IMG/VR virus record: IMGVR_UViG_3300033076_001343
Span: 8,271 to 72,270 of that record
Direction: 5' to 3' (one strand)
DNA from: a virus
DNA length: 64,000 nt
The translations under genes were made by a program, and so were the position numbers. Positions 1 through 64,000 of the stretch are shown piece after piece; positions within the stretch are counted from its first letter, which is position 1, and each line of letters begins with the position of its first letter. The notes under the pieces are model-generated. The model saw only the letters and a list, made by a program, of their open reading frames with translations. It was not told where the DNA came from and did no database searches.

Positions 1-116
1 CCTCAACCCAGTTAAACAAATACAGGTATTCCCCGTTCACATTCTTATAAAGTTTCTCTCTCGTTTTCATAGGTCAAAGATACAACAATTTTTTAAACTG
101 CCAAAATTTTTTTTGT

Positions 117-217
117 AGTCAGGACAGGATTTGAACCTGTACAGGGGGTCATTACTGAGGTCTAGAACATCCCCAAGGGCTGGTGTCCCTCGCGTTTACC
201 AATTCCGCCACCTGACT
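117..217 (-). tRNA. tRNA-like gene, atypical length (101 nt), isotype unresolved
   Basis: Minus strand: 7-bp acceptor AGTCAGG/CCTGACT, 3-bp D stem GCG..CGC with 11-nt loop, T arm ACAGG-TTCAAAT-CCTGT. The anticodon arm cannot be folded canonically and ~30 extra nt lie between the D and T arms. Confidence 0.4.
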
Positions 218-386
218 ATTTTTTACAGTAGGTAGTAAGGTACTAGTTAGTTAGACTTTCCCTTACCCCGTTATTAAACCTGCAATAACATTTTAGTTTT
301 GGACACTGCTGGTGGAAAGTTATCAAAACCACCTCACGCATAGTCTACTATCTAAGAACTACCAAAGAATCATAGCTAACTCTCGT

Positions 387-483
387 AGTCAGGACAGGAA
401 TCGAACCTGTTATCTCCCATTTGGATGCCTACTCCACACTCGGTGTCTCGGACTTGGTGCGTCTGCCAACACGCCACCTGACT
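387..483 (-). tRNA. tRNA-like gene, atypical length (97 nt), paralog of 117-217
   Basis: Same acceptor stem AGTCAGG/CCTGACT and T arm ACAGG-TTCGATT-CCTGT as 117-217; D arm GCG..CGC; central region divergent with no clean anticodon arm. Confidence 0.4.
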
Positions 484-603
484 AAATGTTTTTAGTTACT
501 TTATCAACACTTCTCCAAGAACCACCTCGGCCAGTTTATATCAATTTCACTTAGGTTACGTCATGATTCCGTTGGTTAGACCTCCTCAATCAAAACCTGT
601 TTG

Positions 604-712
604 TAGCCAAGGTCGGACTCGAACCGAATACCGTTCAAGACGGATTAGACAACCTTATAACTTCTCTCGTCCAAAGGGTTATGGACAGTAGTGTTTTTCG
701 GACTTGGGTACC
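604..712 (-). tRNA. tRNA-like element, 3' half convincing, 5' boundary uncertain
   Basis: T arm TCGG-TTCGAGT-CCGA followed by acceptor 3' strand CTTGGCT + A. Best 5' partner ACCCAAG at 703-709 has one mismatch, giving about 108 nt. Confidence 0.3.
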
Positions 713-813
713 ATCCCGCATTACGTCCACTTGACTATGTTCCTCGTCTTTCCGAGGTGTCAACCATCCATGTGCCATTCTGCTTACGCTTCTGTGGTTA
801 GGCAGGATTTTGT

Positions 814-903
814 AGTCAGGACAGGATTCGAACCTGTACTCCCCGTTACAGGGAGCGTGATACAGCCCCCGAAGCGGCTGTGACACCCAATTGCCACCTG
901 ACT
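814..903 (-). tRNA. tRNA-like, probably type II (long variable arm), 90 nt
   Basis: Same acceptor/T arm as 117-217 and 387-483. Variable-arm hairpin CTCCC-TGTAAC-GGGAG. Candidate anticodon stem CAGCC/GGCTG encloses an 8-nt loop GCTTCGGG, which is non-canonical. Confidence 0.45.
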
Positions 904-978
904 ATCTACCCCACTTCACCAGGTTAATGGACTGGCTGCCATATGGGAGTGGGGGTTTCCTGTTATTTCAGGACTCCG

Positions 979-1051
979 TGGTGAGAGCTGGAATCGAACC
1001 AGCGGCACGTGGATTTTCAGTCCACTGCTCTACCTACTGAGCTATCACACC
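979..1051 (-). tRNA. tRNA-Phe (GAA)
   Basis: Clean cloverleaf: GGTGTGA-TAGCTCAGTAGGTAGAGC-AGTGGA CTGAAAA TCCAC-GTGCC-GCTGG TTCGATT CCAGC-TCTCACC-A. CCA not encoded. Confidence 0.9.
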
Positions 1052-1546
1052 AAATGTGAGGTTGAGAACCTCTGTGTTGTTAGGTAAGACCCAATTAGTC
1101 ATCATTTCTGATGGGTTATCAATTATCCTACTTATGGTTAATTCCTTTCTCAAGGGAACAACACAATATTGTTGATAGTGTTGGAGTACCCATCTCGCTC
1201 CAATCTTAACTGCTTAATCGTAGTTTTACGAGGCCTCGGCAGAAACGGTGATGAATTCCGGTTCCACTCTGGATTGTCGACATCCGTTGAGCGGAGAAAA
1301 CCACTATCAATATCATTAAGTTACTCAACCCCTCACGTCCTTTCACTCTTGGGGTTAATGGTCTTGCGGACCACCATTACGGATTCATCTCTCACTAGGA
1401 AGACGCTCAGTTCATGAATCTTGCTCCTCTCTGAAGTAACTTTTTATTTATCTAATTTCAAAGAACTTTTTCTTTTTTGTTTTACAAAGATATGTAGGAT
1501 TTTTTAATCCGCCAAACACTTTGTAAAATATTTTTTATTTTTTTTG

Positions 1547-1668
1547 TAGTTAAGACAGGACTCGAACCTGTAACCAAGAGTCAAGCAGTTAGCCCTTTTC
1601 AGGGTTAGGGATTATGACCATTCCCACATTTAACACACCACTTCGTATACCACTTCCGACACTTAACT
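1547..1668 (-). tRNA. tRNA-like element, 122 nt span if the acceptor pairing is real; possibly interrupted or degenerate
   Basis: 3' end has T arm ACAGG-TTCGAGT-CCTGT + CTTAACT-A. A complementary AGTTAAG lies at 1662-1668. The interior contains a CTGAAAA (Phe-like) loop but no canonical fold. Confidence 0.3.
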
Positions 1669-1727
1669 TCCATTCTAATGAGAGCATCCCACCTCAAAGG
1701 CTGTTCATAAACTAGCTTAATTAGAGT

Positions 1728-1799
1728 AGTCCCTGTAGGATTCGAACCTACGACCACTTGCATGTAAGGCAAGAACTCTACCACTGAGTTAAGGGACTA
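1728..1799 (-). tRNA. tRNA-Val (TAC)
   Basis: AGTCCCT-TA-ACTC AGTGGTAG AGTT-CTTGC CTTACAT GCAAG-TGGTC-GTAGG TTCGAAT CCTAC-AGGGACT-A. Confidence 0.9.
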
Positions 1800-1883
1800 T
1801 TTTGGTTTCCAACATGTCAAAGAACTTTCTCTCTTGTTTGATGGTACAAAGATAAAAACTTTTTTCTAAACTTGCACCATCGG

Positions 1884-1925
1884 GTAAAAAAAAAACCCCA
1901 AACTTTTTTTGAAGTTCGGGGTTTA
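1884..1925 (-). terminator. intrinsic terminator (minus sense) ending one tRNA transcription unit
   Basis: ACCCCGAAC...GTTTGGGGT hairpin followed by a T9 run in minus sense. Confidence 0.55.
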
Positions 1926-2101
1926 ACCTTATTTGTTATTTCTAACTTGTTATTTTACCACATTTTCCGAACTACAATTTTCTACATAGCGATACCAGCT
2001 ACAAATCTCTTGTTGCTTAAACGACGATATATGGACCATTGTTGTTCTCATTGTTTTATAATTATACTCAATTATAGTAAAAGTTTATATTTTGTCAAAT
2101 T

Positions 2102-2392
2102 TTAATTAAAAAATTCTTCACCTTGTGGAAACCCACCAACGATTTTCCAAACTGCATTTGGGTTTTCTTCGTTGTAAGATACTTTATAATACCCATCCAC
2201 TACAGGTGTTGTTAAAGCAGCGTCAGAGAAAACTTGTTGAGATTCTTGTAGACACGCCCAACAACTTCCAACAATATCAACACATGGTTGACATAATCCT
2301 AAATCTTCAGCGTAAACTGTTGTTGATGGAGTTAATTCTAAAACACCCTCAAGTGTTGTTGAATATGCGGTTGTGAAACTAAGTGTTGCCAT
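2102..2392 (-). CDS. hypothetical protein embedded in the tRNA array
   Basis: 96-aa ORF on the tRNA strand. TATTTATAG motif directly upstream of the start (sense strand). The overlapping + ORF 2125-2376 is judged spurious. Confidence 0.45.
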   Translation of the reverse strand: MATLSFTTAYSTTLEGVLELTPSTTVYAEDLGLCQPCVDIVGSCWACLQESQQVFSDAALTTPVVDGYYKVSYNEENPNAVWKIVGGFPQGEEFFN

Positions 2393-2437
2393 AATTTTTC
2401 TTTTACTATAAATATATGGGAACCTTTAAATGTTTAG

Positions 2438-2518
2438 TACCTTAGGAGGGACTCGAACCCTCACGACTTATGTCACTAGTTCCTAAGACTAGCGTGTCTA
2501 CCATTCCACCACCAAGGC
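2438..2518 (-). tRNA. tRNA-Leu (TAG), type II
   Basis: Anticodon arm CTAGT-CTTAGGA-ACTAG; long variable arm TGACATAAGTCGT; T arm GAGGG-TTCGAGT-CCCTC; acceptor has G.U pairs. Confidence 0.8.
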
Positions 2519-2623
2519 ATATATATCACATCAGACGGGCATTCTACTTCCAGCACCGAGAAATCGTATCTAATTTAACCCTACTCACCGCTGTATGGGT
2601 ACCTGAAGATATGATATATTTTG

Positions 2624-2697
2624 TACCCCCGTCAGGATTCGAACCTGAGACCTACTGCTTAGAAGGCAGTTGCTCTATCCATCTGAGCTACGAAGGC
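2624..2697 (-). tRNA. tRNA-Arg (TCT)
   Basis: D arm TAGCTCAGATGGATAGAGC; anticodon arm ACTGC-CTTCTAA-GCAGT; T arm TCAGG-TTCGAAT-CCTGA; acceptor GCCTTCG/CGGGGGT has three wobble pairs. Confidence 0.75.
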
Positions 2698-2705
2698 AAA
2701 TTTAG

Positions 2706-2790
2706 TACTCGGAGCGGGAATCGAACCCGCACGGGCGTAAAGCCCACAAGATTTTAAGTCTGGCGTGTCTACCTATTCCACCACCCGAGC
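2706..2790 (-). tRNA. tRNA-Leu (TAA), type II
   Basis: D arm near-identical to Leu(TAG); anticodon loop CTTAAAA; variable-arm hairpin GGGC-TTTA-GCCC; T arm GCGGG-TTCGATT-CCCGC. Confidence 0.75.
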
Positions 2791-2848
2791 ATTTATTATT
2801 TCAAAGAACTATGGTACAAATATAATTGATTTTTTGGAAAGATACAAG

Positions 2849-3616
2849 TTACTCAGCAAAACTTTCTTCATAAATTGTATCGGTCTGATTTTCTTCAGTA
2901 TTGTAAGTGTGTTCTAAAGTCACTGTCGAATCGTTAAAGTTGAATGTAAAAACACCATCAGAACCTTCATTGATTTCCCACCCTCCAAAAGCATTTTCAA
3001 GCTCTCTGTAACACCAATTTTCTATTTCAGCGGGTACTGCATCGCCAGTTGGGTCGAATGAACTTTCAATATAACCTGAGTCACCTCCACCATTATATGG
3101 TAATGTTAATATACCATCATTTGGAATTTCAATTTCAGACATGTCATTTTCCATCCATCTATCAAATCTTTCTTTGTCTTCATCAGAATCAAATTCAACC
3201 AGATGACCATTGTCCCTACCATAATAATAAAGTTCATGTGTTACAGAAATTACTTTCTCTTCTGTGTCTATGCCAATTGATGCCCTTTGATTACTAATAT
3301 AATCAATGTCAATATCATTATTTAGATTGTCTAACGAATCGGCATATTCAAGAACTTTTTTTAAGATAGGCTTCAATCCTTCTGGTATGTCTGCAGTATA
3401 ACTGTTGTCAAATCTAGTTACGTGATTCCAATTAACGTCTTTTGAATTAATTTTATCGTCATCTTGTTCCATCTCAATGTCGACATATCCTCTTTTCAAA
3501 CCTAAAGAATTCAAATAGTTTGAGACTCTTCTTAGATATTTTTTTTCTTCTGGTGTTAATATTCCTTTCATATTATTAAATATCAGTCTTCTATGTTCAT
3601 TGTCCTCAACATCCAC
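2849..3616 (-). CDS. acidic hypothetical protein (in tRNA array)
   Basis: 255-aa ORF, D/E-rich; start may be the internal Met at about 3571 to avoid overlap with the upstream gene. Confidence 0.5.
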   Translation of the reverse strand: MDVEDNEHRRLIFNNMKGILTPEEKKYLRRVSNYLNSLGLKRGYVDIEMEQDDDKINSKDVNWNHVTRFDNSYTADIPEGLKPILKKVLEYADSLDNLNNDIDIDYISNQRASIGIDTEEKVISVTHELYYYGRDNGHLVEFDSDEDKERFDRWMENDMSEIEIPNDGILTLPYNGGGDSGYIESSFDPTGDAVPAEIENWCYRELENAFGGWEINEGSDGVFTFNFNDSTVTLEHTYNTEENQTDTIYEESFAE

Positions 3617-3930
3617 TGAGGTCGTTTATTTTCTGAAATATTTATAATCCATTCTTTTGCAGATGGAACATAGTTATTACAATCTTCTCTAACATGTTGT
3701 TCACCAACATAACGAGTGTAAACTATTTTTCCATCACTATTCAAGAATTCGGCACCAAATCTTTTTTCCATTTCAAAGATACCTTCACTGTGGTGTCGAA
3801 ACATTCTATGCAAAGAATCTCCCAACCAACCTTTGGTCTCATCCATCCATTCATGTAGATGAATATAATCTTCAGGTTTTCCACCGAACTTTTTTGCGGA
3901 ACTTTTTGCGTGTAAATTTGGATGTGCCAT
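3583..3930 (-). CDS. hypothetical His-rich protein (115 aa)
   Basis: The six-frame ORF 3583-4119 runs through the tRNA-like gene at 3946-4020; I truncated it to the Met at 3928-3930 (MAHPNLHAKSS...). Confidence 0.5.
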   Translation of the reverse strand: MAHPNLHAKSSAKKFGGKPEDYIHLHEWMDETKGWLGDSLHRMFRHHSEGIFEMEKRFGAEFLNSDGKIVYTRYVGEQHVREDCNNYVPSAKEWIINISENKRPQWMLRTMNIED

Positions 3931-3945
3931 AAGTTTATTTAATAG

Positions 3946-4020
3946 TGGAGCCAGTGGGAATCGAACCCACCTCAGAAACATTGCAAGTGTTTCTCGCCAA
4001 GCCTTGGTACATGTAACCCC
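3946..4020 (-). tRNA. tRNA-like, possible tRNA-Ala (TGC) with poorly formed D arm
   Basis: T arm GTGGG-TTCGATT-CCCAC; anticodon arm GAAACA-CTTGCAA-TGTTTC (anticodon TGC); acceptor GGGGTTA/TGGCTCC needs several G.U pairs; D arm non-canonical. Confidence 0.4.
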
Positions 4021-4247
4021 ATTAACTTGTCTTGTCTGTCTGTTCCATGTTTTGTTGACTGTAAGCATCACAATCAACTTTTTCAACTTTACATGAGAAC
4101 AAAGCAAACCCGAGAACAATCAAAATTATAACACCGAATGCGATACGAAATTTTGTTTCTAAATTTTTTTCATCTTGTTCCATAATCTTATTTTTATAGT
4201 ATAACGTATTAATTCGGTACTTTGGTTGTTCTTTGTTAAAAATTTTG

Positions 4248-4321
4248 AGCCTCCTGAGGGATTCGAACCCACGACCCGCTGATTACAAATCAGCTGCTCT
4301 GGCCAACTGAGCTAAGGAGGC
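4248..4321 (-). tRNA. tRNA-Thr (TGT)
   Basis: GCCTCCT-TAGCTCAGTTGGCCAGAGC-A-GCTGA TTTGTAA TCAGC; perfect acceptor pairing; one mismatch in the T stem. Confidence 0.85.
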
Positions 4322-4326
4322 GATTT

Positions 4327-4402
4327 TGGCGGTCCCAACGGGATTCGAACCCGTACCTCGCACCGTGACAGGGTGGAATTGTAACCATTCAACCATGAGA
4401 CC
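4327..4402 (-). tRNA. tRNA-Asp (GTC), CCA encoded
   Basis: Anticodon loop CTGTCAC on a 4-bp stem; T arm ACGGG-TTCGAAT-CCCGT; 3' end TGGGACC-G-CCA encoded. Confidence 0.7.
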
Positions 4403-4619
4403 AAGTTTCCCCACCTGAGATTACAGTAAGTAGATATTCATAGTTTTTCTATTCAAAACCCATAGCGTCTTACCGCTTAAAAGTCAACCATATACTCGGA
4501 GGTCAAGATGGTCTTCTTGCCTTTTTTCCGACGACCCCTTCTTCTAAAACCGTGAGAGGCGTTAGCTATACCATTTTTCAGTAACGGTACCAAAACTACT
4601 GAGTATCTCTTACTCATTG

Positions 4620-4692
4620 AGCGGGAGACGAGGTTCGAACTCGCGACTTATAGCTTGGAAGGCTATCGCTCTACCAACTGAGCTACTCCCGC
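4620..4692 (-). tRNA. tRNA-Gly (TCC)
   Basis: GCGGGAG-TAGCTCAGTTGGTAGAGC-G-ATAGC CTTCCAA GCTAT; acceptor perfectly paired. Confidence 0.85.
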
Positions 4693-4694
4693 AG

Positions 4695-4769
4695 TGGAGC
4701 GGGAAGGCGGAATCGAACCGCCGTATCCACCTTGGCAAGGTGGCGTAATAACCATTATACTACTCCCGC
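4695..4769 (-). tRNA. tRNA-Gly (GCC), CCA encoded
   Basis: Anticodon arm CCACC-TTGCCAA-GGTGG; T arm GGCGG-TTCGATT-CCGCC; 3' TTCCCGC-T-CCA. Separated from Gly(TCC) by 2 nt. Confidence 0.85.
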
Positions 4770-4912
4770 TTTTTTTATTTTCTCTTTCTAATCAGTTTCT
4801 TCAGTTTTCTTAACAAATTAATTTCTTTACCTGCAATTATAAATTCCTTTTTTCCTGATTCGAAAGTTCCTGATAAAACTTTTTTCATCATTCTTCTTTT
4901 TTATTGTTTATT

Positions 4913-4987
4913 TGGCGGTCTATGCGAGAATCGAACTCGCGGCACATCCGTGACAGGGATGTATGTTTGCCACTACACCAATAGACC
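4913..4987 (-). tRNA. tRNA-Asp (GTC), second copy, CCA encoded
   Basis: GGTCTAT-TG-GTGT AGTGGCAA ACAT-A-CATCC CTGTCAC GGATG-TGCC-GCGAG TTCGATT CTCGC-ATAGACC-G-CCA. Confidence 0.8.
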
Positions 4988-4993
4988 GTATTG

Positions 4994-5065
4994 CGTCCCC
5001 TCAAGGATTCGAACCTTGGACCTATTGGTTAACAGCCAATTGCTCTACCGCTGAGCTAAGAAGAC
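4994..5065 (-). tRNA. tRNA-Asn (GTT)
   Basis: Anticodon arm ATTGG-CTGTTAA-CCAAT; D arm TAGCTCAGCGGTAGAGC; T arm CAAGG-TTCGAAT-CCTTG. Confidence 0.85.
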
Positions 5066-5072
5066 GTAAATG

Positions 5073-5146
5073 TCGGGGTGGCAGGATTCGAACCTACGAC
5101 CTCTTGGTCCCAAACCAAGCGCGATACCTGGCTACGCTACACCCCG
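5073..5146 (-). tRNA. tRNA-Pro (TGG)
   Basis: Acceptor CGGGGTG/CACCCCG; anticodon arm CTTGG-TTTGGGA-CCAAG; T arm GTAGG-TTCGAAT-CCTGC. Confidence 0.85.
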
Positions 5147-5203
5147 ATTATATTTTTCCCATATGTCAAAGAACACTACAAAGATAATACAAAAATCCTA
5201 TAA

Positions 5204-5238
5204 AACAAAAAAACCCCGAACTTTTTGTGTTCAGGGTT
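5204..5238 (-). terminator. intrinsic terminator (minus sense), sequence-related to the one at 1884-1925
   Basis: AACCCTGAAC...GTTCGGGGT + T7 in minus sense; lies upstream (in transcription sense) of the tRNA array. Confidence 0.5.
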
Positions 5239-5421
5239 AATCATTTTTGGCTTCTTATTACCTTTGATTAAATCTGAACACGTGAGCATAAATCTCTCCC
5301 CCCGTCATTCGTCGGTGCTAAAGTCGCTCTAAGTGTGTTCAAATTTTTCATTGTTGTAATAATAGTATAAATAGTAACAAAAGTCAAAAAATCAATTGTA
5401 ATTCAATAAAAATTCGTATAT

Positions 5422-6003
5422 TTGTTTAAACGACATATCAATATGAAAAATCTATCATTAATTTTTACTTTATTCTTAATGACTAATTTACTTGGTCAAC
5501 ATAAAATCACATCTATTAGTGAATATAACGAATGGTCCACAAGAAAAAAAACTAACGACTTATTAAAAACAAATTTTGATGGTGGCACATACATTGATTC
5601 CGTTTTAATCTTATTAAACGAGTATCGTGTTGAGAATGGAGTTGAGCCTCTTATTTTAACCGACAACTTATGTAAAGTTGCCGAATTACAATCTCAATAT
5701 TGTGCAGACAATTTAATTCTAACTCACGACCAAGATGATGAATCTTTAAGTGACCCGTTTCTTCGTGGTTTAAAATTTAATGAAAGAGACGTAATGGGTG
5801 AAGTAGCCGCAGAATGTTCAATTGATATGTTATCAATTAAAAATAAAACTGTTTCATCATCACCAATTGAAAACTTAAAAACAAGTAGTGGTCATTCTCA
5901 AATCATGAGAGATGGAAAATATGTTAGTTGTGGTATTTCTTTAGTTCAATCAAAAAGAGACCTTAATCGTTACTATGTGGTAATTGTTTTTTCAACTAAT
6001 TAA
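5422..6003 (+). CDS. secreted CAP/SCP/PR-1-like domain protein
   Basis: N-terminal signal peptide (MKNLSLIFTLFLMTNLLG). CAP-like motifs: Y-R-x-x-N-G...PL (HNxxR region) and GHSQIMRDGKYVSCG (resembles GHYTQVVW...VGC). TATATTTG motif 5 nt upstream of the ATG. Confidence 0.5.
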   Translation: MFKRHINMKNLSLIFTLFLMTNLLGQHKITSISEYNEWSTRKKTNDLLKTNFDGGTYIDSVLILLNEYRVENGVEPLILTDNLCKVAELQSQYCADNLILTHDQDDESLSDPFLRGLKFNERDVMGEVAAECSIDMLSIKNKTVSSSPIENLKTSSGHSQIMRDGKYVSCGISLVQSKRDLNRYYVVIVFSTN

Positions 6004-7316
6004 CCATATGCAGCACATTGTACCAATTTACCCTTAACCTTTTTCACTTTTTCGGGACCGCCTCCGCCGCCTCCACCACCTTTTGGTTTATAGGTACCTT
6101 TTGCGGGTTTTAACTTACCATTAAACTCTTTTTGTTTATATAATGGATTTAATTCTAATGTATATCCTTGGGATTTTGTAACAATAGGTTTTACAGGTTC
6201 TACCCCTGTTTGACTTGCGGTTATCTTAATTTTTGCAACAACAAGACAGAATTTGTATTGGTCAGATTCAATTTGTGTGGATAATAATTGACCATAACCA
6301 AACACTTGTCTTTTACTATCGGGGCCAGATAATTTATCCGCACCATTTGATGAATAACTCATTCCGTTTGTGGTTCTCCCATCATAAAAAGTAAATCTGT
6401 TTGCTGGGTCGGGTCCACTAGAACCATCACCATTATATCCACCTCTTAAAACTTTTTGAAGACCTTGTCCTAACCCAACGCCGATTGATGATAACTTTTG
6501 AGTTATTAATTGGTAAACTTTTTCTCCCCTATCCATTGATAATTTGTTCCAAGTTTCTCCTTCGTAATCACCAGTGTTTCTTAATCTTGAACAACTTGAA
6601 GCAACTTCAATTGAAACTAGTTGAGCAATAGCGTTAGGATTGGTCGCCTTGATGTCATCAATTTGTCCCTTAGCGTCTGCAATCCAACTATCAATCGCTT
6701 GTATCAATGTCACGTCAGGTTCGTTTAAGTTGTCTTTATATACTGTTCTACCTGCAACCTCTAAAGGAATCTCAATTTCAACTGACGCTCCACCTGTTGC
6801 TGGTGATGCTGGTGTTGTAGTTTTAACAACATTACCCGCAACCAAGTCTGCTTCCCAATTATAAAGATTTTCTTCTCCTGTATAATTTTGATTTTTTGCA
6901 ATCTGTTTCTCTAATTGTCTTTTCTTAGTGAATGATTGTAAAAATTCTAAAGTTTGTTTTAAGAATTGTAGACGACTTGTTTGATTTAAGTTGAAATAAA
7001 AGATTGCCCTCTCATCATCATCTAACTTGTCCATTAGTGGTTTGTAAGCGGGGTCTTGCTTTAACTGATTAAGTTGATTATTAAAATTTGGATTTTTTGC
7101 GGTGATTTGTTTTTGCTTTGCGGGGGTAAGTCCTGCAGTACTATCTGCATACGTCTCATCAAATAAAACATCAGGATTTTCTTTACCAGTTCCCGATTGC
7201 GTAACTTGACCTGAACTACTCTTTGGGTCTTGCTCAGATATTAAAGGTTTAACTATTCCGTGTTCTGCAAGGAATAAATCCTTCATCCTTTTAATATGTT
7301 CATTTAAATCCATCAT
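6000..7316 (-). CDS. large hypothetical protein with Gly8/Lys-rich C-terminus
   Basis: 443-aa ORF. I set the start at MMDLNEH/MDLNEH, which is immediately preceded (sense) by GGTATTTATATTT. Confidence 0.55.
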   Translation of the reverse strand: MMDLNEHIKRMKDLFLAEHGIVKPLISEQDPKSSSGQVTQSGTGKENPDVLFDETYADSTAGLTPAKQKQITAKNPNFNNQLNQLKQDPAYKPLMDKLDDDERAIFYFNLNQTSRLQFLKQTLEFLQSFTKKRQLEKQIAKNQNYTGEENLYNWEADLVAGNVVKTTTPASPATGGASVEIEIPLEVAGRTVYKDNLNEPDVTLIQAIDSWIADAKGQIDDIKATNPNAIAQLVSIEVASSCSRLRNTGDYEGETWNKLSMDRGEKVYQLITQKLSSIGVGLGQGLQKVLRGGYNGDGSSGPDPANRFTFYDGRTTNGMSYSSNGADKLSGPDSKRQVFGYGQLLSTQIESDQYKFCLVVAKIKITASQTGVEPVKPIVTKSQGYTLELNPLYKQKEFNGKLKPAKGTYKPKGGGGGGGGPEKVKKVKGKLVQCAAYG

Positions 7317-7364
7317 AAATATAAATACCATTCACCATGGAAAAATATGACAATTTAATGTGTA

Positions 7365-7625
7365 TTAAACGTATTTTAAAAATATGTTTTTAAGTGCTTC
7401 CTCGTCTTCAGGTGATAAGTTGTAGTATTTCGACTTGAGTTTGTCAAGTTTTTCATGGAATTCCTGCTCCATTAAACTAATTTTCTCTTTGTCAACCAAA
7501 TCATCACTTTTTTTAATGTAACCGTGAAAAACCAATTCATCAATCAGTTCTTTGATTTCACTTTTTGAACACTCGTCAACATATTCTGACGGGTCGATGT
7601 CGATGTAAGTACTAAACTCTGGCAT
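7365..7625 (-). CDS. hypothetical protein
   Basis: 86-aa ORF in a co-directional tightly packed gene block. Confidence 0.45.
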   Translation of the reverse strand: MPEFSTYIDIDPSEYVDECSKSEIKELIDELVFHGYIKKSDDLVDKEKISLMEQEFHEKLDKLKSKYYNLSPEDEEALKNIFLKYV

Positions 7626-7626
7626 G

Positions 7627-7896
7627 TTATTTATTTTTTAATTGTTTGATAATTTCTTTGAATTTGAGCATGTAATCATAATTTTCATTTTCACCATGAA
7701 CATTGGACATTCTATCGTATATCCATTGTAGATGGTTAATATCCTTATCACTACACATTTGTTCTTTCTTCCATTCGGCACCAGCAATAAATGAACCATA
7801 GTTATCACCTGCGGTGTCATCATTGTTTGACCATTTGTGTGAGTTGGTTTCAAATACCCATTTATCTGCGGCGTCGTGCAATAGTTCTTGGTTCAT
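7627..7896 (-). CDS. hypothetical protein
   Basis: 89-aa ORF abutting its neighbours (1-nt spacing). Confidence 0.5.
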   Translation of the reverse strand: MNQELLHDAADKWVFETNSHKWSNNDDTAGDNYGSFIAGAEWKKEQMCSDKDINHLQWIYDRMSNVHGENENYDYMLKFKEIIKQLKNK

Positions 7897-7897
7897 G

Positions 7898-8362
7898 TTA
7901 TCTATTTTTCTTATAAAGTATTGTCAATGTTTCTTGATATGGATTACAACCTGGTAATCTATCATATCCTTTGGATATCATTTCCTGGTACTTTTCATCC
8001 ATCTCACAAATGTATGCCAATTCACCATTGTAATAAACACACGCAAAACTAAATCCGTTTTCGATGATAACCGTATACGCCTTAGTCATTGCAGAACCAC
8101 CAATACCTTGCCACCCACCTGAAGTATTACCCCAAGTTTGGGGAACCACGTGTAAATCAATTTCTTTCCATTGAACATACTCACCATGAGTAAGATGCGT
8201 TGATGTCTCACGTTTAACAACGTTCTTATTCCAAAACGCTTGTAAACGTTCATTTTGTTCTTTATTTCCCAAATGTTGGAAAATATTTGGTAAGTACTCA
8301 TAATCAGAGATTGCTCTTGTGATGTTTGAGATTTCTTGGATGTCTATATTAATCGTTCCCAT
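7898..8362 (-). CDS. hypothetical protein
   Basis: 154-aa ORF; the overlapping small ORF 8086-8301 in another frame is judged spurious. Confidence 0.5.
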   Translation of the reverse strand: MGTINIDIQEISNITRAISDYEYLPNIFQHLGNKEQNERLQAFWNKNVVKRETSTHLTHGEYVQWKEIDLHVVPQTWGNTSGGWQGIGGSAMTKAYTVIIENGFSFACVYYNGELAYICEMDEKYQEMISKGYDRLPGCNPYQETLTILYKKNR

Positions 8363-8377
8363 AATTATATTTTTTGT

Positions 8378-8632
8378 TTAGACATTGTGTGTTAATTCAT
8401 CCATCGTTGGTGTGAACCTATGTGCGGCTTCTCGTAAAATTGAAACCTGAACCATCGTTAGGTGTTCATAAGTGTTTCCACCCACAATATCATGAACCAT
8501 TTTACATTTAGAACGAACAATACCGTTCTCACGGATAATACCCAGTGGGTCGTCTTCTCTCATTTCATCAATTACCAAAACCAATTCTTCATCGGTCATA
8601 TCGGAGAATATTTTTGTTACCTCGTTTACCAT
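8378..8632 (-). CDS. hypothetical protein
   Basis: 84-aa ORF. Confidence 0.45.
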   Translation of the reverse strand: MVNEVTKIFSDMTDEELVLVIDEMREDDPLGIIRENGIVRSKCKMVHDIVGGNTYEHLTMVQVSILREAAHRFTPTMDELTHNV

Positions 8633-8666
8633 TGTCTTTTATTTTAGAATACAAAGATAATACTTT

Positions 8667-8894
8667 TTATTCTTCCAACCTATGTTCGGGATAAGTTTTT
8701 TTGATTATTTGTTCTAATTCTGATACAAACTTTCTTCTTTGACCGATTCTACCTTCATTCATATAAATGGTAACTCTATTTCGTTCAAATGATTTACTCA
8801 ATACTTCATTCTCGGCACAGTATTGTGCAATTTCTTCGTTGGTAATTCTTAAATCCTCCAACATTTCTTCTAATGGTATGTGTGAATTTTCCAT
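8667..8894 (-). CDS. hypothetical protein
   Basis: 75-aa ORF. Confidence 0.45.
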   Translation of the reverse strand: MENSHIPLEEMLEDLRITNEEIAQYCAENEVLSKSFERNRVTIYMNEGRIGQRRKFVSELEQIIKKTYPEHRLEE

Positions 8895-8986
8895 AATTTG
8901 TTATTTGAAATATGATTTAATCTTCATCCACACTATGTCGGGATAATTAAAGAGCCACCAAAAAAACCAATAAATTTTTTTCATTA

Positions 8987-9298
8987 TTACTCAATAATTT
9001 TATATGTTGTCTGTTTAACTTTATGATTTTCTTTAATAGAAAAATACTTTTTATATTCTTCAATAATTTTAAGGGCGTCTCTTTCTGTGGAATAAGAATG
9101 TGTTATAGTCTTCGATGTATCAAAAGAACCATATTGAGGTTCTTCAAGAATATACTCCCATTCCATATATTGTTTTCTTATCCAACCGCGTGTGGTGACT
9201 AAATACCCTCTCTGCGGGATATAACGTTTCTCACCATTATTCAATTCATTAATCTGTATTCTGTAAATGTACATAATATTATTTTTTAATCTCTCCAA
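8987..9298 (-). CDS. hypothetical protein
   Basis: 103-aa ORF. Confidence 0.45.
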   Translation of the reverse strand: MERLKNNIMYIYRIQINELNNGEKRYIPQRGYLVTTRGWIRKQYMEWEYILEEPQYGSFDTSKTITHSYSTERDALKIIEEYKKYFSIKENHKVKQTTYKIIE

Positions 9299-9471
9299 CT
9301 AATTAACATTTTGTCAGGACCTTTCTCCATTGCATCCAAATAATTATCCCACGCCATTTTGATACTTGGTGTGGTGAGTTCATTATTTGGAGCTTGAATC
9401 ACCAATGGCAATTTTCTTTTATCTTCACTAATTTGTTGAAGCTCTTTGATAAAGTCATCAATTGTTTTCAT
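9286..9471 (-). CDS. hypothetical small protein
   Basis: 61-aa ORF immediately downstream (minus sense) of tRNA-Met. Confidence 0.4.
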   Translation of the reverse strand: MKTIDDFIKELQQISEDKRKLPLVIQAPNNELTTPSIKMAWDNYLDAMEKGPDKMLISWRD

Positions 9472-9485
9472 CTTTTTTATTTTTG

Positions 9486-9559
9486 TGGTCCCTACAGGAC
9501 TTGAACCTGTGACCTACTGATTATGAGTCAGCTGCTCTGACCAACTGAGCTAAGGGACC
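9486..9559 (-). tRNA. tRNA-Met/Ile2 (CAT), outside the main array
   Basis: GGTCCCT-TAGCTCAGTTGGTCAGAGC-A-GCTGA CTCATAA TCAGT-AGGTC-ACAGG TTCAAGT CCTGT-AGGGACC-A. Confidence 0.85.
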
Positions 9560-9720
9560 TAAGACCTTAAAAGTGGATACAATCTCCGTGGATGTTATCC
9601 CATTCGTCTTCGATTGGTTTAGAAGGTGGAAGAACTACTTCCTCTTCTTGAGTTAGGATATTTGGGTCTGTAAACATGATATGAGGGTTTTTTATACCTT
9701 AAATACACACGTTCACAAAT

Positions 9721-10137
9721 TTACGCGGTGTGCTCCCAAACAACTCTAACACAGTTTTGAGGTAATCTGTGAATATGACGGTAATTGTTAATATAACCCA
9801 TCATATTTGCAGAACCAACAGCATTTGCAGAGTGTACAACAACATCAACCACAGGTTCACCATCCAACCATTTATTAACCAACCATTTGGTACAATCCAT
9901 ACCAGTTTTTTCGGTAATATTATCATAGTTGATTTCATAGTTTTTTACCACACCATGCAACCACTCTTTCATCGCACTATCACCCAAATCGTGGTCCAAA
10001 GAAATTAATTCAATATTCTTTAAACCAATCTCGTTGATTTTCTGTACGAATTCATCGTAAGAACGAACCACAACCCAATTATCCACGTCAACTGGTGTTC
10101 TTACGTCATCCAAATAAATTCTATATAATTTTTTCAT
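9721..10137 (-). CDS. conserved hypothetical protein (MKKLYRIYLDDVR...SLDHDLGD)
   Basis: 138-aa ORF. CAAAGATA on the + strand (the complement of TATCTTTG) lies directly upstream of its start. Confidence 0.5.
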   Translation of the reverse strand: MKKLYRIYLDDVRTPVDVDNWVVVRSYDEFVQKINEIGLKNIELISLDHDLGDSAMKEWLHGVVKNYEINYDNITEKTGMDCTKWLVNKWLDGEPVVDVVVHSANAVGSANMMGYINNYRHIHRLPQNCVRVVWEHTA

Positions 10138-10180
10138 ACTACAAAGATAAAATAAAAACTTGATACTTCAAATAAGTTTG

Positions 10181-10198
10181 GCGATATTTATAAGTAAG
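10181..10198 (+). promoter_or_regulatory. candidate promoter motif with no downstream protein gene
   Basis: GCGATATTTATAAGTAAG lies about 110 nt upstream of the orphan terminator at 10305-10333; intervening ORFs are 12 aa or shorter. Confidence 0.35.
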
Positions 10199-10304
10199 AC
10201 AAAATAAAGGTGTCTTTTGGATAAACCAAAAATGAGAACAAGGTCGCGATGAGAAGTGGAAAATCTCGAACCATAAACCGTAAATAAGTCTACTTATAAT
10301 AAGA

Positions 10305-10333
10305 AGGGGTGAAAAAGTTTCATCCCTTTTTTG
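10305..10333 (+). terminator. orphan plus-strand intrinsic terminator
   Basis: GGGGTGAAA-AAG-TTTCATCCC + T6; no plus-strand protein gene precedes it. Confidence 0.5.
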
Positions 10334-10377
10334 TTTTTATACAGAAAATAAACTATTCTTAAGAAAAAATTGAAGAA

Positions 10378-10866
10378 ATGAGTAATGTATTGGTATTGAA
10401 TTACGACTATACCCCGTTGAACCTAACTTCAACAAGGAGGGGGTTTGTACTTGTAGATAAAGGTAAAGCTGAAATTATCAAAGCGGATAATAACCCAATT
10501 GTGTGCGGTTATGAAACATATGTTCGACCTCTTATTATTAGATTATTGAACTACGTAAAGTTCAGTCGAAAAACTTCAAAGGTAAATCGTAATAGAATTT
10601 ATAAACGGGATGGTCATGAATGTGTGTATTGTGGTTCAAGTAAACAATTAACTCTTGACCACGTATTACCTAAATCACGTGGAGGTAAAAATGAATGGAC
10701 AAACTTGGTGACTTGTTGTTTTAAATGTAACTTAAGAAAAGGAAATAGAACACCTGAAGAGGCAAAGATGGTTATGAGACATAAACCATATGTGCCATCG
10801 ATTATGAACGACAGTGCGGTATTAAATAAAGCTTGGACAGAATACCAAGAATCCTTTGTTTATTAG
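10378..10866 (+). CDS. HNH endonuclease
   Basis: CVYCGSSKQLTLDHVLPKSRGGKNEWTNLVTCCFKCNLRKGNR matches the HNH motif (Cys pairs plus His and Asn). Confidence 0.85.
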   Translation: MSNVLVLNYDYTPLNLTSTRRGFVLVDKGKAEIIKADNNPIVCGYETYVRPLIIRLLNYVKFSRKTSKVNRNRIYKRDGHECVYCGSSKQLTLDHVLPKSRGGKNEWTNLVTCCFKCNLRKGNRTPEEAKMVMRHKPYVPSIMNDSAVLNKAWTEYQESFVY

Positions 10867-10904
10867 AAAAAATTACTAAACTTATAAGAAATAGAATATA
10901 AATT

Positions 10905-11201
10905 ATGGAAAATTACACAAACCCAGAACAAGAAGGTCAAGAACAAAACCAACAAGATTTGATTAACGCATCTTTAATCTTTGCAAGAGCATTAGGTCTC
11001 ATTTTCAGAGATGATGAAGGTATTGTTGTTGACGTTAAAGGTGATGTTAACTTAGGTGAAGAAGTAACTAAAGTTATTGTTTTCAAACAAAACAATCAGG
11101 TTCACATTTATCGTTGTGAAGAAGATGTAGAAGAAGGTACTGCAGTTAACTTAGGTATGCCACCAGTTGAAGGTGAAGAATTAACTGAACCAGAACAATA
11201 A
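10905..11201 (+). CDS. acidic hypothetical protein
   Basis: 98-aa E/D/Q-rich ORF. Confidence 0.45.
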   Translation: MENYTNPEQEGQEQNQQDLINASLIFARALGLIFRDDEGIVVDVKGDVNLGEEVTKVIVFKQNNQVHIYRCEEDVEEGTAVNLGMPPVEGEELTEPEQ

Positions 11202-11219
11202 AAAGACAAAACAAATTAG

Positions 11220-12890
11220 ATGAGGACATTAGGATTTTCTGTTGGCCACGACAAAGGTGCGGTAATAATTGAAGATGGAAAGGTAGTTGTCGGTATAACC
11301 CAAGAAAGACTATCAAGAATTAAACATGACGGTGCATATCAAGGCGGTAAAATACCCTATGAATCTATTTTATATTGTTTAAACCATTTGAATTTGACAA
11401 TCAACGACATACATTCAATTGCATACAGTACTACTGAATTACACGATGATGTTGAGGAACAATTCAAAGATAAATTTGGAAACAGGAACTTTAATTTAAC
11501 TTTTATACCTCACCATTTAGCTCACGCATATTCAAGTTTTTTTAGTTCAGGTTTTGAACAATCCGCAGTCATTGTTGCAGATGCATCTGGAAGTATTTTA
11601 AATAGACTAAACAAGTTACACCATTGGTATCCTGACGTTACAACAGAAGGGTTAGATAAGGGTGAGGATTGGACTGAGGGTATTTCTATTTATCACATAT
11701 CAAGAAACAACCATACAGAAGTTTACAAGAAATGGATTAAGTATCCCGTACCATTAGAAACTGAAGATTGTGTATCTGTGGGTACATTATATTCTGAAGG
11801 TTCTTTACAATTAATTTATGAACCAAATGAACACACTTGGCCGGCAGGTAAATTAATGGGTCTTGCATCTTATGCAAATCAAGACATAGTTAATGAAGCA
11901 CCTGACTATATTGTTAGAAAAGATGATGACATCTTTATTCCAAACAAGAGAATTTATCCTAAAGTAAATTATAATTCTGATTTCTATTCAAAGGCCTGTG
12001 TTGCAGGAATTTATCAAAGAGAACAAGAAAGAGCATCACTTATTTTGGCAAGAATGGCGAAAGAATTAACACAGTCAAATAATATCTGTGTTGCTGGTGG
12101 TTCGTTCTTAAATTGCAATTCAAATGAAAAGATATTGAATTCAGGTCTTTTTGAAAATTCCTTCTTTATCCCTCCCGCAGATGACAGTGGTATTCCTTTA
12201 GGTTGTGCGTGGTACGCATATCAAGAATTAGTGGATATTCAAGAAACTGAAGTGTTGAGTCCTTATATTGGAAAACCTTACTCTCGTTCTGAAATAATAT
12301 CCGCAATCAATCAATTCCCGAATTTAAAATTTGAGGAATACGATAATATGGACAATTTAATTGACCTTACTTCATATTGGTTAACACAAAATAGAGTAAT
12401 TGGTTGGTTCCAAGGAGGTGCAGAAATTGGTCCAAGAGCATTAGGTAATCGTTCAATCTTGGCGTCACCTATTGAACCTTGGATGACTGGTCACATTAAC
12501 TCAGATATTAAGAAAAGAGAATGGTATAGGCCATTTGCCCCAGCAGTACTATTTGAACACCAAGGAGAAGTATTTGAATCAGATGTTTATTCTCCATATA
12601 TGTTAGTAACAACTACCGTAAAAGAAGAGTGGAGAAGTAAAATTCCTGCAGTGACTCATATTGACTATTCAGCTAGACATCAATCAGTTACGGAGAAAAG
12701 CAATCCAAAATTCTACAAACTTATCTCCAAATTTTACGAAAAAACAAATGTACCTGTTTTATTGAATACGAGCTTTAACGGACCAAAAGAACCTATTGTT
12801 GAGACACCGTCAGACGCCATTAGATGTCTCTTTGAAACTAACTTAGACCATCTAATTATTGAAAATTTTATAATCCATAGAAACATTTAA
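11220..12890 (+). CDS. carbamoyltransferase (NodU/CmcH family)
   Basis: N-terminal HHLAHAYSSFFSSGFEQSAVIVADASG motif; the 556-aa length fits the family. Confidence 0.85.
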   Translation: MRTLGFSVGHDKGAVIIEDGKVVVGITQERLSRIKHDGAYQGGKIPYESILYCLNHLNLTINDIHSIAYSTTELHDDVEEQFKDKFGNRNFNLTFIPHHLAHAYSSFFSSGFEQSAVIVADASGSILNRLNKLHHWYPDVTTEGLDKGEDWTEGISIYHISRNNHTEVYKKWIKYPVPLETEDCVSVGTLYSEGSLQLIYEPNEHTWPAGKLMGLASYANQDIVNEAPDYIVRKDDDIFIPNKRIYPKVNYNSDFYSKACVAGIYQREQERASLILARMAKELTQSNNICVAGGSFLNCNSNEKILNSGLFENSFFIPPADDSGIPLGCAWYAYQELVDIQETEVLSPYIGKPYSRSEIISAINQFPNLKFEEYDNMDNLIDLTSYWLTQNRVIGWFQGGAEIGPRALGNRSILASPIEPWMTGHINSDIKKREWYRPFAPAVLFEHQGEVFESDVYSPYMLVTTTVKEEWRSKIPAVTHIDYSARHQSVTEKSNPKFYKLISKFYEKTNVPVLLNTSFNGPKEPIVETPSDAIRCLFETNLDHLIIENFIIHRNI

Positions 12891-12926
12891 TTTTACATTT
12901 GTCGTTATTGAAATTTTAATCTATAT

Positions 12927-13631
12927 TTGTATCATACTAAATTTTTAAACATGAATTACGGAAAAGAATTTTACGCTTATTACACAAAACACTTGGGAAA
13001 ACCATCATCACACTTGGATTATTTTTCCAACCAAATCGAATCATCTATGACTCCTTATATTTTGGAGGAAAGAGAAATGAGGGCAACACAAATGGATATT
13101 TTCTCTCGTTTGATGAGAGACCGTTTGTTATGGGTTGCTGGTCCTGTAAATGACCACATGTCAACGATTGTCCAAGCACAGTTAATGTTCCTCGATTCGA
13201 CTGATAAATCTGACATTACAATGCACATTGACTCACCAGGTGGTAGTGTAAAATCAGGATTGTCTATGGTTGATGTTATGGAATATATCTCATGTGATAT
13301 TCGTACAGTAAACACAGGAATGGCAGCGTCCATGGGTTCAGTGTTATTAGGCGCAGGAACCAAGGGTAAACGTTCATCATTACGTTTTTCTCAAACAATG
13401 CTACACCAATCTTCAGGTGGTGCGGTTGGTAATATTCAAGACGCTCGTATTAATATGATTGAGTGGGAGAAAGTTAATAATATTTTATTTGAGTTGTTAG
13501 GTTCTTACTGCGGTAAGCCAGCAAAACAGGTTATGGAAGATGCTACTCGTGATTTATGGTTAAGCGCGGAAGACGCTCTTCAGTACGGGATTATTGATGA
13601 AATCGTTAAAACAAAAAAGAAGGGTAATTAA
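12927..13631 (+). CDS. clpP: ClpP-family serine protease
   Basis: Ser-His-Asp ClpP core (DSPGGSV...MGSVLL...QTMLHQSSGG). TATATTTG motif upstream. Start may be the internal Met at about 12951. Confidence 0.85.
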   Translation: MYHTKFLNMNYGKEFYAYYTKHLGKPSSHLDYFSNQIESSMTPYILEEREMRATQMDIFSRLMRDRLLWVAGPVNDHMSTIVQAQLMFLDSTDKSDITMHIDSPGGSVKSGLSMVDVMEYISCDIRTVNTGMAASMGSVLLGAGTKGKRSSLRFSQTMLHQSSGGAVGNIQDARINMIEWEKVNNILFELLGSYCGKPAKQVMEDATRDLWLSAEDALQYGIIDEIVKTKKKGN

Positions 13632-13646
13632 CCCTTCTTTTTTTGA
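13612..13646 (+). terminator. intrinsic terminator after clpP
   Basis: AAGAAGGGT-AATTAA-CCCTTCTT + T7. Confidence 0.55.
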
Positions 13647-13723
13647 GATTTGGAACACCCCCTTTGTTTTTAGTTCTCATTTATATTCAAGAGCTTTCGC
13701 TCGATGAATCCCTTTTACCTAAA

Positions 13724-14395
13724 TTAAGATGTTTTTAATTTAGCCTCAACTTTTTTGGCGTTATTAGCAAATTTACCAAATAAGTCACAAACCGTGTCAG
13801 ATATACTGTTTTCAATACTTGTTGCGAATGAAGTACCTGTAATAGCGTCCGCTAATGTGTTTCTTAAAAACGAATATCCTGGTGCGTCAAATCCTTTTTG
13901 TCTTTGTAATGACATAACCATACCTTCAACAATACTTTCAGATACTAATTTTGTCATCAATTTACAATCAGACATTGACCTAATTACTTCGGAAGGTCTT
14001 GAAGTTAAGTACGATATAATAAAATTAGACATAAAACCTTCCCCAAATAAAGGAGTAACAATCTTACCTATTAAAGGTTCAAAAATTGTTTGAGTAGCAT
14101 TACCAAAAAATCCACCAAATAAGGATTTAAACACACCACTTAAATCTTGTTCAGATATTAATCCATTTGTTTGTAAGTATGACAATTCATTTAAAATATT
14201 GTAAGATAGTTGAGCCTTTTTATCTTCGGTTAATTCATTGAACTCGTCCTCACTTTGGACGTGTTCAACAAGAATTGAAAGTCTTGTTTTAACTAAATGA
14301 TTCTCAATAATTCTCTTTTCTTTTTGTTCTTTGGCCTCAAGTAGGGACCTTCTAATTTTTCTCTCTAACATGATTTTAATTATTTTAGCATCCAT
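13724..14395 (-). CDS. hypothetical protein
   Basis: 223-aa ORF; the overlapping + ORF 13755-14093 is judged spurious. Confidence 0.5.
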   Translation of the reverse strand: MDAKIIKIMLERKIRRSLLEAKEQKEKRIIENHLVKTRLSILVEHVQSEDEFNELTEDKKAQLSYNILNELSYLQTNGLISEQDLSGVFKSLFGGFFGNATQTIFEPLIGKIVTPLFGEGFMSNFIISYLTSRPSEVIRSMSDCKLMTKLVSESIVEGMVMSLQRQKGFDAPGYSFLRNTLADAITGTSFATSIENSISDTVCDLFGKFANNAKKVEAKLKTS

Positions 14396-15408
14396 TTAGA
14401 ATCATCATCCCATAATGTTGGCCCTCCAGACTTGGCACCTGTAAGTATGTCAATTATATCATCAGTTTTACCTCCACCTAATGCACCCCAATCACCATAG
14501 AATTCATTTTTACATGCCTGAGACTTCTCTTTTAAAGCATTAAATTCATTTGGTTTTAAAGGTCTCTTTTTCTTCCATGAAATGTAATATGCCTCTATTG
14601 TATCTTTACAGTCTTTTTTATCTGTAGGTATTCTACTTTCAACAGCATTTTGAATTACTGTTGTAATATTCTGACCAGATTGAAGACCTTGAGTACTTGC
14701 AGGGTTAAAATACATTACCAAGTCTTGAGGGAAATATCCGTCAGATGCGGGACTAACAACTTGAGATTTAAAAGTTTTAATTTCCTCAGGTGTGAGTTCA
14801 GATTTTAATTTATAACCTTTAGACTTATATTCATCAATAATTGATTGTGCTTTATCTCCAAGACCTTTTTCTAAATTGGAACCCTTTCTCCTGTATAAAT
14901 CAATTCCATCAATTACTTTTTTCTCATACATTGCGGGATTAGAAATATTTTCTTTAGTATCAATTTGTATTAACTCATCATATGATTTCCATCCTCCTTC
15001 TTTCTTAAGAAGTTCAATGTTTGAGTCTGCAACCTTTTTGTCTGCGGCATTTTTTTCTTGTGTTGCAGCATCTTGTGCTGCTTTATTAGCGGCACCTGCC
15101 AATGTAGTCTCAATTGCATCACACTTCCATTTACCACTTTGACTACCGTCAGCAAATTTGAATGTCATGTCCGCAAAAAAGTCAACTTCTTTACTTGGGT
15201 CTTTTGCACTTGGTTTACGATAAAAAACATTACCAGTAGATTTACTTCTTTTCAATGAACCATTTTTCAAACACCCCGCACTAATCGCAATTCTAAGCTT
15301 TTCTAAATCACTTGTAGCATCTTCTTTAATCAAAAATGTATTCTTTTTTTCATTAGAATGCATTTCTAATATAGTTTTAACTTCTTCGTTACTAATATTG
15401 AATTTCAT
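14380..15408 (-). CDS. hypothetical protein with conserved N-terminal leader (...LIKEDATSDLEK)
   Basis: N-terminal ~35 aa alignable with the 15421-16497 product; Lys-rich body. Confidence 0.55.
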   Translation of the reverse strand: MKFNISNEEVKTILEMHSNEKKNTFLIKEDATSDLEKLRIAISAGCLKNGSLKRSKSTGNVFYRKPSAKDPSKEVDFFADMTFKFADGSQSGKWKCDAIETTLAGAANKAAQDAATQEKNAADKKVADSNIELLKKEGGWKSYDELIQIDTKENISNPAMYEKKVIDGIDLYRRKGSNLEKGLGDKAQSIIDEYKSKGYKLKSELTPEEIKTFKSQVVSPASDGYFPQDLVMYFNPASTQGLQSGQNITTVIQNAVESRIPTDKKDCKDTIEAYYISWKKKRPLKPNEFNALKEKSQACKNEFYGDWGALGGGKTDDIIDILTGAKSGGPTLWDDDSKWMLK

Positions 15409-15420
15409 CTTATCTAGTTA

Positions 15421-16497
15421 TTAAATTGCGTTAGGGTCTAATGCATCTACATCCTCGATATCAGGATTTACTACTGTAGTTTTTTTACCACAGATTTTAT
15501 CTATGTCAGCGTCTGTAAAAGAGTCATATCCTAAAGATTTTAATTTTTCTTGTGTTTTTGGACCATACTTACCATCAGGAGTCATACCTAAACATGCCTG
15601 AACCGTCTCAATAGGTTTTGCGCTACAAAGATATTTGTATGTCCCTGTACATGGTTTGTATTTTGATACTCTTGGTACTGGTGGTACTGGATTTCCTCCT
15701 GTTGGGGTTGGTTTTTTATTACGAATTGAACTATCGTCAAAATCTTCAACTAATCTTTTTGTTTCAGATTCAACTACAACTTTTCTACCCTCACAAGTTA
15801 ATGATTTACCCGTATCAACCCATTTAGTACCATTCCAATCTTTTACTGCACCATCATAGAACAATTGGTAAACTCTACCTGAAGTACCTCTTACTTTAAT
15901 AAATGTGTATCTATTAGCATTTATATAAACTTTTTGGTCAACGTTTGAATCAGAATCAAAAACACAACGGAATTTTGCCTTAAATTGGTTAATATTCTTT
16001 TGCTCAGTACTATCAACTCTCAATTTAGACTCTTTTTTGGTTCTGTAATTCATCGCCGAAAATGTATCCATTAATTCCGCTAATTCTTCATCGTCTAACT
16101 CATCAACTAATTTTTGAGCAAAATCGCCATAACCTAATTCTTCAAATTCAGTTTTAATATTACATAAGTCATCCAAATTACCCTTTTTCATTATGTTTGC
16201 TTGAGCTCTCCAAAGACTGTCGTCAGTACCACCCATAAATCCAAGTGTTTGGTAGTTAAATGCTCTATTGAAATTACTTGCGATTGACGCGGCGTCAAGG
16301 GTTCCTTCACCTTCAGCTCTTGACCTACAAGCATCTAACATTTTTTTAACTGACTTTTCAGTGTCAGTATCAATATCATCCTCCTTAATCAATTTAATTG
16401 ATGTTTTATTTTCAGTTAAAGTTTTTGATGTATCGTATCCCATCATTAATTTTACTCTATTTAGAGCTTCTTGTGGGCTGTATTTTGGTTGTTTCAT
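15421..16497 (-). CDS. hypothetical protein with C-terminal peptidoglycan-binding-like domain
   Basis: Leader MKQPKYS...IKLIKEDDIDTDTEK paralogous to the 14380 gene. C-terminus TPDGKYGPKTQEKLKSLGY resembles PG_binding_1. TATTTATAA upstream. Confidence 0.55.
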   Translation of the reverse strand: MKQPKYSPQEALNRVKLMMGYDTSKTLTENKTSIKLIKEDDIDTDTEKSVKKMLDACRSRAEGEGTLDAASIASNFNRAFNYQTLGFMGGTDDSLWRAQANIMKKGNLDDLCNIKTEFEELGYGDFAQKLVDELDDEELAELMDTFSAMNYRTKKESKLRVDSTEQKNINQFKAKFRCVFDSDSNVDQKVYINANRYTFIKVRGTSGRVYQLFYDGAVKDWNGTKWVDTGKSLTCEGRKVVVESETKRLVEDFDDSSIRNKKPTPTGGNPVPPVPRVSKYKPCTGTYKYLCSAKPIETVQACLGMTPDGKYGPKTQEKLKSLGYDSFTDADIDKICGKKTTVVNPDIEDVDALDPNAI

Positions 16498-16543
16498 AAT
16501 CTTTTTTTTATAAATATAACGTTATTACTATAAATATGGTGTT

Positions 16544-16807
16544 TTACCAAATTTGGTTAGCTGCACCTCTAGCTATTCCTGTTTCCCATTTTTGACCTGA
16601 AGCCATTAGTGGATTTGCCTTACCTCTTTTTAATTGATAACTATCTGCCCATTTAGGTACAGAACCACCACCTGTAGAACCACCTGTTGATGGCGATGGT
16701 GTTGACGCCGCAGCATCTTGTTCTCCTAATTCTCCAGTTTCGTCATCTTCTATTGGTTCTGAGTTCTTATTAAAGAAATCAATTAAATAATCTACATCTA
16801 AATTCAT
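16544..16807 (-). CDS. hypothetical Gly/Ser/Thr-rich small protein
   Basis: 87-aa ORF. Confidence 0.4.
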   Translation of the reverse strand: MNLDVDYLIDFFNKNSEPIEDDETGELGEQDAAASTPSPSTGGSTGGGSVPKWADSYQLKRGKANPLMASGQKWETGIARGAANQIW

Positions 16808-16840
16808 ATCAATAAATATTTTTATAATTCGAAAAATGTA

Positions 16841-16854
16841 TTTATCTTTGTTGT
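16841..16854 (+). promoter_or_regulatory. Bacteroidetes-type -7 element TATCTTTG (TAnnTTTG)
   Basis: Same motif directly upstream of the genes at 5422, 12927, 22128, 24470 and 36019, and (as complement) the genes at 9721 and 55922. Confidence 0.4.
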
Positions 16855-17391
16855 ATGAAAAAAATCGTCGGTATATTAATGTTTTTGGTTCTCCTAACTG
16901 GTTGTGAGAAATACGTTGTTGAAAAAAGTGACATCACGTTAAGTGGTAAGTATGTAGTCTCAAAATTACATATCGTAAATGTTGACCAAAATCAAACGCC
17001 AGATTCATTATATCTTTTGGGTTCGACATATATCAACGATAAGTTACCGAAACCATTCGATTCAATTGTAATTGATGACTTTTACTTACACATGGATTAT
17101 TCAACCATGAGACTCAATCTATTGGGAGTGTCTCCAACAGGTCAGGACATTTGGGAATATGGAAATTCTCCTGATGAAATTTTTTATAGAATTCTTGGTA
17201 ATAACTCTTATAGTAATGGATACATTCAATTTACTTACATTACCTCAACAGGAGCTTCAGCAACAATGACGTTTTTAATCGAGGATGATGGTTTTGAATC
17301 TCTTCAACTTAAAAGTTCAGGAGCATGGTTTGAAAGTGAGATGGGTGAAAAACAAGTGATGACATTAAGTCTTACTCGAGTTGGACCTTAA
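16855..17391 (+). CDS. putative lipoprotein
   Basis: MKKIVGILMFLVLLTGCEK carries a lipobox L-T-G-C; TATCTTTG motif immediately upstream of the ATG. Confidence 0.6.
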   Translation: MKKIVGILMFLVLLTGCEKYVVEKSDITLSGKYVVSKLHIVNVDQNQTPDSLYLLGSTYINDKLPKPFDSIVIDDFYLHMDYSTMRLNLLGVSPTGQDIWEYGNSPDEIFYRILGNNSYSNGYIQFTYITSTGASATMTFLIEDDGFESLQLKSSGAWFESEMGEKQVMTLSLTRVGP

Positions 17392-17687
17392 TAATATTCA
17401 GGTTTAGGTAAAGACTTTGGATTTACTTCGTAGTATTCATTTAAGAATGAAATTAGAACATCTTCGTCTAATTCAAGTTGTAAGTCCATATAGTCATTTT
17501 CCTCGTCATCATCCTCAAAAAAATTGAAGTAGTCAGATTCTAAAACATAACCGTATTCTTCTGATATTGAATAATCAATATTGTCGGTTCTAAGAACATC
17601 ATCACTATCACTGATAGTTCTAAATGTCACTTCCAAAATGTTGGACTCAGCATTTAAGTAGTATGATACAATTTCTTTAATTTCCAT
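17388..17687 (-). CDS. acidic hypothetical protein
   Basis: 99-aa D/E-rich ORF. Confidence 0.45.
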   Translation of the reverse strand: MEIKEIVSYYLNAESNILEVTFRTISDSDDVLRTDNIDYSISEEYGYVLESDYFNFFEDDDEENDYMDLQLELDEDVLISFLNEYYEVNPKSLPKPEYY

Positions 17688-17805
17688 ATCTAAATTATAT
17701 ACTATGAAATATTACAAATCATGACAAAAGTCATGAATTTATTTAAAAACAACCATTTTTTTTTCAAAAGTAGTGGTCTATATTTAGTAGTATAAAATAT
17801 AATTT

Positions 17806-18387
17806 ATGAGAATCAACTCCTTAACAATCGATGATTTTTACGCAAACCCAATGGAGGTTAGAGAATTCGCACTTAAACAAGAATTTAAAGTCAGAGGTAA
17901 TTACCCAGGTCAAAGAACTGAACCATTTTTAACTGACAATACAAAACAAAAATTGAGGGAAATTCTTTATCCGTTTGCGGGTGAAATCACATGGTGGGGT
18001 GGAGAGTATACAGGTTCATTCCAATATACTACCTCAGCTGACAGGTCTTGGATTCATGCCGATTCAACTACTGATTGGGCCGCGGTATGTTATTTAACCC
18101 CTGATGCACCATTATCCGCAGGTACAGGTTTATTTAAACATAAAGAAACTGGTTGGTCTAATTTTGATTATAAAAGAGAAAATGACCCTGAATATATGAA
18201 AGGAGCTCCTCCAGGTCATGACATGCAAGATTACACTAAATGGGAAATGGTTGACCGTGTTGGGAATGTGTTCAACAGATTAATTATGTATCGTGCAGAT
18301 AACTATCACGTATCTTTAGATTATTTTGGTAAGGACATGTATGATGGTCGACTATTTCAAGTATTCTTTTTCAATACTGAACGTTAA
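17806..18387 (+). CDS. 2OG-Fe(II) oxygenase-like protein
   Basis: WIHADS...AAVCYLTPDAPLSAGTGLF...YRADNYH resembles the P4H-type HxD...YLN...GG.T.F...H arrangement. Confidence 0.5.
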   Translation: MRINSLTIDDFYANPMEVREFALKQEFKVRGNYPGQRTEPFLTDNTKQKLREILYPFAGEITWWGGEYTGSFQYTTSADRSWIHADSTTDWAAVCYLTPDAPLSAGTGLFKHKETGWSNFDYKRENDPEYMKGAPPGHDMQDYTKWEMVDRVGNVFNRLIMYRADNYHVSLDYFGKDMYDGRLFQVFFFNTER

Positions 18388-18803
18388 TCTAATTTAGCGT
18401 TCAGTACTATTTCAGGATTTAAGTCATATAATAAATCCGTAATTCCTTCAGGGCAAATACAAAAACCGTTATAGGTTGCGTTAACTAATCTCCTACGATT
18501 AAAAGTTAACATAATAGGTTTAATCATATCAGTATCTTTAATTCTCAAGTCATTTAACGGAGCACCTAAAGCATCTAAAAAATCCATACTATCTTGTATA
18601 TAGGATTCAAAATAAGGGACATCAAAAGACTCTAAAAAATATTTCAAATAATTACCATATTCAATATCTTTCTGACTCTCATCAAATATGGTACGCATCG
18701 AATAACACATACCTTCACCCTTCCAAATAAAGTTCCAAAGATAGTAGTCGTATTTTATACTAATTTTTTCGAAGTCCTGAACAAGAATCTGCTCTCTAAC
18801 CAT
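18384..18803 (-). CDS. hypothetical protein
   Basis: 139-aa ORF. Confidence 0.45.
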   Translation of the reverse strand: MVREQILVQDFEKISIKYDYYLWNFIWKGEGMCYSMRTIFDESQKDIEYGNYLKYFLESFDVPYFESYIQDSMDFLDALGAPLNDLRIKDTDMIKPIMLTFNRRRLVNATYNGFCICPEGITDLLYDLNPEIVLNAKLD

Positions 18804-18804
18804 A

Positions 18805-19392
18805 TTATCTTAAATTTGCCCCACAAAGCCAAGTAACCAAAGAAGTTCTTGTTCCTGAACTTAATGGGGTTACTCTATGTAATAAGAATGACGGAAAGAA
18901 ACACAATAAACCTTTAGATTTAGGGACCGTTAATATACTACCACCAACATTCATTTGTAAGTCGCCACCAACATATTCGCTCGGGTCCGATAATTGTAAT
19001 ACTACCGATAATTTTCTATTTGACAATCCAGGACCTAAATCTAAATGCCAATCATAATGACCTCCATCACCATAATATGTGGTATATTGTAATGAATCGT
19101 GGTATCCCCAAATGTCAAAATTCCACATCTCTCTATTTGCAGTTTTGGCATAATCCGCAATTTTAGAATATAACCAATCACTTTCATTACTTTCACCAAT
19201 CCAAGCAATATCACTAATTCTATAATCTGTGACATCACCATCTTTTCCTACCGACGCCTTTTCCTTAGATAATGAATCCCCTAATTGTTTTATTTTATTA
19301 ATCTCTTCTTCAGAGAATGCATTCTCAAAATAATAGTAATTTAAATGATTTACATTATTTCTTTGTTCAGGTAAAAAATATTTTGATGACAT
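18805..19392 (-). CDS. 2OG-Fe(II) oxygenase (prolyl-4-hydroxylase-like)
   Basis: HLDLGPG (HxD)...RKLSVVLQLSDPSEYVGGDL...FFPSFLLHRVTPLSSGTRTSL (second His and R-x-S). Confidence 0.75.
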   Translation of the reverse strand: MSSKYFLPEQRNNVNHLNYYYFENAFSEEEINKIKQLGDSLSKEKASVGKDGDVTDYRISDIAWIGESNESDWLYSKIADYAKTANREMWNFDIWGYHDSLQYTTYYGDGGHYDWHLDLGPGLSNRKLSVVLQLSDPSEYVGGDLQMNVGGSILTVPKSKGLLCFFPSFLLHRVTPLSSGTRTSLVTWLCGANLR

Positions 19393-19446
19393 TTTAATAT
19401 AATTTGTTATTATAAGTATAGTTGAAATGGGTTAGTATTTCAATAT

Positions 19447-20466
19447 TTGATTATGGTAAAAAAAATTAAATTCTTTGACTCAATAATATTCAGTGGTGAT
19501 GTTGAATTTTTGAAATTCAGATTGACTGAATTAGACCCTTACGTTGATTATTTTATCATTGCTGATTTCAACCATGTGGATAGTGATTTATCGTTCACTA
19601 AAAACAAACATTTATTTGAAATATGGGATGATAAAATTTCTCATTTATCTGTTACTGATACTACATTTTTAAATGACATTAAGAAACAATTTATCAGTTT
19701 AAAACCAAATTTTGAGGATGTTCTAATGATATCTCAAGTTAATGAATTACCCGATTTTAATGATGTAAACGAATTTTTAAATAAACTTAAATTTGATTCA
19801 TTAATGTTAGAACACACTAATTTTATTTGGAGTAAAGATTACATTGATAACGATTTACATAGGGGTACTTTAATGTTTTCGTTTAGTTTAATTTTAAGAC
19901 AAAATAATATAATTAAAACAATATTTGATAGGCGATTTAGTCCTACAATTTACAAAGATACAATTTTTAAAAACGGATGGAGGTTTTCAAATTTTGGGTA
20001 CGATGAAAATCACAAATATCAAATAAATGAATTACTACCTCCAACAGAAATCAATCCAATATCAACTTATAGGTTAATCAAACATAACAATAAAATCCCA
20101 CTACCTAAAAACATACACTTATTACCTTATTTTAAAATAGGACGTGATGAGATTAAAAAACATTTGTTTTTGGTTGAGTCGGATTTGGAGTTTGTTAATC
20201 AAGATTATTACGATACAATCACAATAATTAATTTTAATTCAAATCTCCAAGAAATTTTATGTGAAAAGATTTCAGACAAAATAACAAAAAGTGTGTTATA
20301 TCTACCAAGTAAAGTGTTGTATGGTGACCCTGAAACATTTCAGGACGAATACATGATGAATGAAACTAAACGAATGTTCTCTGTTGTGTTTCCACAAGAA
20401 CAAGATATTATTGAGGTAATCTTTAAAAATGAAAAACCCCTCGTTTTGGGAGGGGTTTCAAATTAA
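19447..20466 (+). CDS. GT17-like glycosyltransferase (putative)
   Basis: N-terminus KIKFFDSIIFSGDVEFLKFRLTELDPYVDYFIIAD resembles the Glyco_transf_17 signature (FNEldlLelRl.eL...vD.FvIvE). Confidence 0.5.
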   Translation: MIMVKKIKFFDSIIFSGDVEFLKFRLTELDPYVDYFIIADFNHVDSDLSFTKNKHLFEIWDDKISHLSVTDTTFLNDIKKQFISLKPNFEDVLMISQVNELPDFNDVNEFLNKLKFDSLMLEHTNFIWSKDYIDNDLHRGTLMFSFSLILRQNNIIKTIFDRRFSPTIYKDTIFKNGWRFSNFGYDENHKYQINELLPPTEINPISTYRLIKHNNKIPLPKNIHLLPYFKIGRDEIKKHLFLVESDLEFVNQDYYDTITIINFNSNLQEILCEKISDKITKSVLYLPSKVLYGDPETFQDEYMMNETKRMFSVVFPQEQDIIEVIFKNEKPLVLGGVSN

Positions 20467-21782
20467 TTGTATTTGTTAAATCTGTTGAACATTTCCATGA
20501 TTCGAGTTCTTTGATTGTTGAATGATTCTTTCAAATCTTCATCAACTTCTTCAAACTCATCTTCTGTTGAGGTAAACTCTTCGTCCTCCTCGTCTAATTC
20601 ACTTTCGTATGAGAATTCTTGGTATGGTCCACCTTTACCTGGTCCATCACTTGTGAAATTATAAGCTCTGTCCATGTCACCGTAGATTCCTTGAACTCCT
20701 GAAATGTCAGGTTGTTCTTCAAGTTCTTCGTCCGCCCAAGCAGATTCCATTTCATCATACTCATACATTTTTTCAGGGTCGTATGAATACATGTCATCCT
20801 CATTAACAGGATATACATCACCAGGACCATCAGATTGGAAATTGTATGCTGGTTCTACATCAGACACATCCATATCATCAGCATCGTACTCAAACATTTC
20901 CATTTCTTCTTCATCCTCAATATCTTCAAGATAATCCTCAATTGATTTTGACCCCATTAAATGTCCTGTATCACCTTGTCTAAAAGAATACATTGGATTT
21001 CCACTCTCATAATGGTGTTCTGAATCAAACTCAAGTTCATGTGGGTCTCCAAGAGGGTTATTATATCTATATTTTTTACCTTTAACTAATTCATGAGTAC
21101 CAAGTTCGTCTAATTCACCATCAGTTACTTCTGAAGAATTAATATCTTCAAACCCATCATCTTCGTTATCAGGGTCATCAACACCATCTTCGGTATAAGA
21201 TGATTCATAATCTTCAAAGTCATCATCATCTTGTTCTTTATAAAGGTTCTTGTGCATTCCTTCAAAAGTGTCATCATCGTTTGATGAACCTTCAATATAA
21301 TCAAAACCTGCGGTTGGGTTTAAATCTTCTTCATGGTAGATATCGTCAAGATGACCAGTACCTTCTTCCATATAGGAACTACCACATTCATTACAAACAC
21401 CTTCATACATAGTTCCACCACATTCACACATTTCTGAACCTTCAGTCATTTCTTCTTCCATGTGTCCGTAATTACATTCAGTACACATACCGTCCATAAT
21501 CATGGAACCACACTCATCACAAACTTCTTTGGTTTCAACTTGTTCGTTAATTCCCATGTTAGTGTATCTTTTTACCTCACCTTTATTGTTAACGACCATA
21601 CCTTCTTTATCCCCAGCAAAGTCGTATACTGTTAATGGTTGAGTGTTAGATACCTGTGGTTGCATTGTTTGGTATCCATTATATAAACTTTTATGTTGGT
21701 TCAAAATATCTTGTTTTTCATTTGCAGATAATTGACCTAGTCCGAAATATCCTCTCATAGTTTTTTTATTTATAAATACCAC
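20463..21782 (-). CDS. extremely acidic protein with tandem CxxC zinc-ribbon motifs
   Basis: CDECGS..CTECNY and CECGG..CNECGS pairs near the N-terminus, then long D/E/Y-rich low-complexity sequence with repeated NF(T/Q)SDGPG. Start is possibly the Met at about 21758, which is preceded by GGTATTTATAAATA. Confidence 0.6.
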   Translation of the reverse strand: MVFINKKTMRGYFGLGQLSANEKQDILNQHKSLYNGYQTMQPQVSNTQPLTVYDFAGDKEGMVVNNKGEVKRYTNMGINEQVETKEVCDECGSMIMDGMCTECNYGHMEEEMTEGSEMCECGGTMYEGVCNECGSSYMEEGTGHLDDIYHEEDLNPTAGFDYIEGSSNDDDTFEGMHKNLYKEQDDDDFEDYESSYTEDGVDDPDNEDDGFEDINSSEVTDGELDELGTHELVKGKKYRYNNPLGDPHELEFDSEHHYESGNPMYSFRQGDTGHLMGSKSIEDYLEDIEDEEEMEMFEYDADDMDVSDVEPAYNFQSDGPGDVYPVNEDDMYSYDPEKMYEYDEMESAWADEELEEQPDISGVQGIYGDMDRAYNFTSDGPGKGGPYQEFSYESELDEEDEEFTSTEDEFEEVDEDLKESFNNQRTRIMEMFNRFNKYN

Positions 21783-21833
21783 TAAAAACTCAATTTATTT
21801 GACCTAACCAAAAATAACGGTTATGATTACGGT

Positions 21834-22091
21834 ATGGGTACAATTGAAGAATACAATATACACGAGTTTGCCGAGGGGGCAATCATTTTGGATGGTTTGG
21901 ACGAAGCTATTGTTGGTATTACTGAAGAGTTTGGTAATGGTCGTAGAATACTTTATTCCAAAGATAAAATATTAGATATATTAATGAAACGTGACTCAAT
22001 GACTCACTCCGAGGCTGAAGAGTTTTATGACTATAATATTTTGGGATTATATGCTGGAGAACAAAATCCAGTTTTTTTGGTAACAGAATAA
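21834..22091 (+). CDS. hypothetical protein
   Basis: 85-aa ORF. Confidence 0.4.
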   Translation: MGTIEEYNIHEFAEGAIILDGLDEAIVGITEEFGNGRRILYSKDKILDILMKRDSMTHSEAEEFYDYNILGLYAGEQNPVFLVTE

Positions 22092-22127
22092 TTTGTATAT
22101 TTGTTGAATAATTAAACCTATTCAACT

Positions 22128-22625
22128 ATGAACATCTTTTTTCTTGATAACGATATCAAAAAATGTGCACAATATCACTGTGACAAACACGTGGTAAAAA
22201 TGATTTTGGAAACCGCTCAACTCCTATGTGGTGTTCATCATATGACCCCCCAAGTCGCCCCCCAAGTCCCATACAAATTGTCTCACAAAAATCACCCTTG
22301 TGCCATTTGGGCTCGTGAGTCATTAACCAACTATTTGGTATTGTGTGAACTTGGTTTGGAGTTATGTCTTGAATACACTTATCGTTATGGTAAAAGACAT
22401 AAGTCTCAAGATGTAATTGAATGGTGTGTCATCAATAAGCCAAGTATTCAGGACATTGGTCATACCGAACCTCCAAAGGCAATGCCTGATGAATACAAAG
22501 TGGATTCTGTGGTAGAATCCTATAGAAATTACTACAGAGGTGCAAAATCATCCTTTGCAGTTTGGAAAAATAGAGAAAAACCTTTTTGGTTTGAAGAAAA
22601 AGTATTAGATTTGCAGTATGATTAA
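22128..22625 (+). CDS. conserved hypothetical protein (FLDNDIKKCAQYHCDKHVVKMILETAQLL)
   Basis: 165-aa ORF; TATATTTG motif upstream. Confidence 0.5.
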   Translation: MNIFFLDNDIKKCAQYHCDKHVVKMILETAQLLCGVHHMTPQVAPQVPYKLSHKNHPCAIWARESLTNYLVLCELGLELCLEYTYRYGKRHKSQDVIEWCVINKPSIQDIGHTEPPKAMPDEYKVDSVVESYRNYYRGAKSSFAVWKNREKPFWFEEKVLDLQYD

Positions 22626-23280
22626 AATTGATAAAGACTTTAAAGGAAATGTGTGGATTTTTTCTGACCCACATTATAACCACAAAAACATCTGTCGTGG
22701 TACAACTAATTGGCGTTTACCAAATGGTGAAATTCCAATCGAGCAAACTCGTGATTTTCCTGACTTGAGTAAAATGAATGCCACAATCGTGAATAACATC
22801 AACGAGAATGTGATGCAAGATGATATCTTGATTTGTCTTGGTGATTGGTCTTTTGGTGGGTTCGAATCTATCAAAGAGTTTTGGGACCGAATAGTTTGTA
22901 AAAACATTCACTTGGTTCTTGGAAACCACGACCACCACATCGAGAACAACCGACAAGGGTGTCAGGGTTACTTCTTGAGTGTTTCTCACTACAACACTCT
23001 AAAAATTGGAGAGCATACCTTCAGATTGATGCACTACCCAATCAGTTCTTGGGATGGACTGAATAAAGGTGTGATGCACCTTCACGGTCACTGTCACTTA
23101 CCAACAAACTTACGTTTTGGTAAAGGACAACGAATGGATGTTGGAATGGACGGTCACCCTGAGTTTCGACCATACAATATTCTACGTGAAGTAGTTCCAA
23201 TGTTGAAAAAACGACCAATTACATCTGAAATGGATAATGACCACCACACAGATGAAATTCAAAACAAAGACCAAGGATGA
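22618..23280 (+). CDS. calcineurin-like metallophosphoesterase
   Basis: Motifs DPHYN (DxH), GDWSFGG (GD), GNHDHH (GNHD/E), HLHGHCH (GHxH). Confidence 0.85.
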   Translation: MIKIDKDFKGNVWIFSDPHYNHKNICRGTTNWRLPNGEIPIEQTRDFPDLSKMNATIVNNINENVMQDDILICLGDWSFGGFESIKEFWDRIVCKNIHLVLGNHDHHIENNRQGCQGYFLSVSHYNTLKIGEHTFRLMHYPISSWDGLNKGVMHLHGHCHLPTNLRFGKGQRMDVGMDGHPEFRPYNILREVVPMLKKRPITSEMDNDHHTDEIQNKDQG

Positions 23281-23615
23281 TTAAAATTGAATATTATTAT
23301 AAACAACCAAAACAAGAATACTTTGACGAGGTAAAATCGGCATGTATTAAGGCTTGGGGTTTGTTTGATGACCAATTTGGTTATGCGACCGAAAAGATTA
23401 ATAGTATCAAGGATTTGGAGAACAATGCAACAAATTACATGATGATGATTAAAATGTTTCATGTATTAAATTGGGAAATTCTCGCAGAAATGTTATCTTT
23501 GGAGACAAGAAACGATATCAGTATTAGATTGAATGCTGGTGTTGAACATTGTGAAACAGATTTCTTTAGTATTTGGGGAAAAAACGAAGCACAAGAAAAA
23601 TATGGCTACTTGTAA
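23277..23615 (+). CDS. hypothetical protein
   Basis: 112-aa ORF; shares its first 14 nt (ATGATTAAAATTGA) with the preceding gene. Confidence 0.45.
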   Translation: MIKIEYYYKQPKQEYFDEVKSACIKAWGLFDDQFGYATEKINSIKDLENNATNYMMMIKMFHVLNWEILAEMLSLETRNDISIRLNAGVEHCETDFFSIWGKNEAQEKYGYL

Positions 23616-23790
23616 AGAGTGTCCTTGGAGGATAAAAAATAAGCACAACGAATCAATTGTGGGGTTTTCCAAACGAATGGATAAACCTCACAATTGTCAC
23701 ATGGTAAAAGGAGGAAAAGACCTTTGGAATGTGGAAGAAAAAACAAAATGTAAAGGAAGACAAGATTATGAAAAATCTATATTTAGTTAG
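23602..23790 (+). CDS. small Cys/His-rich protein (possible zinc finger)
   Basis: MATCKECPWRIKNKHN...HNCHM; start chosen at the internal Met of ORF 23533-23790. Confidence 0.35.
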   Translation: MATCKECPWRIKNKHNESIVGFSKRMDKPHNCHMVKGGKDLWNVEEKTKCKGRQDYEKSIFS

Positions 23791-24178
23791 AGGACTACCT
23801 GGTTCAGGTAAATCAACATTCGCAAGGTCGATAGCCAAATCGTATCAGATATTTGAGGCCGACCAGTATTTCATGAAAAAGGGAAAATATAATTTTGACC
23901 CAAAAAAATTAAAAGACGCTCATCATGATTGCAAACAAAGAGTTGCAAGAAGAATGAGAGAAAGTTTGTTTAATGATATTTTTTTCAGTAATATTGTGGT
24001 GTCAAATACATTCACTCAAGATTGGGAAATGAAGTTTTATCGTTGTATTGCAAAACGATACGGCTATAAAGTTCATACCATTATTGTTGAGAATAGACAC
24101 GGAGGAACTAACGTCCATGGAGTTCCCGAAGAAAAAGTACAAATCATGGAAGACCGATTTGAAATAAAATTAAAATAA
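23768..24178 (+). CDS. P-loop polynucleotide kinase-like protein (kinase domain only)
   Basis: Walker A GLPGSGKST at the N-terminus; size and fold class resemble the 5'-kinase domain of T4 Pnk/bacterial Pnkp. Confidence 0.7.
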   Translation: MKNLYLVRGLPGSGKSTFARSIAKSYQIFEADQYFMKKGKYNFDPKKLKDAHHDCKQRVARRMRESLFNDIFFSNIVVSNTFTQDWEMKFYRCIAKRYGYKVHTIIVENRHGGTNVHGVPEEKVQIMEDRFEIKLK

Positions 24179-24183
24179 AACAT

Positions 24184-24402
24184 ATGCAAACGTTAATATT
24201 CAACACAACAACAAAAGAAGTAACTCTATTAGAGGGTGCGAGAGGTAAATCAGGTATTCTTGAAAACTTTAAAAACATATCAACCGTAAAAATCGAAGAT
24301 GGTTTTTATCAGGTAATGCAAAAGACAAGTGAGGATACAAATTCATCCATCCCTGTGATGAGGGTACCAATTTCAAACACAAACATGATTATCGAAAAAT
24401 AA
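24184..24402 (+). CDS. hypothetical protein
   Basis: 72-aa ORF followed by a strong intrinsic terminator. Confidence 0.4.
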   Translation: MQTLIFNTTTKEVTLLEGARGKSGILENFKNISTVKIEDGFYQVMQKTSEDTNSSIPVMRVPISNTNMIIEK

Positions 24403-24409
24403 TCAACTA

Positions 24410-24442
24410 ATCCCCATCTTTTTTACAGGTGGGGATTTTTTA
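24410..24442 (+). terminator. intrinsic terminator between the kinase block and the RNA ligase
   Basis: TCCCCATC-TTTTTTACAG-GTGGGGA + T6. Confidence 0.6.
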
Positions 24443-24469
24443 TTGCCAAAAAATTCGTATCTTTGTCCC

Positions 24470-25525
24470 ATGAGCGAATTTCTATACACTTTGGAACAAT
24501 ACAGTCGAACTGGTCATCTGTTTAAACAGACCCACCGCACTTTACCATTGTCTATATGGAACTACACTCCTGAAGTACAATACGGTCAAAAGTGGGATAA
24601 TATAACCCTACAATGCCGTGGTTTAGTAACCGACGACAAAGGTAACGTTATATCTTACCCATTCAAGAAATTCTTCAACATCGAAGAACAAAAACACACT
24701 CCAACTGAAAGTTTCGAGGTTTACGAAAAAATGGATGGTTCGTTAGGTATGTTGTTCTTTTATGAAGGTAAATGGGTGGTTGCCACTCGTGGTTCATTCC
24801 ATTCTGACCAAGCAAACAAAGCAACAGAATTGTTAAATTCAAAATACAACTTGGAATCTTTACCTAAAGGTTATACCACTTTATTTGAAATCATCTACCC
24901 TGAAAACCGTATCGTGGTTGATTATGGTAATGAAGAAATGTTGGTTGTATTGGGTATGACTAACCGATTCAACGGTAAAGAGTTGGACTATGAATCAGTT
25001 GTTAATTTGGCAAGTGAATCAGGTATGCCAGTTGTTAAGAGATATGACGGTATCAAAGATTACAACTCATTAAAGGCTTTGGTTGATAATAACTCTGAAG
25101 GTTTTGTTGTCAAATTCTCTAACGGTGACCGAATGAAAATCAAAGGTGAAGAATATCTACGACTTCACAAGATAATGACCAACGTATCAACTACTGGTGT
25201 GTGGGAAATGTTATCTTCAGGTGGTGATATCAACGAACATTTGAAAGACGTTCCTGATGAATTCTACAATAAAGTACAGGAGTATGCAAAAACTTTACAG
25301 TACGGTTTTTATCAAGTATCAGAACAATGCGGTAAAGCTCACGACTATTTCCGTTATGGAAAATATGGTGACCGTGAAACTGAACCAACTAAAAAAGAAT
25401 ATGCGGAACACGTAATGAAAAATTCGCATCCACCATATCGTTCAGTAATGTTTGCAATGTGGGATGGTAAACCATATGATAAACTTATATGGAACCTACT
25501 TAAACCTGAATTCAAAAAATTGTAA
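24470..25525 (+). CDS. ATP-dependent RNA ligase
   Basis: Nucleotidyltransferase motif I KMDGS (KxDG) and motif IV EGFVVK. Start set at MSEFLYT, directly preceded by TATCTTTG. Confidence 0.75.
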   Translation: MSEFLYTLEQYSRTGHLFKQTHRTLPLSIWNYTPEVQYGQKWDNITLQCRGLVTDDKGNVISYPFKKFFNIEEQKHTPTESFEVYEKMDGSLGMLFFYEGKWVVATRGSFHSDQANKATELLNSKYNLESLPKGYTTLFEIIYPENRIVVDYGNEEMLVVLGMTNRFNGKELDYESVVNLASESGMPVVKRYDGIKDYNSLKALVDNNSEGFVVKFSNGDRMKIKGEEYLRLHKIMTNVSTTGVWEMLSSGGDINEHLKDVPDEFYNKVQEYAKTLQYGFYQVSEQCGKAHDYFRYGKYGDRETEPTKKEYAEHVMKNSHPPYRSVMFAMWDGKPYDKLIWNLLKPEFKKL

Positions 25526-25526
25526 T

Positions 25527-25772
25527 ATGGAACAAGTGTTTAAAGAAATTTACGAACAGAATATAGACCATAGCATGATTCTTGACAAAGAATCTGTTAT
25601 GGTTTGTATTGAAAAATCTTACGAGATTGGGAAAGAAGAATCTCAAGAAAAATATGACAAACTGAAAAGTGCGTTTGAAGATTTGCTGGAACTTTGGGGT
25701 GACTACGGGAAATACAATTCTTCCCGTAATCACATGGAAGAGGACTGGAGAAAGGAGGCAGGACTATCATGA
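25527..25772 (+). CDS. hypothetical protein
   Basis: Start moved to MEQVFKE to avoid overlap with the ligase. Confidence 0.4.
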   Translation: MEQVFKEIYEQNIDHSMILDKESVMVCIEKSYEIGKEESQEKYDKLKSAFEDLLELWGDYGKYNSSRNHMEEDWRKEAGLS

Positions 25773-25975
25773 CAAATGAAGAAAGAATCGAAGAACGATT
25801 GATGCACGCACATGAAAGGGGTTATTACCATAAGGTTATGACTAAAGTTAAAGAATTGATTAAAATAAACCCAAAGGCAAACCAATATGAATTGTACGAA
25901 ACGGTTTGTGACGAATATAAACAAGAATGGTTGAACGAAAATGAAAATGGAACTACTGAACACACACCCAATTAA
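25769..25975 (+). CDS. hypothetical protein
   Basis: 68-aa ORF. Confidence 0.4.
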   Translation: MTNEERIEERLMHAHERGYYHKVMTKVKELIKINPKANQYELYETVCDEYKQEWLNENENGTTEHTPN

Positions 25976-26366
25976 GAAATCTGATTTAGGATTTCATGGA
26001 AACCTTTTTGGTGGAAAGTTATTAGCTTGGATTGACGCCGCGGCTGCAGGTTACTCAATGCAGTTGTGTGATAGTCCAAGGATGGTAACAGTATCTATTG
26101 ATAAATGTTATTTTGAAAAACCCGCAAGAGAAGGTCAATTATTGAAAATTTACGGACACCCAAGTAAGTTGGGTAATACGTCCATAACTCTTTACATGGA
26201 GGCAAGAGCACATAATGTTTACACAGGAAATCAAGTTGTGGTCTTGAAAACAAACATAAGATTTGTTAGAATTGACGAGGAAGGGAATCCGATTCCGATT
26301 GGAGAAAAGGGTAGAAACCGAATCGAAAAACTAATCAATGATTTTAAAGAAAATAATGAAGGGTAA
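25941..26366 (+). CDS. hotdog-fold acyl-CoA thioesterase
   Basis: HGNLFGGKLLAWIDAAAAGYSM is typical of YbgC/4HBT-like thioesterases. Confidence 0.7.
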   Translation: MKMELLNTHPIKKSDLGFHGNLFGGKLLAWIDAAAAGYSMQLCDSPRMVTVSIDKCYFEKPAREGQLLKIYGHPSKLGNTSITLYMEARAHNVYTGNQVVVLKTNIRFVRIDEEGNPIPIGEKGRNRIEKLINDFKENNEG

Positions 26367-26964
26367 ATTAGTATATCAAACTGCAGACCCAGAGATGGTC
26401 AATAGTGTGGAGGGATGGTTTATTCGTTCTGATTCCTCTTATCAAGTGTCGGAATTATCAGTTAAAAAAATTAACAGTGGCAAATACAACATCAAAGATG
26501 GTGATGAGGTAGAATTTGAGATTGAAACAAATTGCTCTGTTATTGATGGTGTTAAGGTTATCCACTCCGTTGTCGCAAAAATAGTAATGGAAGATAATCA
26601 ATACACAAAAGTTTTCCTAATTGATATTGATGGGACAATTTGTGATGATATTAAAAATGAAGAAAGTCACTTATATCCAACAGCCAAATTATTTCCATCG
26701 GCACTTGAGATAATCAATAAGTGGTATGACGAAGGTCATGTTATAACATTCTTTACCGCTCGTGAAGGTAAAGACCGTGAAGTAACTGAAACTTGGTTGA
26801 AAGAGAATGGTTTTAAATATCATGGTTTAGTGATGGACAAACCAAGAATTAAAGATAATCAAGAATACGTTTGGATTGATAATCGAAAAGTTAGAGCGGT
26901 CACTTATTTAGGTACTTGGTCAGAACTCAGAGAGGTTGATGCGAAAATACAAATATTTGAATAA
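26338..26964 (+). CDS. HAD-superfamily phosphatase (nucleotidase / polynucleotide 3'-phosphatase-like) with N-terminal extension
   Basis: Motif I LIDIDGTI (DxDGT), motif II TFFTAR, C-terminal WIDNRK. About 90-aa N-terminal domain of unknown function. Confidence 0.65.
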   Translation: MILKKIMKGKLVYQTADPEMVNSVEGWFIRSDSSYQVSELSVKKINSGKYNIKDGDEVEFEIETNCSVIDGVKVIHSVVAKIVMEDNQYTKVFLIDIDGTICDDIKNEESHLYPTAKLFPSALEIINKWYDEGHVITFFTAREGKDREVTETWLKENGFKYHGLVMDKPRIKDNQEYVWIDNRKVRAVTYLGTWSELREVDAKIQIFE

Positions 26965-27314
26965 TGGTAGATTTAACAAGATTATTAATAGGTATTATTT
27001 TTGGACTCATTGCACAGGTTGGAACATTTTTCCAATTGCAAGGACCCATGAAATATGAATGGTTGAAAACCCATTATTGGTTCAATGTGTTACTTGGTAT
27101 ACCTATTTCAATGTTATTCATATATTCAGTTCAGAATATGATATTGGCATTTGGTGGTCAAATGTGGCCTTCAAGGTTGATTGGTTTCAGTATTGGTGCA
27201 ATGGTATTCACCATATTAAGTTGGCAGATTTTCAACGAACCTTTGAGTTTGAAAACATTTGTGTGTTTAATGTTGGCATTTGGAATATTAATGGTACAAT
27301 TATTTTGGAAGTAA
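26964..27314 (+). CDS. small integral membrane protein
   Basis: 116 aa with about four hydrophobic segments. Confidence 0.5.
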   Translation: MVDLTRLLIGIIFGLIAQVGTFFQLQGPMKYEWLKTHYWFNVLLGIPISMLFIYSVQNMILAFGGQMWPSRLIGFSIGAMVFTILSWQIFNEPLSLKTFVCLMLAFGILMVQLFWK

Positions 27315-27318
27315 GATT

Positions 27319-27510
27319 ATGAATAATATGACTGATGTTGAAAAATCGGCACTAATATCAAAGTTAGATTATGAAATGACCAAAGCGATTTTAAATGGTC
27401 ATAAGTCAGTTGTTGGTGATAAATTCCAAGAACATAGGGACACAATATTAAAACTAAGAAAAGAATTATTTCCAAACTCAGTTTGGGCTTTAGGAACAAA
27501 ACAATATTAA
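27319..27510 (+). CDS. hypothetical protein
   Basis: 63-aa ORF. Confidence 0.4.
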   Translation: MNNMTDVEKSALISKLDYEMTKAILNGHKSVVGDKFQEHRDTILKLRKELFPNSVWALGTKQY

Positions 27511-27513
27511 AAT

Positions 27514-28578
27514 ATGAATAGTTTAGACAAACAATATCAAGATTTACTCCAATCAATTTTGGATTATGGGGTTGAAAAGAAAGACCGAACAGGTACAGGT
27601 ACCAAATCTATTTTTGGTTATACCATTCGTCATAATATGAGTGAAGGATTTCCTGTATTAACAACCAAGAAAATGGCTTGGAAGACTATGGTAACCGAAC
27701 TTCTATGGTTCCTTCGTGGTGATACAAACATCAAGTTCCTTGTCGATAATGGTTGTCATATTTGGGATGGCGATGCTTATAAGAATTATTTAATTGAAGA
27801 TGCTAAAATCTTACCTAATATGTCAAAGGAAAAAATGTTAGAGTTTGGATTTGGATTAACAAAAGAAGAATTCATCAACAAAATCAAAACAGATGATGAG
27901 TTTGCTAAGAAGTGGGGTGAATTAGGCCCTGTGTATGGTAAGCAATGGAGAAGTTGGGATGCTCATAATAAATACGATATTGACCCAACACCTGTAGACC
28001 AAATCACAAACCTAATTAACGACCTTAAAACAAATCCTGACTCAAGACGATTAATGGTTTCAGCTTGGAATGTAGGTGAATTAGACCAAATGGTTCTCCC
28101 TCCTTGTCATTATGGATTTCAAGTTTATACAAGAGAGTTGAGTGAAGGTGAAAGAGGATTGTTGTTACAACCCTACGGATTAGACCCATTAACAAAAGAA
28201 GGTAGAGATAGAGTATGGAAAGAAAATAATTTACCAACAAGAGCCATCTCTTTAATGTGGAATCAACGTTCAGTAGATACATTCTTAGGTTTACCATTTA
28301 ACATCGCATCTTACGGACTTCTATTGACTATTTTAGCAAAAGAAGTTAACATGGTTCCTGACCAACTGATTGGTAATTTAGGTGATACCCACCTTTACCT
28401 TAATCATATTGAACAGGCAAAAGAACAGATTACAAGAGAACCATTTAAGTTACCGACTCTCAATCAATTCCCAACTTACGAAGGTTCAAGACCATCAATA
28501 GAATCTTATGTGGTTAGTGATTTTACACTTAAAGATTATCAATCACACGAATCAATTAAAGCACCATTATCAAATTAA
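27514..28578 (+). CDS. thyA: thymidylate synthase (ThyA) with two insertions
   Basis: RTGTGT, LPPCH, FNIASY and DTHLYLNH motifs. 354 aa versus about 264 aa for a typical ThyA; extra segments lie near residues 95-140 and after PPCH. Confidence 0.9.
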   Translation: MNSLDKQYQDLLQSILDYGVEKKDRTGTGTKSIFGYTIRHNMSEGFPVLTTKKMAWKTMVTELLWFLRGDTNIKFLVDNGCHIWDGDAYKNYLIEDAKILPNMSKEKMLEFGFGLTKEEFINKIKTDDEFAKKWGELGPVYGKQWRSWDAHNKYDIDPTPVDQITNLINDLKTNPDSRRLMVSAWNVGELDQMVLPPCHYGFQVYTRELSEGERGLLLQPYGLDPLTKEGRDRVWKENNLPTRAISLMWNQRSVDTFLGLPFNIASYGLLLTILAKEVNMVPDQLIGNLGDTHLYLNHIEQAKEQITREPFKLPTLNQFPTYEGSRPSIESYVVSDFTLKDYQSHESIKAPLSN

Positions 28579-28579
28579 T

Positions 28580-28762
28580 ATGACAAAAGAAACAAAATTT
28601 AAAGTAGGAGACAAAGCAATCAAAGTTAAGGGATACAAATTCCCATGCACCATCGTATCAGTTTTTGAAACAGTTGAAGGAAATGTTAGAGTAGTCGGAG
28701 AAATGGATGACTACGGATTATTACACATTTTTAACGAAGACCAACTAGAAAAAGTTGATTAA
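28580..28762 (+). CDS. hypothetical small protein
   Basis: MTKETKFKVGDKAIKVKGYKF...; start chosen at the internal Met of ORF 28508-28762. Confidence 0.4.
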   Translation: MTKETKFKVGDKAIKVKGYKFPCTIVSVFETVEGNVRVVGEMDDYGLLHIFNEDQLEKVD

Positions 28763-29364
28763 TAAAAATGCATGTACATCTGTACTATTTTTTGAGCAAA
28801 TCTTTGGATTAGAATATTAAACCGATGCATGTCGTCAAAATCATTATTTTTTGATGACATGTATTTTATTAAACCTTGAATCATCTTATCTTTTGATTCA
28901 TCCGCCATATCTAATACTTCTTGGAACGCCTCATTATCTTCTCTGTCTTCACCATAGTATCTGTCAATCCAATCTCTACCTGAAAATAAAAATGCACCTG
29001 ACTGAAACATGTTAATTGCACCAGATTTCTGTACTTTCTTAAGGTACTCTCTAAAAAATCTGTAGTCAAAATTTTCAAAAATATCAGGGTTTTTCTCAAA
29101 GAATTCATATTGGTTTGAACCCTCATCAATTCTTTCTTCAGGAGCCTTAACCCAACTGTCTGTAAGTGATAATAAACTTAAAGAACTACCATTATCCCAC
29201 ATAACATTAATAATCTCAGCATCTTCTTCAAAAGGGTCTCTACTCACATTTCTAACAGTACCAAGTGTGCCAGGAGGAATCCCAGTTTCACCATCCATGT
29301 GAAGACACATCACTCTATCACCTTTAGTTAATTGCGGATTTAATTCTCTTCTTGGCTTACTCAT
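28759..29364 (-). CDS. hypothetical protein
   Basis: 201-aa ORF. Confidence 0.5.
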   Translation of the reverse strand: MSKPRRELNPQLTKGDRVMCLHMDGETGIPPGTLGTVRNVSRDPFEEDAEIINVMWDNGSSLSLLSLTDSWVKAPEERIDEGSNQYEFFEKNPDIFENFDYRFFREYLKKVQKSGAINMFQSGAFLFSGRDWIDRYYGEDREDNEAFQEVLDMADESKDKMIQGLIKYMSSKNNDFDDMHRFNILIQRFAQKIVQMYMHFY

Positions 29365-29380
29365 AACATTAAATATCTTT

Positions 29381-29397
29381 GATATATTTATAAGTAT
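29381..29397 (+). promoter_or_regulatory. candidate promoter motif GATATATTTATAAGTAT abutting the ATG
   Basis: Near-identical to GCGATATTTATAAGTAAG at 10181-10198. Confidence 0.4.
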
Positions 29398-30021
29398 ATG
29401 GATTTTTTAATTAACGAATCTCAACTGAGATTAATACTTCAAGAACAAGACCAATCTAAAATGACCGATTACATGAAAGAAATGTATTCGTTCACTAAAA
29501 GTTTGGTTGAAAAGTCAAAGAAGATTTATGGTTTGAACCTTAAATTACTTTTGACTTGGGGTGCATCAGTTGGTGGATTTGTATTACCATTAGATAACTT
29601 CATCAAAACAGGGAGATTCAATTTAACTGAAGAACAACAAGTTCTTATCTTGGTTGGTATTGCCTGTACTTACTTTTACGACAACTCAAGAGCCATTAGA
29701 TTAATTTATAAGAAGATTAAAGCTGAAGGTCTTGAAGATGTGTTCAAAGAAGTTTTAGTTAAATCTAAAAACCTAAAAAATTCATTCTTCAAATTCTTAA
29801 ATTCATCTAACATAACTTTAGGTTCAAGTATGGACTTAATAGCATATTCATTTCTAATCCCAATTGTAAATGATATTATGGATGTTGCATATCATGGTGG
29901 TAGTGTGGATACTGCAGTTAATCTAATAGTTAAAAGATTAGTCGCCTCAGGTGTAATTATTGTCAGTAAAATAATATTAACTGACGCAATCAAGAAATTA
30001 GTTAAGAAGTTTAGTCGATAA
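29398..30021 (+). CDS. hypothetical protein with MDFLINESQL leader
   Basis: N-terminus matches the MKYLIKESQ leader family; preceded by GATATATTTATAAGTAT. Confidence 0.5.
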   Translation: MDFLINESQLRLILQEQDQSKMTDYMKEMYSFTKSLVEKSKKIYGLNLKLLLTWGASVGGFVLPLDNFIKTGRFNLTEEQQVLILVGIACTYFYDNSRAIRLIYKKIKAEGLEDVFKEVLVKSKNLKNSFFKFLNSSNITLGSSMDLIAYSFLIPIVNDIMDVAYHGGSVDTAVNLIVKRLVASGVIIVSKIILTDAIKKLVKKFSR

Positions 30022-30751
30022 ACATACGAAGTTTAAAACCCATGGCAGGTGATGTCGGTCGGTATTCTTTACCATTAATTTTATTAAGGTAATAATTTGC
30101 ATTGAAATAAACTTCAAGATATTCTATTTGAACACTAGGTTCTAAGACCCTATAAATTATATCTTGTGCCTTATCTCTTAATTGGTCATTATCTTGTAGT
30201 CTATCATTCAAGGTTGATGCGAATTCATCAATTTGACTTGGGTTAATGCTGAATTCTCCATTATTCACTATAATATCTGAAACATTAAAATAAAAATAAA
30301 AATCAATATCAGACCCATTAACTTCATAAAATCGTATCTTTGATTTTTCCCAATCCATACTACCTCTAACTTCAAAGGTATCGTAATCTGAACCCATACT
30401 GCGAATTGAAAAATTTGACAAATTACCATTCAAAGAATTTATAATTTCATTTTGGTCTTCTTCGTTAATATATGCCTTTCTTTTTGGTAACTGACCTTCA
30501 ACTAATATTACTTCTTGATAAGAAATACCTGAACCATAATATTGATTCATATTTTCAAGTATATGGTACACATCATAACTAAACTTTTCAACAACATATG
30601 ATTGTCCCTTTTTAGGTAAAATAACATTTACAGTTATCTCAATCCCAAAATCTTCGTGAGGTTCAACGGAAATAAATTGGTATTCAAATCCATCAACTAT
30701 GAATGGTTCTGACATTAAAAAGTTTTTTGCAAATTTAACTAAATTGTTCAT
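30011..30751 (-). CDS. hypothetical protein
   Basis: 246-aa ORF. Confidence 0.5.
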   Translation of the reverse strand: MNNLVKFAKNFLMSEPFIVDGFEYQFISVEPHEDFGIEITVNVILPKKGQSYVVEKFSYDVYHILENMNQYYGSGISYQEVILVEGQLPKRKAYINEEDQNEIINSLNGNLSNFSIRSMGSDYDTFEVRGSMDWEKSKIRFYEVNGSDIDFYFYFNVSDIIVNNGEFSINPSQIDEFASTLNDRLQDNDQLRDKAQDIIYRVLEPSVQIEYLEVYFNANYYLNKINGKEYRPTSPAMGFKLRMFID

Positions 30752-31749
30752 TATAAACTATCCAATATTTTGTCGACAACAATATCGATTTCGTCGTCAG
30801 TTAAACCATGTTTGTGACGATTTTTATCAAACCAATCATCAACCACATCCGCAAATGGTCTTCTTTGTTTTTGGGCTCGTTTTTTAAATCCAGCAATTTG
30901 AGCTTCGATTTCGTGAGGTTGTGTATAATATTTCAATGATTTTTTTGGTTCTTTTCTTGGGAACTTATAACCTCTTTCGTTTTGTTCTAAATGTTTTATT
31001 TCATGAGAAATTAATTCAACCAATTCAAAATGTAATTCTTCCAACATTTCACGGTCTAAATTCGGATTTGATTTTATTCTAACAACAATGGTGTCATCAT
31101 CTGCATAGTATTCCCCATCAACATCTACCGTGTCAACATCATCATCCACTTCCATATATAATTCAACCGAAAATGGTGAGTCTATATTAGGGAAAATATA
31201 GACCATCTCTTCACCACCAAGAATATCTTCAGGTAAATTAAACTCACCCTCTTTTTGATATTTGAATGTCGTTAGAATGTCTTTTACCACATTTTTTATT
31301 GCGATATCGTATCTACCTTCATTTATCACTCCTTCCAACATATACTTTGGGTCAACATCAGTCACTTTATCAATAATTCTGGTACAAGTCACATAGTTAT
31401 CAATACCCCAATATTTTAAAAATTTACGTAATAGTTCATTGACTTGAGATGTTAATGAGTAGAATTTAGTATCAGTATTTGATATAACATAATCGTGTGT
31501 TTTTGCTGCTGCAAACACATAACCCAATATTTGTCTTAAGTGTTCGTCGTCAACTTTTTCTAATATTAAAGTATATTCAATAAAATTTTTCCATTCACCA
31601 ATAGAAATCATTGGTTTCATTCCTGTCAATTTTACTTTAACATCTATTTTACTGACATCATTTGGCAACCCATAAGGATTTGTAATTACAAATGAGTGGT
31701 CGCTTAAAAACTCATTAAGACGTTCAATAGGGAAATCAATAATATCCAT
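30751..31749 (-). CDS. hypothetical protein with HExxH motif
   Basis: ELISHEIKHLEQ (H-E-I-K-H); possible zincin-like peptidase, weak. Confidence 0.45.
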   Translation of the reverse strand: MDIIDFPIERLNEFLSDHSFVITNPYGLPNDVSKIDVKVKLTGMKPMISIGEWKNFIEYTLILEKVDDEHLRQILGYVFAAAKTHDYVISNTDTKFYSLTSQVNELLRKFLKYWGIDNYVTCTRIIDKVTDVDPKYMLEGVINEGRYDIAIKNVVKDILTTFKYQKEGEFNLPEDILGGEEMVYIFPNIDSPFSVELYMEVDDDVDTVDVDGEYYADDDTIVVRIKSNPNLDREMLEELHFELVELISHEIKHLEQNERGYKFPRKEPKKSLKYYTQPHEIEAQIAGFKKRAQKQRRPFADVVDDWFDKNRHKHGLTDDEIDIVVDKILDSL

Positions 31750-32201
31750 TACTTATAAATACTACCATATGGAATAGATAATCCAATTCCGAACCTAAAT
31801 CCATCCATATAGTTAATACCTACCGCAAAATCCATGTTGGTTTTCTCACCAGTAATCATTCTGATAGGATAAATTTTTACCCAAATATCAGGACTTAATT
31901 CAGGTCCATCAAAGTAAGCTTTGAGGTATGCTCCACCCATAATACTAAATGTGTTTTTTTCATTAACATAGGTTAGACCAACCCTGTTGATAATTGTTAA
32001 TGGTGTTGTGTAGATGTAAGGATGTGGAAAAGTTGTCACATAATACCCTCCACAATACAATCCAATTTGTTTATAGTTGTAAGAAGCAACCAAACTTTTT
32101 TGACTTGGAACATATAAAACATCACACTGTTGAGCCTTGACAGTTATAAATAAAAAAAGTAAAATTGTTGTGAGTATCGTTTTCATATAACAAAGATACA
32201 A
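31749..32201 (-). CDS. secreted small beta-rich protein (outer-membrane protein-like)
   Basis: Signal peptide MKTILTTILLFLFITVKAQQ; alternating hydrophobic pattern; aromatic-rich C-terminus. Confidence 0.45.
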   Translation of the reverse strand: MYLCYMKTILTTILLFLFITVKAQQCDVLYVPSQKSLVASYNYKQIGLYCGGYYVTTFPHPYIYTTPLTIINRVGLTYVNEKNTFSIMGGAYLKAYFDGPELSPDIWVKIYPIRMITGEKTNMDFAVGINYMDGFRFGIGLSIPYGSIYK

Positions 32202-32256
32202 AAAAAGTTTGAACTTAAAATTTTATTTTACTATAATTTAAAAAACGAAATATAAC

Positions 32257-33309
32257 ATGTCACGAATTAATGAACTTAAGAAACAAAATCCATTCCTAAC
32301 CATAGACGGTATTGATTTTATCACCGAATTGGTGGGTAAGAGTAAATACACAGAAATGTTGGTTAATTTAATTAAAAATGACCGAATGAAAGAATTTGAC
32401 TCCGAAAGTCGTCGAAATGATTATGAGTACGAGCTAAAAGAATTCGGTTATGATGATGAAGCCCTTAAAAACATGGATATTACCGAACTAATGAGAAGAG
32501 TAATGTTTTTGAGTTATTATGTTGGTCATAATCATTTAAGAATGATTAAACAATTTATTGACTTAAACGAACGAAACTTAATTTCTCAAAATGATATAAC
32601 CAAATACAAAACTTTTAGGGATGTTGAATTAGAGATTTCTTTGTCAGAACTTAAAAATATGGACAAAGAATTATCTAAACAAACTCATAAATTATATGAA
32701 GATAATGAGTGGTTGGTAATTAAACCTATGTCATACCAAGCATCTTTAAAATATGGTGCAAGTACTAAATGGTGTACCGCGTCAAAAGAAAATTCTGACT
32801 ATTACTTGAGATATTCTAGAAAGGGTATTTTAATTTATTGTATTAACAAAATTACAGGTGATAAAGTTGCGACATTTAAATCCCATGAACAATACGAAAA
32901 AGAAACATCATTTTGGGATATTGTAGACCAAAGAATTGATTCAATGGAAAGTGGTTTACCGAATGTTGTAATTGACGTAATTAAGAAAGAATTCAAAGAG
33001 CAAGTTAAATCTAACTTTGAATTATTATCTGACGAAGAAAGAAACCGACAATTAATGGAATTGGAAGGTAGATATTTAAAAGTTTCTGAGGGGGAACAAC
33101 CACAACCAACTGAACAAGAGGTTATTCCTAGATTCCGAAATGTTGCAAGATTAGTACCTAGGAGAACTCGTAATATTGAGGAAACAGTTACAGAACAAAT
33201 AACTGAAGATATTAATGAAGATATTATTAATCAACTACGTAGATTGGTTAATTACGAAAATCAAGATGAGGTAGTTGATGGTTATGAATATCCAAACCAA
33301 GCAGGTTAA
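32257..33309 (+). CDS. hypothetical protein
   Basis: 350-aa ORF. Confidence 0.5.
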   Translation: MSRINELKKQNPFLTIDGIDFITELVGKSKYTEMLVNLIKNDRMKEFDSESRRNDYEYELKEFGYDDEALKNMDITELMRRVMFLSYYVGHNHLRMIKQFIDLNERNLISQNDITKYKTFRDVELEISLSELKNMDKELSKQTHKLYEDNEWLVIKPMSYQASLKYGASTKWCTASKENSDYYLRYSRKGILIYCINKITGDKVATFKSHEQYEKETSFWDIVDQRIDSMESGLPNVVIDVIKKEFKEQVKSNFELLSDEERNRQLMELEGRYLKVSEGEQPQPTEQEVIPRFRNVARLVPRRTRNIEETVTEQITEDINEDIINQLRRLVNYENQDEVVDGYEYPNQAG

Positions 33310-33623
33310 TCAAATTCTTCAATTTCAACTATTAAGTTACCAGAACCTTTTAGAACACGATGCCAAGCAAGTTTCGGAATGAATATTTGTTTGGCATTTT
33401 CTAATTTGTTTGGCAATTCATTTTCCATTTGAAATAACCAACCGTTACCTTCAATCACAGTAACTTTACGGTCTTTAAGGTCTTGATGCCATTTTAATTC
33501 ATCTTCTTCCACGTCAGGACTAAATGTTCTAACTAATTTACCTTCTTTTTCAATCTGTTCAAATGGGAACTCCATACTAAAATAATGGTCTTTTATTCCA
33601 ATAAATGTGTAGTTGTTTATCAA
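33306..33623 (-). CDS. hypothetical protein
   Basis: 105-aa ORF; start possibly the internal MEFPFEQ. Confidence 0.45.
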   Translation of the reverse strand: MINNYTFIGIKDHYFSMEFPFEQIEKEGKLVRTFSPDVEEDELKWHQDLKDRKVTVIEGNGWLFQMENELPNKLENAKQIFIPKLAWHRVLKGSGNLIVEIEEFD

Positions 33624-33876
33624 CTCCTAACATTTTAAAAAAATTTGATATGTCTAAATTAATTCTATTTGTAATACTTCCTTTTGAATAATCAGGTTCC
33701 ATATCAATAAAAAAATTAATTCTATTTGGATTTGATGGACCATAATTAACTTTATAAACTATCATTGTAATAGGTTCATCATCTTCACCAACTAATTCAC
33801 TATTAATTTCAGGTGAAATTACATCATCTAAATAATTTTGTAAGTATTTTTCAATCTTATCAGTTTCCATTACCAA
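33577..33876 (-). CDS. hypothetical protein
   Basis: 99-aa ORF. Confidence 0.45.
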   Translation of the reverse strand: MVMETDKIEKYLQNYLDDVISPEINSELVGEDDEPITMIVYKVNYGPSNPNRINFFIDMEPDYSKGSITNRINLDISNFFKMLGVDKQLHIYWNKRPLF

Positions 33877-34493
33877 GAATTTGAAGATGATAGACCTAAT
33901 TGTTTTGCATATCTACCAACATTACAAGACCAGTAACCTGCAGTTGTCCTATCTTTCTTTTGGTCACACTTGTGTCTTGCTCTAAATGATTTGGCTCTTT
34001 TCTTATTTGAGTTTTTTATCTTTAATCCTGGGTCACCAAAAGTAACTTTTTTAACACCACCATTTTTACTTTTAACATAAACCGCAAATTTCTTTGGTCC
34101 ACCTGGTGTTCTAAATGGTTTACCTAATTTAACATTTTTACCACGATGTTTAGCTTCTGCTAAAATATCCTCTTCAGTTTCTGTTTCATAAATGTAAGGT
34201 GCATCTAAATAAACAATTTCATTACCTATTTTAACTCTTTTACCCAAATCAGATTCAACCATTAACCTATCTTCTTCGTTCAAATCAATAACACCTTCAT
34301 TATATAATGCTCTAACTTCGTTTACTAAATCGAAGTAACCTTCAGAATAAACTCTAAATACATTATCAGTTAAAGACAATCCATTATCAATATGATATTG
34401 TAATGCTTCTGAAATCTCAACATTCTCTTTCAAGATTAAAGTTTGGTCAAGATGTTGTTCTAACGCTTCTCTGATTAATTTTTTTAAATTCAT
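33870..34493 (-). CDS. hypothetical basic protein
   Basis: 207-aa ORF with Lys/Arg-rich C-terminus; AGTATTTATAATAAAA motif upstream. Confidence 0.5.
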   Translation of the reverse strand: MNLKKLIREALEQHLDQTLILKENVEISEALQYHIDNGLSLTDNVFRVYSEGYFDLVNEVRALYNEGVIDLNEEDRLMVESDLGKRVKIGNEIVYLDAPYIYETETEEDILAEAKHRGKNVKLGKPFRTPGGPKKFAVYVKSKNGGVKKVTFGDPGLKIKNSNKKRAKSFRARHKCDQKKDRTTAGYWSCNVGRYAKQLGLSSSNSW

Positions 34494-34530
34494 ATTTGTG
34501 AGTATTTTATTATAAATACTTCGATTATCC

Positions 34531-34971
34531 TTGTTTGTGGTATTTATGATAAAGAATAATATGGAAGAGTCTGAACCATTATTTTACGAAAGTGAATTTT
34601 TACCAAATGTCCAAATTGCGGTGGTATCTGAAGATAATCCACAATACAAAGATTTGAAACCATTTTTTGATGAATATGGTTATGGGTTTATGGTTCCTGG
34701 TAAAAATTTAATTATTGTTGATGGTGAACAGGTAGATAACTTTGACAATTTAAAGTTTATTGAGGCTCACGAAGTGTCACATATTATTATGGGTCACGAT
34801 GGTCCAAGAAACCAAGATGACGAAGTTGATGCTGATTTAGGAGCATATATTTTATTAAAACAATCAGGTAAAAATGAATCCCTAAAACAATTATTAAAGT
34901 ATTTCAAAACTCGTCATGGGATTAAATTCGACGAAAATTTACTAGAAAGAGTAAAAAATTACTTTTCTTAA
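34531..34971 (+). CDS. putative zinc metallopeptidase-like protein (HExxH)
   Basis: EAHEVSHIIMGHDG resembles ImmA/IrrE-type HExxH...H cores; followed by a strong terminator. Confidence 0.45.
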   Translation: MFVVFMIKNNMEESEPLFYESEFLPNVQIAVVSEDNPQYKDLKPFFDEYGYGFMVPGKNLIIVDGEQVDNFDNLKFIEAHEVSHIIMGHDGPRNQDDEVDADLGAYILLKQSGKNESLKQLLKYFKTRHGIKFDENLLERVKNYFS

Positions 34972-34972
34972 C

Positions 34973-34992
34973 ACCTACAAGTAGGTTTTTTT
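34973..34992 (+). terminator. intrinsic terminator
   Basis: ACCTAC-AAG-TAGGT + T7. Confidence 0.5.
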
Positions 34993-35059
34993 CAAAAGTT
35001 TGTTATATTTATTTGTACATCGCTCCTTACGGAGTGTTCTCATATATACCTTTTCCAAA

Positions 35060-35097
35060 AGACCCGTGAATTTATTTTGACGGGTCTTATTTTTTTA
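35060..35097 (+). terminator. second tandem intrinsic terminator
   Basis: AGACCCGT-(12 nt)-ACGGGTCT + T8. Confidence 0.55.
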
Positions 35098-35122
35098 TTA
35101 CATTTGTAGAAATCTAAAAATT

Positions 35123-35362
35123 ATGGGAGCAACAAGTAATCATTACGGAGATATCTCGGCTTGGGTCGAAAAAGTTATCGAATCATGTGAAACATCTAAA
35201 CAGGCAATTACTGCACATAGATTATTAAGAAATTTTGAAGACCGTCTTATATCGGAATTTCAAGAAACTTATTGGCCAAATCAACACTACGATATCATTC
35301 GTCCTTTGAGTTTAAAGTTACTTGACAAAAAAGATGAAATATTAAAAAAAGAATTATTATGA
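35123..35362 (+). CDS. hypothetical protein
   Basis: 79-aa ORF downstream of two tandem terminators. Confidence 0.4.
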   Translation: MGATSNHYGDISAWVEKVIESCETSKQAITAHRLLRNFEDRLISEFQETYWPNQHYDIIRPLSLKLLDKKDEILKKELL

Positions 35363-35982
35363 AGGTAGAATTTGCAGACTCTTTTAGTAAGAGCATAAAA
35401 AGATTAATACGTCACAACACTTGGTGGTATAAAACATACTCCCTGTTTCGTTATGACTTACCAAGATTTTTCAAAAACATTTGGAAATTCAGAAAAGGAT
35501 TATGGAACCATTATTGGTTTGACCATCACGGTACCTTGAGATTTTTGGAAATAGGTCTTACCGATATGGCGGATAGGATTGAGAGAGATGGTTTGGAGGT
35601 TGATTCGTCTCGTTTGAAGAAAGTCGCCAAAATGCGTAGAGCCGTTGAGTTAATTAAAAACTACAACGAAGACAACTACATTGAAATGGCTGAAAAAGAA
35701 CTTGGAGAAATAGTTCTTCATGAATGGGAATTTGAAGATGTTGAAGGCAAGCCAGGTTATTCTCGTCTAGTTGATAATGACACTGAAGAGGAAAAAGACC
35801 ATAATCACAAAGTATTTGAAAGAGCCCATGAAATCGAAGAAAGTGAGTGGAATGAGTTGTTTACGATTTTAAAAGGTCGACCTTCACCTGAATTTCAAAT
35901 GTTTTTAGACAAATCTGAAAACAAAGAGTCCGCTTGGGATAATTGGTTTGATGGTTCTGGTATGCGAGGTTGGTGGGATTGA
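35359..35982 (+). CDS. hypothetical protein
   Basis: 207-aa ORF. Confidence 0.5.
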   Translation: MKVEFADSFSKSIKRLIRHNTWWYKTYSLFRYDLPRFFKNIWKFRKGLWNHYWFDHHGTLRFLEIGLTDMADRIERDGLEVDSSRLKKVAKMRRAVELIKNYNEDNYIEMAEKELGEIVLHEWEFEDVEGKPGYSRLVDNDTEEEKDHNHKVFERAHEIEESEWNELFTILKGRPSPEFQMFLDKSENKESAWDNWFDGSGMRGWWD

Positions 35983-36018
35983 TAAAAAGTTGTATATTTG
36001 TATTCTAAAATTTAAGTC

Positions 36019-36693
36019 ATGAAAATAGTATTCATCAGCGACACACACGGAAAACATGAAGTTTTAACAACCAAGGCATATAATAACATCTTGGGTGAAG
36101 GGGATATCCTTGTCCACGCAGGAGATTGCACCAACTTAGGAAAAACTCACGAAGTTAAAGAGTTTTTGGATTGGTTTTCTAACACACCATTCACTCATAA
36201 AGTATTCATCGCAGGTAACCATGATTGGGGATTTGTAAAAAACCACGACATTGCACCTGAATATAAAGAAAAAGGGGTTCATTACCTTTTTGACAGTATG
36301 GTTGAATTGGGTGGTGTTAAAATCTACGGAAGTCCATGGCAACCTGAATTCTACAATTGGGCATTCAACCTACCAAGAGGAGAAAAACTAGCTGAGAAGT
36401 GGGCAAAAATCCCTGAAGGTCTTGATATCTTAATTACTCATGGTCCCGCACATGGAATGGTTGACCACACTATGCAAGGTCTAAATGTTGGTTGTGAAGA
36501 TTTGTTCACCAAAATTTTGGAAGTTCAACCAAAAATCCATGTTTGTGGTCATATCCATTGGGCTTATGGTCAGAAATCATTCCATGGGGTTGAGTTCTTA
36601 AATGCAAGTGTCTTAAATGAAAGATATCAATACCAAAACAAACCAATCGTAATTGAGTATAATCCTGAAACTAAAGAAATTGAGTATGTCTAA
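36019..36693 (+). CDS. calcineurin-like metallophosphoesterase (second copy, distinct family)
   Basis: SDTHGKHE, HAGDCTNLG, AGNHDWGF, ITHGPAHG, VCGHIHWAYG motifs; TATATTTG upstream. Confidence 0.85.
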   Translation: MKIVFISDTHGKHEVLTTKAYNNILGEGDILVHAGDCTNLGKTHEVKEFLDWFSNTPFTHKVFIAGNHDWGFVKNHDIAPEYKEKGVHYLFDSMVELGGVKIYGSPWQPEFYNWAFNLPRGEKLAEKWAKIPEGLDILITHGPAHGMVDHTMQGLNVGCEDLFTKILEVQPKIHVCGHIHWAYGQKSFHGVEFLNASVLNERYQYQNKPIVIEYNPETKEIEYV

Positions 36694-36997
36694 AGATTTG
36701 TGTGATTGCGGAAAAGTTGCAATTTGGAGTTATGGTCCTGGGTTTTCAAGTGGGGAGAATCCAAACTTTTGTGATGATTGTGTCCCTCGTGGATGTGATT
36801 GTAATCACAGATATACTGATGTCAATGCATACCATCCCGCATTAGAAAATCCTGATTTACCTGAAGGTGAGGAAGGGAAGGATTGGAAATGGGTTGATGA
36901 TGAAAAAAGATGTTGGTGTAATATAGATGAAAAAGGAAGAGAATATCCATGTGCGGAGTATTTCTACGATGAAGAAGGTTGGGATTCCGAAGATTAA
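36686..36997 (+). CDS. small Cys-rich protein
   Basis: MSKDLCDCG...CDDCVPRGCDCNHRY...CWCN; start chosen at the internal Met. Confidence 0.45.
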   Translation: MSKDLCDCGKVAIWSYGPGFSSGENPNFCDDCVPRGCDCNHRYTDVNAYHPALENPDLPEGEEGKDWKWVDDEKRCWCNIDEKGREYPCAEYFYDEEGWDSED

Positions 36998-37000
36998 GAA

Positions 37001-37038
37001 AAAGGAATATGTAAATTAAACATATTCCTTTTTTTTTT
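37001..37038 (+). terminator. intrinsic terminator
   Basis: GGAATATG-TAAATTAAA-CATATTCC + T10. Confidence 0.6.
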
Positions 37039-37050
37039 ATATTTATTAAT

Positions 37051-37686
37051 ATGGCAGAACAAAGTCAATTTTCAAAATTACCAAAAAAACAATTAGTGTT
37101 AATTGCTGAAAAGTTAATTGATGAGGATTTTCCAACAGGGAATCCTTATGATAGTTATAGTTTTTCTGAGGCGTATGAGACATTATCAACCATTGGTAAA
37201 TATTTTAGTATTACTGCGGTTCATGAAGATGTTGAGTTCTTCTCAAAATTTCTTGAAATGAATGATGATGTTCTTGCAGACATATTTGAAACGGGGGACA
37301 AAACTCTATATGACAAACTTGTAATCCCTGTGGCACAAACATATGAATTACGTTACAATGTTTGGGGGTCGTGTACCTTTGACGACTATATGGGCCAAAA
37401 ATTTGATTCTTATGATATGAATTGGGTTGAGGATTCCGCAAGACAACAAAGAGATGACGGTAACTGGGATTTATTTGATGGTTATAATGTTAGTGACACA
37501 ACATACGATAACTTTGATACCTCAGATTATAGTTTTGATGAGGTAAGATATGTTAGTGAACCAGTTAAAGAATCTTTATTAAATAGATTGGTTCTTGAAA
37601 ATACAAGTGAAGTTGTTTCGTCTTTAGATAGAGAAACATTATTAAAATTAAAATCAATTATTGATTCAAGACTTAGGTCCCTTTGA
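37051..37686 (+). CDS. hypothetical protein
   Basis: 211-aa ORF. Confidence 0.5.
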   Translation: MAEQSQFSKLPKKQLVLIAEKLIDEDFPTGNPYDSYSFSEAYETLSTIGKYFSITAVHEDVEFFSKFLEMNDDVLADIFETGDKTLYDKLVIPVAQTYELRYNVWGSCTFDDYMGQKFDSYDMNWVEDSARQQRDDGNWDLFDGYNVSDTTYDNFDTSDYSFDEVRYVSEPVKESLLNRLVLENTSEVVSSLDRETLLKLKSIIDSRLRSL

Positions 37687-37974
37687 TTTTCTCTTTGGTT
37701 TCATTTCATCAACCAAATCACCTAATGTTTTTTTCTTAGTATTTGCAGTTTCAAAACCTTTCTTCCATTTGTGTTCAACAGAAACAGGTCCTGATTGGGT
37801 TTTAGAATAATCATACTTCCAAATTGAAATACAATCTTCCGTTTCGTATACTCTCTCGAATTTTGTTTGTTTTTCTGGTTTTTGTGACATATCACAAATA
37901 TACGAATTTTTTTTATTCTTCGTTAAGTTTTTTCTCTTTTTGTATTTGACTAACAATGTAACCAGCAATTGCAA
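37666..37974 (-). CDS. hypothetical basic protein
   Basis: 102-aa ORF. Confidence 0.4.
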   Translation of the reverse strand: MQLLVTLLVKYKKRKNLTKNKKNSYICDMSQKPEKQTKFERVYETEDCISIWKYDYSKTQSGPVSVEHKWKKGFETANTKKKTLGDLVDEMKPKRKSKGPKS

Positions 37975-38188
37975 ATTCTAAACCAGCCCAAAGAGTGATG
38001 TCGGATGATGATAAGTTATCAATATTCTTAATTAGGAAATAAATCATTCCCCACTGACCAACAATAAATGCAATACCTGATTCGATTCTTTTTTTAGAAA
38101 AATAAGAATCTTTATTACTATATAAATTAATTAACTCTTTAGTTAACCATTTAATGTTTGTCCAACCTAAAAACCATTTTTTCTTCAT
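37913..38188 (-). CDS. small membrane protein
   Basis: 91 aa with two hydrophobic segments. Confidence 0.4.
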   Translation of the reverse strand: MKKKWFLGWTNIKWLTKELINLYSNKDSYFSKKRIESGIAFIVGQWGMIYFLIKNIDNLSSSDITLWAGLEFAIAGYIVSQIQKEKKLNEE

Positions 38189-38201
38189 ATCTATAAATAT
38201 C

Positions 38202-40022
38202 TTAAGGTGTTACTCCAACATGGAGTATTAAATTACCTATATGAGCACCACTACCCCAACTATAAGTATACGACCCCACAGTACAACCTAAAGTCGATAA
38301 TGTTTGTCCTGTGAAAGTTGATTGAGACGTTAAAGTTGTGTTTGAAACATATCCCGTAGGAACAAGTAATTGGTAATCACCTGGCCCGAATAGAAGAATA
38401 CCCATAGGGTCTCCACTTCCAGTATTTGCATTAATTTGACCACCAGAACCAAAATTACTTGGGTATGTTGTTACGCCGCTATATACATCGGATGAGACAA
38501 CTGAACCACCCGCACCTGAACGTAAAATTGATGTACTGGCTCTAACCAATCCTTGGAATGAGGCATTGAATGAATATGACAAATCAGTTGTGTCGAATTT
38601 ACCCGTACCCGACATAACTACATCGGAACCTGATTCAAATAAATACATATTAAACACCGAAGAAATTAATGGTTGTGACCCTGTTGGTGTCTGAGTTACT
38701 GTTGGTGTGTTAGTATTTGTTGGTGTTGGAGTATTAGTTGGTGTTTCAGTATTAGTTGGAGTCGGGCTAACCTCAATAAAATTAGATGATAAGAAATCGT
38801 ACATTTGACCTATTTCAGGGAAAGTTAATTTTCTATCATAGAAATAAAGATTTGCAACGTAACCAAAAGGTTGTCCACCTAATAAATTATTTGCCCACAT
38901 AACATGTATATCTCCACCAGCACCTGCGGCAACAGTACCAACTTGAGTTCCATTAATATAGAAAATTTCAGAAACATTGTCACCAACAACGGCATATTGT
39001 ACCCACATATCTTGAATTGAAGTAACGTCGTATCCTGAATCCACAAACCCAAAATTGTAATATCCTAAATTATCGGTACCAACCTCAACTAACATTGGTA
39101 TATTATTATTTGTCCTAAATAACGTTCTCCAATTAGCGGAACTTGAATTTATTCTTGCCCATCCAACATAAGTATAACCACTCGTAGGCAGGGACGGACC
39201 TGTACCAATTACTTGAATTAGGCTATTACCTGTAGTACAATCAAAACACTTAATACCGTTTAATGTCGTAAAGGCCGCTCCCGAAGATAAAATATTATCA
39301 TATGAACCAGCCAAATCATAAACAGTTGTACCTGAACCAGGATAACTAATAATATTATTAGCATCTAATTGCATTATAAGGCCATTAGTTACAATATTTG
39401 ATGTTGGGGTAACTGTTGGAGTATTGGTTGGTGTTTGAGTCGGTGTCTCAGTATTAGTTGGTGTTTGAGTTACTGTTGGTGTTTGAGTCGGAGTCTCAGT
39501 GTTAGTTGGCGTCGGTGTCTGAGTTGAAGTTTCCGTATTAGTTGGTGTTGAAGTTACAGATGGAGTACCTGTTGGTGTTGGTGTTTCAGTATTTGTTGGT
39601 GTAACCGTAGGAGTTGGAGTTGGATTATTAGTAGGTGTCGGTGTTGGAGTTGATAAAACCCATGAATTCCAATATCCGTTATTTGTTAAATAAATAGATG
39701 CATCATTCCCACTTGCAAATGGTGCTGGAGGACCTCCAACAAATTCATTTGCCAATTCTAAGAAAGAAGGTTCAGTTAGAGCTTGGGACCTTTTAAATCC
39801 TAAACAAGCAAGAATCCCAACGGGTGTTGGTCTATCACAACTAGGCACTGGATAACATATCACATAACCATTTGTTTGGTCTGGACCTCCCCACCATTGT
39901 AGTCCTCCAAAATTCGCACTATACTCCACATCAACCTCTTTGACTGCAATATTACCAACTTGTGTTGTACCTGAAATTAAAGAACCCGTATTATATGCGA
40001 ATATATTTTGAACTACTGACAT
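38202..40022 (-). CDS. fibre-like protein with Thr/Pro linkers and concanavalin/LamG-like domain
   Basis: N-terminal ~130 aa paralogous to the 40058 product; (TPTxTNTE)n linkers; central LamG-like beta-sandwich signature. Confidence 0.65.
   Translation of the reverse strand: MSVVQNIFAYNTGSLISGTTQVGNIAVKEVDVEYSANFGGLQWWGGPDQTNGYVICYPVPSCDRPTPVGILACLGFKRSQALTEPSFLELANEFVGGPPAPFASGNDASIYLTNNGYWNSWVLSTPTPTPTNNPTPTPTVTPTNTETPTPTGTPSVTSTPTNTETSTQTPTPTNTETPTQTPTVTQTPTNTETPTQTPTNTPTVTPTSNIVTNGLIMQLDANNIISYPGSGTTVYDLAGSYDNILSSGAAFTTLNGIKCFDCTTGNSLIQVIGTGPSLPTSGYTYVGWARINSSSANWRTLFRTNNNIPMLVEVGTDNLGYYNFGFVDSGYDVTSIQDMWVQYAVVGDNVSEIFYINGTQVGTVAAGAGGDIHVMWANNLLGGQPFGYVANLYFYDRKLTFPEIGQMYDFLSSNFIEVSPTPTNTETPTNTPTPTNTNTPTVTQTPTGSQPLISSVFNMYLFESGSDVVMSGTGKFDTTDLSYSFNASFQGLVRASTSILRSGAGGSVVSSDVYSGVTTYPSNFGSGGQINANTGSGDPMGILLFGPGDYQLLVPTGYVSNTTLTSQSTFTGQTLSTLGCTVGSYTYSWGSGAHIGNLILHVGVTP
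39400..39660 (-). repeat. in-frame degenerate tandem repeats encoding the (TPTxTNTE)n linker
   Basis: Repeating GGTGTTTGAGT/GGTGTCTCAGT/TTAGTTGG units; similar tracts at 38680-38770, 40500-40570 and 41390-41580. Confidence 0.6.
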
Positions 40023-40057
40023 GAATTAAATTGATTACTAATAAATACTTTTATATC

Positions 40058-41941
40058 TTAATAAGTTTGTGCAGTATTCCAAGTGTTCCTTGATGCGGTT
40101 GCCGAGAATCCTGAAATAGTACTTAATGTTGTCCATGTAGTACCGTTATTACTTCCTGCAATAGTCCAAGATGCAGGGTCTCTACTTACCTCATCATTTG
40201 CAGTTGCCCATCTATACCCTGTAAATGCCTTAGCACTTGAGAATTGGAATATGAAGTTAGTTATGTTTCCATTTGTTACAAAGTTCAAGTCAAGCGCTTT
40301 AGTTGTTAAGTTTCCGTCAACCAAGTTTGGTGGAGTTTCTCCTACAGGATTATTTCCATTAGGATTTGTAACAGTCACACCCGCCATACTTTGGTCAACA
40401 CCTCCAATTTGGAATACAAATTCTGCCGCCTGTACACAATTACCATTAGGTGGGGTTGCTCTAGCCTCGGTTATTTGCCATCTATAATATGTGTATGCAG
40501 GTCTTGTTGGTGTTGGGGTTTGTGTTTTTGTTGGAGTTTGTGTCGTTGTAGGAGTTGGTGTTGGAGCAATTGATGTTGCAACATATGTACCATTTCCTGT
40601 AAATGTTAGAATGGTATTTGAACCGTTAGTTGTTACGATTGGTGAACCAGTGTAAGTACCAAGTTGGTTTGTCGGTATTGATAAGATAACAACCCCTTTG
40701 GACCCATTACCACCAGCACCGCCATTTGTGGCGCCACCTCCACCACCAGAACCATATCCTGTTGCATTGGCTCCCGAGCCACCATTTTCAACGCCACCAT
40801 TTCCACCTCCTCCAGTCCCACCTGAAGACGCAGATACACCAGTTCCTCCACCTCCACCACCACCGCCAGCATATACTACTGCTGAACCTGTAATGTTAGA
40901 TGTGGTACCATTACCACCATTACCACCAGTTGCACCTGAACCTGAAAGACCAACTGATGATGAACCACCACCTCCACCTGCTGCAACATTACCTGGATTT
41001 GTACCTCCACTATAACCTGCAGTTGCGCTTCCACCCAAACCACTACCAGAACCTGCACCACCAGCTCCACCACCTGAAGCGCCAGTACTACCTGAGGTAA
41101 CTTGTGTTAGGTTAATATTATAACCTCCTCCACCACCACCAACTGCAGACAATGAAATTGAACCTCCGACAAATGTAGTTGTGCTACCATTAGACCCTTG
41201 ACCTGAACTTGCACCAGTACCTCCATTACCAATTGTAATTGTATATGTGGTATTACTTGTTAAATTAGTAGTACCACTGATAACTTGACCGGCACCACCA
41301 CCGCCACCCCAGTTAGCACCACCACCAGCACCACCACCAATAACTAAGTAATTGGATGGAGTTATTAATCCTGTTGATGTTGGAGTTTGAGTAACTGTCG
41401 GAGTTGGTGTTTTGGTTGCTGTATTAGTCGGCGTTACGGTATTAGTCGGCGTTACGGTATTAGTTGGTGTTTGAGTTTGGCTGGCAGTAATACTTGGAGT
41501 TGGTGTTTGAGTCGGAGTTGATGTTAATGTTGTTGTTGGTGTTTGAGTCGGAGTTGGCGTTACAAGTACAATGACCCATGAATTCCAATAACCGTTATTC
41601 GTTAACCATATTGATGCGTCATTACCTGTTGTAAAATTTTGACCAAACGAATTATTTACCAAAGATAAAAATGACGATTCATCAAATGGATTTATCATTG
41701 TCTCAGTACCATAAAACCCTACGGATGCCGTAACACCTGATATATTTGTTGGTTGGGTATTATCGGGTACAGGTACCGCAATAACATAACCCAAGTCTTC
41801 ATCAGGTCCCATCCACCATGTTACACCACCAGGTCCTGAACCATAATCCTGTGGAACATTCCCAATTGCCAAATCACCAAGTTGGGTTGTACCCGAAATT
41901 GATGGTCCTGGATTATATGCAAAGGGTCTTGTTGTTGCCAT
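40058..41941 (-). CDS. fibre-like protein with Thr/Pro linkers, Gly-rich region and C-terminal F5/8 type C (discoidin)-like domain
   Basis: Paralogous N-terminus; 200-aa poly-Gly/Ser/Ala tract; C-terminal ...RDPASWTIAGSNNGTTWTTL... is typical of discoidin domains. Confidence 0.65.
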   Translation of the reverse strand: MATTRPFAYNPGPSISGTTQLGDLAIGNVPQDYGSGPGGVTWWMGPDEDLGYVIAVPVPDNTQPTNISGVTASVGFYGTETMINPFDESSFLSLVNNSFGQNFTTGNDASIWLTNNGYWNSWVIVLVTPTPTQTPTTTLTSTPTQTPTPSITASQTQTPTNTVTPTNTVTPTNTATKTPTPTVTQTPTSTGLITPSNYLVIGGGAGGGANWGGGGGAGQVISGTTNLTSNTTYTITIGNGGTGASSGQGSNGSTTTFVGGSISLSAVGGGGGGYNINLTQVTSGSTGASGGGAGGAGSGSGLGGSATAGYSGGTNPGNVAAGGGGGSSSVGLSGSGATGGNGGNGTTSNITGSAVVYAGGGGGGGGTGVSASSGGTGGGGNGGVENGGSGANATGYGSGGGGGATNGGAGGNGSKGVVILSIPTNQLGTYTGSPIVTTNGSNTILTFTGNGTYVATSIAPTPTPTTTQTPTKTQTPTPTRPAYTYYRWQITEARATPPNGNCVQAAEFVFQIGGVDQSMAGVTVTNPNGNNPVGETPPNLVDGNLTTKALDLNFVTNGNITNFIFQFSSAKAFTGYRWATANDEVSRDPASWTIAGSNNGTTWTTLSTISGFSATASRNTWNTAQTY

Positions 41942-41962
41942 TTACAATAAATATAACACAAT

Positions 41963-41993
41963 AAAAAAGGGGGACTAAACCCCCTCCTTTTAT
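41963..41993. terminator. bidirectional hairpin terminator
   Basis: A6-GGGGG-ACTAAA-CCCCC-TCCTTTT. Confidence 0.5.
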
Positions 41994-42592
41994 TTAATTA
42001 TTCTATCGTCGTGAGTGAAAATCTCCAAAGTGGACGACTTACCACTATTGTCTAACCAATCGACAATTTCAAGTTCTTGACCTTTATAAAAAATCTTGTC
42101 AATAAAATCCCAATCACCATTTGGAGTTTCAATACTTCCTGTTGAGTAAGTGAAGTCTTTTGCGGTTGGGATTTCATCTGTTTCAAATTCCATATAATAT
42201 AAACCACCTTTACTTTCATCAACACTCAAGTAAACGTTTCTTGTCTCATCTTCTTTTGGAAATGCATCGTACCCAACGTAATCATTTTCTTCATGATAGT
42301 TTTCATCTAACTCACCAGTCTCATCAATGTCAAAAGCTAAAACTTCTTTTTCCATATCATCTTCAACCGTGAAATACATGGTTCCATTATCAAATGATTT
42401 TGAGATATGGAATAACTCACCATCCCAAATGTCGATGTTTATTAATTCATCGAGGTCATAACGAACTTCCCAAAGTTCCTCATAACCCACTTTTTTCATT
42501 AAGTCTTCAATTTTTTTAACTTGTTCATCTGTAAGTGATTTACCAATCGCTTCCAACGACCATCCATAACAATTTAATTTATACTTCGCCAT
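41990..42592 (-). CDS. hypothetical acidic protein
   Basis: 200-aa ORF. Confidence 0.5.
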   Translation of the reverse strand: MAKYKLNCYGWSLEAIGKSLTDEQVKKIEDLMKKVGYEELWEVRYDLDELINIDIWDGELFHISKSFDNGTMYFTVEDDMEKEVLAFDIDETGELDENYHEENDYVGYDAFPKEDETRNVYLSVDESKGGLYYMEFETDEIPTAKDFTYSTGSIETPNGDWDFIDKIFYKGQELEIVDWLDNSGKSSTLEIFTHDDRIIK

Positions 42593-42682
42593 AATGTTTC
42601 AAATGTAATTAAATATTTATGGTAAAACAAGCCTCCCAACTTAGTTGGGACTTTTAGGACCGTTACTGTTATGGTAACACGA

Positions 42683-42712
42683 AAAGGAGGGATTCGCTAC
42701 CCCTCTTTTTTT
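42683..42712. terminator. hairpin + T10, bidirectional
   Basis: GGAGGG-ATTCGCTAC-CCCTC + T10, preceded by two further hairpins at 42638-42680. Confidence 0.45.
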
Positions 42713-42713
42713 T

Positions 42714-43007
42714 TTATAAGTTAATCCCGTCTAAAAATTTTTTAATAGTTCTTCTAAGTGTTGGCGTGTCTATATGTACCCATTCTTCCTGAAGATAATT
42801 AAACAATTTACCCACCAAATATTTTTTGTTTGAATTAATTGTATAGGTTTTACTGTCTATTGATAACTGTTTAATTGGAACTTCCATCCAATCAAATTTA
42901 AATTCACTAACTGGGAAATTTCGTTTAAGGTGTCTTAATAAATCATCAGAAGTATTTCCTTCATATTTGGACATAATTTCTTTACGTTCTTCTTCTGTGA
43001 TTCTCAT
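42714..43007 (-). CDS. hypothetical protein
   Basis: 97-aa ORF; TATATTTATTATT upstream. Confidence 0.45.
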   Translation of the reverse strand: MRITEEERKEIMSKYEGNTSDDLLRHLKRNFPVSEFKFDWMEVPIKQLSIDSKTYTINSNKKYLVGKLFNYLQEEWVHIDTPTLRRTIKKFLDGINL

Positions 43008-43242
43008 AATAATAAATATAGTAGTATTTATTTGTAACTAAATTATAAGATATGGCAAAAGCATCAAAAGGCTCAAATTCAGTTTCAGTTAAAAGAGAGA
43101 AAAGAAAAGTTTCAAGACCTGGAATCCACTCAAAAACTAAAACTTCAAAATTGAAAAATTCCAAAAATTATAAAAAGATTAACCGAGGACAAGGGTAATC
43201 CAACTATAGATTTTTGGTCTATCTTATTGTATTATTATCGTA

Positions 43243-43527
43243 ATGGATAATAAACGAAGACTCTATCGCCTACTCGAAGTATACCTTAATGGTTTTAAAG
43301 GTGACTTGGTGGAAAGTATCTATGGTAAAAAATCACTAATTAAAGTACACACCGTAACTTTTGGTATTTCAGATAACAGTGTACTTGTAGAACTCGTAGT
43401 TGTTTTGGGTGACGTAATAAACGAAGAGACTTTGGACACCTCATTAGCTGAGGTATTAATTCAAGATGCTTTGGTTTATTTTTGGCCTGAGAAAAAAATC
43501 AGGACTTTAGTTAGATGGGATGTTTAA
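43243..43527 (+). CDS. hypothetical protein
   Basis: 94-aa ORF, the only + gene in this block. Confidence 0.4.
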   Translation: MDNKRRLYRLLEVYLNGFKGDLVESIYGKKSLIKVHTVTFGISDNSVLVELVVVLGDVINEETLDTSLAEVLIQDALVYFWPEKKIRTLVRWDV

Positions 43528-43838
43528 TTGATATTATTTCTTAATAACGAACTCATTAGTTCGGCATTTTCTTTCTGTAAATATTCAACTTTAACCGTAA
43601 GCTGAGCAACTTTCTCAGTCAATTCTAAGATAGTTTTTCTCATATTATCTTTTTCATTTGCACTTGTTTCTAATAATGCTTCTAATTTGGCTATTCTGTC
43701 TCTGCAGTCATGACGGATAAAATCCTCATCTTTTTCTCTTTGCATGGCTCTCTTCTCATAAAATCTCCAAGCTGCCGTACTTCCTAAAACCGTGATAAGT
43801 GTAACCACTACCGCCCAAACTGATTCAACGTTCTGCAT
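43524..43838 (-). CDS. membrane-anchored coiled-coil protein
   Basis: N-terminal TM (VWAVVVTLITVLGSTAAW) followed by heptad-like sequence. Confidence 0.45.
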   Translation of the reverse strand: MQNVESVWAVVVTLITVLGSTAAWRFYEKRAMQREKDEDFIRHDCRDRIAKLEALLETSANEKDNMRKTILELTEKVAQLTVKVEYLQKENAELMSSLLRNNIN

Positions 43839-44009
43839 ATTTTTACATTTTTCTAATAAATATGATAAATAAAGAAAAAAGGTCGATTTAGAAAGTTTTT
43901 TGTCTTTTGGTCAGGAGCGAAATAATTATTATTCTTATAGAATAATAATATAATATATAAAAATCTTAAAAATTAAAAAAAAAATAAAAATACTAGTCTA
44001 GTACTAGTT

Positions 44010-44261
44010 CTAGAGAAAATCCAAACAACACTCAAACCCAAAGGTCCCTTCTAATTTTGCACAAATCCCAAGTTCTCTAATATTTTGAGGTTGTTTATCT
44101 TTTAACATTACAAACACACTAAATGAATCAGGAACCCATTTTGATTTTTCATTATCATACACTGAGGTGGGTAATGCTCTGAACTCAAATATTTGATATC
44201 TCTTATCGTATGAATCATCCAATAAAGTTTGGTACATCATCTTTAATCTATCTTTGTCCAT
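44010..44261 (-). CDS. hypothetical protein
   Basis: 83-aa ORF. Confidence 0.4.
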   Translation of the reverse strand: MDKDRLKMMYQTLLDDSYDKRYQIFEFRALPTSVYDNEKSKWVPDSFSVFVMLKDKQPQNIRELGICAKLEGTFGFECCLDFL

Positions 44262-44668
44262 GTCATGTCAGAATTTAACACCACAGAATAGACGTGTTTT
44301 TTATTCCATTCAGATGGTTTAATTAATGATAATGAATGACCACCATCAGAATCCTCATATAAATGATATATTTCACCTACAATTGGTTCAAATTTATATT
44401 TGGACTCGTATACCGTTTGAGTGATTAAAAATGATTTCTGAAGGGTTTCTGCTTGTTCTACGATTTCTTTATATCGTCTGTCAAAAACTTTGTTGACTTT
44501 GTCGAGACCGTTTTTCTTAAATGACGTTAAGTCGGTGGGTTTAATGGACGGGGCACCCACGTTACTTGCATATGGTAATAATCCAGGTCTGTCTGCAACG
44601 TTATCGGGTTTCTTGGTTTCCATGTAAAAAAAAAATGTCCCACTAGTGTGAGACATTAATATAAACAA
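44243..44668 (-). CDS. hypothetical protein
   Basis: 141-aa ORF. Confidence 0.45.
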   Translation of the reverse strand: MFILMSHTSGTFFFYMETKKPDNVADRPGLLPYASNVGAPSIKPTDLTSFKKNGLDKVNKVFDRRYKEIVEQAETLQKSFLITQTVYESKYKFEPIVGEIYHLYEDSDGGHSLSLIKPSEWNKKHVYSVVLNSDMTWTKID

Positions 44669-44687
44669 TCTTTAAATAAAAATCAAA

Positions 44688-45191
44688 TTACTGACCTTTA
44701 ATCATTCCCATCCCGTGTTTTAAGAATTCTTTAGCTCTTGCTGAAATGTGTTGCATTCCATAAACTTTTTCGATGTCTTTTACCAACTCTTCACCATGTT
44801 CATTCTCACGATAAAGCTCGATTATTTTATCCATGGCTGAACCACATTCTTTTTTTGTTTCGTCAAAATAGTTATAAGGTTTGAATGACTTTAAATGATT
44901 CATCACTTCACTTGCCAAGTGTTCACCACCATCCGAAATTTTTGGATGTAATCGAAGGGTCTTTAACAACTCAATTTTATCAACCAAACCATTAACTCCG
45001 TTTGGTCTAATCTGAACACCCTCAATATAATCTTCGGTATCATCGTCACCAACAATTTCTTCAAGAGACTTTACATTCCCACCATGGCAGAATTTTCTGT
45101 CGTCTTCTTTTGTCTCGGACTCTTCTTTAATAAGATAAAGTCTTTTAATTTCTTCTTTATCTGATTCTGTAAGTTGAAATCTTTTTCCCAT
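44688..45191 (-). CDS. hypothetical protein, weak leader-family member (MGKRFQLTESD...LYLIKEE)
   Basis: 167-aa ORF; TATATTTATTGTT upstream. Confidence 0.45.
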   Translation of the reverse strand: MGKRFQLTESDKEEIKRLYLIKEESETKEDDRKFCHGGNVKSLEEIVGDDDTEDYIEGVQIRPNGVNGLVDKIELLKTLRLHPKISDGGEHLASEVMNHLKSFKPYNYFDETKKECGSAMDKIIELYRENEHGEELVKDIEKVYGMQHISARAKEFLKHGMGMIKGQ

Positions 45192-45217
45192 AACAATAAA
45201 TATAACAATAAAGTGAA

Positions 45218-45877
45218 TTATAATAATCCGTGTAAAAAAGAGATTTTTTCTTCTTTTGTCAATTCTTGATGGGTAAATGAGAACGGGTCATAATCACAGA
45301 GGTAAAAATGTTTTTTTAAGTTATGGTATACCTTTTTTGCTGTAGAAAAATCATACATAGACCTATAATCATATAAATCCTCATAAATTATACGTTTTTT
45401 ATCTATAATAGGGTCTATAAAGTCAATTTTATCTAAATCATCATAAAAATGTTCAATTCTAACAAAGTAATCAGGTATTTTATCATCAAATACCCATTTT
45501 TTAAAGTATTTCATGTTATTTGACTCATTTTCTAAAAAATCAACAGGATTTACGACCAATTTCCCTGATTTTAACGATTTTTCCACAAATTTGTTGAATT
45601 TTTCCCTTAAATCAGGTATAAATTTCTTTTTTACGACCTTATTTGGTGATACAAACCCTAAAAATAGGTCAAAAACCCTATAATATGGGTTGGATATCGT
45701 ACAAATTACCTTATAATCGGGAAATTGGGTTGATTCCGTCACACAGTGGTCATAATTTGTGATATTTTCACTATTTTCGACTGAAAACCCGTAGTTTTTA
45801 AGGATTTCATACATTTTATCCTCACCACTTGATTCAAGTGCCCACCAAATTACCTTATGTTCATGAGAAATGTTCAT
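45218..45877 (-). CDS. sulfotransferase-like protein (tentative)
   Basis: HKVIWWALESSG (PAPS 5'-PSB-like loop) and ISNPYYRVFDLF (resembles RNPxDRxxSxY). Confidence 0.35.
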   Translation of the reverse strand: MNISHEHKVIWWALESSGEDKMYEILKNYGFSVENSENITNYDHCVTESTQFPDYKVICTISNPYYRVFDLFLGFVSPNKVVKKKFIPDLREKFNKFVEKSLKSGKLVVNPVDFLENESNNMKYFKKWVFDDKIPDYFVRIEHFYDDLDKIDFIDPIIDKKRIIYEDLYDYRSMYDFSTAKKVYHNLKKHFYLCDYDPFSFTHQELTKEEKISFLHGLL

Positions 45878-45892
45878 TTTTCAATATTAAAT

Positions 45893-45921
45893 AAAAAAAC
45901 CCCTAATTTGGGGTCTTTTTT
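45893..45921 (-). terminator. intrinsic terminator
   Basis: A7-CCCC-TAATTT-GGGG-TCTTTTT. Confidence 0.5.
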
Positions 45922-46117
45922 AGAATAATTTTTGACTATCGTTGTAGAGTTTTTTCATTGACGCTTCAATTATGTTGATTTGTCTTTGGTCTTCATCTGT
46001 GACCTCAAAATTTTTGGCCTTAATTTGACGAACTTGTTCTTGCATTCGTTGATATCGGGTAATCATATCATCGTATAGTCTTGCCTTTTCTTGTTGTGTT
46101 AAATGTTGTGCTCCCAT
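45920..46117 (-). CDS. hypothetical protein
   Basis: 65-aa ORF. Confidence 0.4.
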   Translation of the reverse strand: MGAQHLTQQEKARLYDDMITRYQRMQEQVRQIKAKNFEVTDEDQRQINIIEASMKKLYNDSQKLF

Positions 46118-46147
46118 GTTGTGTTTTTTTATAAGGATAGTCTATAA

Positions 46148-46354
46148 TTATTTTTTATCAATAGGATTTGTTTTTTTATGTTCCTTCCATTCCAACCAAA
46201 AGGCTAAAGCAACTACAATATTCATTCCAGCGGACATTATTATCTCATGAATATCTTTGTATACATTCATAGTTAAATGAATATGACCAACCACCCAAAA
46301 CGGTATTGCCATATTGGAGCCTATCCATCGTATTGAGTATAATAAGAATGACAT
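46148..46354 (-). CDS. small two-TM membrane protein (holin-like candidate)
   Basis: 68 aa; two hydrophobic segments; charged C-terminus; immediately downstream of the transglycosylase. Confidence 0.4.
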   Translation of the reverse strand: MSFLLYSIRWIGSNMAIPFWVVGHIHLTMNVYKDIHEIIMSAGMNIVVALAFWLEWKEHKKTNPIDKK

Positions 46355-46355
46355 A

Positions 46356-47015
46356 TTATACCATTCCTGTTTGTTTGTAGTATTGCTTTAAATCTCCAAC
46401 AGTTAACGGAGATTCAATTGGCTTACCTAATTTTTTGTTGAATCCTGGATTTGCTTTAGCTACTGTTTTTGCTGAAAGGCCTTTAGCTTGTAAAACAAAA
46501 TCATCAGGTTTTCCCGCCGCAACAGGGAAGAAATTATAAATGTATAAATCTGCAGGGTTTTTTATTTTCCCTCGTTCATAACCACTTACCCAAAAGTCTT
46601 TGATTGCATCCATTTGAACCCCCAAATCATTTCTCAGTTCCTCTAACGTATATGTTTTACCATTTACAGTTTTAGTTCGACCACCTCCAGGACAAAACTG
46701 AATTAAACCAACACACCCAATACTATTTTTAATTTTTGGGTCCAATCCTGATTCGTGTTTCATTAGTTTAATTATTGAACTTTCAGGTATATTAATCGCA
46801 TTTGAAATCTCTTTCAATTTCTTTTTGAAAATAGGATTATTTAAAAGTTCTTGACCTTTTGCGGATATATTTGTTAATTCACTACTTTCGGTATTGCCTC
46901 CTGTTGAAGAAGTTTTGGTTGAAGTACTAATTGACTTTCCACCTGTAACCATTTTTATCAAATCAGATAAAAGACCTTTTAATTCTTGTTCTGTAAGTCT
47001 TACTACTCTTCCCAT
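46356..47015 (-). CDS. lytic transglycosylase (SLT-like) carrying an MGRVVRLTEQELKGLLSDLIKMV leader
   Basis: HESGLDP...GCVGLIQF matches the SLT catalytic E-S and GLMQ motifs; N-terminus belongs to the RLTESDL leader family. Confidence 0.65.
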   Translation of the reverse strand: MGRVVRLTEQELKGLLSDLIKMVTGGKSISTSTKTSSTGGNTESSELTNISAKGQELLNNPIFKKKLKEISNAINIPESSIIKLMKHESGLDPKIKNSIGCVGLIQFCPGGGRTKTVNGKTYTLEELRNDLGVQMDAIKDFWVSGYERGKIKNPADLYIYNFFPVAAGKPDDFVLQAKGLSAKTVAKANPGFNKKLGKPIESPLTVGDLKQYYKQTGMV

Positions 47016-47037
47016 ATTAAATAAATACCATAATAAA

Positions 47038-47066
47038 CAAAAAACCCCACCTGTGAGATGGGGTTT
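47038..47066 (-). terminator. member of conserved CCCCACC...GATGGGG terminator family
   Basis: AAAAACCCCACCTGTGAGATGGGGTTT; in minus sense, hairpin then T5. Confidence 0.6.
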
Positions 47067-47070
47067 GATG

Positions 47071-47520
47071 TTAAATCATTTCGATTGAGTTGATTTTGTC
47101 TCCTTGTTGGATTTGGTCTACAAGGTCAAGACCCTCAACCACTCTACCAAAACATGTATGGTTTCCATCCAAGTGTTGTGTGTTTTGTCGGTTATGACAG
47201 ATGAAGAACTGAGAACCACCTGTGTTACGACCTGCGTGTGCCATAGAAAGAACACCTTTGTCGTGGAATTGTTTTGGTGCGGTAACTTCACATTGAATTG
47301 TGTAACCTGGTCCACCATTACCCATTCCGTTTGGACATCCACCTTGAGCAACAAATCCTGGAATTACTCTGTGGAAATTAAGTCCGTCATAGAACTTTTT
47401 ATTAATCAAACTTTTGAAGTTCTCAACCGTGATTGGTGTTTCGTTGTCATACAACTCGGCAATCATATCACCCTTACTTGTAGAAATTTTTACTTTGCTC
47501 ATATAATTTGTTTTTGACAA
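47071..47520 (-). CDS. cyclophilin-type peptidyl-prolyl cis-trans isomerase
   Basis: FHRVIPGFVAQGG...HAGRNTGGSQFFI...GRVVEG, classic cyclophilin signature. Confidence 0.9.
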   Translation of the reverse strand: MSKTNYMSKVKISTSKGDMIAELYDNETPITVENFKSLINKKFYDGLNFHRVIPGFVAQGGCPNGMGNGGPGYTIQCEVTAPKQFHDKGVLSMAHAGRNTGGSQFFICHNRQNTQHLDGNHTCFGRVVEGLDLVDQIQQGDKINSIEMI

Positions 47521-47536
47521 TTATAGACAATTAAAA

Positions 47537-48388
47537 TTAGTGAATCAACACCTTCTTACGACTTCCATCATCATAAAGATAAATCAAGGTTTCTTCTTTC
47601 CTCATATGAGTGACCGGCTTACCCAACATATCGTAAACCCCAATTAGTTTTGGTTCAGGACGAGTTAGTACAACCATATTTGTTGTTGTTCTCTTACAAA
47701 CGTCTAATCGTCTGAACATAAACGTATCTTGTCTCAAACATTTATTCCACCACTGAGCAATCATCAATACACGGCCACTATCTTTAAAAGTATAATCAAC
47801 AACTCTAGTTGTAGTATAACCCAAAAAGTCATCATCAGGGAAATCATACTCCATACCAATTTGGTAATCAGTTAAGTTATCCCATTCTTTTTGAGACATA
47901 GTATCCATCCAAGGGCCCTTGTAGAACATTAGGTAGTATTCCATACAAGTATCTTTTAATGGGTAACCTTTAATATAACTCATTTCAAAGATATACTGTT
48001 TACAGTTTTGAGACATTGAATGATATCCAACACCAGCACCAGGGAACTGAATTATGTCGATTGGTCGTACCATTCCTGTGTCGCACTTTTCACATTTGTT
48101 CCATACTTTAACATAAAGTCTGTATCTACCCTTTTTGTTAAATTGTACTTCAACAATACCTCTAAAAGAATTTACAGTATCAATTTTCTTAGTTTGGTCA
48201 TCATAAACCATAAACATGTAATCAACACAAGTATCATCCAATACTTGACCACTTAAATACCACTTGTAATAATTACGTTCATTCCATTGTTGGAGTTTCA
48301 ATGTGCTCCAATCACATTTTGCATTTGCCGTTGCCAAGGAGACCAAAAGCATTAACAGCGATAATATACGTTTCATTTTCGAATACAA
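47537..48388 (-). CDS. secreted Cys-rich protein with internal duplication
   Basis: Signal peptide; two ~110-aa repeats (DDTCVDYMFMVYD.../KDTCMEYYLMFYK...). Confidence 0.5.
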   Translation of the reverse strand: MYSKMKRILSLLMLLVSLATANAKCDWSTLKLQQWNERNYYKWYLSGQVLDDTCVDYMFMVYDDQTKKIDTVNSFRGIVEVQFNKKGRYRLYVKVWNKCEKCDTGMVRPIDIIQFPGAGVGYHSMSQNCKQYIFEMSYIKGYPLKDTCMEYYLMFYKGPWMDTMSQKEWDNLTDYQIGMEYDFPDDDFLGYTTTRVVDYTFKDSGRVLMIAQWWNKCLRQDTFMFRRLDVCKRTTTNMVVLTRPEPKLIGVYDMLGKPVTHMRKEETLIYLYDDGSRKKVLIH

Positions 48389-48435
48389 ATATAGACAACA
48401 GGATTCGAAAAATGTGTCTTTGTAATGTCAAAAAA

Positions 48436-48765
48436 TTAGAATGGGAGCCACTCGTAAATTAAATCACCTTCAAGATTGTGTACGGTGAAAAAGATATTTC
48501 TAAAATTAATACTCAAATATTTGGATAAATCCACAATATATTTGTCTACCATCCAATGTGGGTCAAAATCTGAATCAAACATATTATCCTTAGTCATTAG
48601 CGAATCATTAACTACTATATCGAGAGTCATTACATAATATGGATTACCGTTCTTTGAAGATAACGACATATTGCTAATATCGATATGGTCGACCATCGGA
48701 TATATATTTTTAATAGCGTCCGAATTAATTAATTTACCTAATGCACTACGTATTGAACTTTCCAT
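48436..48765 (-). CDS. hypothetical protein
   Basis: 109-aa ORF. Confidence 0.45.
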   Translation of the reverse strand: MESSIRSALGKLINSDAIKNIYPMVDHIDISNMSLSSKNGNPYYVMTLDIVVNDSLMTKDNMFDSDFDPHWMVDKYIVDLSKYLSINFRNIFFTVHNLEGDLIYEWLPF

Positions 48766-49016
48766 TAGTACCTCCCTTGTAAATACACATAAACCACTTC
48801 AGGAATTTTGGTACAAGTATGTGGATTACCACTACCATCAACACAATCAATGTGGGGTAGCTCTTTAATGAATTTTTTTAGTTCTCTTGGTCCTTGTTTT
48901 AATCTAAAGACAACATAATTACGACTATAAAGTTTTTCAGGATTGTAATCCTCAGTCAATATTTTTTTGATAAGTGAGACCATATCCGATTCGGTTAACC
49001 TTATAGTTTTTTTCAT
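48765..49016 (-). CDS. leader-family A protein (MKKTIRLTESDMVSLIKKILTE)
   Basis: N-terminal 22 aa conserved with six paralogs. Confidence 0.5.
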   Translation of the reverse strand: MKKTIRLTESDMVSLIKKILTEDYNPEKLYSRNYVVFRLKQGPRELKKFIKELPHIDCVDGSGNPHTCTKIPEVVYVYLQGRY

Positions 49017-49087
49017 AATAGAACTTAATCTATTATAAATACCAAATTAATGGTGTTTATGTTGATAAATTGAGGATAAATACCAAA

Positions 49088-49294
49088 TCAATATGATTTA
49101 ATTGTTATGTATTCAGATTTATCAATCTTTTTGGTAATCTCCTCGGGAGTTTCGGTCACTCTAATAGCCGAATGGTCTGAAAATGAGAATTTAACATATG
49201 ACCCATCCTCAACTTTTTCAATATATAAAATATATGACGAGTTAACCATAACCTCATCACCGTCTCTGTTTGTTAGTTTAATAAAATTTCTCAT
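49088..49294 (-). CDS. hypothetical protein
   Basis: 68-aa ORF. Confidence 0.4.
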   Translation of the reverse strand: MRNFIKLTNRDGDEVMVNSSYILYIEKVEDGSYVKFSFSDHSAIRVTETPEEITKKIDKSEYITIKSY

Positions 49295-49295
49295 A

Positions 49296-49763
49296 TCAAT
49301 TTACAATTAAATTCTCAATAATCACAAAACCAATTAATCCTTCAATATAATTTGTAATTTCTTCTTCAGTACAATCCACAATTCGTTTCATATTAACTTC
49401 ACCATGAGTTGACAAATCAGGAATTACCTTTAAATCTTCAAGAACTCTGAGATTTTTAAGCTCAATTGCATATTTGTCCATTGTATCATCAAGAACAACA
49501 TTAAGTCCCATTAAAGTTTTTCTATGATTATCATAATAATCAGGATGTAGTAACCCTTCCAATGCGGGATACATTGTTATGGTGTCAGCACCACCTCTCA
49601 TAGAATTCCTATTAATTTGAGATGAAATTTGTGTAATTTTTTCTAAAAGAGTTTTATTCCAATTTAATTGGACTCCAACATCAGGGGCCGTAGTTTCTTG
49701 CCAACCCATAAAATTCCAAATAACAATATTATTCTCCATTTTTTTTATTTTTTTCTTCTTCAA
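49296..49763 (-). CDS. hypothetical protein
   Basis: 155-aa ORF. Confidence 0.45.
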   Translation of the reverse strand: MKKKKIKKMENNIVIWNFMGWQETTAPDVGVQLNWNKTLLEKITQISSQINRNSMRGGADTITMYPALEGLLHPDYYDNHRKTLMGLNVVLDDTMDKYAIELKNLRVLEDLKVIPDLSTHGEVNMKRIVDCTEEEITNYIEGLIGFVIIENLIVN

Positions 49764-49962
49764 AAAAAAGTATAATCTCTTTCTTATAGTGAATAATTAA
49801 AGGGTGAACAATAAAATACCCAATTAAGCCAAAAAATAATGAAAAAATACTAAACTCTAATGATAGATATGCAACAACCAATAATACCCCAATTGTAACT
49901 ATTAACGATGCCAACACACTCAATCCAAAATCCTTCAATTTATCCATAATATACTTTTTCAT
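49729..49962 (-). CDS. small membrane protein
   Basis: 77 aa with two TM segments. Confidence 0.35.
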   Translation of the reverse strand: MKKYIMDKLKDFGLSVLASLIVTIGVLLVVAYLSLEFSIFSLFFGLIGYFIVHPLIIHYKKEIILFFEEEKNKKNGE

Positions 49963-49986
49963 AATAATAAAAAAATTAATTGAAAT

Positions 49987-50014
49987 AAAAAACCCCTTAG
50001 TTAAGGGGTTCTTT
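49987..50014 (-). terminator. intrinsic terminator
   Basis: AAAAAACCCCTTAGTTAAGGGGTTCTTT. Confidence 0.5.
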
Positions 50015-50135
50015 CATTTTCTGTATAAGTTCATTAACTTTTTCGATTCTTTTAAGGTTTTTAACCAAATTTCCTCGATTTCTTTTTTTCTTACCTTCTT
50101 TTCTCGCCTTCGCCATAGAACTAATTTAAAACTAT

Positions 50136-50717
50136 TTATTTTTTTCCAACTAATTGGGATGGTTGTCCAGGTCTTTGAACTGTACCTGTAGGTAATGTTG
50201 GTAATGTTTGTATCGGTTCTTGAGCAGGTGATGATTGTTGTTGTGTAGACCCTAACGCTTTTTCAATCGCATTTAAAGTCGTATTTCCTAATACCCCATC
50301 GACACCATCTTTTTTAGGTCCTGAAGTACCCAAATTTATACCTTTACCCTTCAACAAATTTTGGATGTTCATAACCGTTGTTTTATTAAGATTTGGTTGT
50401 GTCGATACTTGTTTTTGGGGTGATGGGGTTTCTTTAGTTGGTGTTGTTGTCGTATTTGTTACTTTAGTTTCTTTAGGATTTGGTTTTTTACCACTACCTT
50501 TAGGACATTCCCAACCTGAGTTCTTATATCCCTCAACATCTGGAGACGACACACCACTTTCAGAATTGTAATTTGACCATCCACACGCCTTAGCTCTTGA
50601 CTGTAATTGTGCAACGTCTTCACTTATCACATTTAAATAATGTGATTTAGTTCTATTCTCATGTAAATTAAGAATTCTTTCTCTCTCTTCTTTTAATATT
50701 TCAAATATCTTACTCAT
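50136..50717 (-). CDS. hypothetical protein with Thr/Pro-rich linker and PG-binding-like C-terminal motif
   Basis: DGVDGVLGNTTLNAIEKALG resembles peptidoglycan-binding repeats; TATTTATTTATAAAA upstream. Confidence 0.45.
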   Translation of the reverse strand: MSKIFEILKEERERILNLHENRTKSHYLNVISEDVAQLQSRAKACGWSNYNSESGVSSPDVEGYKNSGWECPKGSGKKPNPKETKVTNTTTTPTKETPSPQKQVSTQPNLNKTTVMNIQNLLKGKGINLGTSGPKKDGVDGVLGNTTLNAIEKALGSTQQQSSPAQEPIQTLPTLPTGTVQRPGQPSQLVGKK

Positions 50718-50863
50718 ACAATTATTTTATAAATAAATACAACGAATTTGCAATTATAAAACTAACCAGTATTGTACCAGTGATATACAATATTTTATAT
50801 GTCAACTCAACTTGGTCTTTTCTTCGACCTTGATTTTCATTACAATCCCACTCTTCCATAATT

Positions 50864-51712
50864 TTAGTTTTTTCGTACTCTTAATCTATCTGTGTTATAA
50901 CCTTGCTCTCTCAAGTATTCTTCAATTATATTAACGACTGCATGTTCATTAGACCAGCTAGTCCATCTTTTAAATATTAAAATTATATCAGCAACTAACT
51001 GATTAGAACTAAAAGATATTTTAACCGAATGCAAATAGTTTGAAACTCCTGTTAGTTGTTTTATTTCTTTTTTGAAAACTTTATTGAAATATCCTTTAAC
51101 CCATTCTTCAGTACCTATAAATCTAGGGTCACCAACATTCAACTGTATCTTACCGTGGGCTGGACTACCTTGTTCTAATCCAAGATAATTGTTAACAAAA
51201 TGTCTAAATTCTCTTGGGAATGCCTTAACATGATTAAGATTACCGTCATATTTCATTGTAGGTACAAAATCGGCTTCTAAATAAGCATAAACATTAAATG
51301 GACTCCTCTCTTCAATTTTAAAAGTTATGAAATCAGGTAAATCATAACTTTCAACAAAATGGTTAATAGCCTTTGCAAATCTTTCACTAAATTTAAAACC
51401 TTTACCCATGTTTGGTAATTCTTTAATTCTTTTTTCAACCAAAGACCTACCTACTCTAACTAATTTATCTAAAGCATTACCATAACCAAAACGAGTTTCC
51501 AACTTATAATCCTTATCAAAATCTTCAAGATATTTTTTTACCAAATAAGACATTGGGTATTTACCAACCTCGTCACCATGAGTTTTTTTTATCCAAGGTC
51601 TAAAATTTTCAACAAACACCTCTATAAAATCCTCATTTGAATACCCTGATAAATCTAATGGTTCCAAATCCTCTGAATCTTCCTTCAAATATATTTTATA
51701 ATTTTCACTCAT
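50864..51712 (-). CDS. hypothetical protein
   Basis: 282-aa ORF; GGTATTTATAGATAC immediately upstream. Confidence 0.5.
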   Translation of the reverse strand: MSENYKIYLKEDSEDLEPLDLSGYSNEDFIEVFVENFRPWIKKTHGDEVGKYPMSYLVKKYLEDFDKDYKLETRFGYGNALDKLVRVGRSLVEKRIKELPNMGKGFKFSERFAKAINHFVESYDLPDFITFKIEERSPFNVYAYLEADFVPTMKYDGNLNHVKAFPREFRHFVNNYLGLEQGSPAHGKIQLNVGDPRFIGTEEWVKGYFNKVFKKEIKQLTGVSNYLHSVKISFSSNQLVADIILIFKRWTSWSNEHAVVNIIEEYLREQGYNTDRLRVRKN

Positions 51713-51770
51713 GTATCTATAAATACCATAAAAATAAAAAAACCTCGAATAAAAATCCGAGGCTCAAAAT

Positions 51771-51816
51771 GAGGAAGGGCCCAGCGTGCCGTCTTTCAGG
51801 AAGGGCCCAGCATGCC
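51771..51816. repeat. tandem direct repeat AGGAAGGGCCCAGC(G/A)TGCC x2
   Basis: Two 19-nt copies 6 nt apart, each containing the palindrome GGGCCC; intergenic (the + ORF 51637-51897 over it is judged spurious). Confidence 0.55.
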
Positions 51817-52004
51817 TCTATTTTAGTATTTTTTAAATCTGTGGTAAAAGTATGTTACAGTAACAACCCAACCCCAAAATATTGCTGGTGCCAATAACAC
51901 CCCTAATAAAATTTTCATCACAAAAACATTTCTAAAAGACCTAAGAATCCAATACCCGCCAAGAAGTATATTAGATTGTTAAGCCATTGCGGATAATTCT
52001 CCAT

Positions 52005-52226
52005 TTATTTTACAATTTTACAATTATTAACTAATACATCATGAAAAAAGTTTTCACCTTTTACTCTGAAATAACTACCATTAAAATTAGACCACTCCGT
52101 ATCAACATCATACTGTTCACCAACTTTAAATTCTTTTTTTAGTTTGTCTAACCCTGGCCTTGGGTAATTCATAATTTCATGTAAGTAGTGTTCGCAAGTA
52201 CAATCTTTGGTAATCTCTATTTTCAT
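52005..52226 (-). CDS. hypothetical protein
   Basis: 73-aa ORF. Confidence 0.4.
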   Translation of the reverse strand: MKIEITKDCTCEHYLHEIMNYPRPGLDKLKKEFKVGEQYDVDTEWSNFNGSYFRVKGENFFHDVLVNNCKIVK

Positions 52227-52265
52227 AATAAACTAATAATAAGAATAATAAATCATTAATTCAAT

Positions 52266-52297
52266 AAAAAACCCCACTTATTAGGTGGGGTTTTTTA
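52266..52297. terminator. family terminator (bidirectional A/T runs)
   Basis: AAAAAACCCCACTTATTAGGTGGGGTTTTTT. Confidence 0.6.
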
Positions 52298-52310
52298 TAT
52301 TATAGTTTTT

Positions 52311-52667
52311 TTATTCAGGCCAACTATTTCCGTAATATTTTTGTTTAGGTCCTTTATACCTCACTTTGGTAGAACAACCTTTTTTCTTAACCTTATATTT
52401 TCCACCGTGGTTTAGACCAACTTTTTTAGCCTCTTCAGCACTAATGTCGTCAAAACATTTCATGTCTTCAGATGCAATTTTAGTTGAGTCCACAACAACT
52501 CCTGAGTCATCATCACCTTCATCTTCGTTAACTAATGGTTTTGCATCTCCAAGTTTGGCATTTAATAATCTTGAGAAACTTTCGGTCATAACATTCATTC
52601 CCCCTGTATGTTGCTCACGGATACTATTTTTCTCCTGTTCTGATAAATCATTTAAAATATGTTTCAT
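52311..52667 (-). CDS. hypothetical basic protein
   Basis: 118-aa ORF; AGTATTTATAATAAAACAA directly upstream of the ATG. Confidence 0.45.
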   Translation of the reverse strand: MKHILNDLSEQEKNSIREQHTGGMNVMTESFSRLLNAKLGDAKPLVNEDEGDDDSGVVVDSTKIASEDMKCFDDISAEEAKKVGLNHGGKYKVKKKGCSTKVRYKGPKQKYYGNSWPE

Positions 52668-52671
52668 AATT

Positions 52672-52690
52672 TGTTTTATTATAAATACTA
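52672..52690 (-). promoter_or_regulatory. candidate phage-specific promoter motif AGTATTTATAATAAAACAA (sense) upstream of ATG
   Basis: One of more than 20 instances of (G)TATTTATA(A/T) located 5-25 nt upstream of minus-strand gene starts. Confidence 0.45.
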
Positions 52691-52691
52691 G

Positions 52692-53720
52692 TTAATGTTC
52701 AAATGTGTTACGTGTTTTGTAATCAAATACAACCATTAATCCACCTGAGGACTTTCTTATGAGATATTTAAGGTCATATATTAAATCTTCGTATCCATAT
52801 CCTGTACGAGCGGATGAAATATTGAATGTAATTTTAATATATAAACCAGGAGTTGTCTCATACATATTACCATCCATGTCAGTTCTTGAACCTGAAATCA
52901 TATTAATTTCGTCTACGGTAATACTATCAACATTATCAATTACATCACAAGAACTGAAACTAATATCATTTGGGAATGATTCATGACTTATGTCATTACA
53001 ACCTTTTTTAATGTAATCCAATTTTTCATTAATCAGTTCTTGGAATACTTCTTTTCTATCTGATTTTTGTTCTTGTAACGTCTCTTGGTCATCAAGGTCT
53101 AAATCTTGATTGGGTGAAGTTTTTGGGGGTAATGGTGGGTCCAACACAAATTTATCATTAACCCAATTTCTTAATTCATTTTCAACAAAATATTCAGGAA
53201 CCTCTTCGTCGTCAGGTTTTTCATCTGCCAAATCTGCAATGTAACGAGCAAATTTAACTTTATACTTATCATCCATCATGGTCATTAAACCATCGGAAAT
53301 GAAAAATATTTTTGATAATGGGTCTTCTAAATCAAGGTCACCTTCAGCAAGTTTAAACGCTCTTAATATGGATTTACCCCAAAATGTTTTATAACTTTCA
53401 GTTTCGGTAAGTCCTGGCTTTAATATCTTATTAACTGCTCTTGCAGCTCCTGCAACAATACCTGGAATCATTAGTTGTGGTAAAAAGAACGGGATTAATC
53501 TGATTGTTGCTTTGAAACCTCCTTCACCCATGTGTTTATACAAACGAGTTTTGGCTGCGGCTTTAACTAATTCTTTTAACTGACCAAAAGTAATCTTACC
53601 CTGAGCACTACAAAACTTTTTACTATCACAAATATTTTTAACCGCAGTTTTTGATGGCTCGACATCAAGTCCATCTTCCATGATTGTTTTATATTGTGAT
53701 TCTGTTATAACGTATTTCAT
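52692..53720 (-). CDS. leader-family B protein (MKYVITESQYKTIMEDG)
   Basis: 342-aa ORF; the N-terminal heptapeptide motif is shared with six other genes. Confidence 0.55.
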   Translation of the reverse strand: MKYVITESQYKTIMEDGLDVEPSKTAVKNICDSKKFCSAQGKITFGQLKELVKAAAKTRLYKHMGEGGFKATIRLIPFFLPQLMIPGIVAGAARAVNKILKPGLTETESYKTFWGKSILRAFKLAEGDLDLEDPLSKIFFISDGLMTMMDDKYKVKFARYIADLADEKPDDEEVPEYFVENELRNWVNDKFVLDPPLPPKTSPNQDLDLDDQETLQEQKSDRKEVFQELINEKLDYIKKGCNDISHESFPNDISFSSCDVIDNVDSITVDEINMISGSRTDMDGNMYETTPGLYIKITFNISSARTGYGYEDLIYDLKYLIRKSSGGLMVVFDYKTRNTFEH

Positions 53721-53721
53721 A

Positions 53722-53982
53722 TTAGAAATTTCTTATCTCGTCTCCGTCTTCGTAACTGTTATATTCTTCTTCGCTAATTTTGACAGGTTTAAGTCCAAGT
53801 TCAAAAATCCCTTCGATAAAATAAACTTCATTTCGAGAACCCTTTTCAGTTGCCCCAACACCTACGGTATCACCATCCTCATCAATAATCTTAAAATAGT
53901 TAAATACGGTTTTGGACTCATTCACTACCTTATTTACTAATTTAACTAAATCAGACTCCGTAAGTCTTATTATTTTCTTCAT
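53722..53982 (-). CDS. leader-family A protein (MKKIIRLTESDLVKLVNKVVNE)
   Basis: 86-aa ORF; TCATATTTATTTAAT upstream. Confidence 0.5.
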   Translation of the reverse strand: MKKIIRLTESDLVKLVNKVVNESKTVFNYFKIIDEDGDTVGVGATEKGSRNEVYFIEGIFELGLKPVKISEEEYNSYEDGDEIRNF

Positions 53983-54005
53983 ATTAAATAAATATGAAGA
54001 ACAAC

Positions 54006-54033
54006 AAAAAACCCCACCTGTTAGATGGGGTTT
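54006..54033 (-). terminator. family terminator
   Basis: AAAAAACCCCACCTGTTAGATGGGGTTT. Confidence 0.6.
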
Positions 54034-54288
54034 CAGATATATTTAGGAGAGAATCTCTTTACCCAAAATTAATGGGGATGCGGTCTCATTCTTTTTGACC
54101 GTGAAGTGACTCTCGTGTTCATGGATAATCAATGTATCCTCTTTCTTAAACATCAAGAAATACTTTTTTCTTACGTACTCCTCTACCTTCTCATAAATTG
54201 CTTGTGTCATGTCGTATATGTTTTTAATTGTTTAGACAAATTTACACAAATTATTTATTTACGACAAACAAAATGATGGTTTTTTTTT

Positions 54289-54501
54289 TTAGTTATGTGA
54301 AAAAACTTTAATTGATTTTTCATCTATGTATACTTCATCGATATCCCAAATACCATGACGACACCAAATACAGTATTTTGTCTTACGACCTTTGGTAATT
54401 GTAACATCTTTATCTTTTTCAAGAATAAAAATATTATCGGGATGTGAATAATCATCAGAAAGAAGTAATCTTCTGGCCAGTTTTGCCTTTGCAGCCCACA
54501 T
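54289..54501 (-). CDS. hypothetical protein
   Basis: 70-aa ORF. Confidence 0.35.
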   Translation of the reverse strand: MWAAKAKLARRLLLSDDYSHPDNIFILEKDKDVTITKGRKTKYCIWCRHGIWDIDEVYIDEKSIKVFSHN

Positions 54502-54668
54502 ATTATTCCACCATTTTATTTAATGCCATGTCTAACGCATGGTCTTCATCAAATTCTTCAACCAATGAAAATTCCCCATGCTTCCATTTTTTCCAAATCT
54601 CAAAATCTTTGAGTTGTTCCAACAATTCTTTATTGACTAAAATATGAGTCTCGTTTGTGTTTTCCATG

Positions 54669-54938
54669 TCAAAAATTAATTTTATATACTCGTTTATACT
54701 CGTCCAAAGACTTTTTTAAGTTTTTAATACAAGTTTTGTAATCAATTTCACCACCCAAACCAAATCTTTCATTTTCTTGTTCTAATTCGAACAAGTCCTT
54801 AATGGAATTATTTATTTCCGATAAGATTTCTTGGTAAAACATTTCTTTTTTATGAGAGTCTTGAAGTTTTGCCCTTAATTCAAATATCTCACCCTCCAAT
54901 CTTTGGATTTCAGTTTCGTTGTGCTCTTCTTCAATCAT
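54669..54938 (-). CDS. hypothetical coiled-coil protein
   Basis: 89-aa ORF. Confidence 0.4.
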   Translation of the reverse strand: MIEEEHNETEIQRLEGEIFELRAKLQDSHKKEMFYQEILSEINNSIKDLFELEQENERFGLGGEIDYKTCIKNLKKSLDEYKRVYKINF

Positions 54939-54953
54939 AGTCTAAAGGTATTA

Positions 54954-54980
54954 AAAAACCCCACCTTGTGAGTGGGGTTT
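54954..54980 (-). terminator. family terminator
   Basis: AAAAAACCCCACCTTGTGAGTGGGGTTT. Confidence 0.6.
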
Positions 54981-54984
54981 AAGG

Positions 54985-55929
54985 TTATTTTATATTCAAA
55001 AATGTTCCTGAACTTCCCGCCACCGTAGTTGGTAACTTTCCATCCCATGCTTGAGCTTTCAAAAACTCAACATATAGAGGTGTAAGTTCTCGTTGTTTAA
55101 TCTTCATGGACAAAGCCGCAGCACTTGCCTTGATGATTGTTTCTGCGGAGTCAGCTCGTGCTACAGCCACCTTACGTTTACCGTCAGCGATTGCTGTAAG
55201 AGCTTGTTGTTCAGCTGCTTCTGCTTGTTGGATTGCCTTAGTTTTAGAGATAATCGCTTCTTGTAGAGATTCAGGTGGAACGATATTAGTTCTCAACTGA
55301 CTTACGTTAAACCATTTAGAAAGACGCTTATTACACTCAATAACAATAGAAGATTCAAATTGTTGACGGTGATTAAAGATACTATCTACTTCCCATGTAT
55401 TTGCCACGTCATTAACCGCTCCGATAATTGCGTTCTTTAACCAATTCTGTTCAACCTCACGAATATCTTTACGTAGATTCACAAACATATCACCAATCGC
55501 GTCTTCTTTTAAGGAATAGTTGAATGTCGGTTTGATAGTTGCAGAGAATCCACCTTTAAGGATTACACCTTGGTCTTCATATTCAATATGTTGTTGGAAT
55601 GTAGGGAACTCCAATACTTGTTCTGTCCATGTATTATACACAACCCAACCTGTTTTGTATTGGTAACTTGATACTCCACGTTGATTACCGATGAGGTTAA
55701 TCTTCAAACCTTTGTGTCCCGCATCAATCTTCTCGATTGCGTATGGTTGAACGATTGAAAGAATCGTACCGACCAAAAATAATAGAATCGGTTTTAGTAA
55801 CCATAAAGGTTTGAACTCACTCTCGTCACCATATCTTGTTTGGGTGACGGTAAACATTTCATTTCTTGTCTTGTATGCAACAAGACCCGCGGCGATTAAA
55901 AATCCGAAAAAAATTAAAGTACTAATCAT
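54985..55929 (-). CDS. SPFH/band-7 (prohibitin/HflK-like) membrane protein
   Basis: N-terminal TM; SPFH core; C-terminal Ala/Gln-rich coiled coil (AIQQAEAAEQQALTAIADGKRK). Confidence 0.75.
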   Translation of the reverse strand: MISTLIFFGFLIAAGLVAYKTRNEMFTVTQTRYGDESEFKPLWLLKPILLFLVGTILSIVQPYAIEKIDAGHKGLKINLIGNQRGVSSYQYKTGWVVYNTWTEQVLEFPTFQQHIEYEDQGVILKGGFSATIKPTFNYSLKEDAIGDMFVNLRKDIREVEQNWLKNAIIGAVNDVANTWEVDSIFNHRQQFESSIVIECNKRLSKWFNVSQLRTNIVPPESLQEAIISKTKAIQQAEAAEQQALTAIADGKRKVAVARADSAETIIKASAAALSMKIKQRELTPLYVEFLKAQAWDGKLPTTVAGSSGTFLNIK

Positions 55930-56146
55930 TTTGTTTTTCTTTTTGTTTTAAATTGTTTTGAACTAAATTAACTATGAGTTTTACGATTAAAACTGTGTAG
56001 GTCAAAACTCCCAATCCCAACACAATTTGTAATTCTTTTGCCACTTCTCGGTTTATCACATACTCAAAGTATAATGATAAAACGTGTAAGTAGATAAATG
56101 TAAGGATGATTAATCCCCAACCACTCGAAATAAATTTTTTTAACAT
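55922..56146 (-). CDS. small two-TM membrane protein co-transcribed with the SPFH gene
   Basis: 74 aa; overlaps the SPFH start by 8 nt; TATCTTTG-type motif upstream. Confidence 0.45.
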   Translation of the reverse strand: MLKKFISSGWGLIILTFIYLHVLSLYFEYVINREVAKELQIVLGLGVLTYTVLIVKLIVNLVQNNLKQKEKQND

Positions 56147-56186
56147 CTCTTTTAATTTGATACAAAGATAATAGGTTTTTTTGAAT

Positions 56187-56579
56187 CTACCAAATCCTTA
56201 CAACATTTTCTGTAGATAATTCCATCCCTGTAATAACAAAATAAGCATTCTGTAGTTGATGAACGTATTTCAAAGGTTTCATTATGCTCATCCCCTCAAT
56301 ACCATACAAACCTTCGTGAAGATGAGTTAATGATATTTCATCGTTTTCCCACCATCCATAGTTTCCAATACCAGGTGCATGGTCTTCCATATATCTAAAT
56401 CCAAGTTGTTCTAACAATACATCAGTAATTGTAACTGGTGTAAAGTCATCAATATGAATTGCATTACCTCTTGGAGTTCCAATATAAAATCCGTTAAATG
56501 CTGTTGAACGAATAATCGTATAATCACCAAATATTGGGTGGTGAACCAAATTTCCTACTCTTACTTCTTCTATTGTCAT
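56187..56579 (-). CDS. hypothetical protein
   Basis: 130-aa ORF. Confidence 0.45.
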   Translation of the reverse strand: MTIEEVRVGNLVHHPIFGDYTIIRSTAFNGFYIGTPRGNAIHIDDFTPVTITDVLLEQLGFRYMEDHAPGIGNYGWWENDEISLTHLHEGLYGIEGMSIMKPLKYVHQLQNAYFVITGMELSTENVVRIW

Positions 56580-56745
56580 CTTTAATCTATTGGATGTGCG
56601 TCTTTAGGGTATATATTATTTAGTGCTCGGAATATGTCAACCGACATAACATCTAACTCTTCTTGCATTCTTTTATAATCAACATTATGTATTGATGTAC
56701 CTCCTGACATGGAAAACATTTCGTATAGTGGATTATCATTCATAA

Positions 56746-56946
56746 TTAATCAATTGGGTGAGCGTCTCTATGTGATAAACTCATACGTTTTACCGTAGTT
56801 TTATATTTCCATATCATTTCATCAGAATAGTGGTTATTATATTCATAATAGTATTCATCTTTATCTGATGCACTCACGTAGTTATAACTCACATAATCAT
56901 ATGTACGATTATCAACAACAGAATAACTCCAATATTCTTCTTTCAT
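56746..56946 (-). CDS. hypothetical Tyr-rich small protein
   Basis: 66-aa ORF. Confidence 0.35.
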   Translation of the reverse strand: MKEEYWSYSVVDNRTYDYVSYNYVSASDKDEYYYEYNNHYSDEMIWKYKTTVKRMSLSHRDAHPID

Positions 56947-57118
56947 TATGACAACTCCCTACTATATAAATTCGCCAAGATAATTCTTGCGAATCTAAAA
57001 TCTTTGGCGCGATTTAACTTTAACCCATATGCCAAGGCGATTGGTTTAAGGTGGGGATATGCTTCACTGATTGTCATTTTTCCGATTTCCATAACGTGTT
57101 TTTTACAAATATAATAAA

Positions 57119-57526
57119 TTATTCTTCAGGTAAAAACAATCTACCAAAAAGCTCTCTATTTGATGGTGGTCTAACTAAAGTCATCTCCACGACTCCAAAT
57201 TTTACAAATTCATAGTCAGGATATGTAAAATTGAATAGTTTATTAATTTCTTCAGAATAATAATCCTTAACACCTTGAGGTTGTTGATTAGGTTTAATAT
57301 CTACCGATAAATTTAATCTAAATTTCTCAATAGGTTCAAACGTTGCTGGGTTATATACCAATGATGATTGTACATCAGTTATTCTAAAATTAAGAATTTC
57401 AGGAAACATTTTCATTACAACTTGATAAAGTTGATTAGGTATTACCAACATGGAATTATCAAATACTTTGTATCTGGTATCATGATTCACTGACAATGTT
57501 TCGGTAAATTTTGGAAAATCACACAT
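57119..57526 (-). CDS. hypothetical protein
   Basis: 135-aa ORF. Confidence 0.45.
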   Translation of the reverse strand: MCDFPKFTETLSVNHDTRYKVFDNSMLVIPNQLYQVVMKMFPEILNFRITDVQSSLVYNPATFEPIEKFRLNLSVDIKPNQQPQGVKDYYSEEINKLFNFTYPDYEFVKFGVVEMTLVRPPSNRELFGRLFLPEE

Positions 57527-57554
57527 GGCAGAATTATAAGAAAATAAAATGAAA

Positions 57555-57584
57555 CAAAAAACCCATCCTTGTGAGATGGGTTAA
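57555..57584 (-). terminator. family terminator (variant)
   Basis: AAAAAACCCATCCTTGTGAGATGGGTT. Confidence 0.5.
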
Positions 57585-57586
57585 AA

Positions 57587-58969
57587 TTATTTCTTTTTAT
57601 ATGCTTTAAATGGTTTGTCTTTATGTATGACTTCTCGACCTTTACCCGCAGGAGTTACATAATAATTTTTATTCTTAAAGATTATAAAACTATTTCCTTT
57701 GTTATATAAGATATACCCCAAGTCTTTTTTATTTTTATAACTATTGTTCATACCATAGGTATAAACCTTAATATCACCATTTGGCATTCTTTCAGTTCTA
57801 TCAACAGGTTTTATTTGAATGGTCATCGGTTGTTCTCCTGCGATTTTTAATGTAAGGTCAATAGAATCGTATCGGTCTCTCTTATTACCAGGGGGATAAA
57901 CCTCATATTCAAAATTTATTCCATTACTCTCCAAAAAATCGCTAAGATTTTTCAACGCCAAAAGTTCATTTTCAATACCACCTTTAATTGAGTTCCATTG
58001 TTTATTTAATAATGTCTTTAGAAATTTATCATCATTTTGGAACACCGAGCTCAACCATTCAATTTTATCACCCGAACCTTCTTCCCTCCATTTTTTATTA
58101 ATCAAGGCTTTGACCTCCGACTTTGTATCAAAAAAGTTCATTATTGACCAATCAATATCCATGTCAGTTTTTTCTCCAATTGTATGAATACCTCTAATAC
58201 CTGCAGTGGAATCACCATCTTCTTCAAACCAATTATCAGGAAAGGCCATTTTTAACGATTCTAAAATTTCGTCAGATGTAAAATCACCTTCAGTTGGTTT
58301 TTGTTCTTTCACTTTCATCAATGATAAAAGTTTATCATAATAAACATTTTTTAAATCAGTACCATAAACATATGGAGAGTTACCTTTAGTATGGATTATT
58401 CTACTATCAAATTCAAATTCACCAAAAGGACCTATAAAATATACCGTTCTTGGAGTTTCAGGTTCACGGTATTCACTTGAGTTAAAATCTGGTCCGTTAA
58501 AAAATACTACTCCAATTTGTGACTCACTATCTTTTTTTGGGAGAACTCCAATTCGACTATATTCATAATCAGGATAATCCTCATCAAAGTCTTCAACTTT
58601 TGTTACCTCAGATATTTCTTCATTAATTGAAATTGGCCAAATTCTTGTAAAGTCAAACTCCACACCCAAAACATCACTACAATATTCTCCAATAAGTGCA
58701 CTCGCCTCAAATCTATTGACATCAAACATTGACATAATGTTTTTAACAAATGATGAAGAAATTGCCAATTGCAGTTCACCTGCATTATTTTTTCGAACTT
58801 TAACTTGATATTGGTTATCTCCATCAAACTTATATCCTGGACCATCCTCATCACCAACACGAACCATATTTGCAAACGTCATATCCAAAAACCTTTTGAC
58901 CATACCACTTGTACGGTCTTCAGTTTCCATCAACTTTTCAAACTGTGATTCAGTTATAATATATCTCAT
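57587..58969 (-). CDS. leader-family B protein (MRYIITESQFEKLMETED), 460 aa
   Basis: Leader motif; the internal − ORF 58603-58875 in another frame is judged spurious. Confidence 0.55.
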   Translation of the reverse strand: MRYIITESQFEKLMETEDRTSGMVKRFLDMTFANMVRVGDEDGPGYKFDGDNQYQVKVRKNNAGELQLAISSSFVKNIMSMFDVNRFEASALIGEYCSDVLGVEFDFTRIWPISINEEISEVTKVEDFDEDYPDYEYSRIGVLPKKDSESQIGVVFFNGPDFNSSEYREPETPRTVYFIGPFGEFEFDSRIIHTKGNSPYVYGTDLKNVYYDKLLSLMKVKEQKPTEGDFTSDEILESLKMAFPDNWFEEDGDSTAGIRGIHTIGEKTDMDIDWSIMNFFDTKSEVKALINKKWREEGSGDKIEWLSSVFQNDDKFLKTLLNKQWNSIKGGIENELLALKNLSDFLESNGINFEYEVYPPGNKRDRYDSIDLTLKIAGEQPMTIQIKPVDRTERMPNGDIKVYTYGMNNSYKNKKDLGYILYNKGNSFIIFKNKNYYVTPAGKGREVIHKDKPFKAYKKK

Positions 58970-58987
58970 AATAATAAATACCTTTAA

Positions 58988-59563
58988 TTAACCTTCACTA
59001 AACCCTCCACTCGACGATAATTCATCTGTATCAATATCATAGTTGTCTTTTAACCATTTAGTTAACATCTCTTCAATTCTGAGGTGGTTAATACCAAAAA
59101 TATAAGATAATACACCTCCAAGTATTCTATTATTAACTGTTACTCTTATCTTCCCAGAAGGGAAAGTAATTACACCAGCAATTTTAGTCCCATTATGGTC
59201 TTTTAGAAACGTCCATTGTGGGTTTGGCTCGAACTCATCAAATTTTAAGTTATCAAATAATTTTAAAAAATCATCAGGAGTATTTATTTCAAGTATTTTT
59301 GCGAAATTTTTGGCACCACCAGCAACAATTACTGCAGCTTCATAACCTCTTGTAGTTAAAATGTCATATACATCTGATTTTGTAAGTCTGTTCTTAAGAA
59401 TCGTTTTAACGTTTTCAATATCACCAAAATATTTTTCAACATTTCTTAAACCATGAGATTTAATTAAATCAACCAACGCATCCCCCTTTGGCTGATTTTC
59501 AGCGATAACTCGTTTGACAATTCTAGTTAAGTCAGATTCCGTTAGTTTTATGATTTTTGGCAA
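58988..59563 (-). CDS. leader-family A protein (MPKIIKLTESDLTRIVKRVIAE) with probable TTG start
   Basis: Leader alignment requires initiation at TTG (plus-strand CAA, 59561-59563); TTGTATTTATAATAAACAAATTTAATT upstream. Confidence 0.5.
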   Translation of the reverse strand: MPKIIKLTESDLTRIVKRVIAENQPKGDALVDLIKSHGLRNVEKYFGDIENVKTILKNRLTKSDVYDILTTRGYEAAVIVAGGAKNFAKILEINTPDDFLKLFDNLKFDEFEPNPQWTFLKDHNGTKIAGVITFPSGKIRVTVNNRILGGVLSYIFGINHLRIEEMLTKWLKDNYDIDTDELSSSGGFSEG

Positions 59564-59614
59564 AATTAAATTTGTTTATTATAAATACAATTAAGGGTTA
59601 AAAAACTTTGCAGA

Positions 59615-60163
59615 TTGATTTTATTTAATTATCTTTGTTATATGAAAAAGTTAGTCACATTATTATCATTACTCTTAAGTGTTGTGGGCTTTACTCAAAC
59701 AAGAAAAGATATTGTCCCTAACAATATTGATATCAACTACCTTAACTCTTTAGTTCTCCAAATTTGTAATGAAAGAACCAAAGATAGTTCCGTATTCAAA
59801 ACAACAAGTTCTGTAACATTCAAATGTGCTGAATACCAATCAAGCTACATGGCTAAATACTCCATTTGTACTCACAATAATTTAAATACTCACAGAGGTG
59901 TAACTTTGAAAACAATTGTTGACCGAAAAAAATATTTTGATAAGTCTTCAGTGAATTCAATCGCTGAGATTTGCACATTCGCAACAGTAACAAAAAAAGT
60001 AACTTACGAAGAGTTGGCAAATACAATTATTGATAATTACTTCCTATCATCAGTTCATAAAAAAACTATCTTTAATGATTATCCATATGGTAGTTTTTCG
60101 TGTACTGTGGGAACATACGAAGGACAAAATGGTGTATACGTTACAGGATTCTTTAGTCGATGA
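59615..60163 (+). CDS. secreted hypothetical protein
   Basis: Signal peptide MKKLVTLLSLLLSVVGFTQ; the only + gene in the 44-64 kb block. Confidence 0.45.
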   Translation: MILFNYLCYMKKLVTLLSLLLSVVGFTQTRKDIVPNNIDINYLNSLVLQICNERTKDSSVFKTTSSVTFKCAEYQSSYMAKYSICTHNNLNTHRGVTLKTIVDRKKYFDKSSVNSIAEICTFATVTKKVTYEELANTIIDNYFLSSVHKKTIFNDYPYGSFSCTVGTYEGQNGVYVTGFFSR

Positions 60164-61420
60164 TTATTCGTATGATACGAATGAAAAACTCAACATCTCA
60201 ATAAACAGAAGACCGTCAGCTTCTTTAACAATAACAGGTCGAGAATCTGTAACAAACTTAGTACTTGAGTCAACTCTTGTATCGTAAGTCCTATCGTCGA
60301 AACTAGCGGTAACTATTTCACCAAAAGACATTCCGTCAACAATAAATGTATTACCTTTAATTTCACCAGAAACCTCTTTTTTGTTTAGGAAATTACCTGC
60401 AGTTCTATAACCCATAATACCTTTTCCGTCACCAGTAAATAATCCTTTAACTGATGTAACATCGCCTCTTTTAACTGCAACGGCACCATTAGGGAATTTT
60501 ACCGCTTCTAATTTTGGCCCTCCCCACTTTGTCAAATCAAGGTATTCTTTCTTAGCTTCAGCAGGTTTGTCAGTAGTTGTAGATGAGATTGAACCTGGTT
60601 CATCTTTAACGACAACATCAGGTTTTGGAATATCAATAGTGGTTTGTGAAGGTACAACAGTAACACTCTTATAGTCAAAACCTCTTTTACCTTCTTGACC
60701 ATAATAGTTTATACCTGGTTTATAGATAATGTTTTTTGATATGTTAATACCACCAGTCCTATCCATAACGTCTTGAACAATTAAGTTACCCAATTCTTTA
60801 GCTCTTGTATCTGCTAAATATTGGTTCATTTCACTTGGATTTTTAAGTCCATTATATAATGTACCAGGGTGGTCCAATTTAGAATAACCTTTAGGTACAT
60901 CATAAGTTGGTCTTGCAGCGTCTGCAGTACCTTGTATTGTTAATGTACCCATTTGACTCATATGGGCTGATTTAAGGAAGTCCACAATATTTTGAATGAA
61001 TATGTCATACTGAGCTTTAGCATCAGGGAAACTTTCAAATTTTGGTTTAACCATGTTATCAGGGTATGGGAATGCACTATCACTAAGATTTAATGAACTT
61101 AACACTGGTTTTTTCTCTTTTTCAGGTGGAGTTTGTGTTTTGACCTGCTCACCTCCACCAATTATTCGTGGAATGGATGAACCTGAAGTAATACCATATA
61201 GTTTTTTACCATATCCAACATTAACGGCATGGAAATTACTATCTCCTGCAAAGTTTAACATTCCCTTTTTACGACCTTGCCAGTTATATGGTGATTGTTC
61301 TTCGAATGGGTCATAAGCGGATTTTTTATCAATTTGTTCTTGTTCGCTAACCACAACACCTCTTTGATAACCAAAAAGATATTTTATTTTATTTACTTCT
61401 TCATTAATTAAGTTCCCCAT
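60164..61420 (-). CDS. hypothetical protein with MGNLINEE leader-like N-terminus
   Basis: Six-frame ORF extends to 61468, but TGTATTTATAGTTATAGTAGAATTATT precedes the internal Met; start set there. Confidence 0.5.
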   Translation of the reverse strand: MGNLINEEVNKIKYLFGYQRGVVVSEQEQIDKKSAYDPFEEQSPYNWQGRKKGMLNFAGDSNFHAVNVGYGKKLYGITSGSSIPRIIGGGEQVKTQTPPEKEKKPVLSSLNLSDSAFPYPDNMVKPKFESFPDAKAQYDIFIQNIVDFLKSAHMSQMGTLTIQGTADAARPTYDVPKGYSKLDHPGTLYNGLKNPSEMNQYLADTRAKELGNLIVQDVMDRTGGINISKNIIYKPGINYYGQEGKRGFDYKSVTVVPSQTTIDIPKPDVVVKDEPGSISSTTTDKPAEAKKEYLDLTKWGGPKLEAVKFPNGAVAVKRGDVTSVKGLFTGDGKGIMGYRTAGNFLNKKEVSGEIKGNTFIVDGMSFGEIVTASFDDRTYDTRVDSSTKFVTDSRPVIVKEADGLLFIEMLSFSFVSYE

Positions 61421-61455
61421 AATAATTCTACTATAACTATAAATACAATGATAAA

Positions 61456-61486
61456 CAAAAAACCCCACCTGATAAAGATGGGGTTT
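61456..61486 (-). terminator. family terminator
   Basis: AAAAAACCCCACCTGATAAAGATGGGGTTT. Confidence 0.6.
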
Positions 61487-61514
61487 ATATGTAAAAAAAA
61501 AATATTTTATAGGT

Positions 61515-61973
61515 TTAAAACCATTTTTCTGCTTTATTAAATTTCTGCATATAATTTTGGATTTTCATAAAGTGTTGAAAATTCTCATCCGTATAATTAT
61601 TTCCCGCACCCAACATTGCAATTTTTTGTGCCCATTGTTGTATGGTTGATTGAGGTCCAGTCTGTCCTCTTGAACGAATAGCACTTAAAATAGCACTTAA
61701 AATAGTTGGTTTATTTAATTGAGTTTTTACCATTGATAAAAATTTTGAATATTCATTATAATCGGAAAAAAATCCTTTAATCATTACCATATCTTCATTC
61801 CAGTCATCCCCCCATACATGTTTAAAGAACCTTTCAAAACGGTCTTGTTCCTTTGACTTTTTAGGCTGAGGTCCTAATCCAGGATTAATCCCTGATTGAG
61901 GTCCCTGTTCTTGAATAACTCGTTTAACGATACGAGCCAAATCGGATTCTGTAAGTCTTACTATTTTTTTCAT
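61515..61973 (-). CDS. leader-family A protein (MKKIVRLTESDLARIVKRVIQE)
   Basis: 152-aa ORF. Confidence 0.5.
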   Translation of the reverse strand: MKKIVRLTESDLARIVKRVIQEQGPQSGINPGLGPQPKKSKEQDRFERFFKHVWGDDWNEDMVMIKGFFSDYNEYSKFLSMVKTQLNKPTILSAILSAIRSRGQTGPQSTIQQWAQKIAMLGAGNNYTDENFQHFMKIQNYMQKFNKAEKWF

Positions 61974-61986
61974 AATTAAATCACTC

Positions 61987-62727
61987 TTAATCTCGTGTTG
62001 GTATTTTATTAGTAATTGTTAATTTACCTGATGAACAAACCCAATTGATTTCTTGTTTTTTTGGATAACCCTCACCTTTATCTATAACACCAGTACCTCT
62101 TGTCCAATCACTACCAGTTTTGAATAAATGTGTTTCGGACCCGTCACTATTCGTTTTAGAAAATACCTGACCCTCAAAATGTTTAGGTATTCTCATGTAA
62201 TCAATTTGACCCCATTTATACCCTTTAAAACAAGGATTTTCTGGTCTTGTCATACGAACATTCTTTATTAACGGTATTGTTTTTTTTGATACTTCGGCAT
62301 CATCCAAACTAATCAATTCACCTTTCTCAGGAAAAACAAATGTTCTACTTATCGACACAGGTACTCCCTTTTCTAAATTAACACCAAATTCGATTGACAT
62401 TTTCTGAATTTTACTTCCTCCTGAACTTTTTGGAAAAAATCTTCCTCTGAAAGCCATATTAACATATTTAATATCCATTACATTCTTAGCATTAGTATCA
62501 TAAGACATATATATAGGTTCTTCTTTAAGACTATCTAAAAAATAACATTCGTAATTATATCCATCATCTCTATCTTCAGCACAAATTGCCTTATTAATTA
62601 ATTTAGCGGCAACATCTTTAGTGAATTTTGATGCTTGTTTGTCAAATTTACCTGTAGTTTGTTCACTTATCACTCGTTTAACGATACGAGTCAAATCGGC
62701 TTCCGTTAATCTTATAATTTTTTTCAT
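61987..62727 (-). CDS. leader-family A protein (MKKIIRLTEADLTRIVKRVISE)
   Basis: 246-aa ORF; TTGTATATTTATTATAAACGAATTTAATA upstream. Confidence 0.5.
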   Translation of the reverse strand: MKKIIRLTEADLTRIVKRVISEQTTGKFDKQASKFTKDVAAKLINKAICAEDRDDGYNYECYFLDSLKEEPIYMSYDTNAKNVMDIKYVNMAFRGRFFPKSSGGSKIQKMSIEFGVNLEKGVPVSISRTFVFPEKGELISLDDAEVSKKTIPLIKNVRMTRPENPCFKGYKWGQIDYMRIPKHFEGQVFSKTNSDGSETHLFKTGSDWTRGTGVIDKGEGYPKKQEINWVCSSGKLTITNKIPTRD

Positions 62728-62815
62728 TATTAAATTCGTTTATAATAAATATACAATAGGATAAAAAAACCGACCCTTTTTCTGAGATGACACCAACGAG
62801 ATGTCCAAAATATAA

Positions 62816-62900
62816 GGGAAAATAACCGACGAAGTCGGTCGGGGACCGTCGCCACAAAAACGAGGAAAATATCCGACGAAGTCGGTCACCGTCGGCGCGT
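62816..62900 (-). repeat. GC-rich tandem hairpin repeat (two copies of AAAATA(A/T)CCGACGAAGTCGGTC + ACCGTCGSC)
   Basis: 22-nt direct repeats at 62819-62840 and 62867-62888, each an internal palindrome (CCGAC-GAA-GTCGG); GC content far above the genome background. Confidence 0.6.
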
Positions 62901-63013
62901 TCTGGTTAAAAAGATGAATAAAAGATACTATTTTTTATGATTAGATAGATAATCCATCAAAGATAAGAATGAATATACCAATATAAATCCAACTAAGGTA
63001 ATAACATTATTCA

Positions 63014-63307
63014 TTATAAGTTCCAATTAATAATTTCCTCAACAGGAAAATCATACTTATCTTCAAACCATTCACCAGCATATTCCAATGTATCGTCAAA
63101 TGATACTCCAAACATACCCTCAACAGCAGTAATTATATTATTATCAACAAACAATCTTCCACCCTCAAAAACATAATTCCAATCAGTATTGCCGTTTTCA
63201 TCAATAAGAAAAATTTCAACTTCATCTTCGGCAATATCATAGTCTTTAGAATCAAAATAATTCCAAATAAACTTTTTAATTTGTGATTCTTTAATTAGAT
63301 ACTTCAT
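63014..63307 (-). CDS. leader-family B protein (MKYLIKESQIKKFIWNYF)
   Basis: 97 aa, acidic/aromatic-rich. Confidence 0.5.
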   Translation of the reverse strand: MKYLIKESQIKKFIWNYFDSKDYDIAEDEVEIFLIDENGNTDWNYVFEGGRLFVDNNIITAVEGMFGVSFDDTLEYAGEWFEDKYDFPVEEIINWNL

Positions 63308-63608
63308 CGCCTATTACTTTATATTCATAAACCTTTAATCCTGTATGTTCTTCAAACCATGTCATAAAAATATCTTTCCATAAATTACCAAAATAGTTAT
63401 CAAGGTCAGGTGATTCACCAACAGTTAGTTTTCCATCAATGTACTTATACTTAACATAATCATTAACCTCAAAATAAACTTCACCCCAATTGTGATATTC
63501 ATCCTTATAATCTTCATGTTCTAACCAACCAAAGTCAGGATAATAATTATCATCCAAATATTTTCGAATAATTCCATCTATTTGTGATTCTTTAATTAGA
63601 TATTTCAT
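63291..63608 (-). CDS. leader-family B protein (MKYLIKESQIDGIIRKYL)
   Basis: 105 aa; body paralogous to the 63014 product (W/Y/E-rich). Confidence 0.5.
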   Translation of the reverse strand: MKYLIKESQIDGIIRKYLDDNYYPDFGWLEHEDYKDEYHNWGEVYFEVNDYVKYKYIDGKLTVGESPDLDNYFGNLWKDIFMTWFEEHTGLKVYEYKVIGDEVSN

Positions 63609-63940
63609 TACATACTCAAATTTGCATCTGCCATAGAGCCGCCATAAACTCTAATTTCTAAATCGTTAATATCGACATTTATTTTTTTAGAGACCCAATC
63701 ACCAATCACTTTTTTAGAATCGTATCGGTCCAAACCAAACATACTCTCAATTTCATCGGCCAATTCAATATTAATAATTAATGCATCTGCTGACGGAATG
63801 TATCGAAGTTGTGCCCAGCTATCAGAATCTGAATATGCAAAAAATGTTCCATATCGACTATCAATGATTTTAAAGTCCTTAGAGTCCAAGAAATTACCAA
63901 TCATTCGGTCCAACTGTGATTCGTTAATTAGATACTTCAT
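63608..63940 (-). CDS. leader-family B protein (MKYLINESQLDRMIGNFL)
   Basis: 110 aa. Confidence 0.5.
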   Translation of the reverse strand: MKYLINESQLDRMIGNFLDSKDFKIIDSRYGTFFAYSDSDSWAQLRYIPSADALIINIELADEIESMFGLDRYDSKKVIGDWVSKKINVDINDLEIRVYGGSMADANLSM

Positions 63941-64000
63941 TGTCCATAAAGTGTTTTATAATCCATTCCTGTTTTATCTTTAAACCATTGTTTAAAAACT

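Follow-up and report, generated by a model that had tools for sequence, protein, structure and literature searches.

A phage gene cassette predicted to repair cleaved tRNAs

Described RNA-repair systems and the phage locus

Phage T4 Pnkp (PseT) and Rnl1 constitute a tRNA repair pathway that counters the PrrC anticodon nuclease. In the bacterial Pnkp/Hen1 system, kinase, metallophosphoesterase and ligase domains are joined in one protein, as in Clostridium thermocellum Pnkp. A further arrangement is the Runella slithyformis HD-Pnk and ligase cluster (Munir and Shuman, 2017), in which, as summarised in PMC6097658, the 2′,3′-phosphoesterase and 5′-OH kinase of HD-Pnk heal ends for the adjacent ligase. 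Among phages, Pakpunavirus Adele encodes RNA ligases and a kinase that lacks a 3′-phosphatase domain, and tRNA restoration was proposed for them (PMC12846349). A comparative survey of jumbo-phage repair systems by Iyer and colleagues (PMC7824862, 2021), which follows Burroughs and Aravind (2016), described a scheme of ATP-grasp ligase, Pnk and phosphoesterase that includes calcineurin-like and cRec (cyclic-phosphate processing receiver) components. The ATP-grasp ligases are of the Rnl1/Rnl2 types, the kinases are polynucleotide kinases, and the phosphatases are of the HAD, calcineurin-like or HD kind; CCA-adding enzymes and numerous tRNA genes complete the set.

The 64,000-nucleotide stretch of DNA analysed here (the window) derives from a large phage with a Bacteroidota-type host, and it contains the same components as those jumbo-phage systems. 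The initial annotation had proposed a repair module of four genes, encoding a metallophosphoesterase (MPE), a kinase, an RNA ligase and a HAD phosphatase, whose positions and motifs it had given correctly; all four lie on the + strand. Our analysis indicates that the region probably holds a phage cassette for the healing and sealing of RNA ends, made of separate proteins, on the grounds that the proteins can be assigned to families and keep their catalytic motifs intact, that linkage of the genes is conserved and that kinase and ligase also occur fused. Kits of this sort, predicted to mend cut tRNAs, are found in many phages, and their outline has already been published from bioinformatic work.

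In the proposed pathway, the break would be made by a ribonuclease of the host, usually one of the metal-independent anticodon nucleases, and would carry a 2′,3′-cyclic phosphate and a 5′-OH; the MPE, possibly assisted by a cRec protein (9721-10137), would restore a 3′-OH by taking off the cyclic or 3′ phosphate; the kinase-only Pnk-like protein would phosphorylate the 5′-OH; and the Rnl1-family ligase would seal the break via a lysyl-AMP intermediate (K87). The predicted logic of healing the 3′ end, phosphorylating the 5′ end and sealing is shared with T4, and tRNA genes are carried here too: the phage-borne tRNA set reported earlier was recovered by ARAGORN as an array of 14 genes (812-9559, − strand), which are candidate substrates or substitutes. 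The MPE substrate, the polynucleotide specificity of the kinase, the tRNA target and the counter-defence role are points that we infer; tRNA repair as a counter-defence against anticodon nucleases is plausible from the T4 analogy and published comparative genomics (PMC7824862).

The ligase and the kinase

The sealing enzyme is a 351-aa ATP-dependent RNA ligase of the T4 Rnl1 family (24470-25525, + strand). It matches Pfam RNA_lig_T4_1 (PF09511; E 4e-21), phrog_562 (E 4.4e-73, aligned over 24-366 of the 377 profile positions) and the T4 Rnl1 structures 2c5u and 5tt6 (about 1e-14). All of the nucleotidyltransferase motifs were found (I, K87 in KMDGS; III, E in LFEII; IV, EGFVVK; V, KIK), and the equivalents of T4 R54, K75 and F77 are kept, with Arg in place of K119. 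These Pfam, PHROG, structure and motif results bear out its earlier designation as an RNA ligase, rather than a DNA ligase, and place it in the Rnl1 type. Although it shares family and catalytic motifs with T4 Rnl1, it is only about 25% identical to that enzyme and scores 77 bits against the NCBIfam T4 RnlA equivalog, under the 242-bit cut-off.

The candidate RNA 5′-OH kinase (23768-24178, + strand, 136 aa) is a kinase-only, Pnk-like P-loop protein (GLPGSGKST) that matches Pfam AAA_33 (E 4.8e-13) and phrog_2071 (7.9e-39). When its family profile was compared with the PDB, the top matches were T4 Pnk (1.1e-5), PSTK (4e-5) and CthPnk (2.4e-4), and Pnkp1 was also matched; the AF2 model (pLDDT 74) had T4 Pnk and CthPnk as its top fold matches (TM 0.67-0.71), the T4 Pnk kinase domain being the closest structure. 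No NMP or dNMP kinase scored above the Pnk enzymes in these profile and fold searches, which favours a polynucleotide kinase over an NMP kinase, as had been suggested. Residues with assigned roles in Pnk kinases (PMC3902929) are conserved, including P-loop K15/S16, D32 (T4 D35), T81 (T4 T86) and an invariant ENRH arginine. Compared with T4 Pnk, however, the window kinase stands alone, with neither a HAD phosphatase domain nor an Arg38 equivalent, and its family has an invariant Phe at the D+3 position where T4 Pnk and CthPnk carry an essential acceptor-binding Arg, so its acceptor could differ from that of Pnk.

The kinase adjoins Rnl1 in many phages, and the two are fused in both orders (Rnl1-kinase in P0391, kinase-Rnl1 in P0419). 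Other close relatives carry an N-terminal HD phosphoesterase domain (P0400, P0406, P0421, P0439 and P0454), which is the HD-Pnk architecture, whereas the phosphoesterase in the window is the separate MPE. Within 4 kb of bacterial standalone kinase homologues, no ligase or MPE was found.

These properties bear on the proposal that the genes have no joint function, being early or auxiliary genes held together by shared ancestry, with the ligase acting mainly as a gp63-like tail-fibre factor or the kinase being of a nucleotide type. The annotation of phrog_562 as ‘RNA ligase and tail fiber protein attachment catalyst’, the missing Pnk acceptor Arg, the terminator-like hairpin that parts kinase from ligase, and adjacent genes of nucleotide metabolism such as ThyA (thymidylate synthase) would all fit it. 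We consider it very unlikely nonetheless, given the conserved catalytic residues of the ligase, the known kinase-Rnl1 fusions, the ranking of Pnk enzymes above every NMP/dNMP kinase by profile and fold, and the reappearance of the trio in phages of various families and hosts.

The metallophosphoesterase and its linkage to kinase and ligase

The MPE (22618-23280, + strand, 220 aa) is the candidate 3′-end healing enzyme, with a predicted role in removing 2′,3′-cyclic phosphate or 3′-phosphate; in T4 the corresponding part is the fused HAD domain, whereas here the candidate is the MPE plus cRec. It matches Pfam Metallophos (E 4.8e-7) and phrog_547 (E 1e-38), and the motifs SDPHYNH, GDWSFGG, GNHDHH, MHYP and HGHCH were found; its structure model is poor (pLDDT 60). 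With the ligase and kinase it provides the three chemistries common to bacterial Pnkp/Hen1 and the window, namely P-loop Pnk, binuclear metallophosphoesterase and ATP-dependent ligase. Equating it with the Pnkp phosphatase domain by homology fails, since by sequence it lies outside the lambda-phosphatase/Pnkp clade (lambda E 0.88) and the closest relative with a solved structure is AQ_1665 from Aquifex, a protein with no known function.

Linkage supports the MPE-kinase-ligase part of the proposed module. Among 32 non-redundant related viral contigs, 28 have the MPE and 21 the kinase in the vicinity of Rnl1; apart from one MPE match on the opposite strand (L017), all share a strand, and gene order varies. 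This linkage is far beyond chance. The related contigs have a common ancestry, so that the counts are not fully independent. The same trio occurs within about 2.5 kb, as contiguous genes of the same three families, in five unrelated cultured phages: Aeromonas phiA009, Pseudomonas Pyxpy01 and Boevelstad, Vibrio Cilsick (gp167-170) and E. coli phi92 (gp097-gp095). Identity to these trios is 37-48% for the kinase, 25-32% for the MPE and 25-31% for the ligase. The window ligase is longer than theirs (351 versus about 300 aa), with the C-terminal region kept, and the window cassette adds a phrog_624 protein and a Cys/His-rich protein; the cultured trios, by contrast, adjoin NAMPT-like and PRPP-synthetase-like genes, none of which was seen in the window. 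In Pyxpy01 an HD gene adjoins the trio, recalling HD-Pnk. Neighbourhoods in the relatives also hold other RNA genes, encoding cRec, a CCA-adding enzyme and a second ligase of DRB0094/Rnl5 type. Calcineurin-like phosphatases are a minority solution in the published survey (PMC7824862), whereas among relatives of the window the MPE is the most constant Rnl1 partner. An Rnl1-type ligase and a Pnk-like kinase, both linked to an MPE across many phages, thus make a healing-and-sealing reading reasonable.

The MPE, and cRec with it, might instead have nucleotides or small-molecule immune signals as substrates (such as Ap4A, cyclic oligonucleotides or compounds resembling (p)ppGpp), leaving an RNA role to the kinase and ligase only. 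Ap4A hydrolases and lambda phosphatase are among the nearest folds after AQ_1665, a role against nucleotide signals has been predicted for calcineurin-like phosphodiesterases of phages (PMC7824862), and the NAMPT-like and PRPP-synthetase-like neighbours of the cultured trios point to NAD or nucleotide metabolism. In addition, phage immuto keeps an MPE homologue (49% identity) while neither Rnl1 nor kinase was found in the 69 kb inspected, so an MPE can occur without the ligase. However, the tight same-strand linkage of the MPE to Rnl1 and kinase spans distant phage taxa and survives rearrangements, a break ending in 2′,3′-cyclic phosphate is not repairable by kinase and ligase without a 3′ healing activity, and the MPE is the sole constant candidate for that activity. 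On balance a small-molecule role is unlikely.

The HAD phosphatase, further members and transcription signals

The HAD phosphatase (26338-26964, + strand, 208 aa, with the DIDGT motif) has an N-terminal extension of about 85 aa; most of its homologues are 202 aa long, consistent with a start six codons downstream. The four-gene model would make it a T4 Pnk-type 3′-phosphatase, either in partnership with the MPE or as the actual 3′ healing enzyme, in which case the MPE would serve elsewhere. In keeping with that model, the DxDGT motif (D96-I-D-G-T) and motifs II-IV are present, the protein matches the phosphatase part of two PHROGs annotated as polynucleotide kinase, phrog_415 (7.6e-12) and phrog_505 (6.4e-7), the gene follows that of the ligase on one strand and no terminator was predicted between the two, and standalone HAD phosphatases are named as phage RNA-repair components (PMC7824862). 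HAD and kinase homologues also lie about 1.6 kb apart in two Flavobacteriales MAG loci, but there the two genes are oppositely oriented and an unrelated gene separates them.

The best-ranking families are LNS2_PITM (5.5e-9), Acid_phosphat_B (1.2e-7) and BT0820 (5e-5), whereas the weak match to Pfam HAD_PNKP (1.2e-3, 19.4 bits) falls under the 27.6 cut-off. Moreover, only 4 of 80 related loci, those of the closest relatives, have a HAD gene in the vicinity of the ligase, and the gene is missing from all five cultured-phage trios; cultured-phage relatives of the HAD protein occur in heptose or sugar contexts. In five further loci (L088-L092) the HAD gene is beside or near ThyA, with a thioesterase as well in L090-L092, and no ligase, kinase, MPE or cRec was found around it. 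A healing role for this protein is therefore improbable and we reject it as a cassette member; it belongs to a neighbouring thioesterase-HAD-ThyA block, which is probably concerned with nucleotide or sugar-phosphate metabolism.

Several other genes accompany the trio. A 165-aa protein (22128-22625, + strand; phrog_624, 1.4e-60) is a conserved cassette member whose gene overlaps the MPE start by 8 nt; it matches Pfam Pyr_excise at 2.1e-4, under cut-off, and no PDB sequence was matched. Its homologues lie immediately 5′ of the MPE in 14 of the 32 non-redundant contigs, and between cRec and MPE where cRec occurs. The small ORFs interleaved with the module had been described as Cys-rich, which holds for the one at 23599-23790 (+ strand, about 63 aa) and not for the others. 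Its product, with C4, C7, H15, H30, C32, H33 and C50 invariant in seven diverse homologues, is by these residues a probable zinc-binding accessory, and in 13 of the 32 contigs its gene is present, with the MPE on one side and the kinase (or the second ligase) on the other. Homologues of the conserved ORF at 23277-23615 (+ strand, 112 aa) occur between MPE and Cys-rich ORF in 12 related loci, and those of the ORF at 24184-24402 (+ strand, 72 aa) occur in 13, at a median distance of about 300 nt before the ligase gene begins. Family searches with these three small proteins gave no match.

The cRec protein (9721-10137, − strand, 138 aa; Pfam cREC_REC PF20274, E 5.1e-22), whose gene adjoins the tRNA-Met of the tRNA array, had been overlooked by the initial annotation. 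In 24 of the 80 related loci a homologue (49-85% identity) precedes Rnl1 by 2.1-5.9 kb and shares its strand, and in relatives cRec heads the cassette, preceding the phrog_624 and MPE genes, so the window copy is a probable displaced cassette member. Such proteins have been predicted to clear 2′,3′-cyclic ends for ATP-grasp RNA ligases (PMC7824862).

The healing genes and the ligase appear to form two transcription units, the first comprising the genes for the phrog_624 protein, the MPE, two small ORFs, the kinase and a further small ORF (24184-24402), which is the last gene before the hairpin. Consensus matches only are the basis for the promoter and terminator calls, which comprise a hairpin at 22053-22072 with TATATTTG at 22096, both upstream of the phrog_624 gene, and, between the two units, a terminator-like hairpin (24409-24437, + strand; 11-bp stem and T-run) followed by a Bacteroidetes-type −7 box, TATCTTTG (24458-24465, + strand), 4 nt before the ligase ATG. 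The latter pair had also escaped earlier notice, and a hairpin with TAnnTTTG recurs 5′ of the ligase in several related loci.

An Rnl1-type ligase and its conserved neighbours

The four ORFs that the initial annotation joined into one RNA-repair module were each found, with the motifs ascribed to them, where it had placed them: a calcineurin-type metallophosphoesterase (MPE, 22618-23280), a P-loop kinase of 136 amino acids (23768-24178), an RNA ligase (24470-25525) and a HAD hydrolase (26338-26964). The module survived in part, as linkage in relatives and in cultured phages holds the MPE, kinase and ligase together as a trio and leaves the HAD protein outside it. We therefore consider it reasonably probable that the MPE, the kinase, the ligase and a gene for a cRec domain belong to a cassette that heals and seals RNA ends, and that the HAD gene does not.

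The ligase matches PF09511 (E 4e-21; 76.3 bits against a cut-off of 28.3), phrog_562 over almost the whole length of that profile (E 4.4e-73) and structures of T4 Rnl1 (~1e-14). Because it passes the curated Pfam threshold but falls under the NCBIfam threshold for T4 RnlA equivalogs (TIGR02308; 77.4 bits against a cut-off of 242.25), it is best described as a divergent member of the Rnl1 family and not as an equivalog. The positions of T4 Rnl1 that mutagenesis identified as essential are the covalent nucleotidyltransferase motifs I (with the KxDG lysine), III, IV and V plus the Rnl1-specific residues R54, K75, F77 and K119. When the ligase is aligned to 2c5u, its motifs I (KMDGS), III (LFEII), IV (EGFVVK) and V (KIK) line up with their T4 counterparts, and the segments QCRG and KKFF supply equivalents of R54, K75 and F77; the position of K119 is occupied by Arg (TRGS), the only one of these residues to be replaced. 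The C-terminal helical domain of Rnl1 determines tRNA specificity; the C-terminus of the window ligase lies inside the coverage of the PHROG profile, and its pairwise alignment with T4 Rnl1 ends at T4 residue 295 of 374. The initial annotation would have counted a DNA ligase-type enzyme without RNA activity against its module; Pfam, PHROG and the T4 Rnl1 alignment agree that this protein, as judged from its sequence, is an Rnl1-family RNA ligase and not a DNA ligase.

When the ligase was used to search viral contigs, 80 loci were recovered (54-85% identity), and these collapsed at 90% identity into 32 ligase clusters. Unbiased clustering of same-strand neighbouring ORFs in these loci returned the MPE in 64, the kinase in 44, the protein of family phrog_624 in 33 and a Cys/His-rich protein in 29. 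After collapse, the MPE was near the ligase in 28 of the 32 clusters, the kinase in 21, the phrog_624 protein in 14, the Cys/His protein in 13 and cRec in nine, counts that are not independent since the contigs are related to one another. The domain identities of additional neighbours were also checked, revealing a second ligase of the DRB0094/Rnl5 type in seven clusters, a CYTH protein in five and a CCA-adding enzyme in four. Gene order is not fixed, being MPE-kinase-ligase in some contigs and ligase-MPE-kinase in others. In relatives that lack the kinase, the second RNA ligase (PHA02142 OB-fold plus PF09414) fills the slot just 5' of Rnl1, for example at L058:8742-9764 and L015:2442-3470 in two related contigs; 18 clusters have the kinase alone, four the second ligase alone, three have both and seven have neither. 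The CCA-adding enzyme (PolyA_pol head domain, E 1.2e-19; e.g. L062:1731-2468) and the CYTH-like protein (E 4.9e-4, under cut-off; e.g. L044:8169-8630) lie within a few kb of Rnl1 in some relatives, and both are absent from the window.

Cultured phages of different taxa are independent support for this linkage, as homologues of all three genes are contiguous within ~2.5 kb in Aeromonas phage phiA009, Pseudomonas phages Pyxpy01 and Boevelstad, Vibrio phage Cilsick (Demerecviridae) and E. coli phage phi92. The best ligase match in a cultured phage, that of Streptomyces phage Elmer (38% identity), has 650 bp 3' of it a full-length Pnk that is situated in a tRNA cluster. A search for the kinase family over 1.84 billion proteins, from which the best 150 representatives were examined, also revealed fusions in both orders, Rnl1-kinase (P0391) and kinase-Rnl1 (P0419, whose ligase part is closely similar to the window ligase), as well as several HD-kinase proteins. 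A single genome scan with the kinase recovered only stand-alone homologues, from Halomonadaceae, Bacteroidota, Vibrio and Leptospira; none of them had a ligase or MPE close by, and none came from Runella. In Pyxpy01, Cilsick, Boevelstad and phi92 (L003, L085-L087), the trio is adjoined by genes with the annotations ribose-phosphate pyrophosphokinase and nicotinamide/nicotinate phosphoribosyltransferase. These genes resemble a phage NAD+ reconstitution pathway, suggesting that the trio sits in a counter-defence island in these four phages.

The candidate end-healing enzymes

The kinase matches AAA_33 (E 4.8e-13) and phrog_2071 (E 7.9e-39), and two lines of evidence bear on whether it acts on polynucleotides or, as the initial annotation had allowed, on nucleoside monophosphates. 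A profile built from 17 diverse homologues and run against the PDB found T4 Pnk (1.1e-5), PSTK (4e-5), Clostridium thermocellum Pnk (CthPnk, 2.4e-4) and Pnkp1 (6.4e-3) as its top matches; adenylate and shikimate kinases scored less well and aligned around the P-loop only. An AF2 model (pLDDT 74) is also most similar to T4 Pnk and CthPnk (TM 0.67-0.71), which fill Foldseek ranks 1-17; the folds ranked next are those of fungal Trl1 kinases, PSTK and mammalian PNKP. By both the PDB ranking and the model, the protein is predicted to be nearer to polynucleotide or RNA kinases than to NMP kinases, so the preference of the initial annotation is supported.

The conserved residues qualify this assignment. 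In Pnk enzymes, the P-loop GxxGxGK[ST] carries an essential Lys and Ser, the general base is an aspartate (T4 D35, Cth D38), a threonine acts at the acceptor site (T4 T86, Cth T80) and the arginine at position +3 from the general base (T4 R38, Cth R41) is essential, anchoring the first phosphodiester (PMC3902929). Within the P-loop GLPGSGKST of the window kinase, K15 and S16 are invariant among the 17 diverse homologues; D32 (motif EAD), likewise invariant, corresponds to T4 D35 in phmmer and profile alignments, and the invariant T81 (SNT81) aligns with T4 SDT86. The essential arginine is absent from the family, in which its position is an invariant phenylalanine (F35), and for this reason the protein is named Pnk-like, its membership in the T4/Cth Pnk family not being taken as proven. 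Other arginines are conserved, with an invariant R8 ahead of the P-loop and R110 and R130 also present. The invariant ENR110H could contribute a lid arginine, at a point where the T4 alignment stops short and the model falls below pLDDT 50 (residues 111-114). Taken together, sequence and model indicate a Pnk-like protein that is probably a polynucleotide kinase. An N4BP2-type label is found in the annotation of a single phage record, and N4BP2 contains a PNK domain (PMC6598757). Among PADLOC models, the kinase matches CARF4--CARF_PDDEXK_AAA over the P-loop part of that model (E 4.8e-14), so a domain of this kind is also used in a candidate CARF-linked defence protein.

The MPE (Pfam E 4.8e-7, phrog_547 E 1e-38) has the complete motif set of a binuclear metallophosphoesterase (DxH, GD, GNH[DE], H, GHxH), represented by D17-x-H19, G75-D76, G102-N103-H104-D105, H139 and G157-H158-x-H160, which are invariant or nearly so in its homologues. 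By sequence, it lies outside the lambda-phosphatase/Pnkp phosphatase subfamily that is characterized by a GDxxDR-type motif II. Homology to the phosphatase domain of Pnkp was considered and rejected, since sequence and fold searches both lead to the Aquifex protein AQ_1665, the fold rankings counting for little because the AF2 model is poor (pLDDT 60). What makes the MPE a candidate hydrolase of RNA 2',3'-cyclic phosphate or 3'-phosphate ends is its gene linkage. In Flavobacterium phage vB_FspM_immuto, an MPE homologue (L001:3446-4126, 49% identity) lies directly 3' of four tRNA genes; neither RNA ligase nor kinase was found between 17.9 and 87 kb (~69 kb) of this 160-kb genome.

Mechanistic models for such a cassette are the Pnkp/Rnl1 pathway of T4 and the Pnkp/Hen1 system of bacteria, and its components have precedents in the literature. 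In a phage-wide scheme already published (PMC7824862), ATP-grasp ligases are accompanied by Pnk, by HAD, calcineurin-like or HD phosphatases, by cRec domains and CCA-adding enzymes and by tRNA arrays, and a Pakpunavirus is on record with a kinase-only Pnk adjoining an RNA ligase (PMC12846349), making the window cassette a further case of a kind that has been described bioinformatically. The HD-kinase fusions of the kinase family have the same architecture as Runella slithyformis HD-Pnk, which a published summary describes as a characterized 2',3'-phosphoesterase/5'-kinase end-healing enzyme with a ligase gene adjacent (PMC6097658). No biochemical characterization of a split MPE-kinase-Rnl1 trio was found in the limited library of literature that was searched.

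The HAD phosphatase and its own neighbourhood

The HAD protein carries an N-terminal extension of ~85 residues, common among its homologues, and a complete set of catalytic motifs (D96-I-D-G-T, T140 in FFTAR, K168 in DKPR and D181-N in WIDNR). A role in repair, as the initial annotation proposed when it counted this phosphatase as the fourth gene of the module, could draw on its match to PHROGs annotated as polynucleotide kinase, which covers their phosphatase portion. Its score for HAD_PNKP (PF25109), at 19.4 bits against a cut-off of 27.6, is below threshold; it passes the cut-offs of LNS2_PITM1-3 and Acid_phosphat_B and matches the NCBIfam BT0820 family (E 5e-5) under that family's cut-off.

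Neighbourhoods decide against membership. The HAD gene is beside the ligase in only 4 of the 80 loci, all close relatives, and is missing from the five cultured-phage trios; its conserved partners are instead a 4HBT thioesterase and ThyA. For example, in the related loci L088-L092 a HAD homologue is beside or near ThyA, with the thioesterase also adjoining in L090-L092, and the ligase, kinase, MPE and cRec are all absent. The thioesterase-HAD-ThyA block (25941-28578 in the window) is conserved in related phages without dependence on the ligase; DUF2452 or a small membrane protein intervenes between its genes (the window has a DUF2452 gene elsewhere, at 44243-44668), and cultured-phage relatives of the HAD protein occur in heptose or sugar contexts. 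We conclude that in this phage the HAD gene is part of a block, thioesterase-HAD-membrane protein-ThyA, next to the cassette. Two Flavobacteriales MAGs (L119:1940-4411 and L132) carry a chromosomal homologue of the HAD domain that lacks the N-terminal extension (~50% identity) and, ~1.6 kb from it on the opposite strand, a homologue of the kinase (33-35% identity). The genes around them look like housekeeping genes, and these homologues may be the host-lineage source of the phage genes.

Associated genes, transcription signals and phage background

A cRec domain gene, overlooked by the initial annotation, is found at 9721-10137 on the minus strand beside a tRNA-Met gene (PF20274, E 5.1e-22; 78.8 bits against a cut-off of 27), 14 kb from the ligase and on the opposite strand to it. 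The prediction of Iyer et al. (PMC7824862) is that cRec domains remove 2',3'-cyclic ends so that ATP-grasp RNA ligases can act, and in 24 of the 80 related loci a cRec homologue is on the Rnl1 strand, 5' of the phrog_624 and MPE genes. The phrog_624 protein ('DNA binding protein'; E 1.4e-60), which in relatives is encoded between cRec and the MPE, is specified at 22128-22625 and overlaps the MPE start by 8 nt; it has a weak, sub-threshold Pfam similarity to pyrimidine-dimer glycosylase and no PDB or PADLOC match. The small Cys-rich ORFs said to be interleaved in the module come down to one, 23599-23790, with invariant C4, C7, H15, H30, C32, H33 and C50, the other intervening ORFs not being Cys-rich; the small ORFs of the cassette have no matches in Pfam, the PDB or PADLOC.

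Transcription signals within the cassette had also been passed over. A sigma-70 promoter scan was uninformative (37 sites against 33 expected), and a manual search for the Bacteroidetes -7 motif took its place. A strong terminator-like hairpin (24409-24437) lies between kinase and ligase, and the box TATCTTTG, of the Bacteroidetes TAnnTTTG type, starts at 24458 and ends 4 nt before the ligase ATG (hairpin and box, 24409-24465); a similar pair (22053-22103) precedes the phrog_624 gene. These consensus matches suggest that the kinase and ligase are in two transcription units and that the ligase transcript would be nearly leaderless.

The aspects of this cassette that seem under-described are the AQ_1665-type MPE as a constant partner of Rnl1, the kinase subfamily without the acceptor arginine, and the conserved phrog_624 and Cys/His proteins. 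One could go further and propose that the cassette of these freshwater phages, in which cRec, the phrog_624 protein, the AQ_1665-type phosphoesterase and the small Cys/His zinc protein are followed by a kinase-only Pnk or, alternatively, a nick-sealing ligase of the DRB0094/Rnl5 type, and then by Rnl1, is a distinct multi-component RNA repair system. The phrog_624 and zinc proteins would then be new repair or targeting factors, and the exchange of kinase for second ligase would reflect two different repair chemistries, each adapted to different host ribonucleases. We regard this proposal as unlikely; if it were true, it would give the AQ_1665 phosphoesterase family its first functional assignment. 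If the trio heals and seals RNA, as the cassette reading holds, it adds an example from a Bacteroidota phage to the T4 paradigm of reversing host tRNA cleavage, and it would indicate that phages may most often use separate MPE, kinase-only Pnk and Rnl1 proteins for this purpose, not the fused T4 Pnkp. Current understanding is not overturned, since comparative genomics has already described the general scheme; the analysis nominates AQ_1665-type phosphoesterases as candidate RNA 3'-end healing enzymes, flags a Pnk-like subfamily that lacks the canonical acceptor arginine, and provides a testable context for the phrog_624 and Cys/His-rich proteins.

The window, with ~33% G+C and 14 tRNA genes on the minus strand (812-9559), has TAnnTTTG boxes immediately 5' of gene starts, and its sole DNA-level match among cultured phages is immuto, over the thioesterase and ThyA genes. 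From these features, we infer a large phage with a Bacteroidota host; metagenomes are the origin of many related contigs, of which one or more carry a freshwater label. It also encodes auxiliary proteins that are odd for a phage, namely a carbamoyltransferase (E 1.7e-67), a ClpP protease (E 7.9e-55), a cyclophilin (E 2.6e-43) and a CAP-family protein, and an extremely acidic 439-aa protein that matches no family and is Cys-rich in its N-terminal part; genes of this group lie at 11220-13631, 47071-47520, 5422-6003 and 20463-21782. A second metallophosphoesterase (36019-36693; Metallophos_2, E 4.3e-13) gives a very strong match (E 5.5e-86) to PDC-S10, a candidate defence family in PADLOC.

Follow-up and report, generated by a model that had tools for sequence, protein, structure and literature searches.

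What is the function of a short peptide that begins many genes at one end of a virus genome fragment and is followed by largely different proteins? The fragment, a 64-kb stretch of DNA (the window), carries such genes in its last 20 kb, and a preliminary description had proposed that two shared N-terminal leaders, A and B, direct the attached proteins into the phage head and are cut off there. Here, we report that leader A is a major uncharacterized motif of distant T4-like phages, some of which are represented by contigs of up to 334 kb, and we weigh capsid targeting against other explanations.

Leader-bearing genes of the window

Leader A is an N-terminal peptide of 22 residues (consensus, MKKIIRLTESDLTRIVKRVIxE), and leader B is a shorter second N-terminal peptide (consensus, MKYLI[KTN]ESQ). 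Membership was tested with HMMs built from IMG/VR sequences only, with the window sequences left out of the models. Open reading frames and N-termini matched the preliminary description, but its count of at least 14 minus-strand leader genes was too high; 10 are solid and 1 is marginal, which makes 11 to 12 when the marginal gene and a truncated array gene are added.

Leader A is solid in five minus-strand genes (E = 3e-16 to 5e-9), each starting at its upper coordinate, namely, 61987..62727 (246 aa; E = 1.3e-15), where MKKIIRLTEADLTRIVKRVISE is followed by the proposed cut and Q; 61515..61973 (152 aa; E = 3.2e-16); 58988..59563 (TTG start, 191 aa; E = 7e-12); 53722..53982 (86 aa; E = 4e-12); and 48765..49016 (83 aa; E = 5e-9), where MKKTIRLTESDMVSLIKKILTE is followed by the proposed cut and D. 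The 61987 product had no matches in Pfam, PHROG, or NCBIfam. The C-terminal half of the 58988 product resembles the leader-B domain, and its 96% identical homologue is P0162. The marginal sixth member (46356..47015, minus strand, start at 47015; E = 0.004) has a divergent leader, of which only the first 12 residues match (MGRVVRLTEQEL), followed by a Ser/Thr-rich linker and an SLT lytic transglycosylase domain at residues 70 to 114. This domain had been recognized correctly (PF01464; 23.3 bits against a Pfam curated cutoff of 21.3; E = 4.9e-5), but calling the protein an ejected enzyme overstated the evidence, which consists of PHROG similarity to baseplate-hub proteins and tail lysins (phrog_13530, 5e-17; baseplate hub, 1.4e-9; lytic tail proteins).

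Leader B is likewise solid in five minus-strand genes (E = 1e-7 to 3e-4), with starts at 63940, 63608, 63307, 58969, and 53720: 63608..63940 (110 aa; E = 2e-6), 63291..63608 (105 aa; E = 2e-4), 63014..63307 (97 aa), 57587..58969 (460 aa, of which the N-terminal ~110 aa are the B domain; E = 4e-7), and 52692..53720 (342 aa; E = 1e-7). The tandem B array continues into another gene that is cut by the window end, leaving its 3' part (63938..64000, minus strand); the complete array, seen in close relative L279, comprises five leader-B genes.

Other proposed members dropped out. The weak leader-A candidate at 44688..45191 (minus strand) is a nonsignificant look-alike that begins MGKRFQLTESD (E = 0.15) and is 82% conserved in L063, and the leader-B candidate at 29398..30021, with a B-like N-terminus (MDFLINESQL), lies on the plus strand and is not significant either (E = 0.52). 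The gene at 60164..61420 (minus strand), assigned to leader B for an MGNLINEE start, had no HMM match and really starts at the ATG at 61420; its 418-aa product has a different N-terminal helix, ending in GVVVSE before a putative cut and Q. A 193-aa protein (50136..50717, minus strand) has an N-terminus that runs from EERERILNLHE to NVISE, a putative cut, and D; proteins similar to it come after the capsid protein (MCP) in L084, as judged by eye.

Scale, conservation, and turnover

Leader A was found in 7,736 cluster representatives (50% identity, public metagenomes; E ≤ 1e-3 among 1.84 billion proteins), a recurrence far above chance. It stands at residue 1 in ~95% of the best 150 global matches and begins at Met in 193 of the 211 leader-A open reading frames of IMG/VR loci. 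No model in Pfam, PHROG, or NCBIfam covers it, no cultured carrier is present in INPHARED, tblastn of the leader sequence returned no matches among 50,697 phage records, and a literature search found no paper on the motif.

Information content is at least 3 bits at positions 1 to 20 except 13, 1.5 bits at position 21, 4.16 bits at E22, and ~0.3 bits past position 24. Position 20 is I (78%), L (11%), or V (6%), position 21 is variable, and position 22 is E in 98%. The claim that the leaders end in I/L/V-x-E thus holds for leader A, where conservation stops exactly there, but not for the SLT gene, which has no x-E at position 22; in leader B, I5 and E7 are each 100% conserved. The residue after the proposed leader-A cut is mostly Q (49%) or N. 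Leader A also occurs as tandem copies, as internal in-frame copies with no upstream promoter box, and as a C-terminal copy in L084 (8484-9176, ending in IRLSENQLESLVKSIVKEYLNKP), and relatives have leader classes C and D in addition to A and B.

Between 9 and 10 of the 22 residues of leader A are charged, and the longest hydrophobic run is 2 (read from consensus MKKIIRLTESDLTRIVKRVINEQ). The same consensus has no hydrophobic core, twin-arginine motif, or lipobox, so a Sec, Tat, or lipoprotein signal, which the preliminary description had named as one outcome that would overturn capsid targeting, is unlikely. A ribbon-helix-helix domain (CopG/Arc) was also rejected: only a strand and a first helix are conserved, up to residue 23 of a full domain of ~45 residues, and the leader had no Pfam match and, in PDB, nothing below E = 0.06.

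The 199 unique leader proteins (78 IMG/VR loci plus the window) form 147 payload clusters. That the payloads are unrelated is borne out for leader A (158 proteins in 123 phmmer components, nearly all of them unrelated ORFans) but less so for leader B (39 proteins in 18 components); the 63014 and 63608 payloads are paralogues (E = 2e-6), and 57587 and the C-terminus of leader-A gene 58988 contain the same ~90-aa domain. Since conservation of leader B runs past E7, this leader may be no more than the first part of a domain, and it appears to be largely the beginning of a paralogous domain family. Any Pfam domain was present in only 6 of 125 sampled leader-A matches, and the recognizable payloads are cell-wall acting (SLT, PG_binding_1 with YkuD/Tlde1, and LysM).

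Cassettes are gained and lost between near-identical strains. The 63608 cassette is missing from L279 (~97% identical; 96.8%), with the breakpoint inside a 27-nt leader-B coding repeat; leader-A DNA of neighboring genes is 85 to 87% identical over 67 nt; and L063 carries leader-A insertions between genes that are syntenic. All three observations would fit a conserved 5' end that serves mainly as a recombination handle for cassette swapping, with little or no peptide function, but the codons make this very improbable. Leu7 uses all six of its codons, Arg18 uses six, and Ser10 uses five from both classes (including AGT), with a third-position identity of 0.58; a peptide conserved while its codons are scrambled implies selection on the protein rather than the DNA, and recombination at the leaders looks more like a side effect that accelerates turnover.

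Head genes of relatives and the case for capsid targeting

No head gene is present in the 64-kb window, and L279 extends only ~3.5 kb past the window end, so a prohead protease of this virus has to be deduced from relatives. The window shares ~45 non-leader genes with the clade (35 to 85% identity), and homologues of its genes 60164 and 59642 adjoin the MCP in L084 and L112 (for 60164, 50% identity to L084 6389-7621 and 41% in L112, 2 to 3 kb from the MCP). The gp21-like protease that the preliminary description suggested looking for is found in these leader-A relatives, if not in the window: L056 encodes, in order, TerL, portal, a gp21-family prohead protease (Pfam Peptidase_S77, 1.6e-22), a leader-C gene, two leader-A genes, an acidic scaffold, and the Gp23 MCP (2.3e-74). 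Two leader-A genes lie directly between protease and scaffold/MCP genes in L055 as well, and a T4-type portal and large terminase are also encoded on related leader-A contigs. In nine loci, leader-A genes have head-module genes within 10 kb (TerL and portal, plus protease or MCP if the locus extends that far), and leader genes share a jumbo contig with the clade MCP twice (L062/L087, 296 kb; L033/L128, 321 kb). The clade MCP has an invariant ENQAS[HFY]LINE, then a predicted cut and A, that aligns with the T4 gp23 maturation site (LTE65, then A); the I-x-E22 end of leader A resembles both this LINE and the IAE and ITE before the cut of T4 leaders. A follows the predicted cut in the core head proteins of the clade, in contrast to the Q/N of leader A.

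A promoter-like TATTTAT box lies 11 to 25 nt upstream of the ATG in window leader genes and fibre-like genes and is absent from the nucleotide-metabolism block of the window. The box at 62745..62751 (minus strand) belongs to the 61987-61515 unit, and further boxes are at 61439-61445, 59581-59587, 58974-58980, 53988-53994, 49035-49041, and 47021-47027. Two genes have no box of their own: 61515, which appears to be cotranscribed with 61987, and 52692, which follows leader-A gene 53722. A terminator-like GC-rich hairpin with a T-run (61463..61483, minus strand) ends the 61987-61515 unit, and similar hairpins are at 54012-54030, 52272-52290, and 47045-47063. In L056 and L084, this box also stands ahead of the protease and of the leader-A and scaffold-MCP operons, and in L056 leader genes are in the same operon as head genes; we infer that the box may be a late promoter.

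Our preferred reading, to which we give a probability of roughly 55%, is that a distant T4-like phage lineage uses leader A, and probably also leader B, as a capsid-targeting propeptide. Tagged proteins would be made late in infection, alongside head proteins, and the amphipathic leader, predicted as a short basic strand (MKKIIR) and a helix (LTESDLTRIVKRVIxE), would dock them onto the scaffolding core while the prohead assembles. A gp21-type prohead protease would then cut after the invariant Glu of I/V/L-x-E (E22 in leader A and E7 in leader B), and the mature, diverse payloads would stay in the head and be ejected with the DNA as a fast-turnover cassette repertoire, probably acting at entry, where the cell wall or host defenses could be targets. 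The protease of the clade, gene adjacency, the I-x-E end, and the shared box speak for the original proposal, whereas several features count against it: the Q/N after the cut, the in-frame internal and tandem leader-A copies, which are not expected of a strictly N-terminal propeptide, near-invariance over 22 residues, which exceeds the obvious need of a docking-and-cleavage signal, and the domain character of leader B.

Some of these features would be accommodated if the leader were never cleaved and acted as a retained docking or oligomerization helix that tethers diverse small proteins to one shared partner in the virion or its assembly (head interior, portal, baseplate, or tail), which we consider possible but unlikely. 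Internal, C-terminal, in-frame fused, and tandem copies favor such a helix, as does a Q or N at P1' (unlike the A of core head proteins), and leader genes adjoin a baseplate-wedge gene in L074 and L077. The strand and amphipathic helix layout read from the sequence also fits, as does a low-confidence AF2 single-sequence model of the 61515 protein (pLDDT 45), with a helix at residues 9 to 23 and coil at 24 to 40. Yet a hydrophobic position 20, a variable 21, and 98% Glu at 22 are exactly the T4-type cleavage motif, conservation gives way to a polar linker after position 22, and leader genes adjoin protease and scaffold genes.

Readings that place the leader outside the virion fare worse. An intracellular regulatory tag, whether an N-terminal degron or adaptor-binding peptide that times turnover by a host protease or phage ClpP, or a handle for a shared chaperone, is improbable: the window has a ClpP-like open reading frame (12927-13631, identified by eye), and the Met-basic-basic-hydrophobic N-terminus of leader A loosely resembles ClpX N-motifs, but degrons are short and degenerate compared with 22 near-invariant residues, leader genes sit in the head operon with a box common to head genes, and cell-wall-acting payloads are hard to reconcile with proteins that stay cytoplasmic. 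We give very little credence to a nonclassical export signal that would take payloads into the periplasm or onto the surface of infected cells, despite peptidoglycan-acting payload domains (SLT, PG_binding_1, YkuD, and LysM) and hydrophobic segments seen by eye in some payloads; the charged leader has no h-region, twin-arginine motif, or lipobox, genuine Sec/lipoprotein signals of the window look quite different (e.g., 16855-17391 and 59615-60163), and >90% of payloads bear no extracytoplasmic hallmark.

Comparison with known systems

Two functional analogues join a conserved module to interchangeable cargo. Encapsulin cargo-loading peptides are short address modules with a flexible linker, but they are C-terminal, uncleaved, and unrelated in sequence; polymorphic toxins carry a conserved trafficking module, but it consists of large N-terminal domains and depends on secretion systems.

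The closer parallel is T4, whose prohead protease follows an L/I-x-E site rule. The T4 leaders in NC_000866 are MKTYQEFIAE, then A (ipII and ipIII); MKTFKEFTSTTTPVSTITE, ending in TITE, then A (ipI); and MAKINELLRE, then S (gp24). Like leader A, the T4 capsid-targeting sequences (CTSs) of IPI, IPII, IPIII, Alt, and gp24 are short conserved N-termini that end in hydrophobic-x-Glu on unrelated, fast-evolving proteins, and leader genes lie in plastic regions in both. The T4 CTSs are N-terminal propeptides of 10 to 20 residues removed by gp21 cutting after Glu (PMC5694885), and T4 internal proteins are diverse defense proteins with only the CTS in common (PMC3012670). The leader-A lineage also encodes a gp21-family (S77) protease, an acidic scaffold, and a gp23 capsid protein. 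Direct comparison of leader A with MKTYQEFIAE showed no homology, only a common Met-Lys start and I-x-E end. Leader A is longer (22 residues) and far more strongly conserved than the T4 CTS. The window has 10 solid tagged genes, and payload families number in the thousands across the clade, whereas T4 has a handful; Q/N rather than A/S follows the proposed cut, internal and tandem copies occur, and leader classes A, B, C, and D coexist. For the leader-A proteins, packaging and cleavage are predicted from sequence.

The phiKZ-like jumbo phages (phiKZ, 201phi2-1, and SPN3US) resemble the proposed system in having many head-internal proteins cut after Glu by a gp21-related protease, and the SPN3US paralogues gp53 and gp54 have identical N-termini and divergent bodies (PMC5694885). 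Their propeptides, however, are mostly >100 residues long with an A/S/G-x-E motif and have few paralogues rather than one universal tag, and these phages have no recognizable gp22 scaffold, whereas the leader-A clade keeps the T4 head-gene order.

Leader genes in the window and in databases

Window genes were assigned to leader A (22-residue N-terminal peptide, MKKIIRLTESDLTRIVKRVIxE) or leader B (shorter N-terminal peptide, MKYLI[KTN]ESQ) with profile HMMs searched against the six-frame ORFs of the window; the HMMs were built from non-window sequences only, to avoid circularity. Leader A was clear in five genes (starts 62727, 61973, 59563 [TTG], 53982, and 49016; E = 3e-16 to 5e-9) and leader B in five (starts 63940, 63608, 63307, 58969, and 53720; E = 1e-7 to 3e-4), with one more gene of the leader-B array truncated by the window end. 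From 44.7 kb to the end, genes lie almost all on the minus strand. The preliminary description had read the N-termini as they stand in our ORF list, and its roster of at least 14 leader genes is shortened here: the SLT gene (start 47015) is a marginal leader-A match (E = 0.004, confined to the first 12 residues), 44688 lacks leader A (E = 0.15), the leader-B match of 29398 (plus strand) is not significant, and 60164, with its true start at 61420, has an N-terminus unlike leader B.

A degenerate-pattern scan of IMG/VR gave at least 292 confirmed stretches, of which 78 loci (contigs up to 321 kb) were retained, with 211 leader-A and 50 leader-B ORFs at maxima of 8 and 11 per 20 kb, respectively; the leader begins exactly at Met in 193 of the 211. 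A profile of five window leader-A sequences, searched against 1.84 billion cluster representatives, matched 7,736 proteins at E ≤ 1e-3 (345 at E ≤ 1e-10), and the motif stood at residue 1 in ~95% of the best 150 of these 7,736. Named leader-A proteins are all “hypothetical protein” of metagenomic origin, and a protein homologue search with a 42-column leader profile returned only fragments of ≤74 aa with uninformative names. Pfam, PHROG, and NCBIfam hold no model for leader A or leader B; a DUF6576 match on P0057 (a metagenomic leader-A protein) was rejected as a leader model, since it covers the payload (the part downstream of the leader) and not the leader. A PDB sequence search with the leader found chance helices only and no resembling chain, an exact 39-mer had no match in IMG/VR, and an exact-sequence look-up of the 63608 protein returned no record. 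Among the 50,697 deposited phage genomes of INPHARED, tblastn of the leader or of one leader protein gave no match, nor was there a close relative of the window (megablast with 20 kb was empty). Literature searches found the motif string LTESDL in no paper of the library searched, no paper tying the leader motif to capsid targeting, internal proteins, or metagenomes, and only noise for the leader-B-like string ITESQ.

Tag anatomy and payload diversity

Information content over 158 unique leader-A proteins was ≥3 bits at each of positions 1 to 20 (position 13 excepted), 1.5 bits at position 21, 4.16 bits at position 22 (Glu in 98%), 1.6 bits at position 23 (Gln in 49%), and ~0.3 bits from position 24, with I/L/V preceding the variable residue and Glu in 95%; the motif is therefore hydrophobic-any-Glu, followed by an abrupt end of conservation. 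Invariant positions draw on all six Leu codons, six Arg codons, and five Ser codons (both classes), with an identity of 0.58 at third codon positions. Leader A is thus conserved as a peptide, not as DNA, and on this codon diversity a function at the RNA or DNA level was rejected. Judged from its residues, the tag reads as a short basic strand leading into an amphipathic helix, with a polar linker after it, in agreement with a low-confidence AF2 model made without an alignment (helix 9–23, coil 24–40; pLDDT 45). By eye, leaders A and B have a common core, (L/I)TES(D/Q)L-x-(R/K)-hydrophobic-hydrophobic.

The 199 unique leader proteins fell into 147 BLAST clusters, 122 of them singletons. That payloads are unrelated, as had been proposed for both leaders, holds for leader A (158 proteins in 123 phmmer components) but only partly for leader B (39 proteins in only 18). 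The small leader-B proteins of the window are paralogues, and their ~90-aa domain is found again in 57587 and in leader-A gene 58988 (C-terminal half); leader B thus mostly marks the beginning of a domain family, whereas leader A stands alone as a tag. Recognized domains are rare among payloads (SLT; PG_binding_1 with YkuD/Tlde1; PG_binding_1 alone), and known domains, LysM, annexin-like, and GNAT among them, were present in 6 of 125 global leader-A matches sampled. Isoelectric points of leader-A payloads are bimodal, with 56% above pH 8.

The leader-A tag is modular: window ORF 50864-51712 is without a leader, and a 41%-identical homologue from another locus begins with the leader-A variant MKKIIKITEKELKNL, so individual payloads have gained or lost the tag. 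The window matches a Logan contig (L279) at 96.8% identity over 14.7 kb, and L279 extends only ~3.5 kb past the window end; by comparison, the window has exactly one additional leader-B cassette (63608-63940), and the breakpoint of this indel lies within a 27-nt leader-B coding repeat. In a further locus (L063), two leader-A genes are inserted between homologues of two genes that neighbour each other in the window.

Head module, promoter-like box, and further leaders

To type the carriers, larger ORFs from the loci were clustered; annotation of the most frequent clusters gave a T4-type portal, a large terminase (TerL), and a baseplate wedge protein. In locus L056, the head module runs in the order terminase, portal (interrupted by an HNH segment), two or three small core-like genes, Peptidase_S77 (gp21-family) prohead protease (6511-7215; 1.6e-22), a 150-aa gene with a conserved leader of its own, a leader-A pair (346 and 125 aa), an acidic scaffold-like protein (9606-10994), and Gp23 capsid protein (11031-12851; 2.3e-74). 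The L056 portal gene (1784-4762, 992 aa) has its HNH-endonuclease-containing segment inserted near the N-terminus; this segment could represent either an intein or a homing element nested in the gene. Leader-A genes lie <10 kb from head-module genes in nine loci (TerL and portal, with protease or major capsid protein [MCP] where the locus extends far enough). The MCP used as a query recovered 80 further loci, two of which share their contigs (296 kb and 321 kb) with leader loci, and some clade members are on contigs of 240 to 334 kb. The closest cultured capsid proteins are those of Microcystis phage Mel-JY01 (43%), Flavobacterium phage vB_FspM_immuto (42%), and Rhodothermus phage RM378 (30%). 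The hosts are probably Bacteroidota, judging from the nearest cultured relative and from sequence features assessed by eye.

A gp21-like protease, which the preliminary description proposed to look for, is found beside leader-A genes in L056, but the 64-kb window itself contains no head gene. The window is linked to the clade by ~45 non-leader genes common to leader loci (35 to 85% identity) and by a conserved convergent pair, 59615-60163 (plus strand, signal-peptide protein) and 60164-61420 (minus strand, 418 aa), whose homologues lie 2 to 3 kb from the capsid gene in loci L084 and L112. A 155-aa ORF at 49296-49763 is weakly similar to residues 434-490 of the clade MCP (32% over 57 aa, E = 4e-6) and had no Pfam match. 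The window is otherwise AT-rich and phage-like (~32% GC), with 14 tRNA genes at 812-9559 among interspersed small ORFs (tRNA-Asp[GTC] twice; Pro, Leu, and Gly two each).

A TATTTAT box stands 11 to 25 nt upstream of the ATG in ~25 window genes, including leader genes, the fibre-like pair at 38202-41941, and further proteins with N-terminal helices, and was not found in the plus-strand nucleotide-metabolism block (21.8 to 28.7 kb). In L056 and L084 it precedes the protease, the unit with the leader-A gene pair, and the scaffold-MCP unit; we infer that it is a late promoter. The fibre-like genes (38202-40022 and 40058-41941) are large paralogues with long Pro/Thr-rich linkers, a Gly-rich region, and the box upstream; they match phrog_2295 and a tail-protein PHROG and are probably fibre or surface proteins. 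Outside the box class lie a carbamoyltransferase (11220-12890, plus strand; ~32% identical to those of T4-like cyanophages) and an adjoining ORF that is ClpP-like by eye (12927-13631, plus strand).

Leader A also occurs internally and in frame in a conserved ~350-aa head-module protein, after ..KKTNEN, with Met or Val kept and a ~190-aa domain downstream. No promoter box was found upstream of internal copies, and their independent expression was therefore rejected. Six metagenomic proteins (P0131, P0132, P0134, P0137, P0138, and P0146) carry two copies each, one N-terminal and one internal, as though two tag-payload units had been joined in frame; in one homologue, the C-terminal end is a leader-like helix.

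A third conserved leader, C (MNKSFSKIRHIQESNQRLEKRLLKE), is on L056 7532-7984, directly upstream of the two leader-A genes, and heads other proteins in L021, L030, L040, L047, L049, L067, and L071; its copies are 72 to 85% identical, limited to the first 26 to 29 residues. Leader D (MxIKDLIKKILKE|ATSD) heads a conserved head-module protein family (..CRAAGVAGKMSDSEKR..) in L056 (18012-18725), L084 (8484-9176), L107, L123, L137, L142, and L145, many copies of which have an in-frame internal leader A and an additional C-terminal domain. Window ORF 33870-34493 was placed in this family by eye; direct comparison gave no window match. A recurrent N-terminal helix, ..EE(R/K)xxIxxLH/MH.. or ..LMGY/LFGY.., often ending hydrophobic-x-E-(Q/N/D), is found in window genes 50136-50717, 52311-52667, 14380-15408, 20463-21758, 42714-43007, 6000-7313, and 15421-16497, none of which has a Pfam match; in L084, proteins resembling these come after the capsid gene. 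A Pfam search of ten other window proteins with N-terminal helices was empty, and the suspicion, formed by eye, of PG-binding domains in 15421 and 50136 was dropped for that reason.

Proposed capsid targeting and comparison with known phages

In T4 (NC_000866), leader sites are MKTYQEFIAE|A in ipII and ipIII and MKTFKEFTSTTTPVSTITE|A in ipI, and head-protein sites are MAKINELLRE|S in gp24 and ..SFLTE65|AEIGG in gp23; the gp23 propeptide has 65 residues, capsid targeting sequences have 10 to 20, and the cut is after Glu (PMC5694885). In clade capsid proteins, ..ENQAS[HFY]LINE|A is invariant and the residues after it vary; the motif aligns with the T4 gp23 site, where the immuto capsid protein has IVSE|A. 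Further head-module proteins of the clade have initial helices ending ILKE|A, LLKE|D, or MLEE|A, leader A terminates VI(N/S/K)E, and leader B terminates ITE.

The best-supported reading is the one that the preliminary description had proposed, a T4-like system of capsid-targeting propeptides. The tag would be new and far more strongly conserved, and the system would be expanded on a scale not described before; we give this reading a confidence of about 0.55, because all steps after transcription are inferred. The main rival is that leader A is the same docking helix, uncleaved. Leader and head-protein ends would fit a single protease specificity, with the predicted cut followed by Q or N in leader A versus A in core proteins. 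Internal, double, and terminal copies are consistent with a cleavable module between domains, or with a docking helix of general use, and do not fit a strictly N-terminal signal. A wider version of the propeptide reading, to which we lean rather less than halfway, is that leader A serves an abundant uncultured T4-like clade as a universal portable capsid-loading tag; its 7,700-plus tagged families would then form a vast, fast-turnover library of injected effectors (for example anti-defence, host-takeover, or cell-wall proteins), and the coexistence of classes A to D, together with internal copies, would suggest that loading and processing are combinatorial and polyprotein-like, well beyond T4.

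Were leader A to load capsids, one 22-residue motif would mark thousands of candidate injected effectors from sequence, and these proteins, as the first to meet the host, would be a prime place to search for anti-defence functions. The T4 internal-protein strategy would be hugely scaled up in environmental T4-like phages, some jumbo-sized, and protein-delivery engineering would gain a second, very strongly conserved packaging tag. Whatever the mechanism, a near-invariant peptide on >7,700 unrelated families, for which we found no database model or paper, merits description.

No leader-A phage is cultured; vB_FspM_immuto could offer an experimental system for leader function. Its head-gene order is that of the leader-A clade and neighbouring genes have their own repeated N-terminal leaders ending LKE, although leader A itself is absent (tblastn). 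Two adjacent immuto genes (2712-4012) have the common leader M..NF(N/D)L(R/K)(S/K)FL(T/V)ENKLT..(L/I)LKE, and the cob(I)alamin adenosyltransferase annotation on one of them looks like a misannotation. Internal-protein loci of T-even phages are plastic (PMC3012670), and the turnover of leader cassettes described here matches that plasticity.
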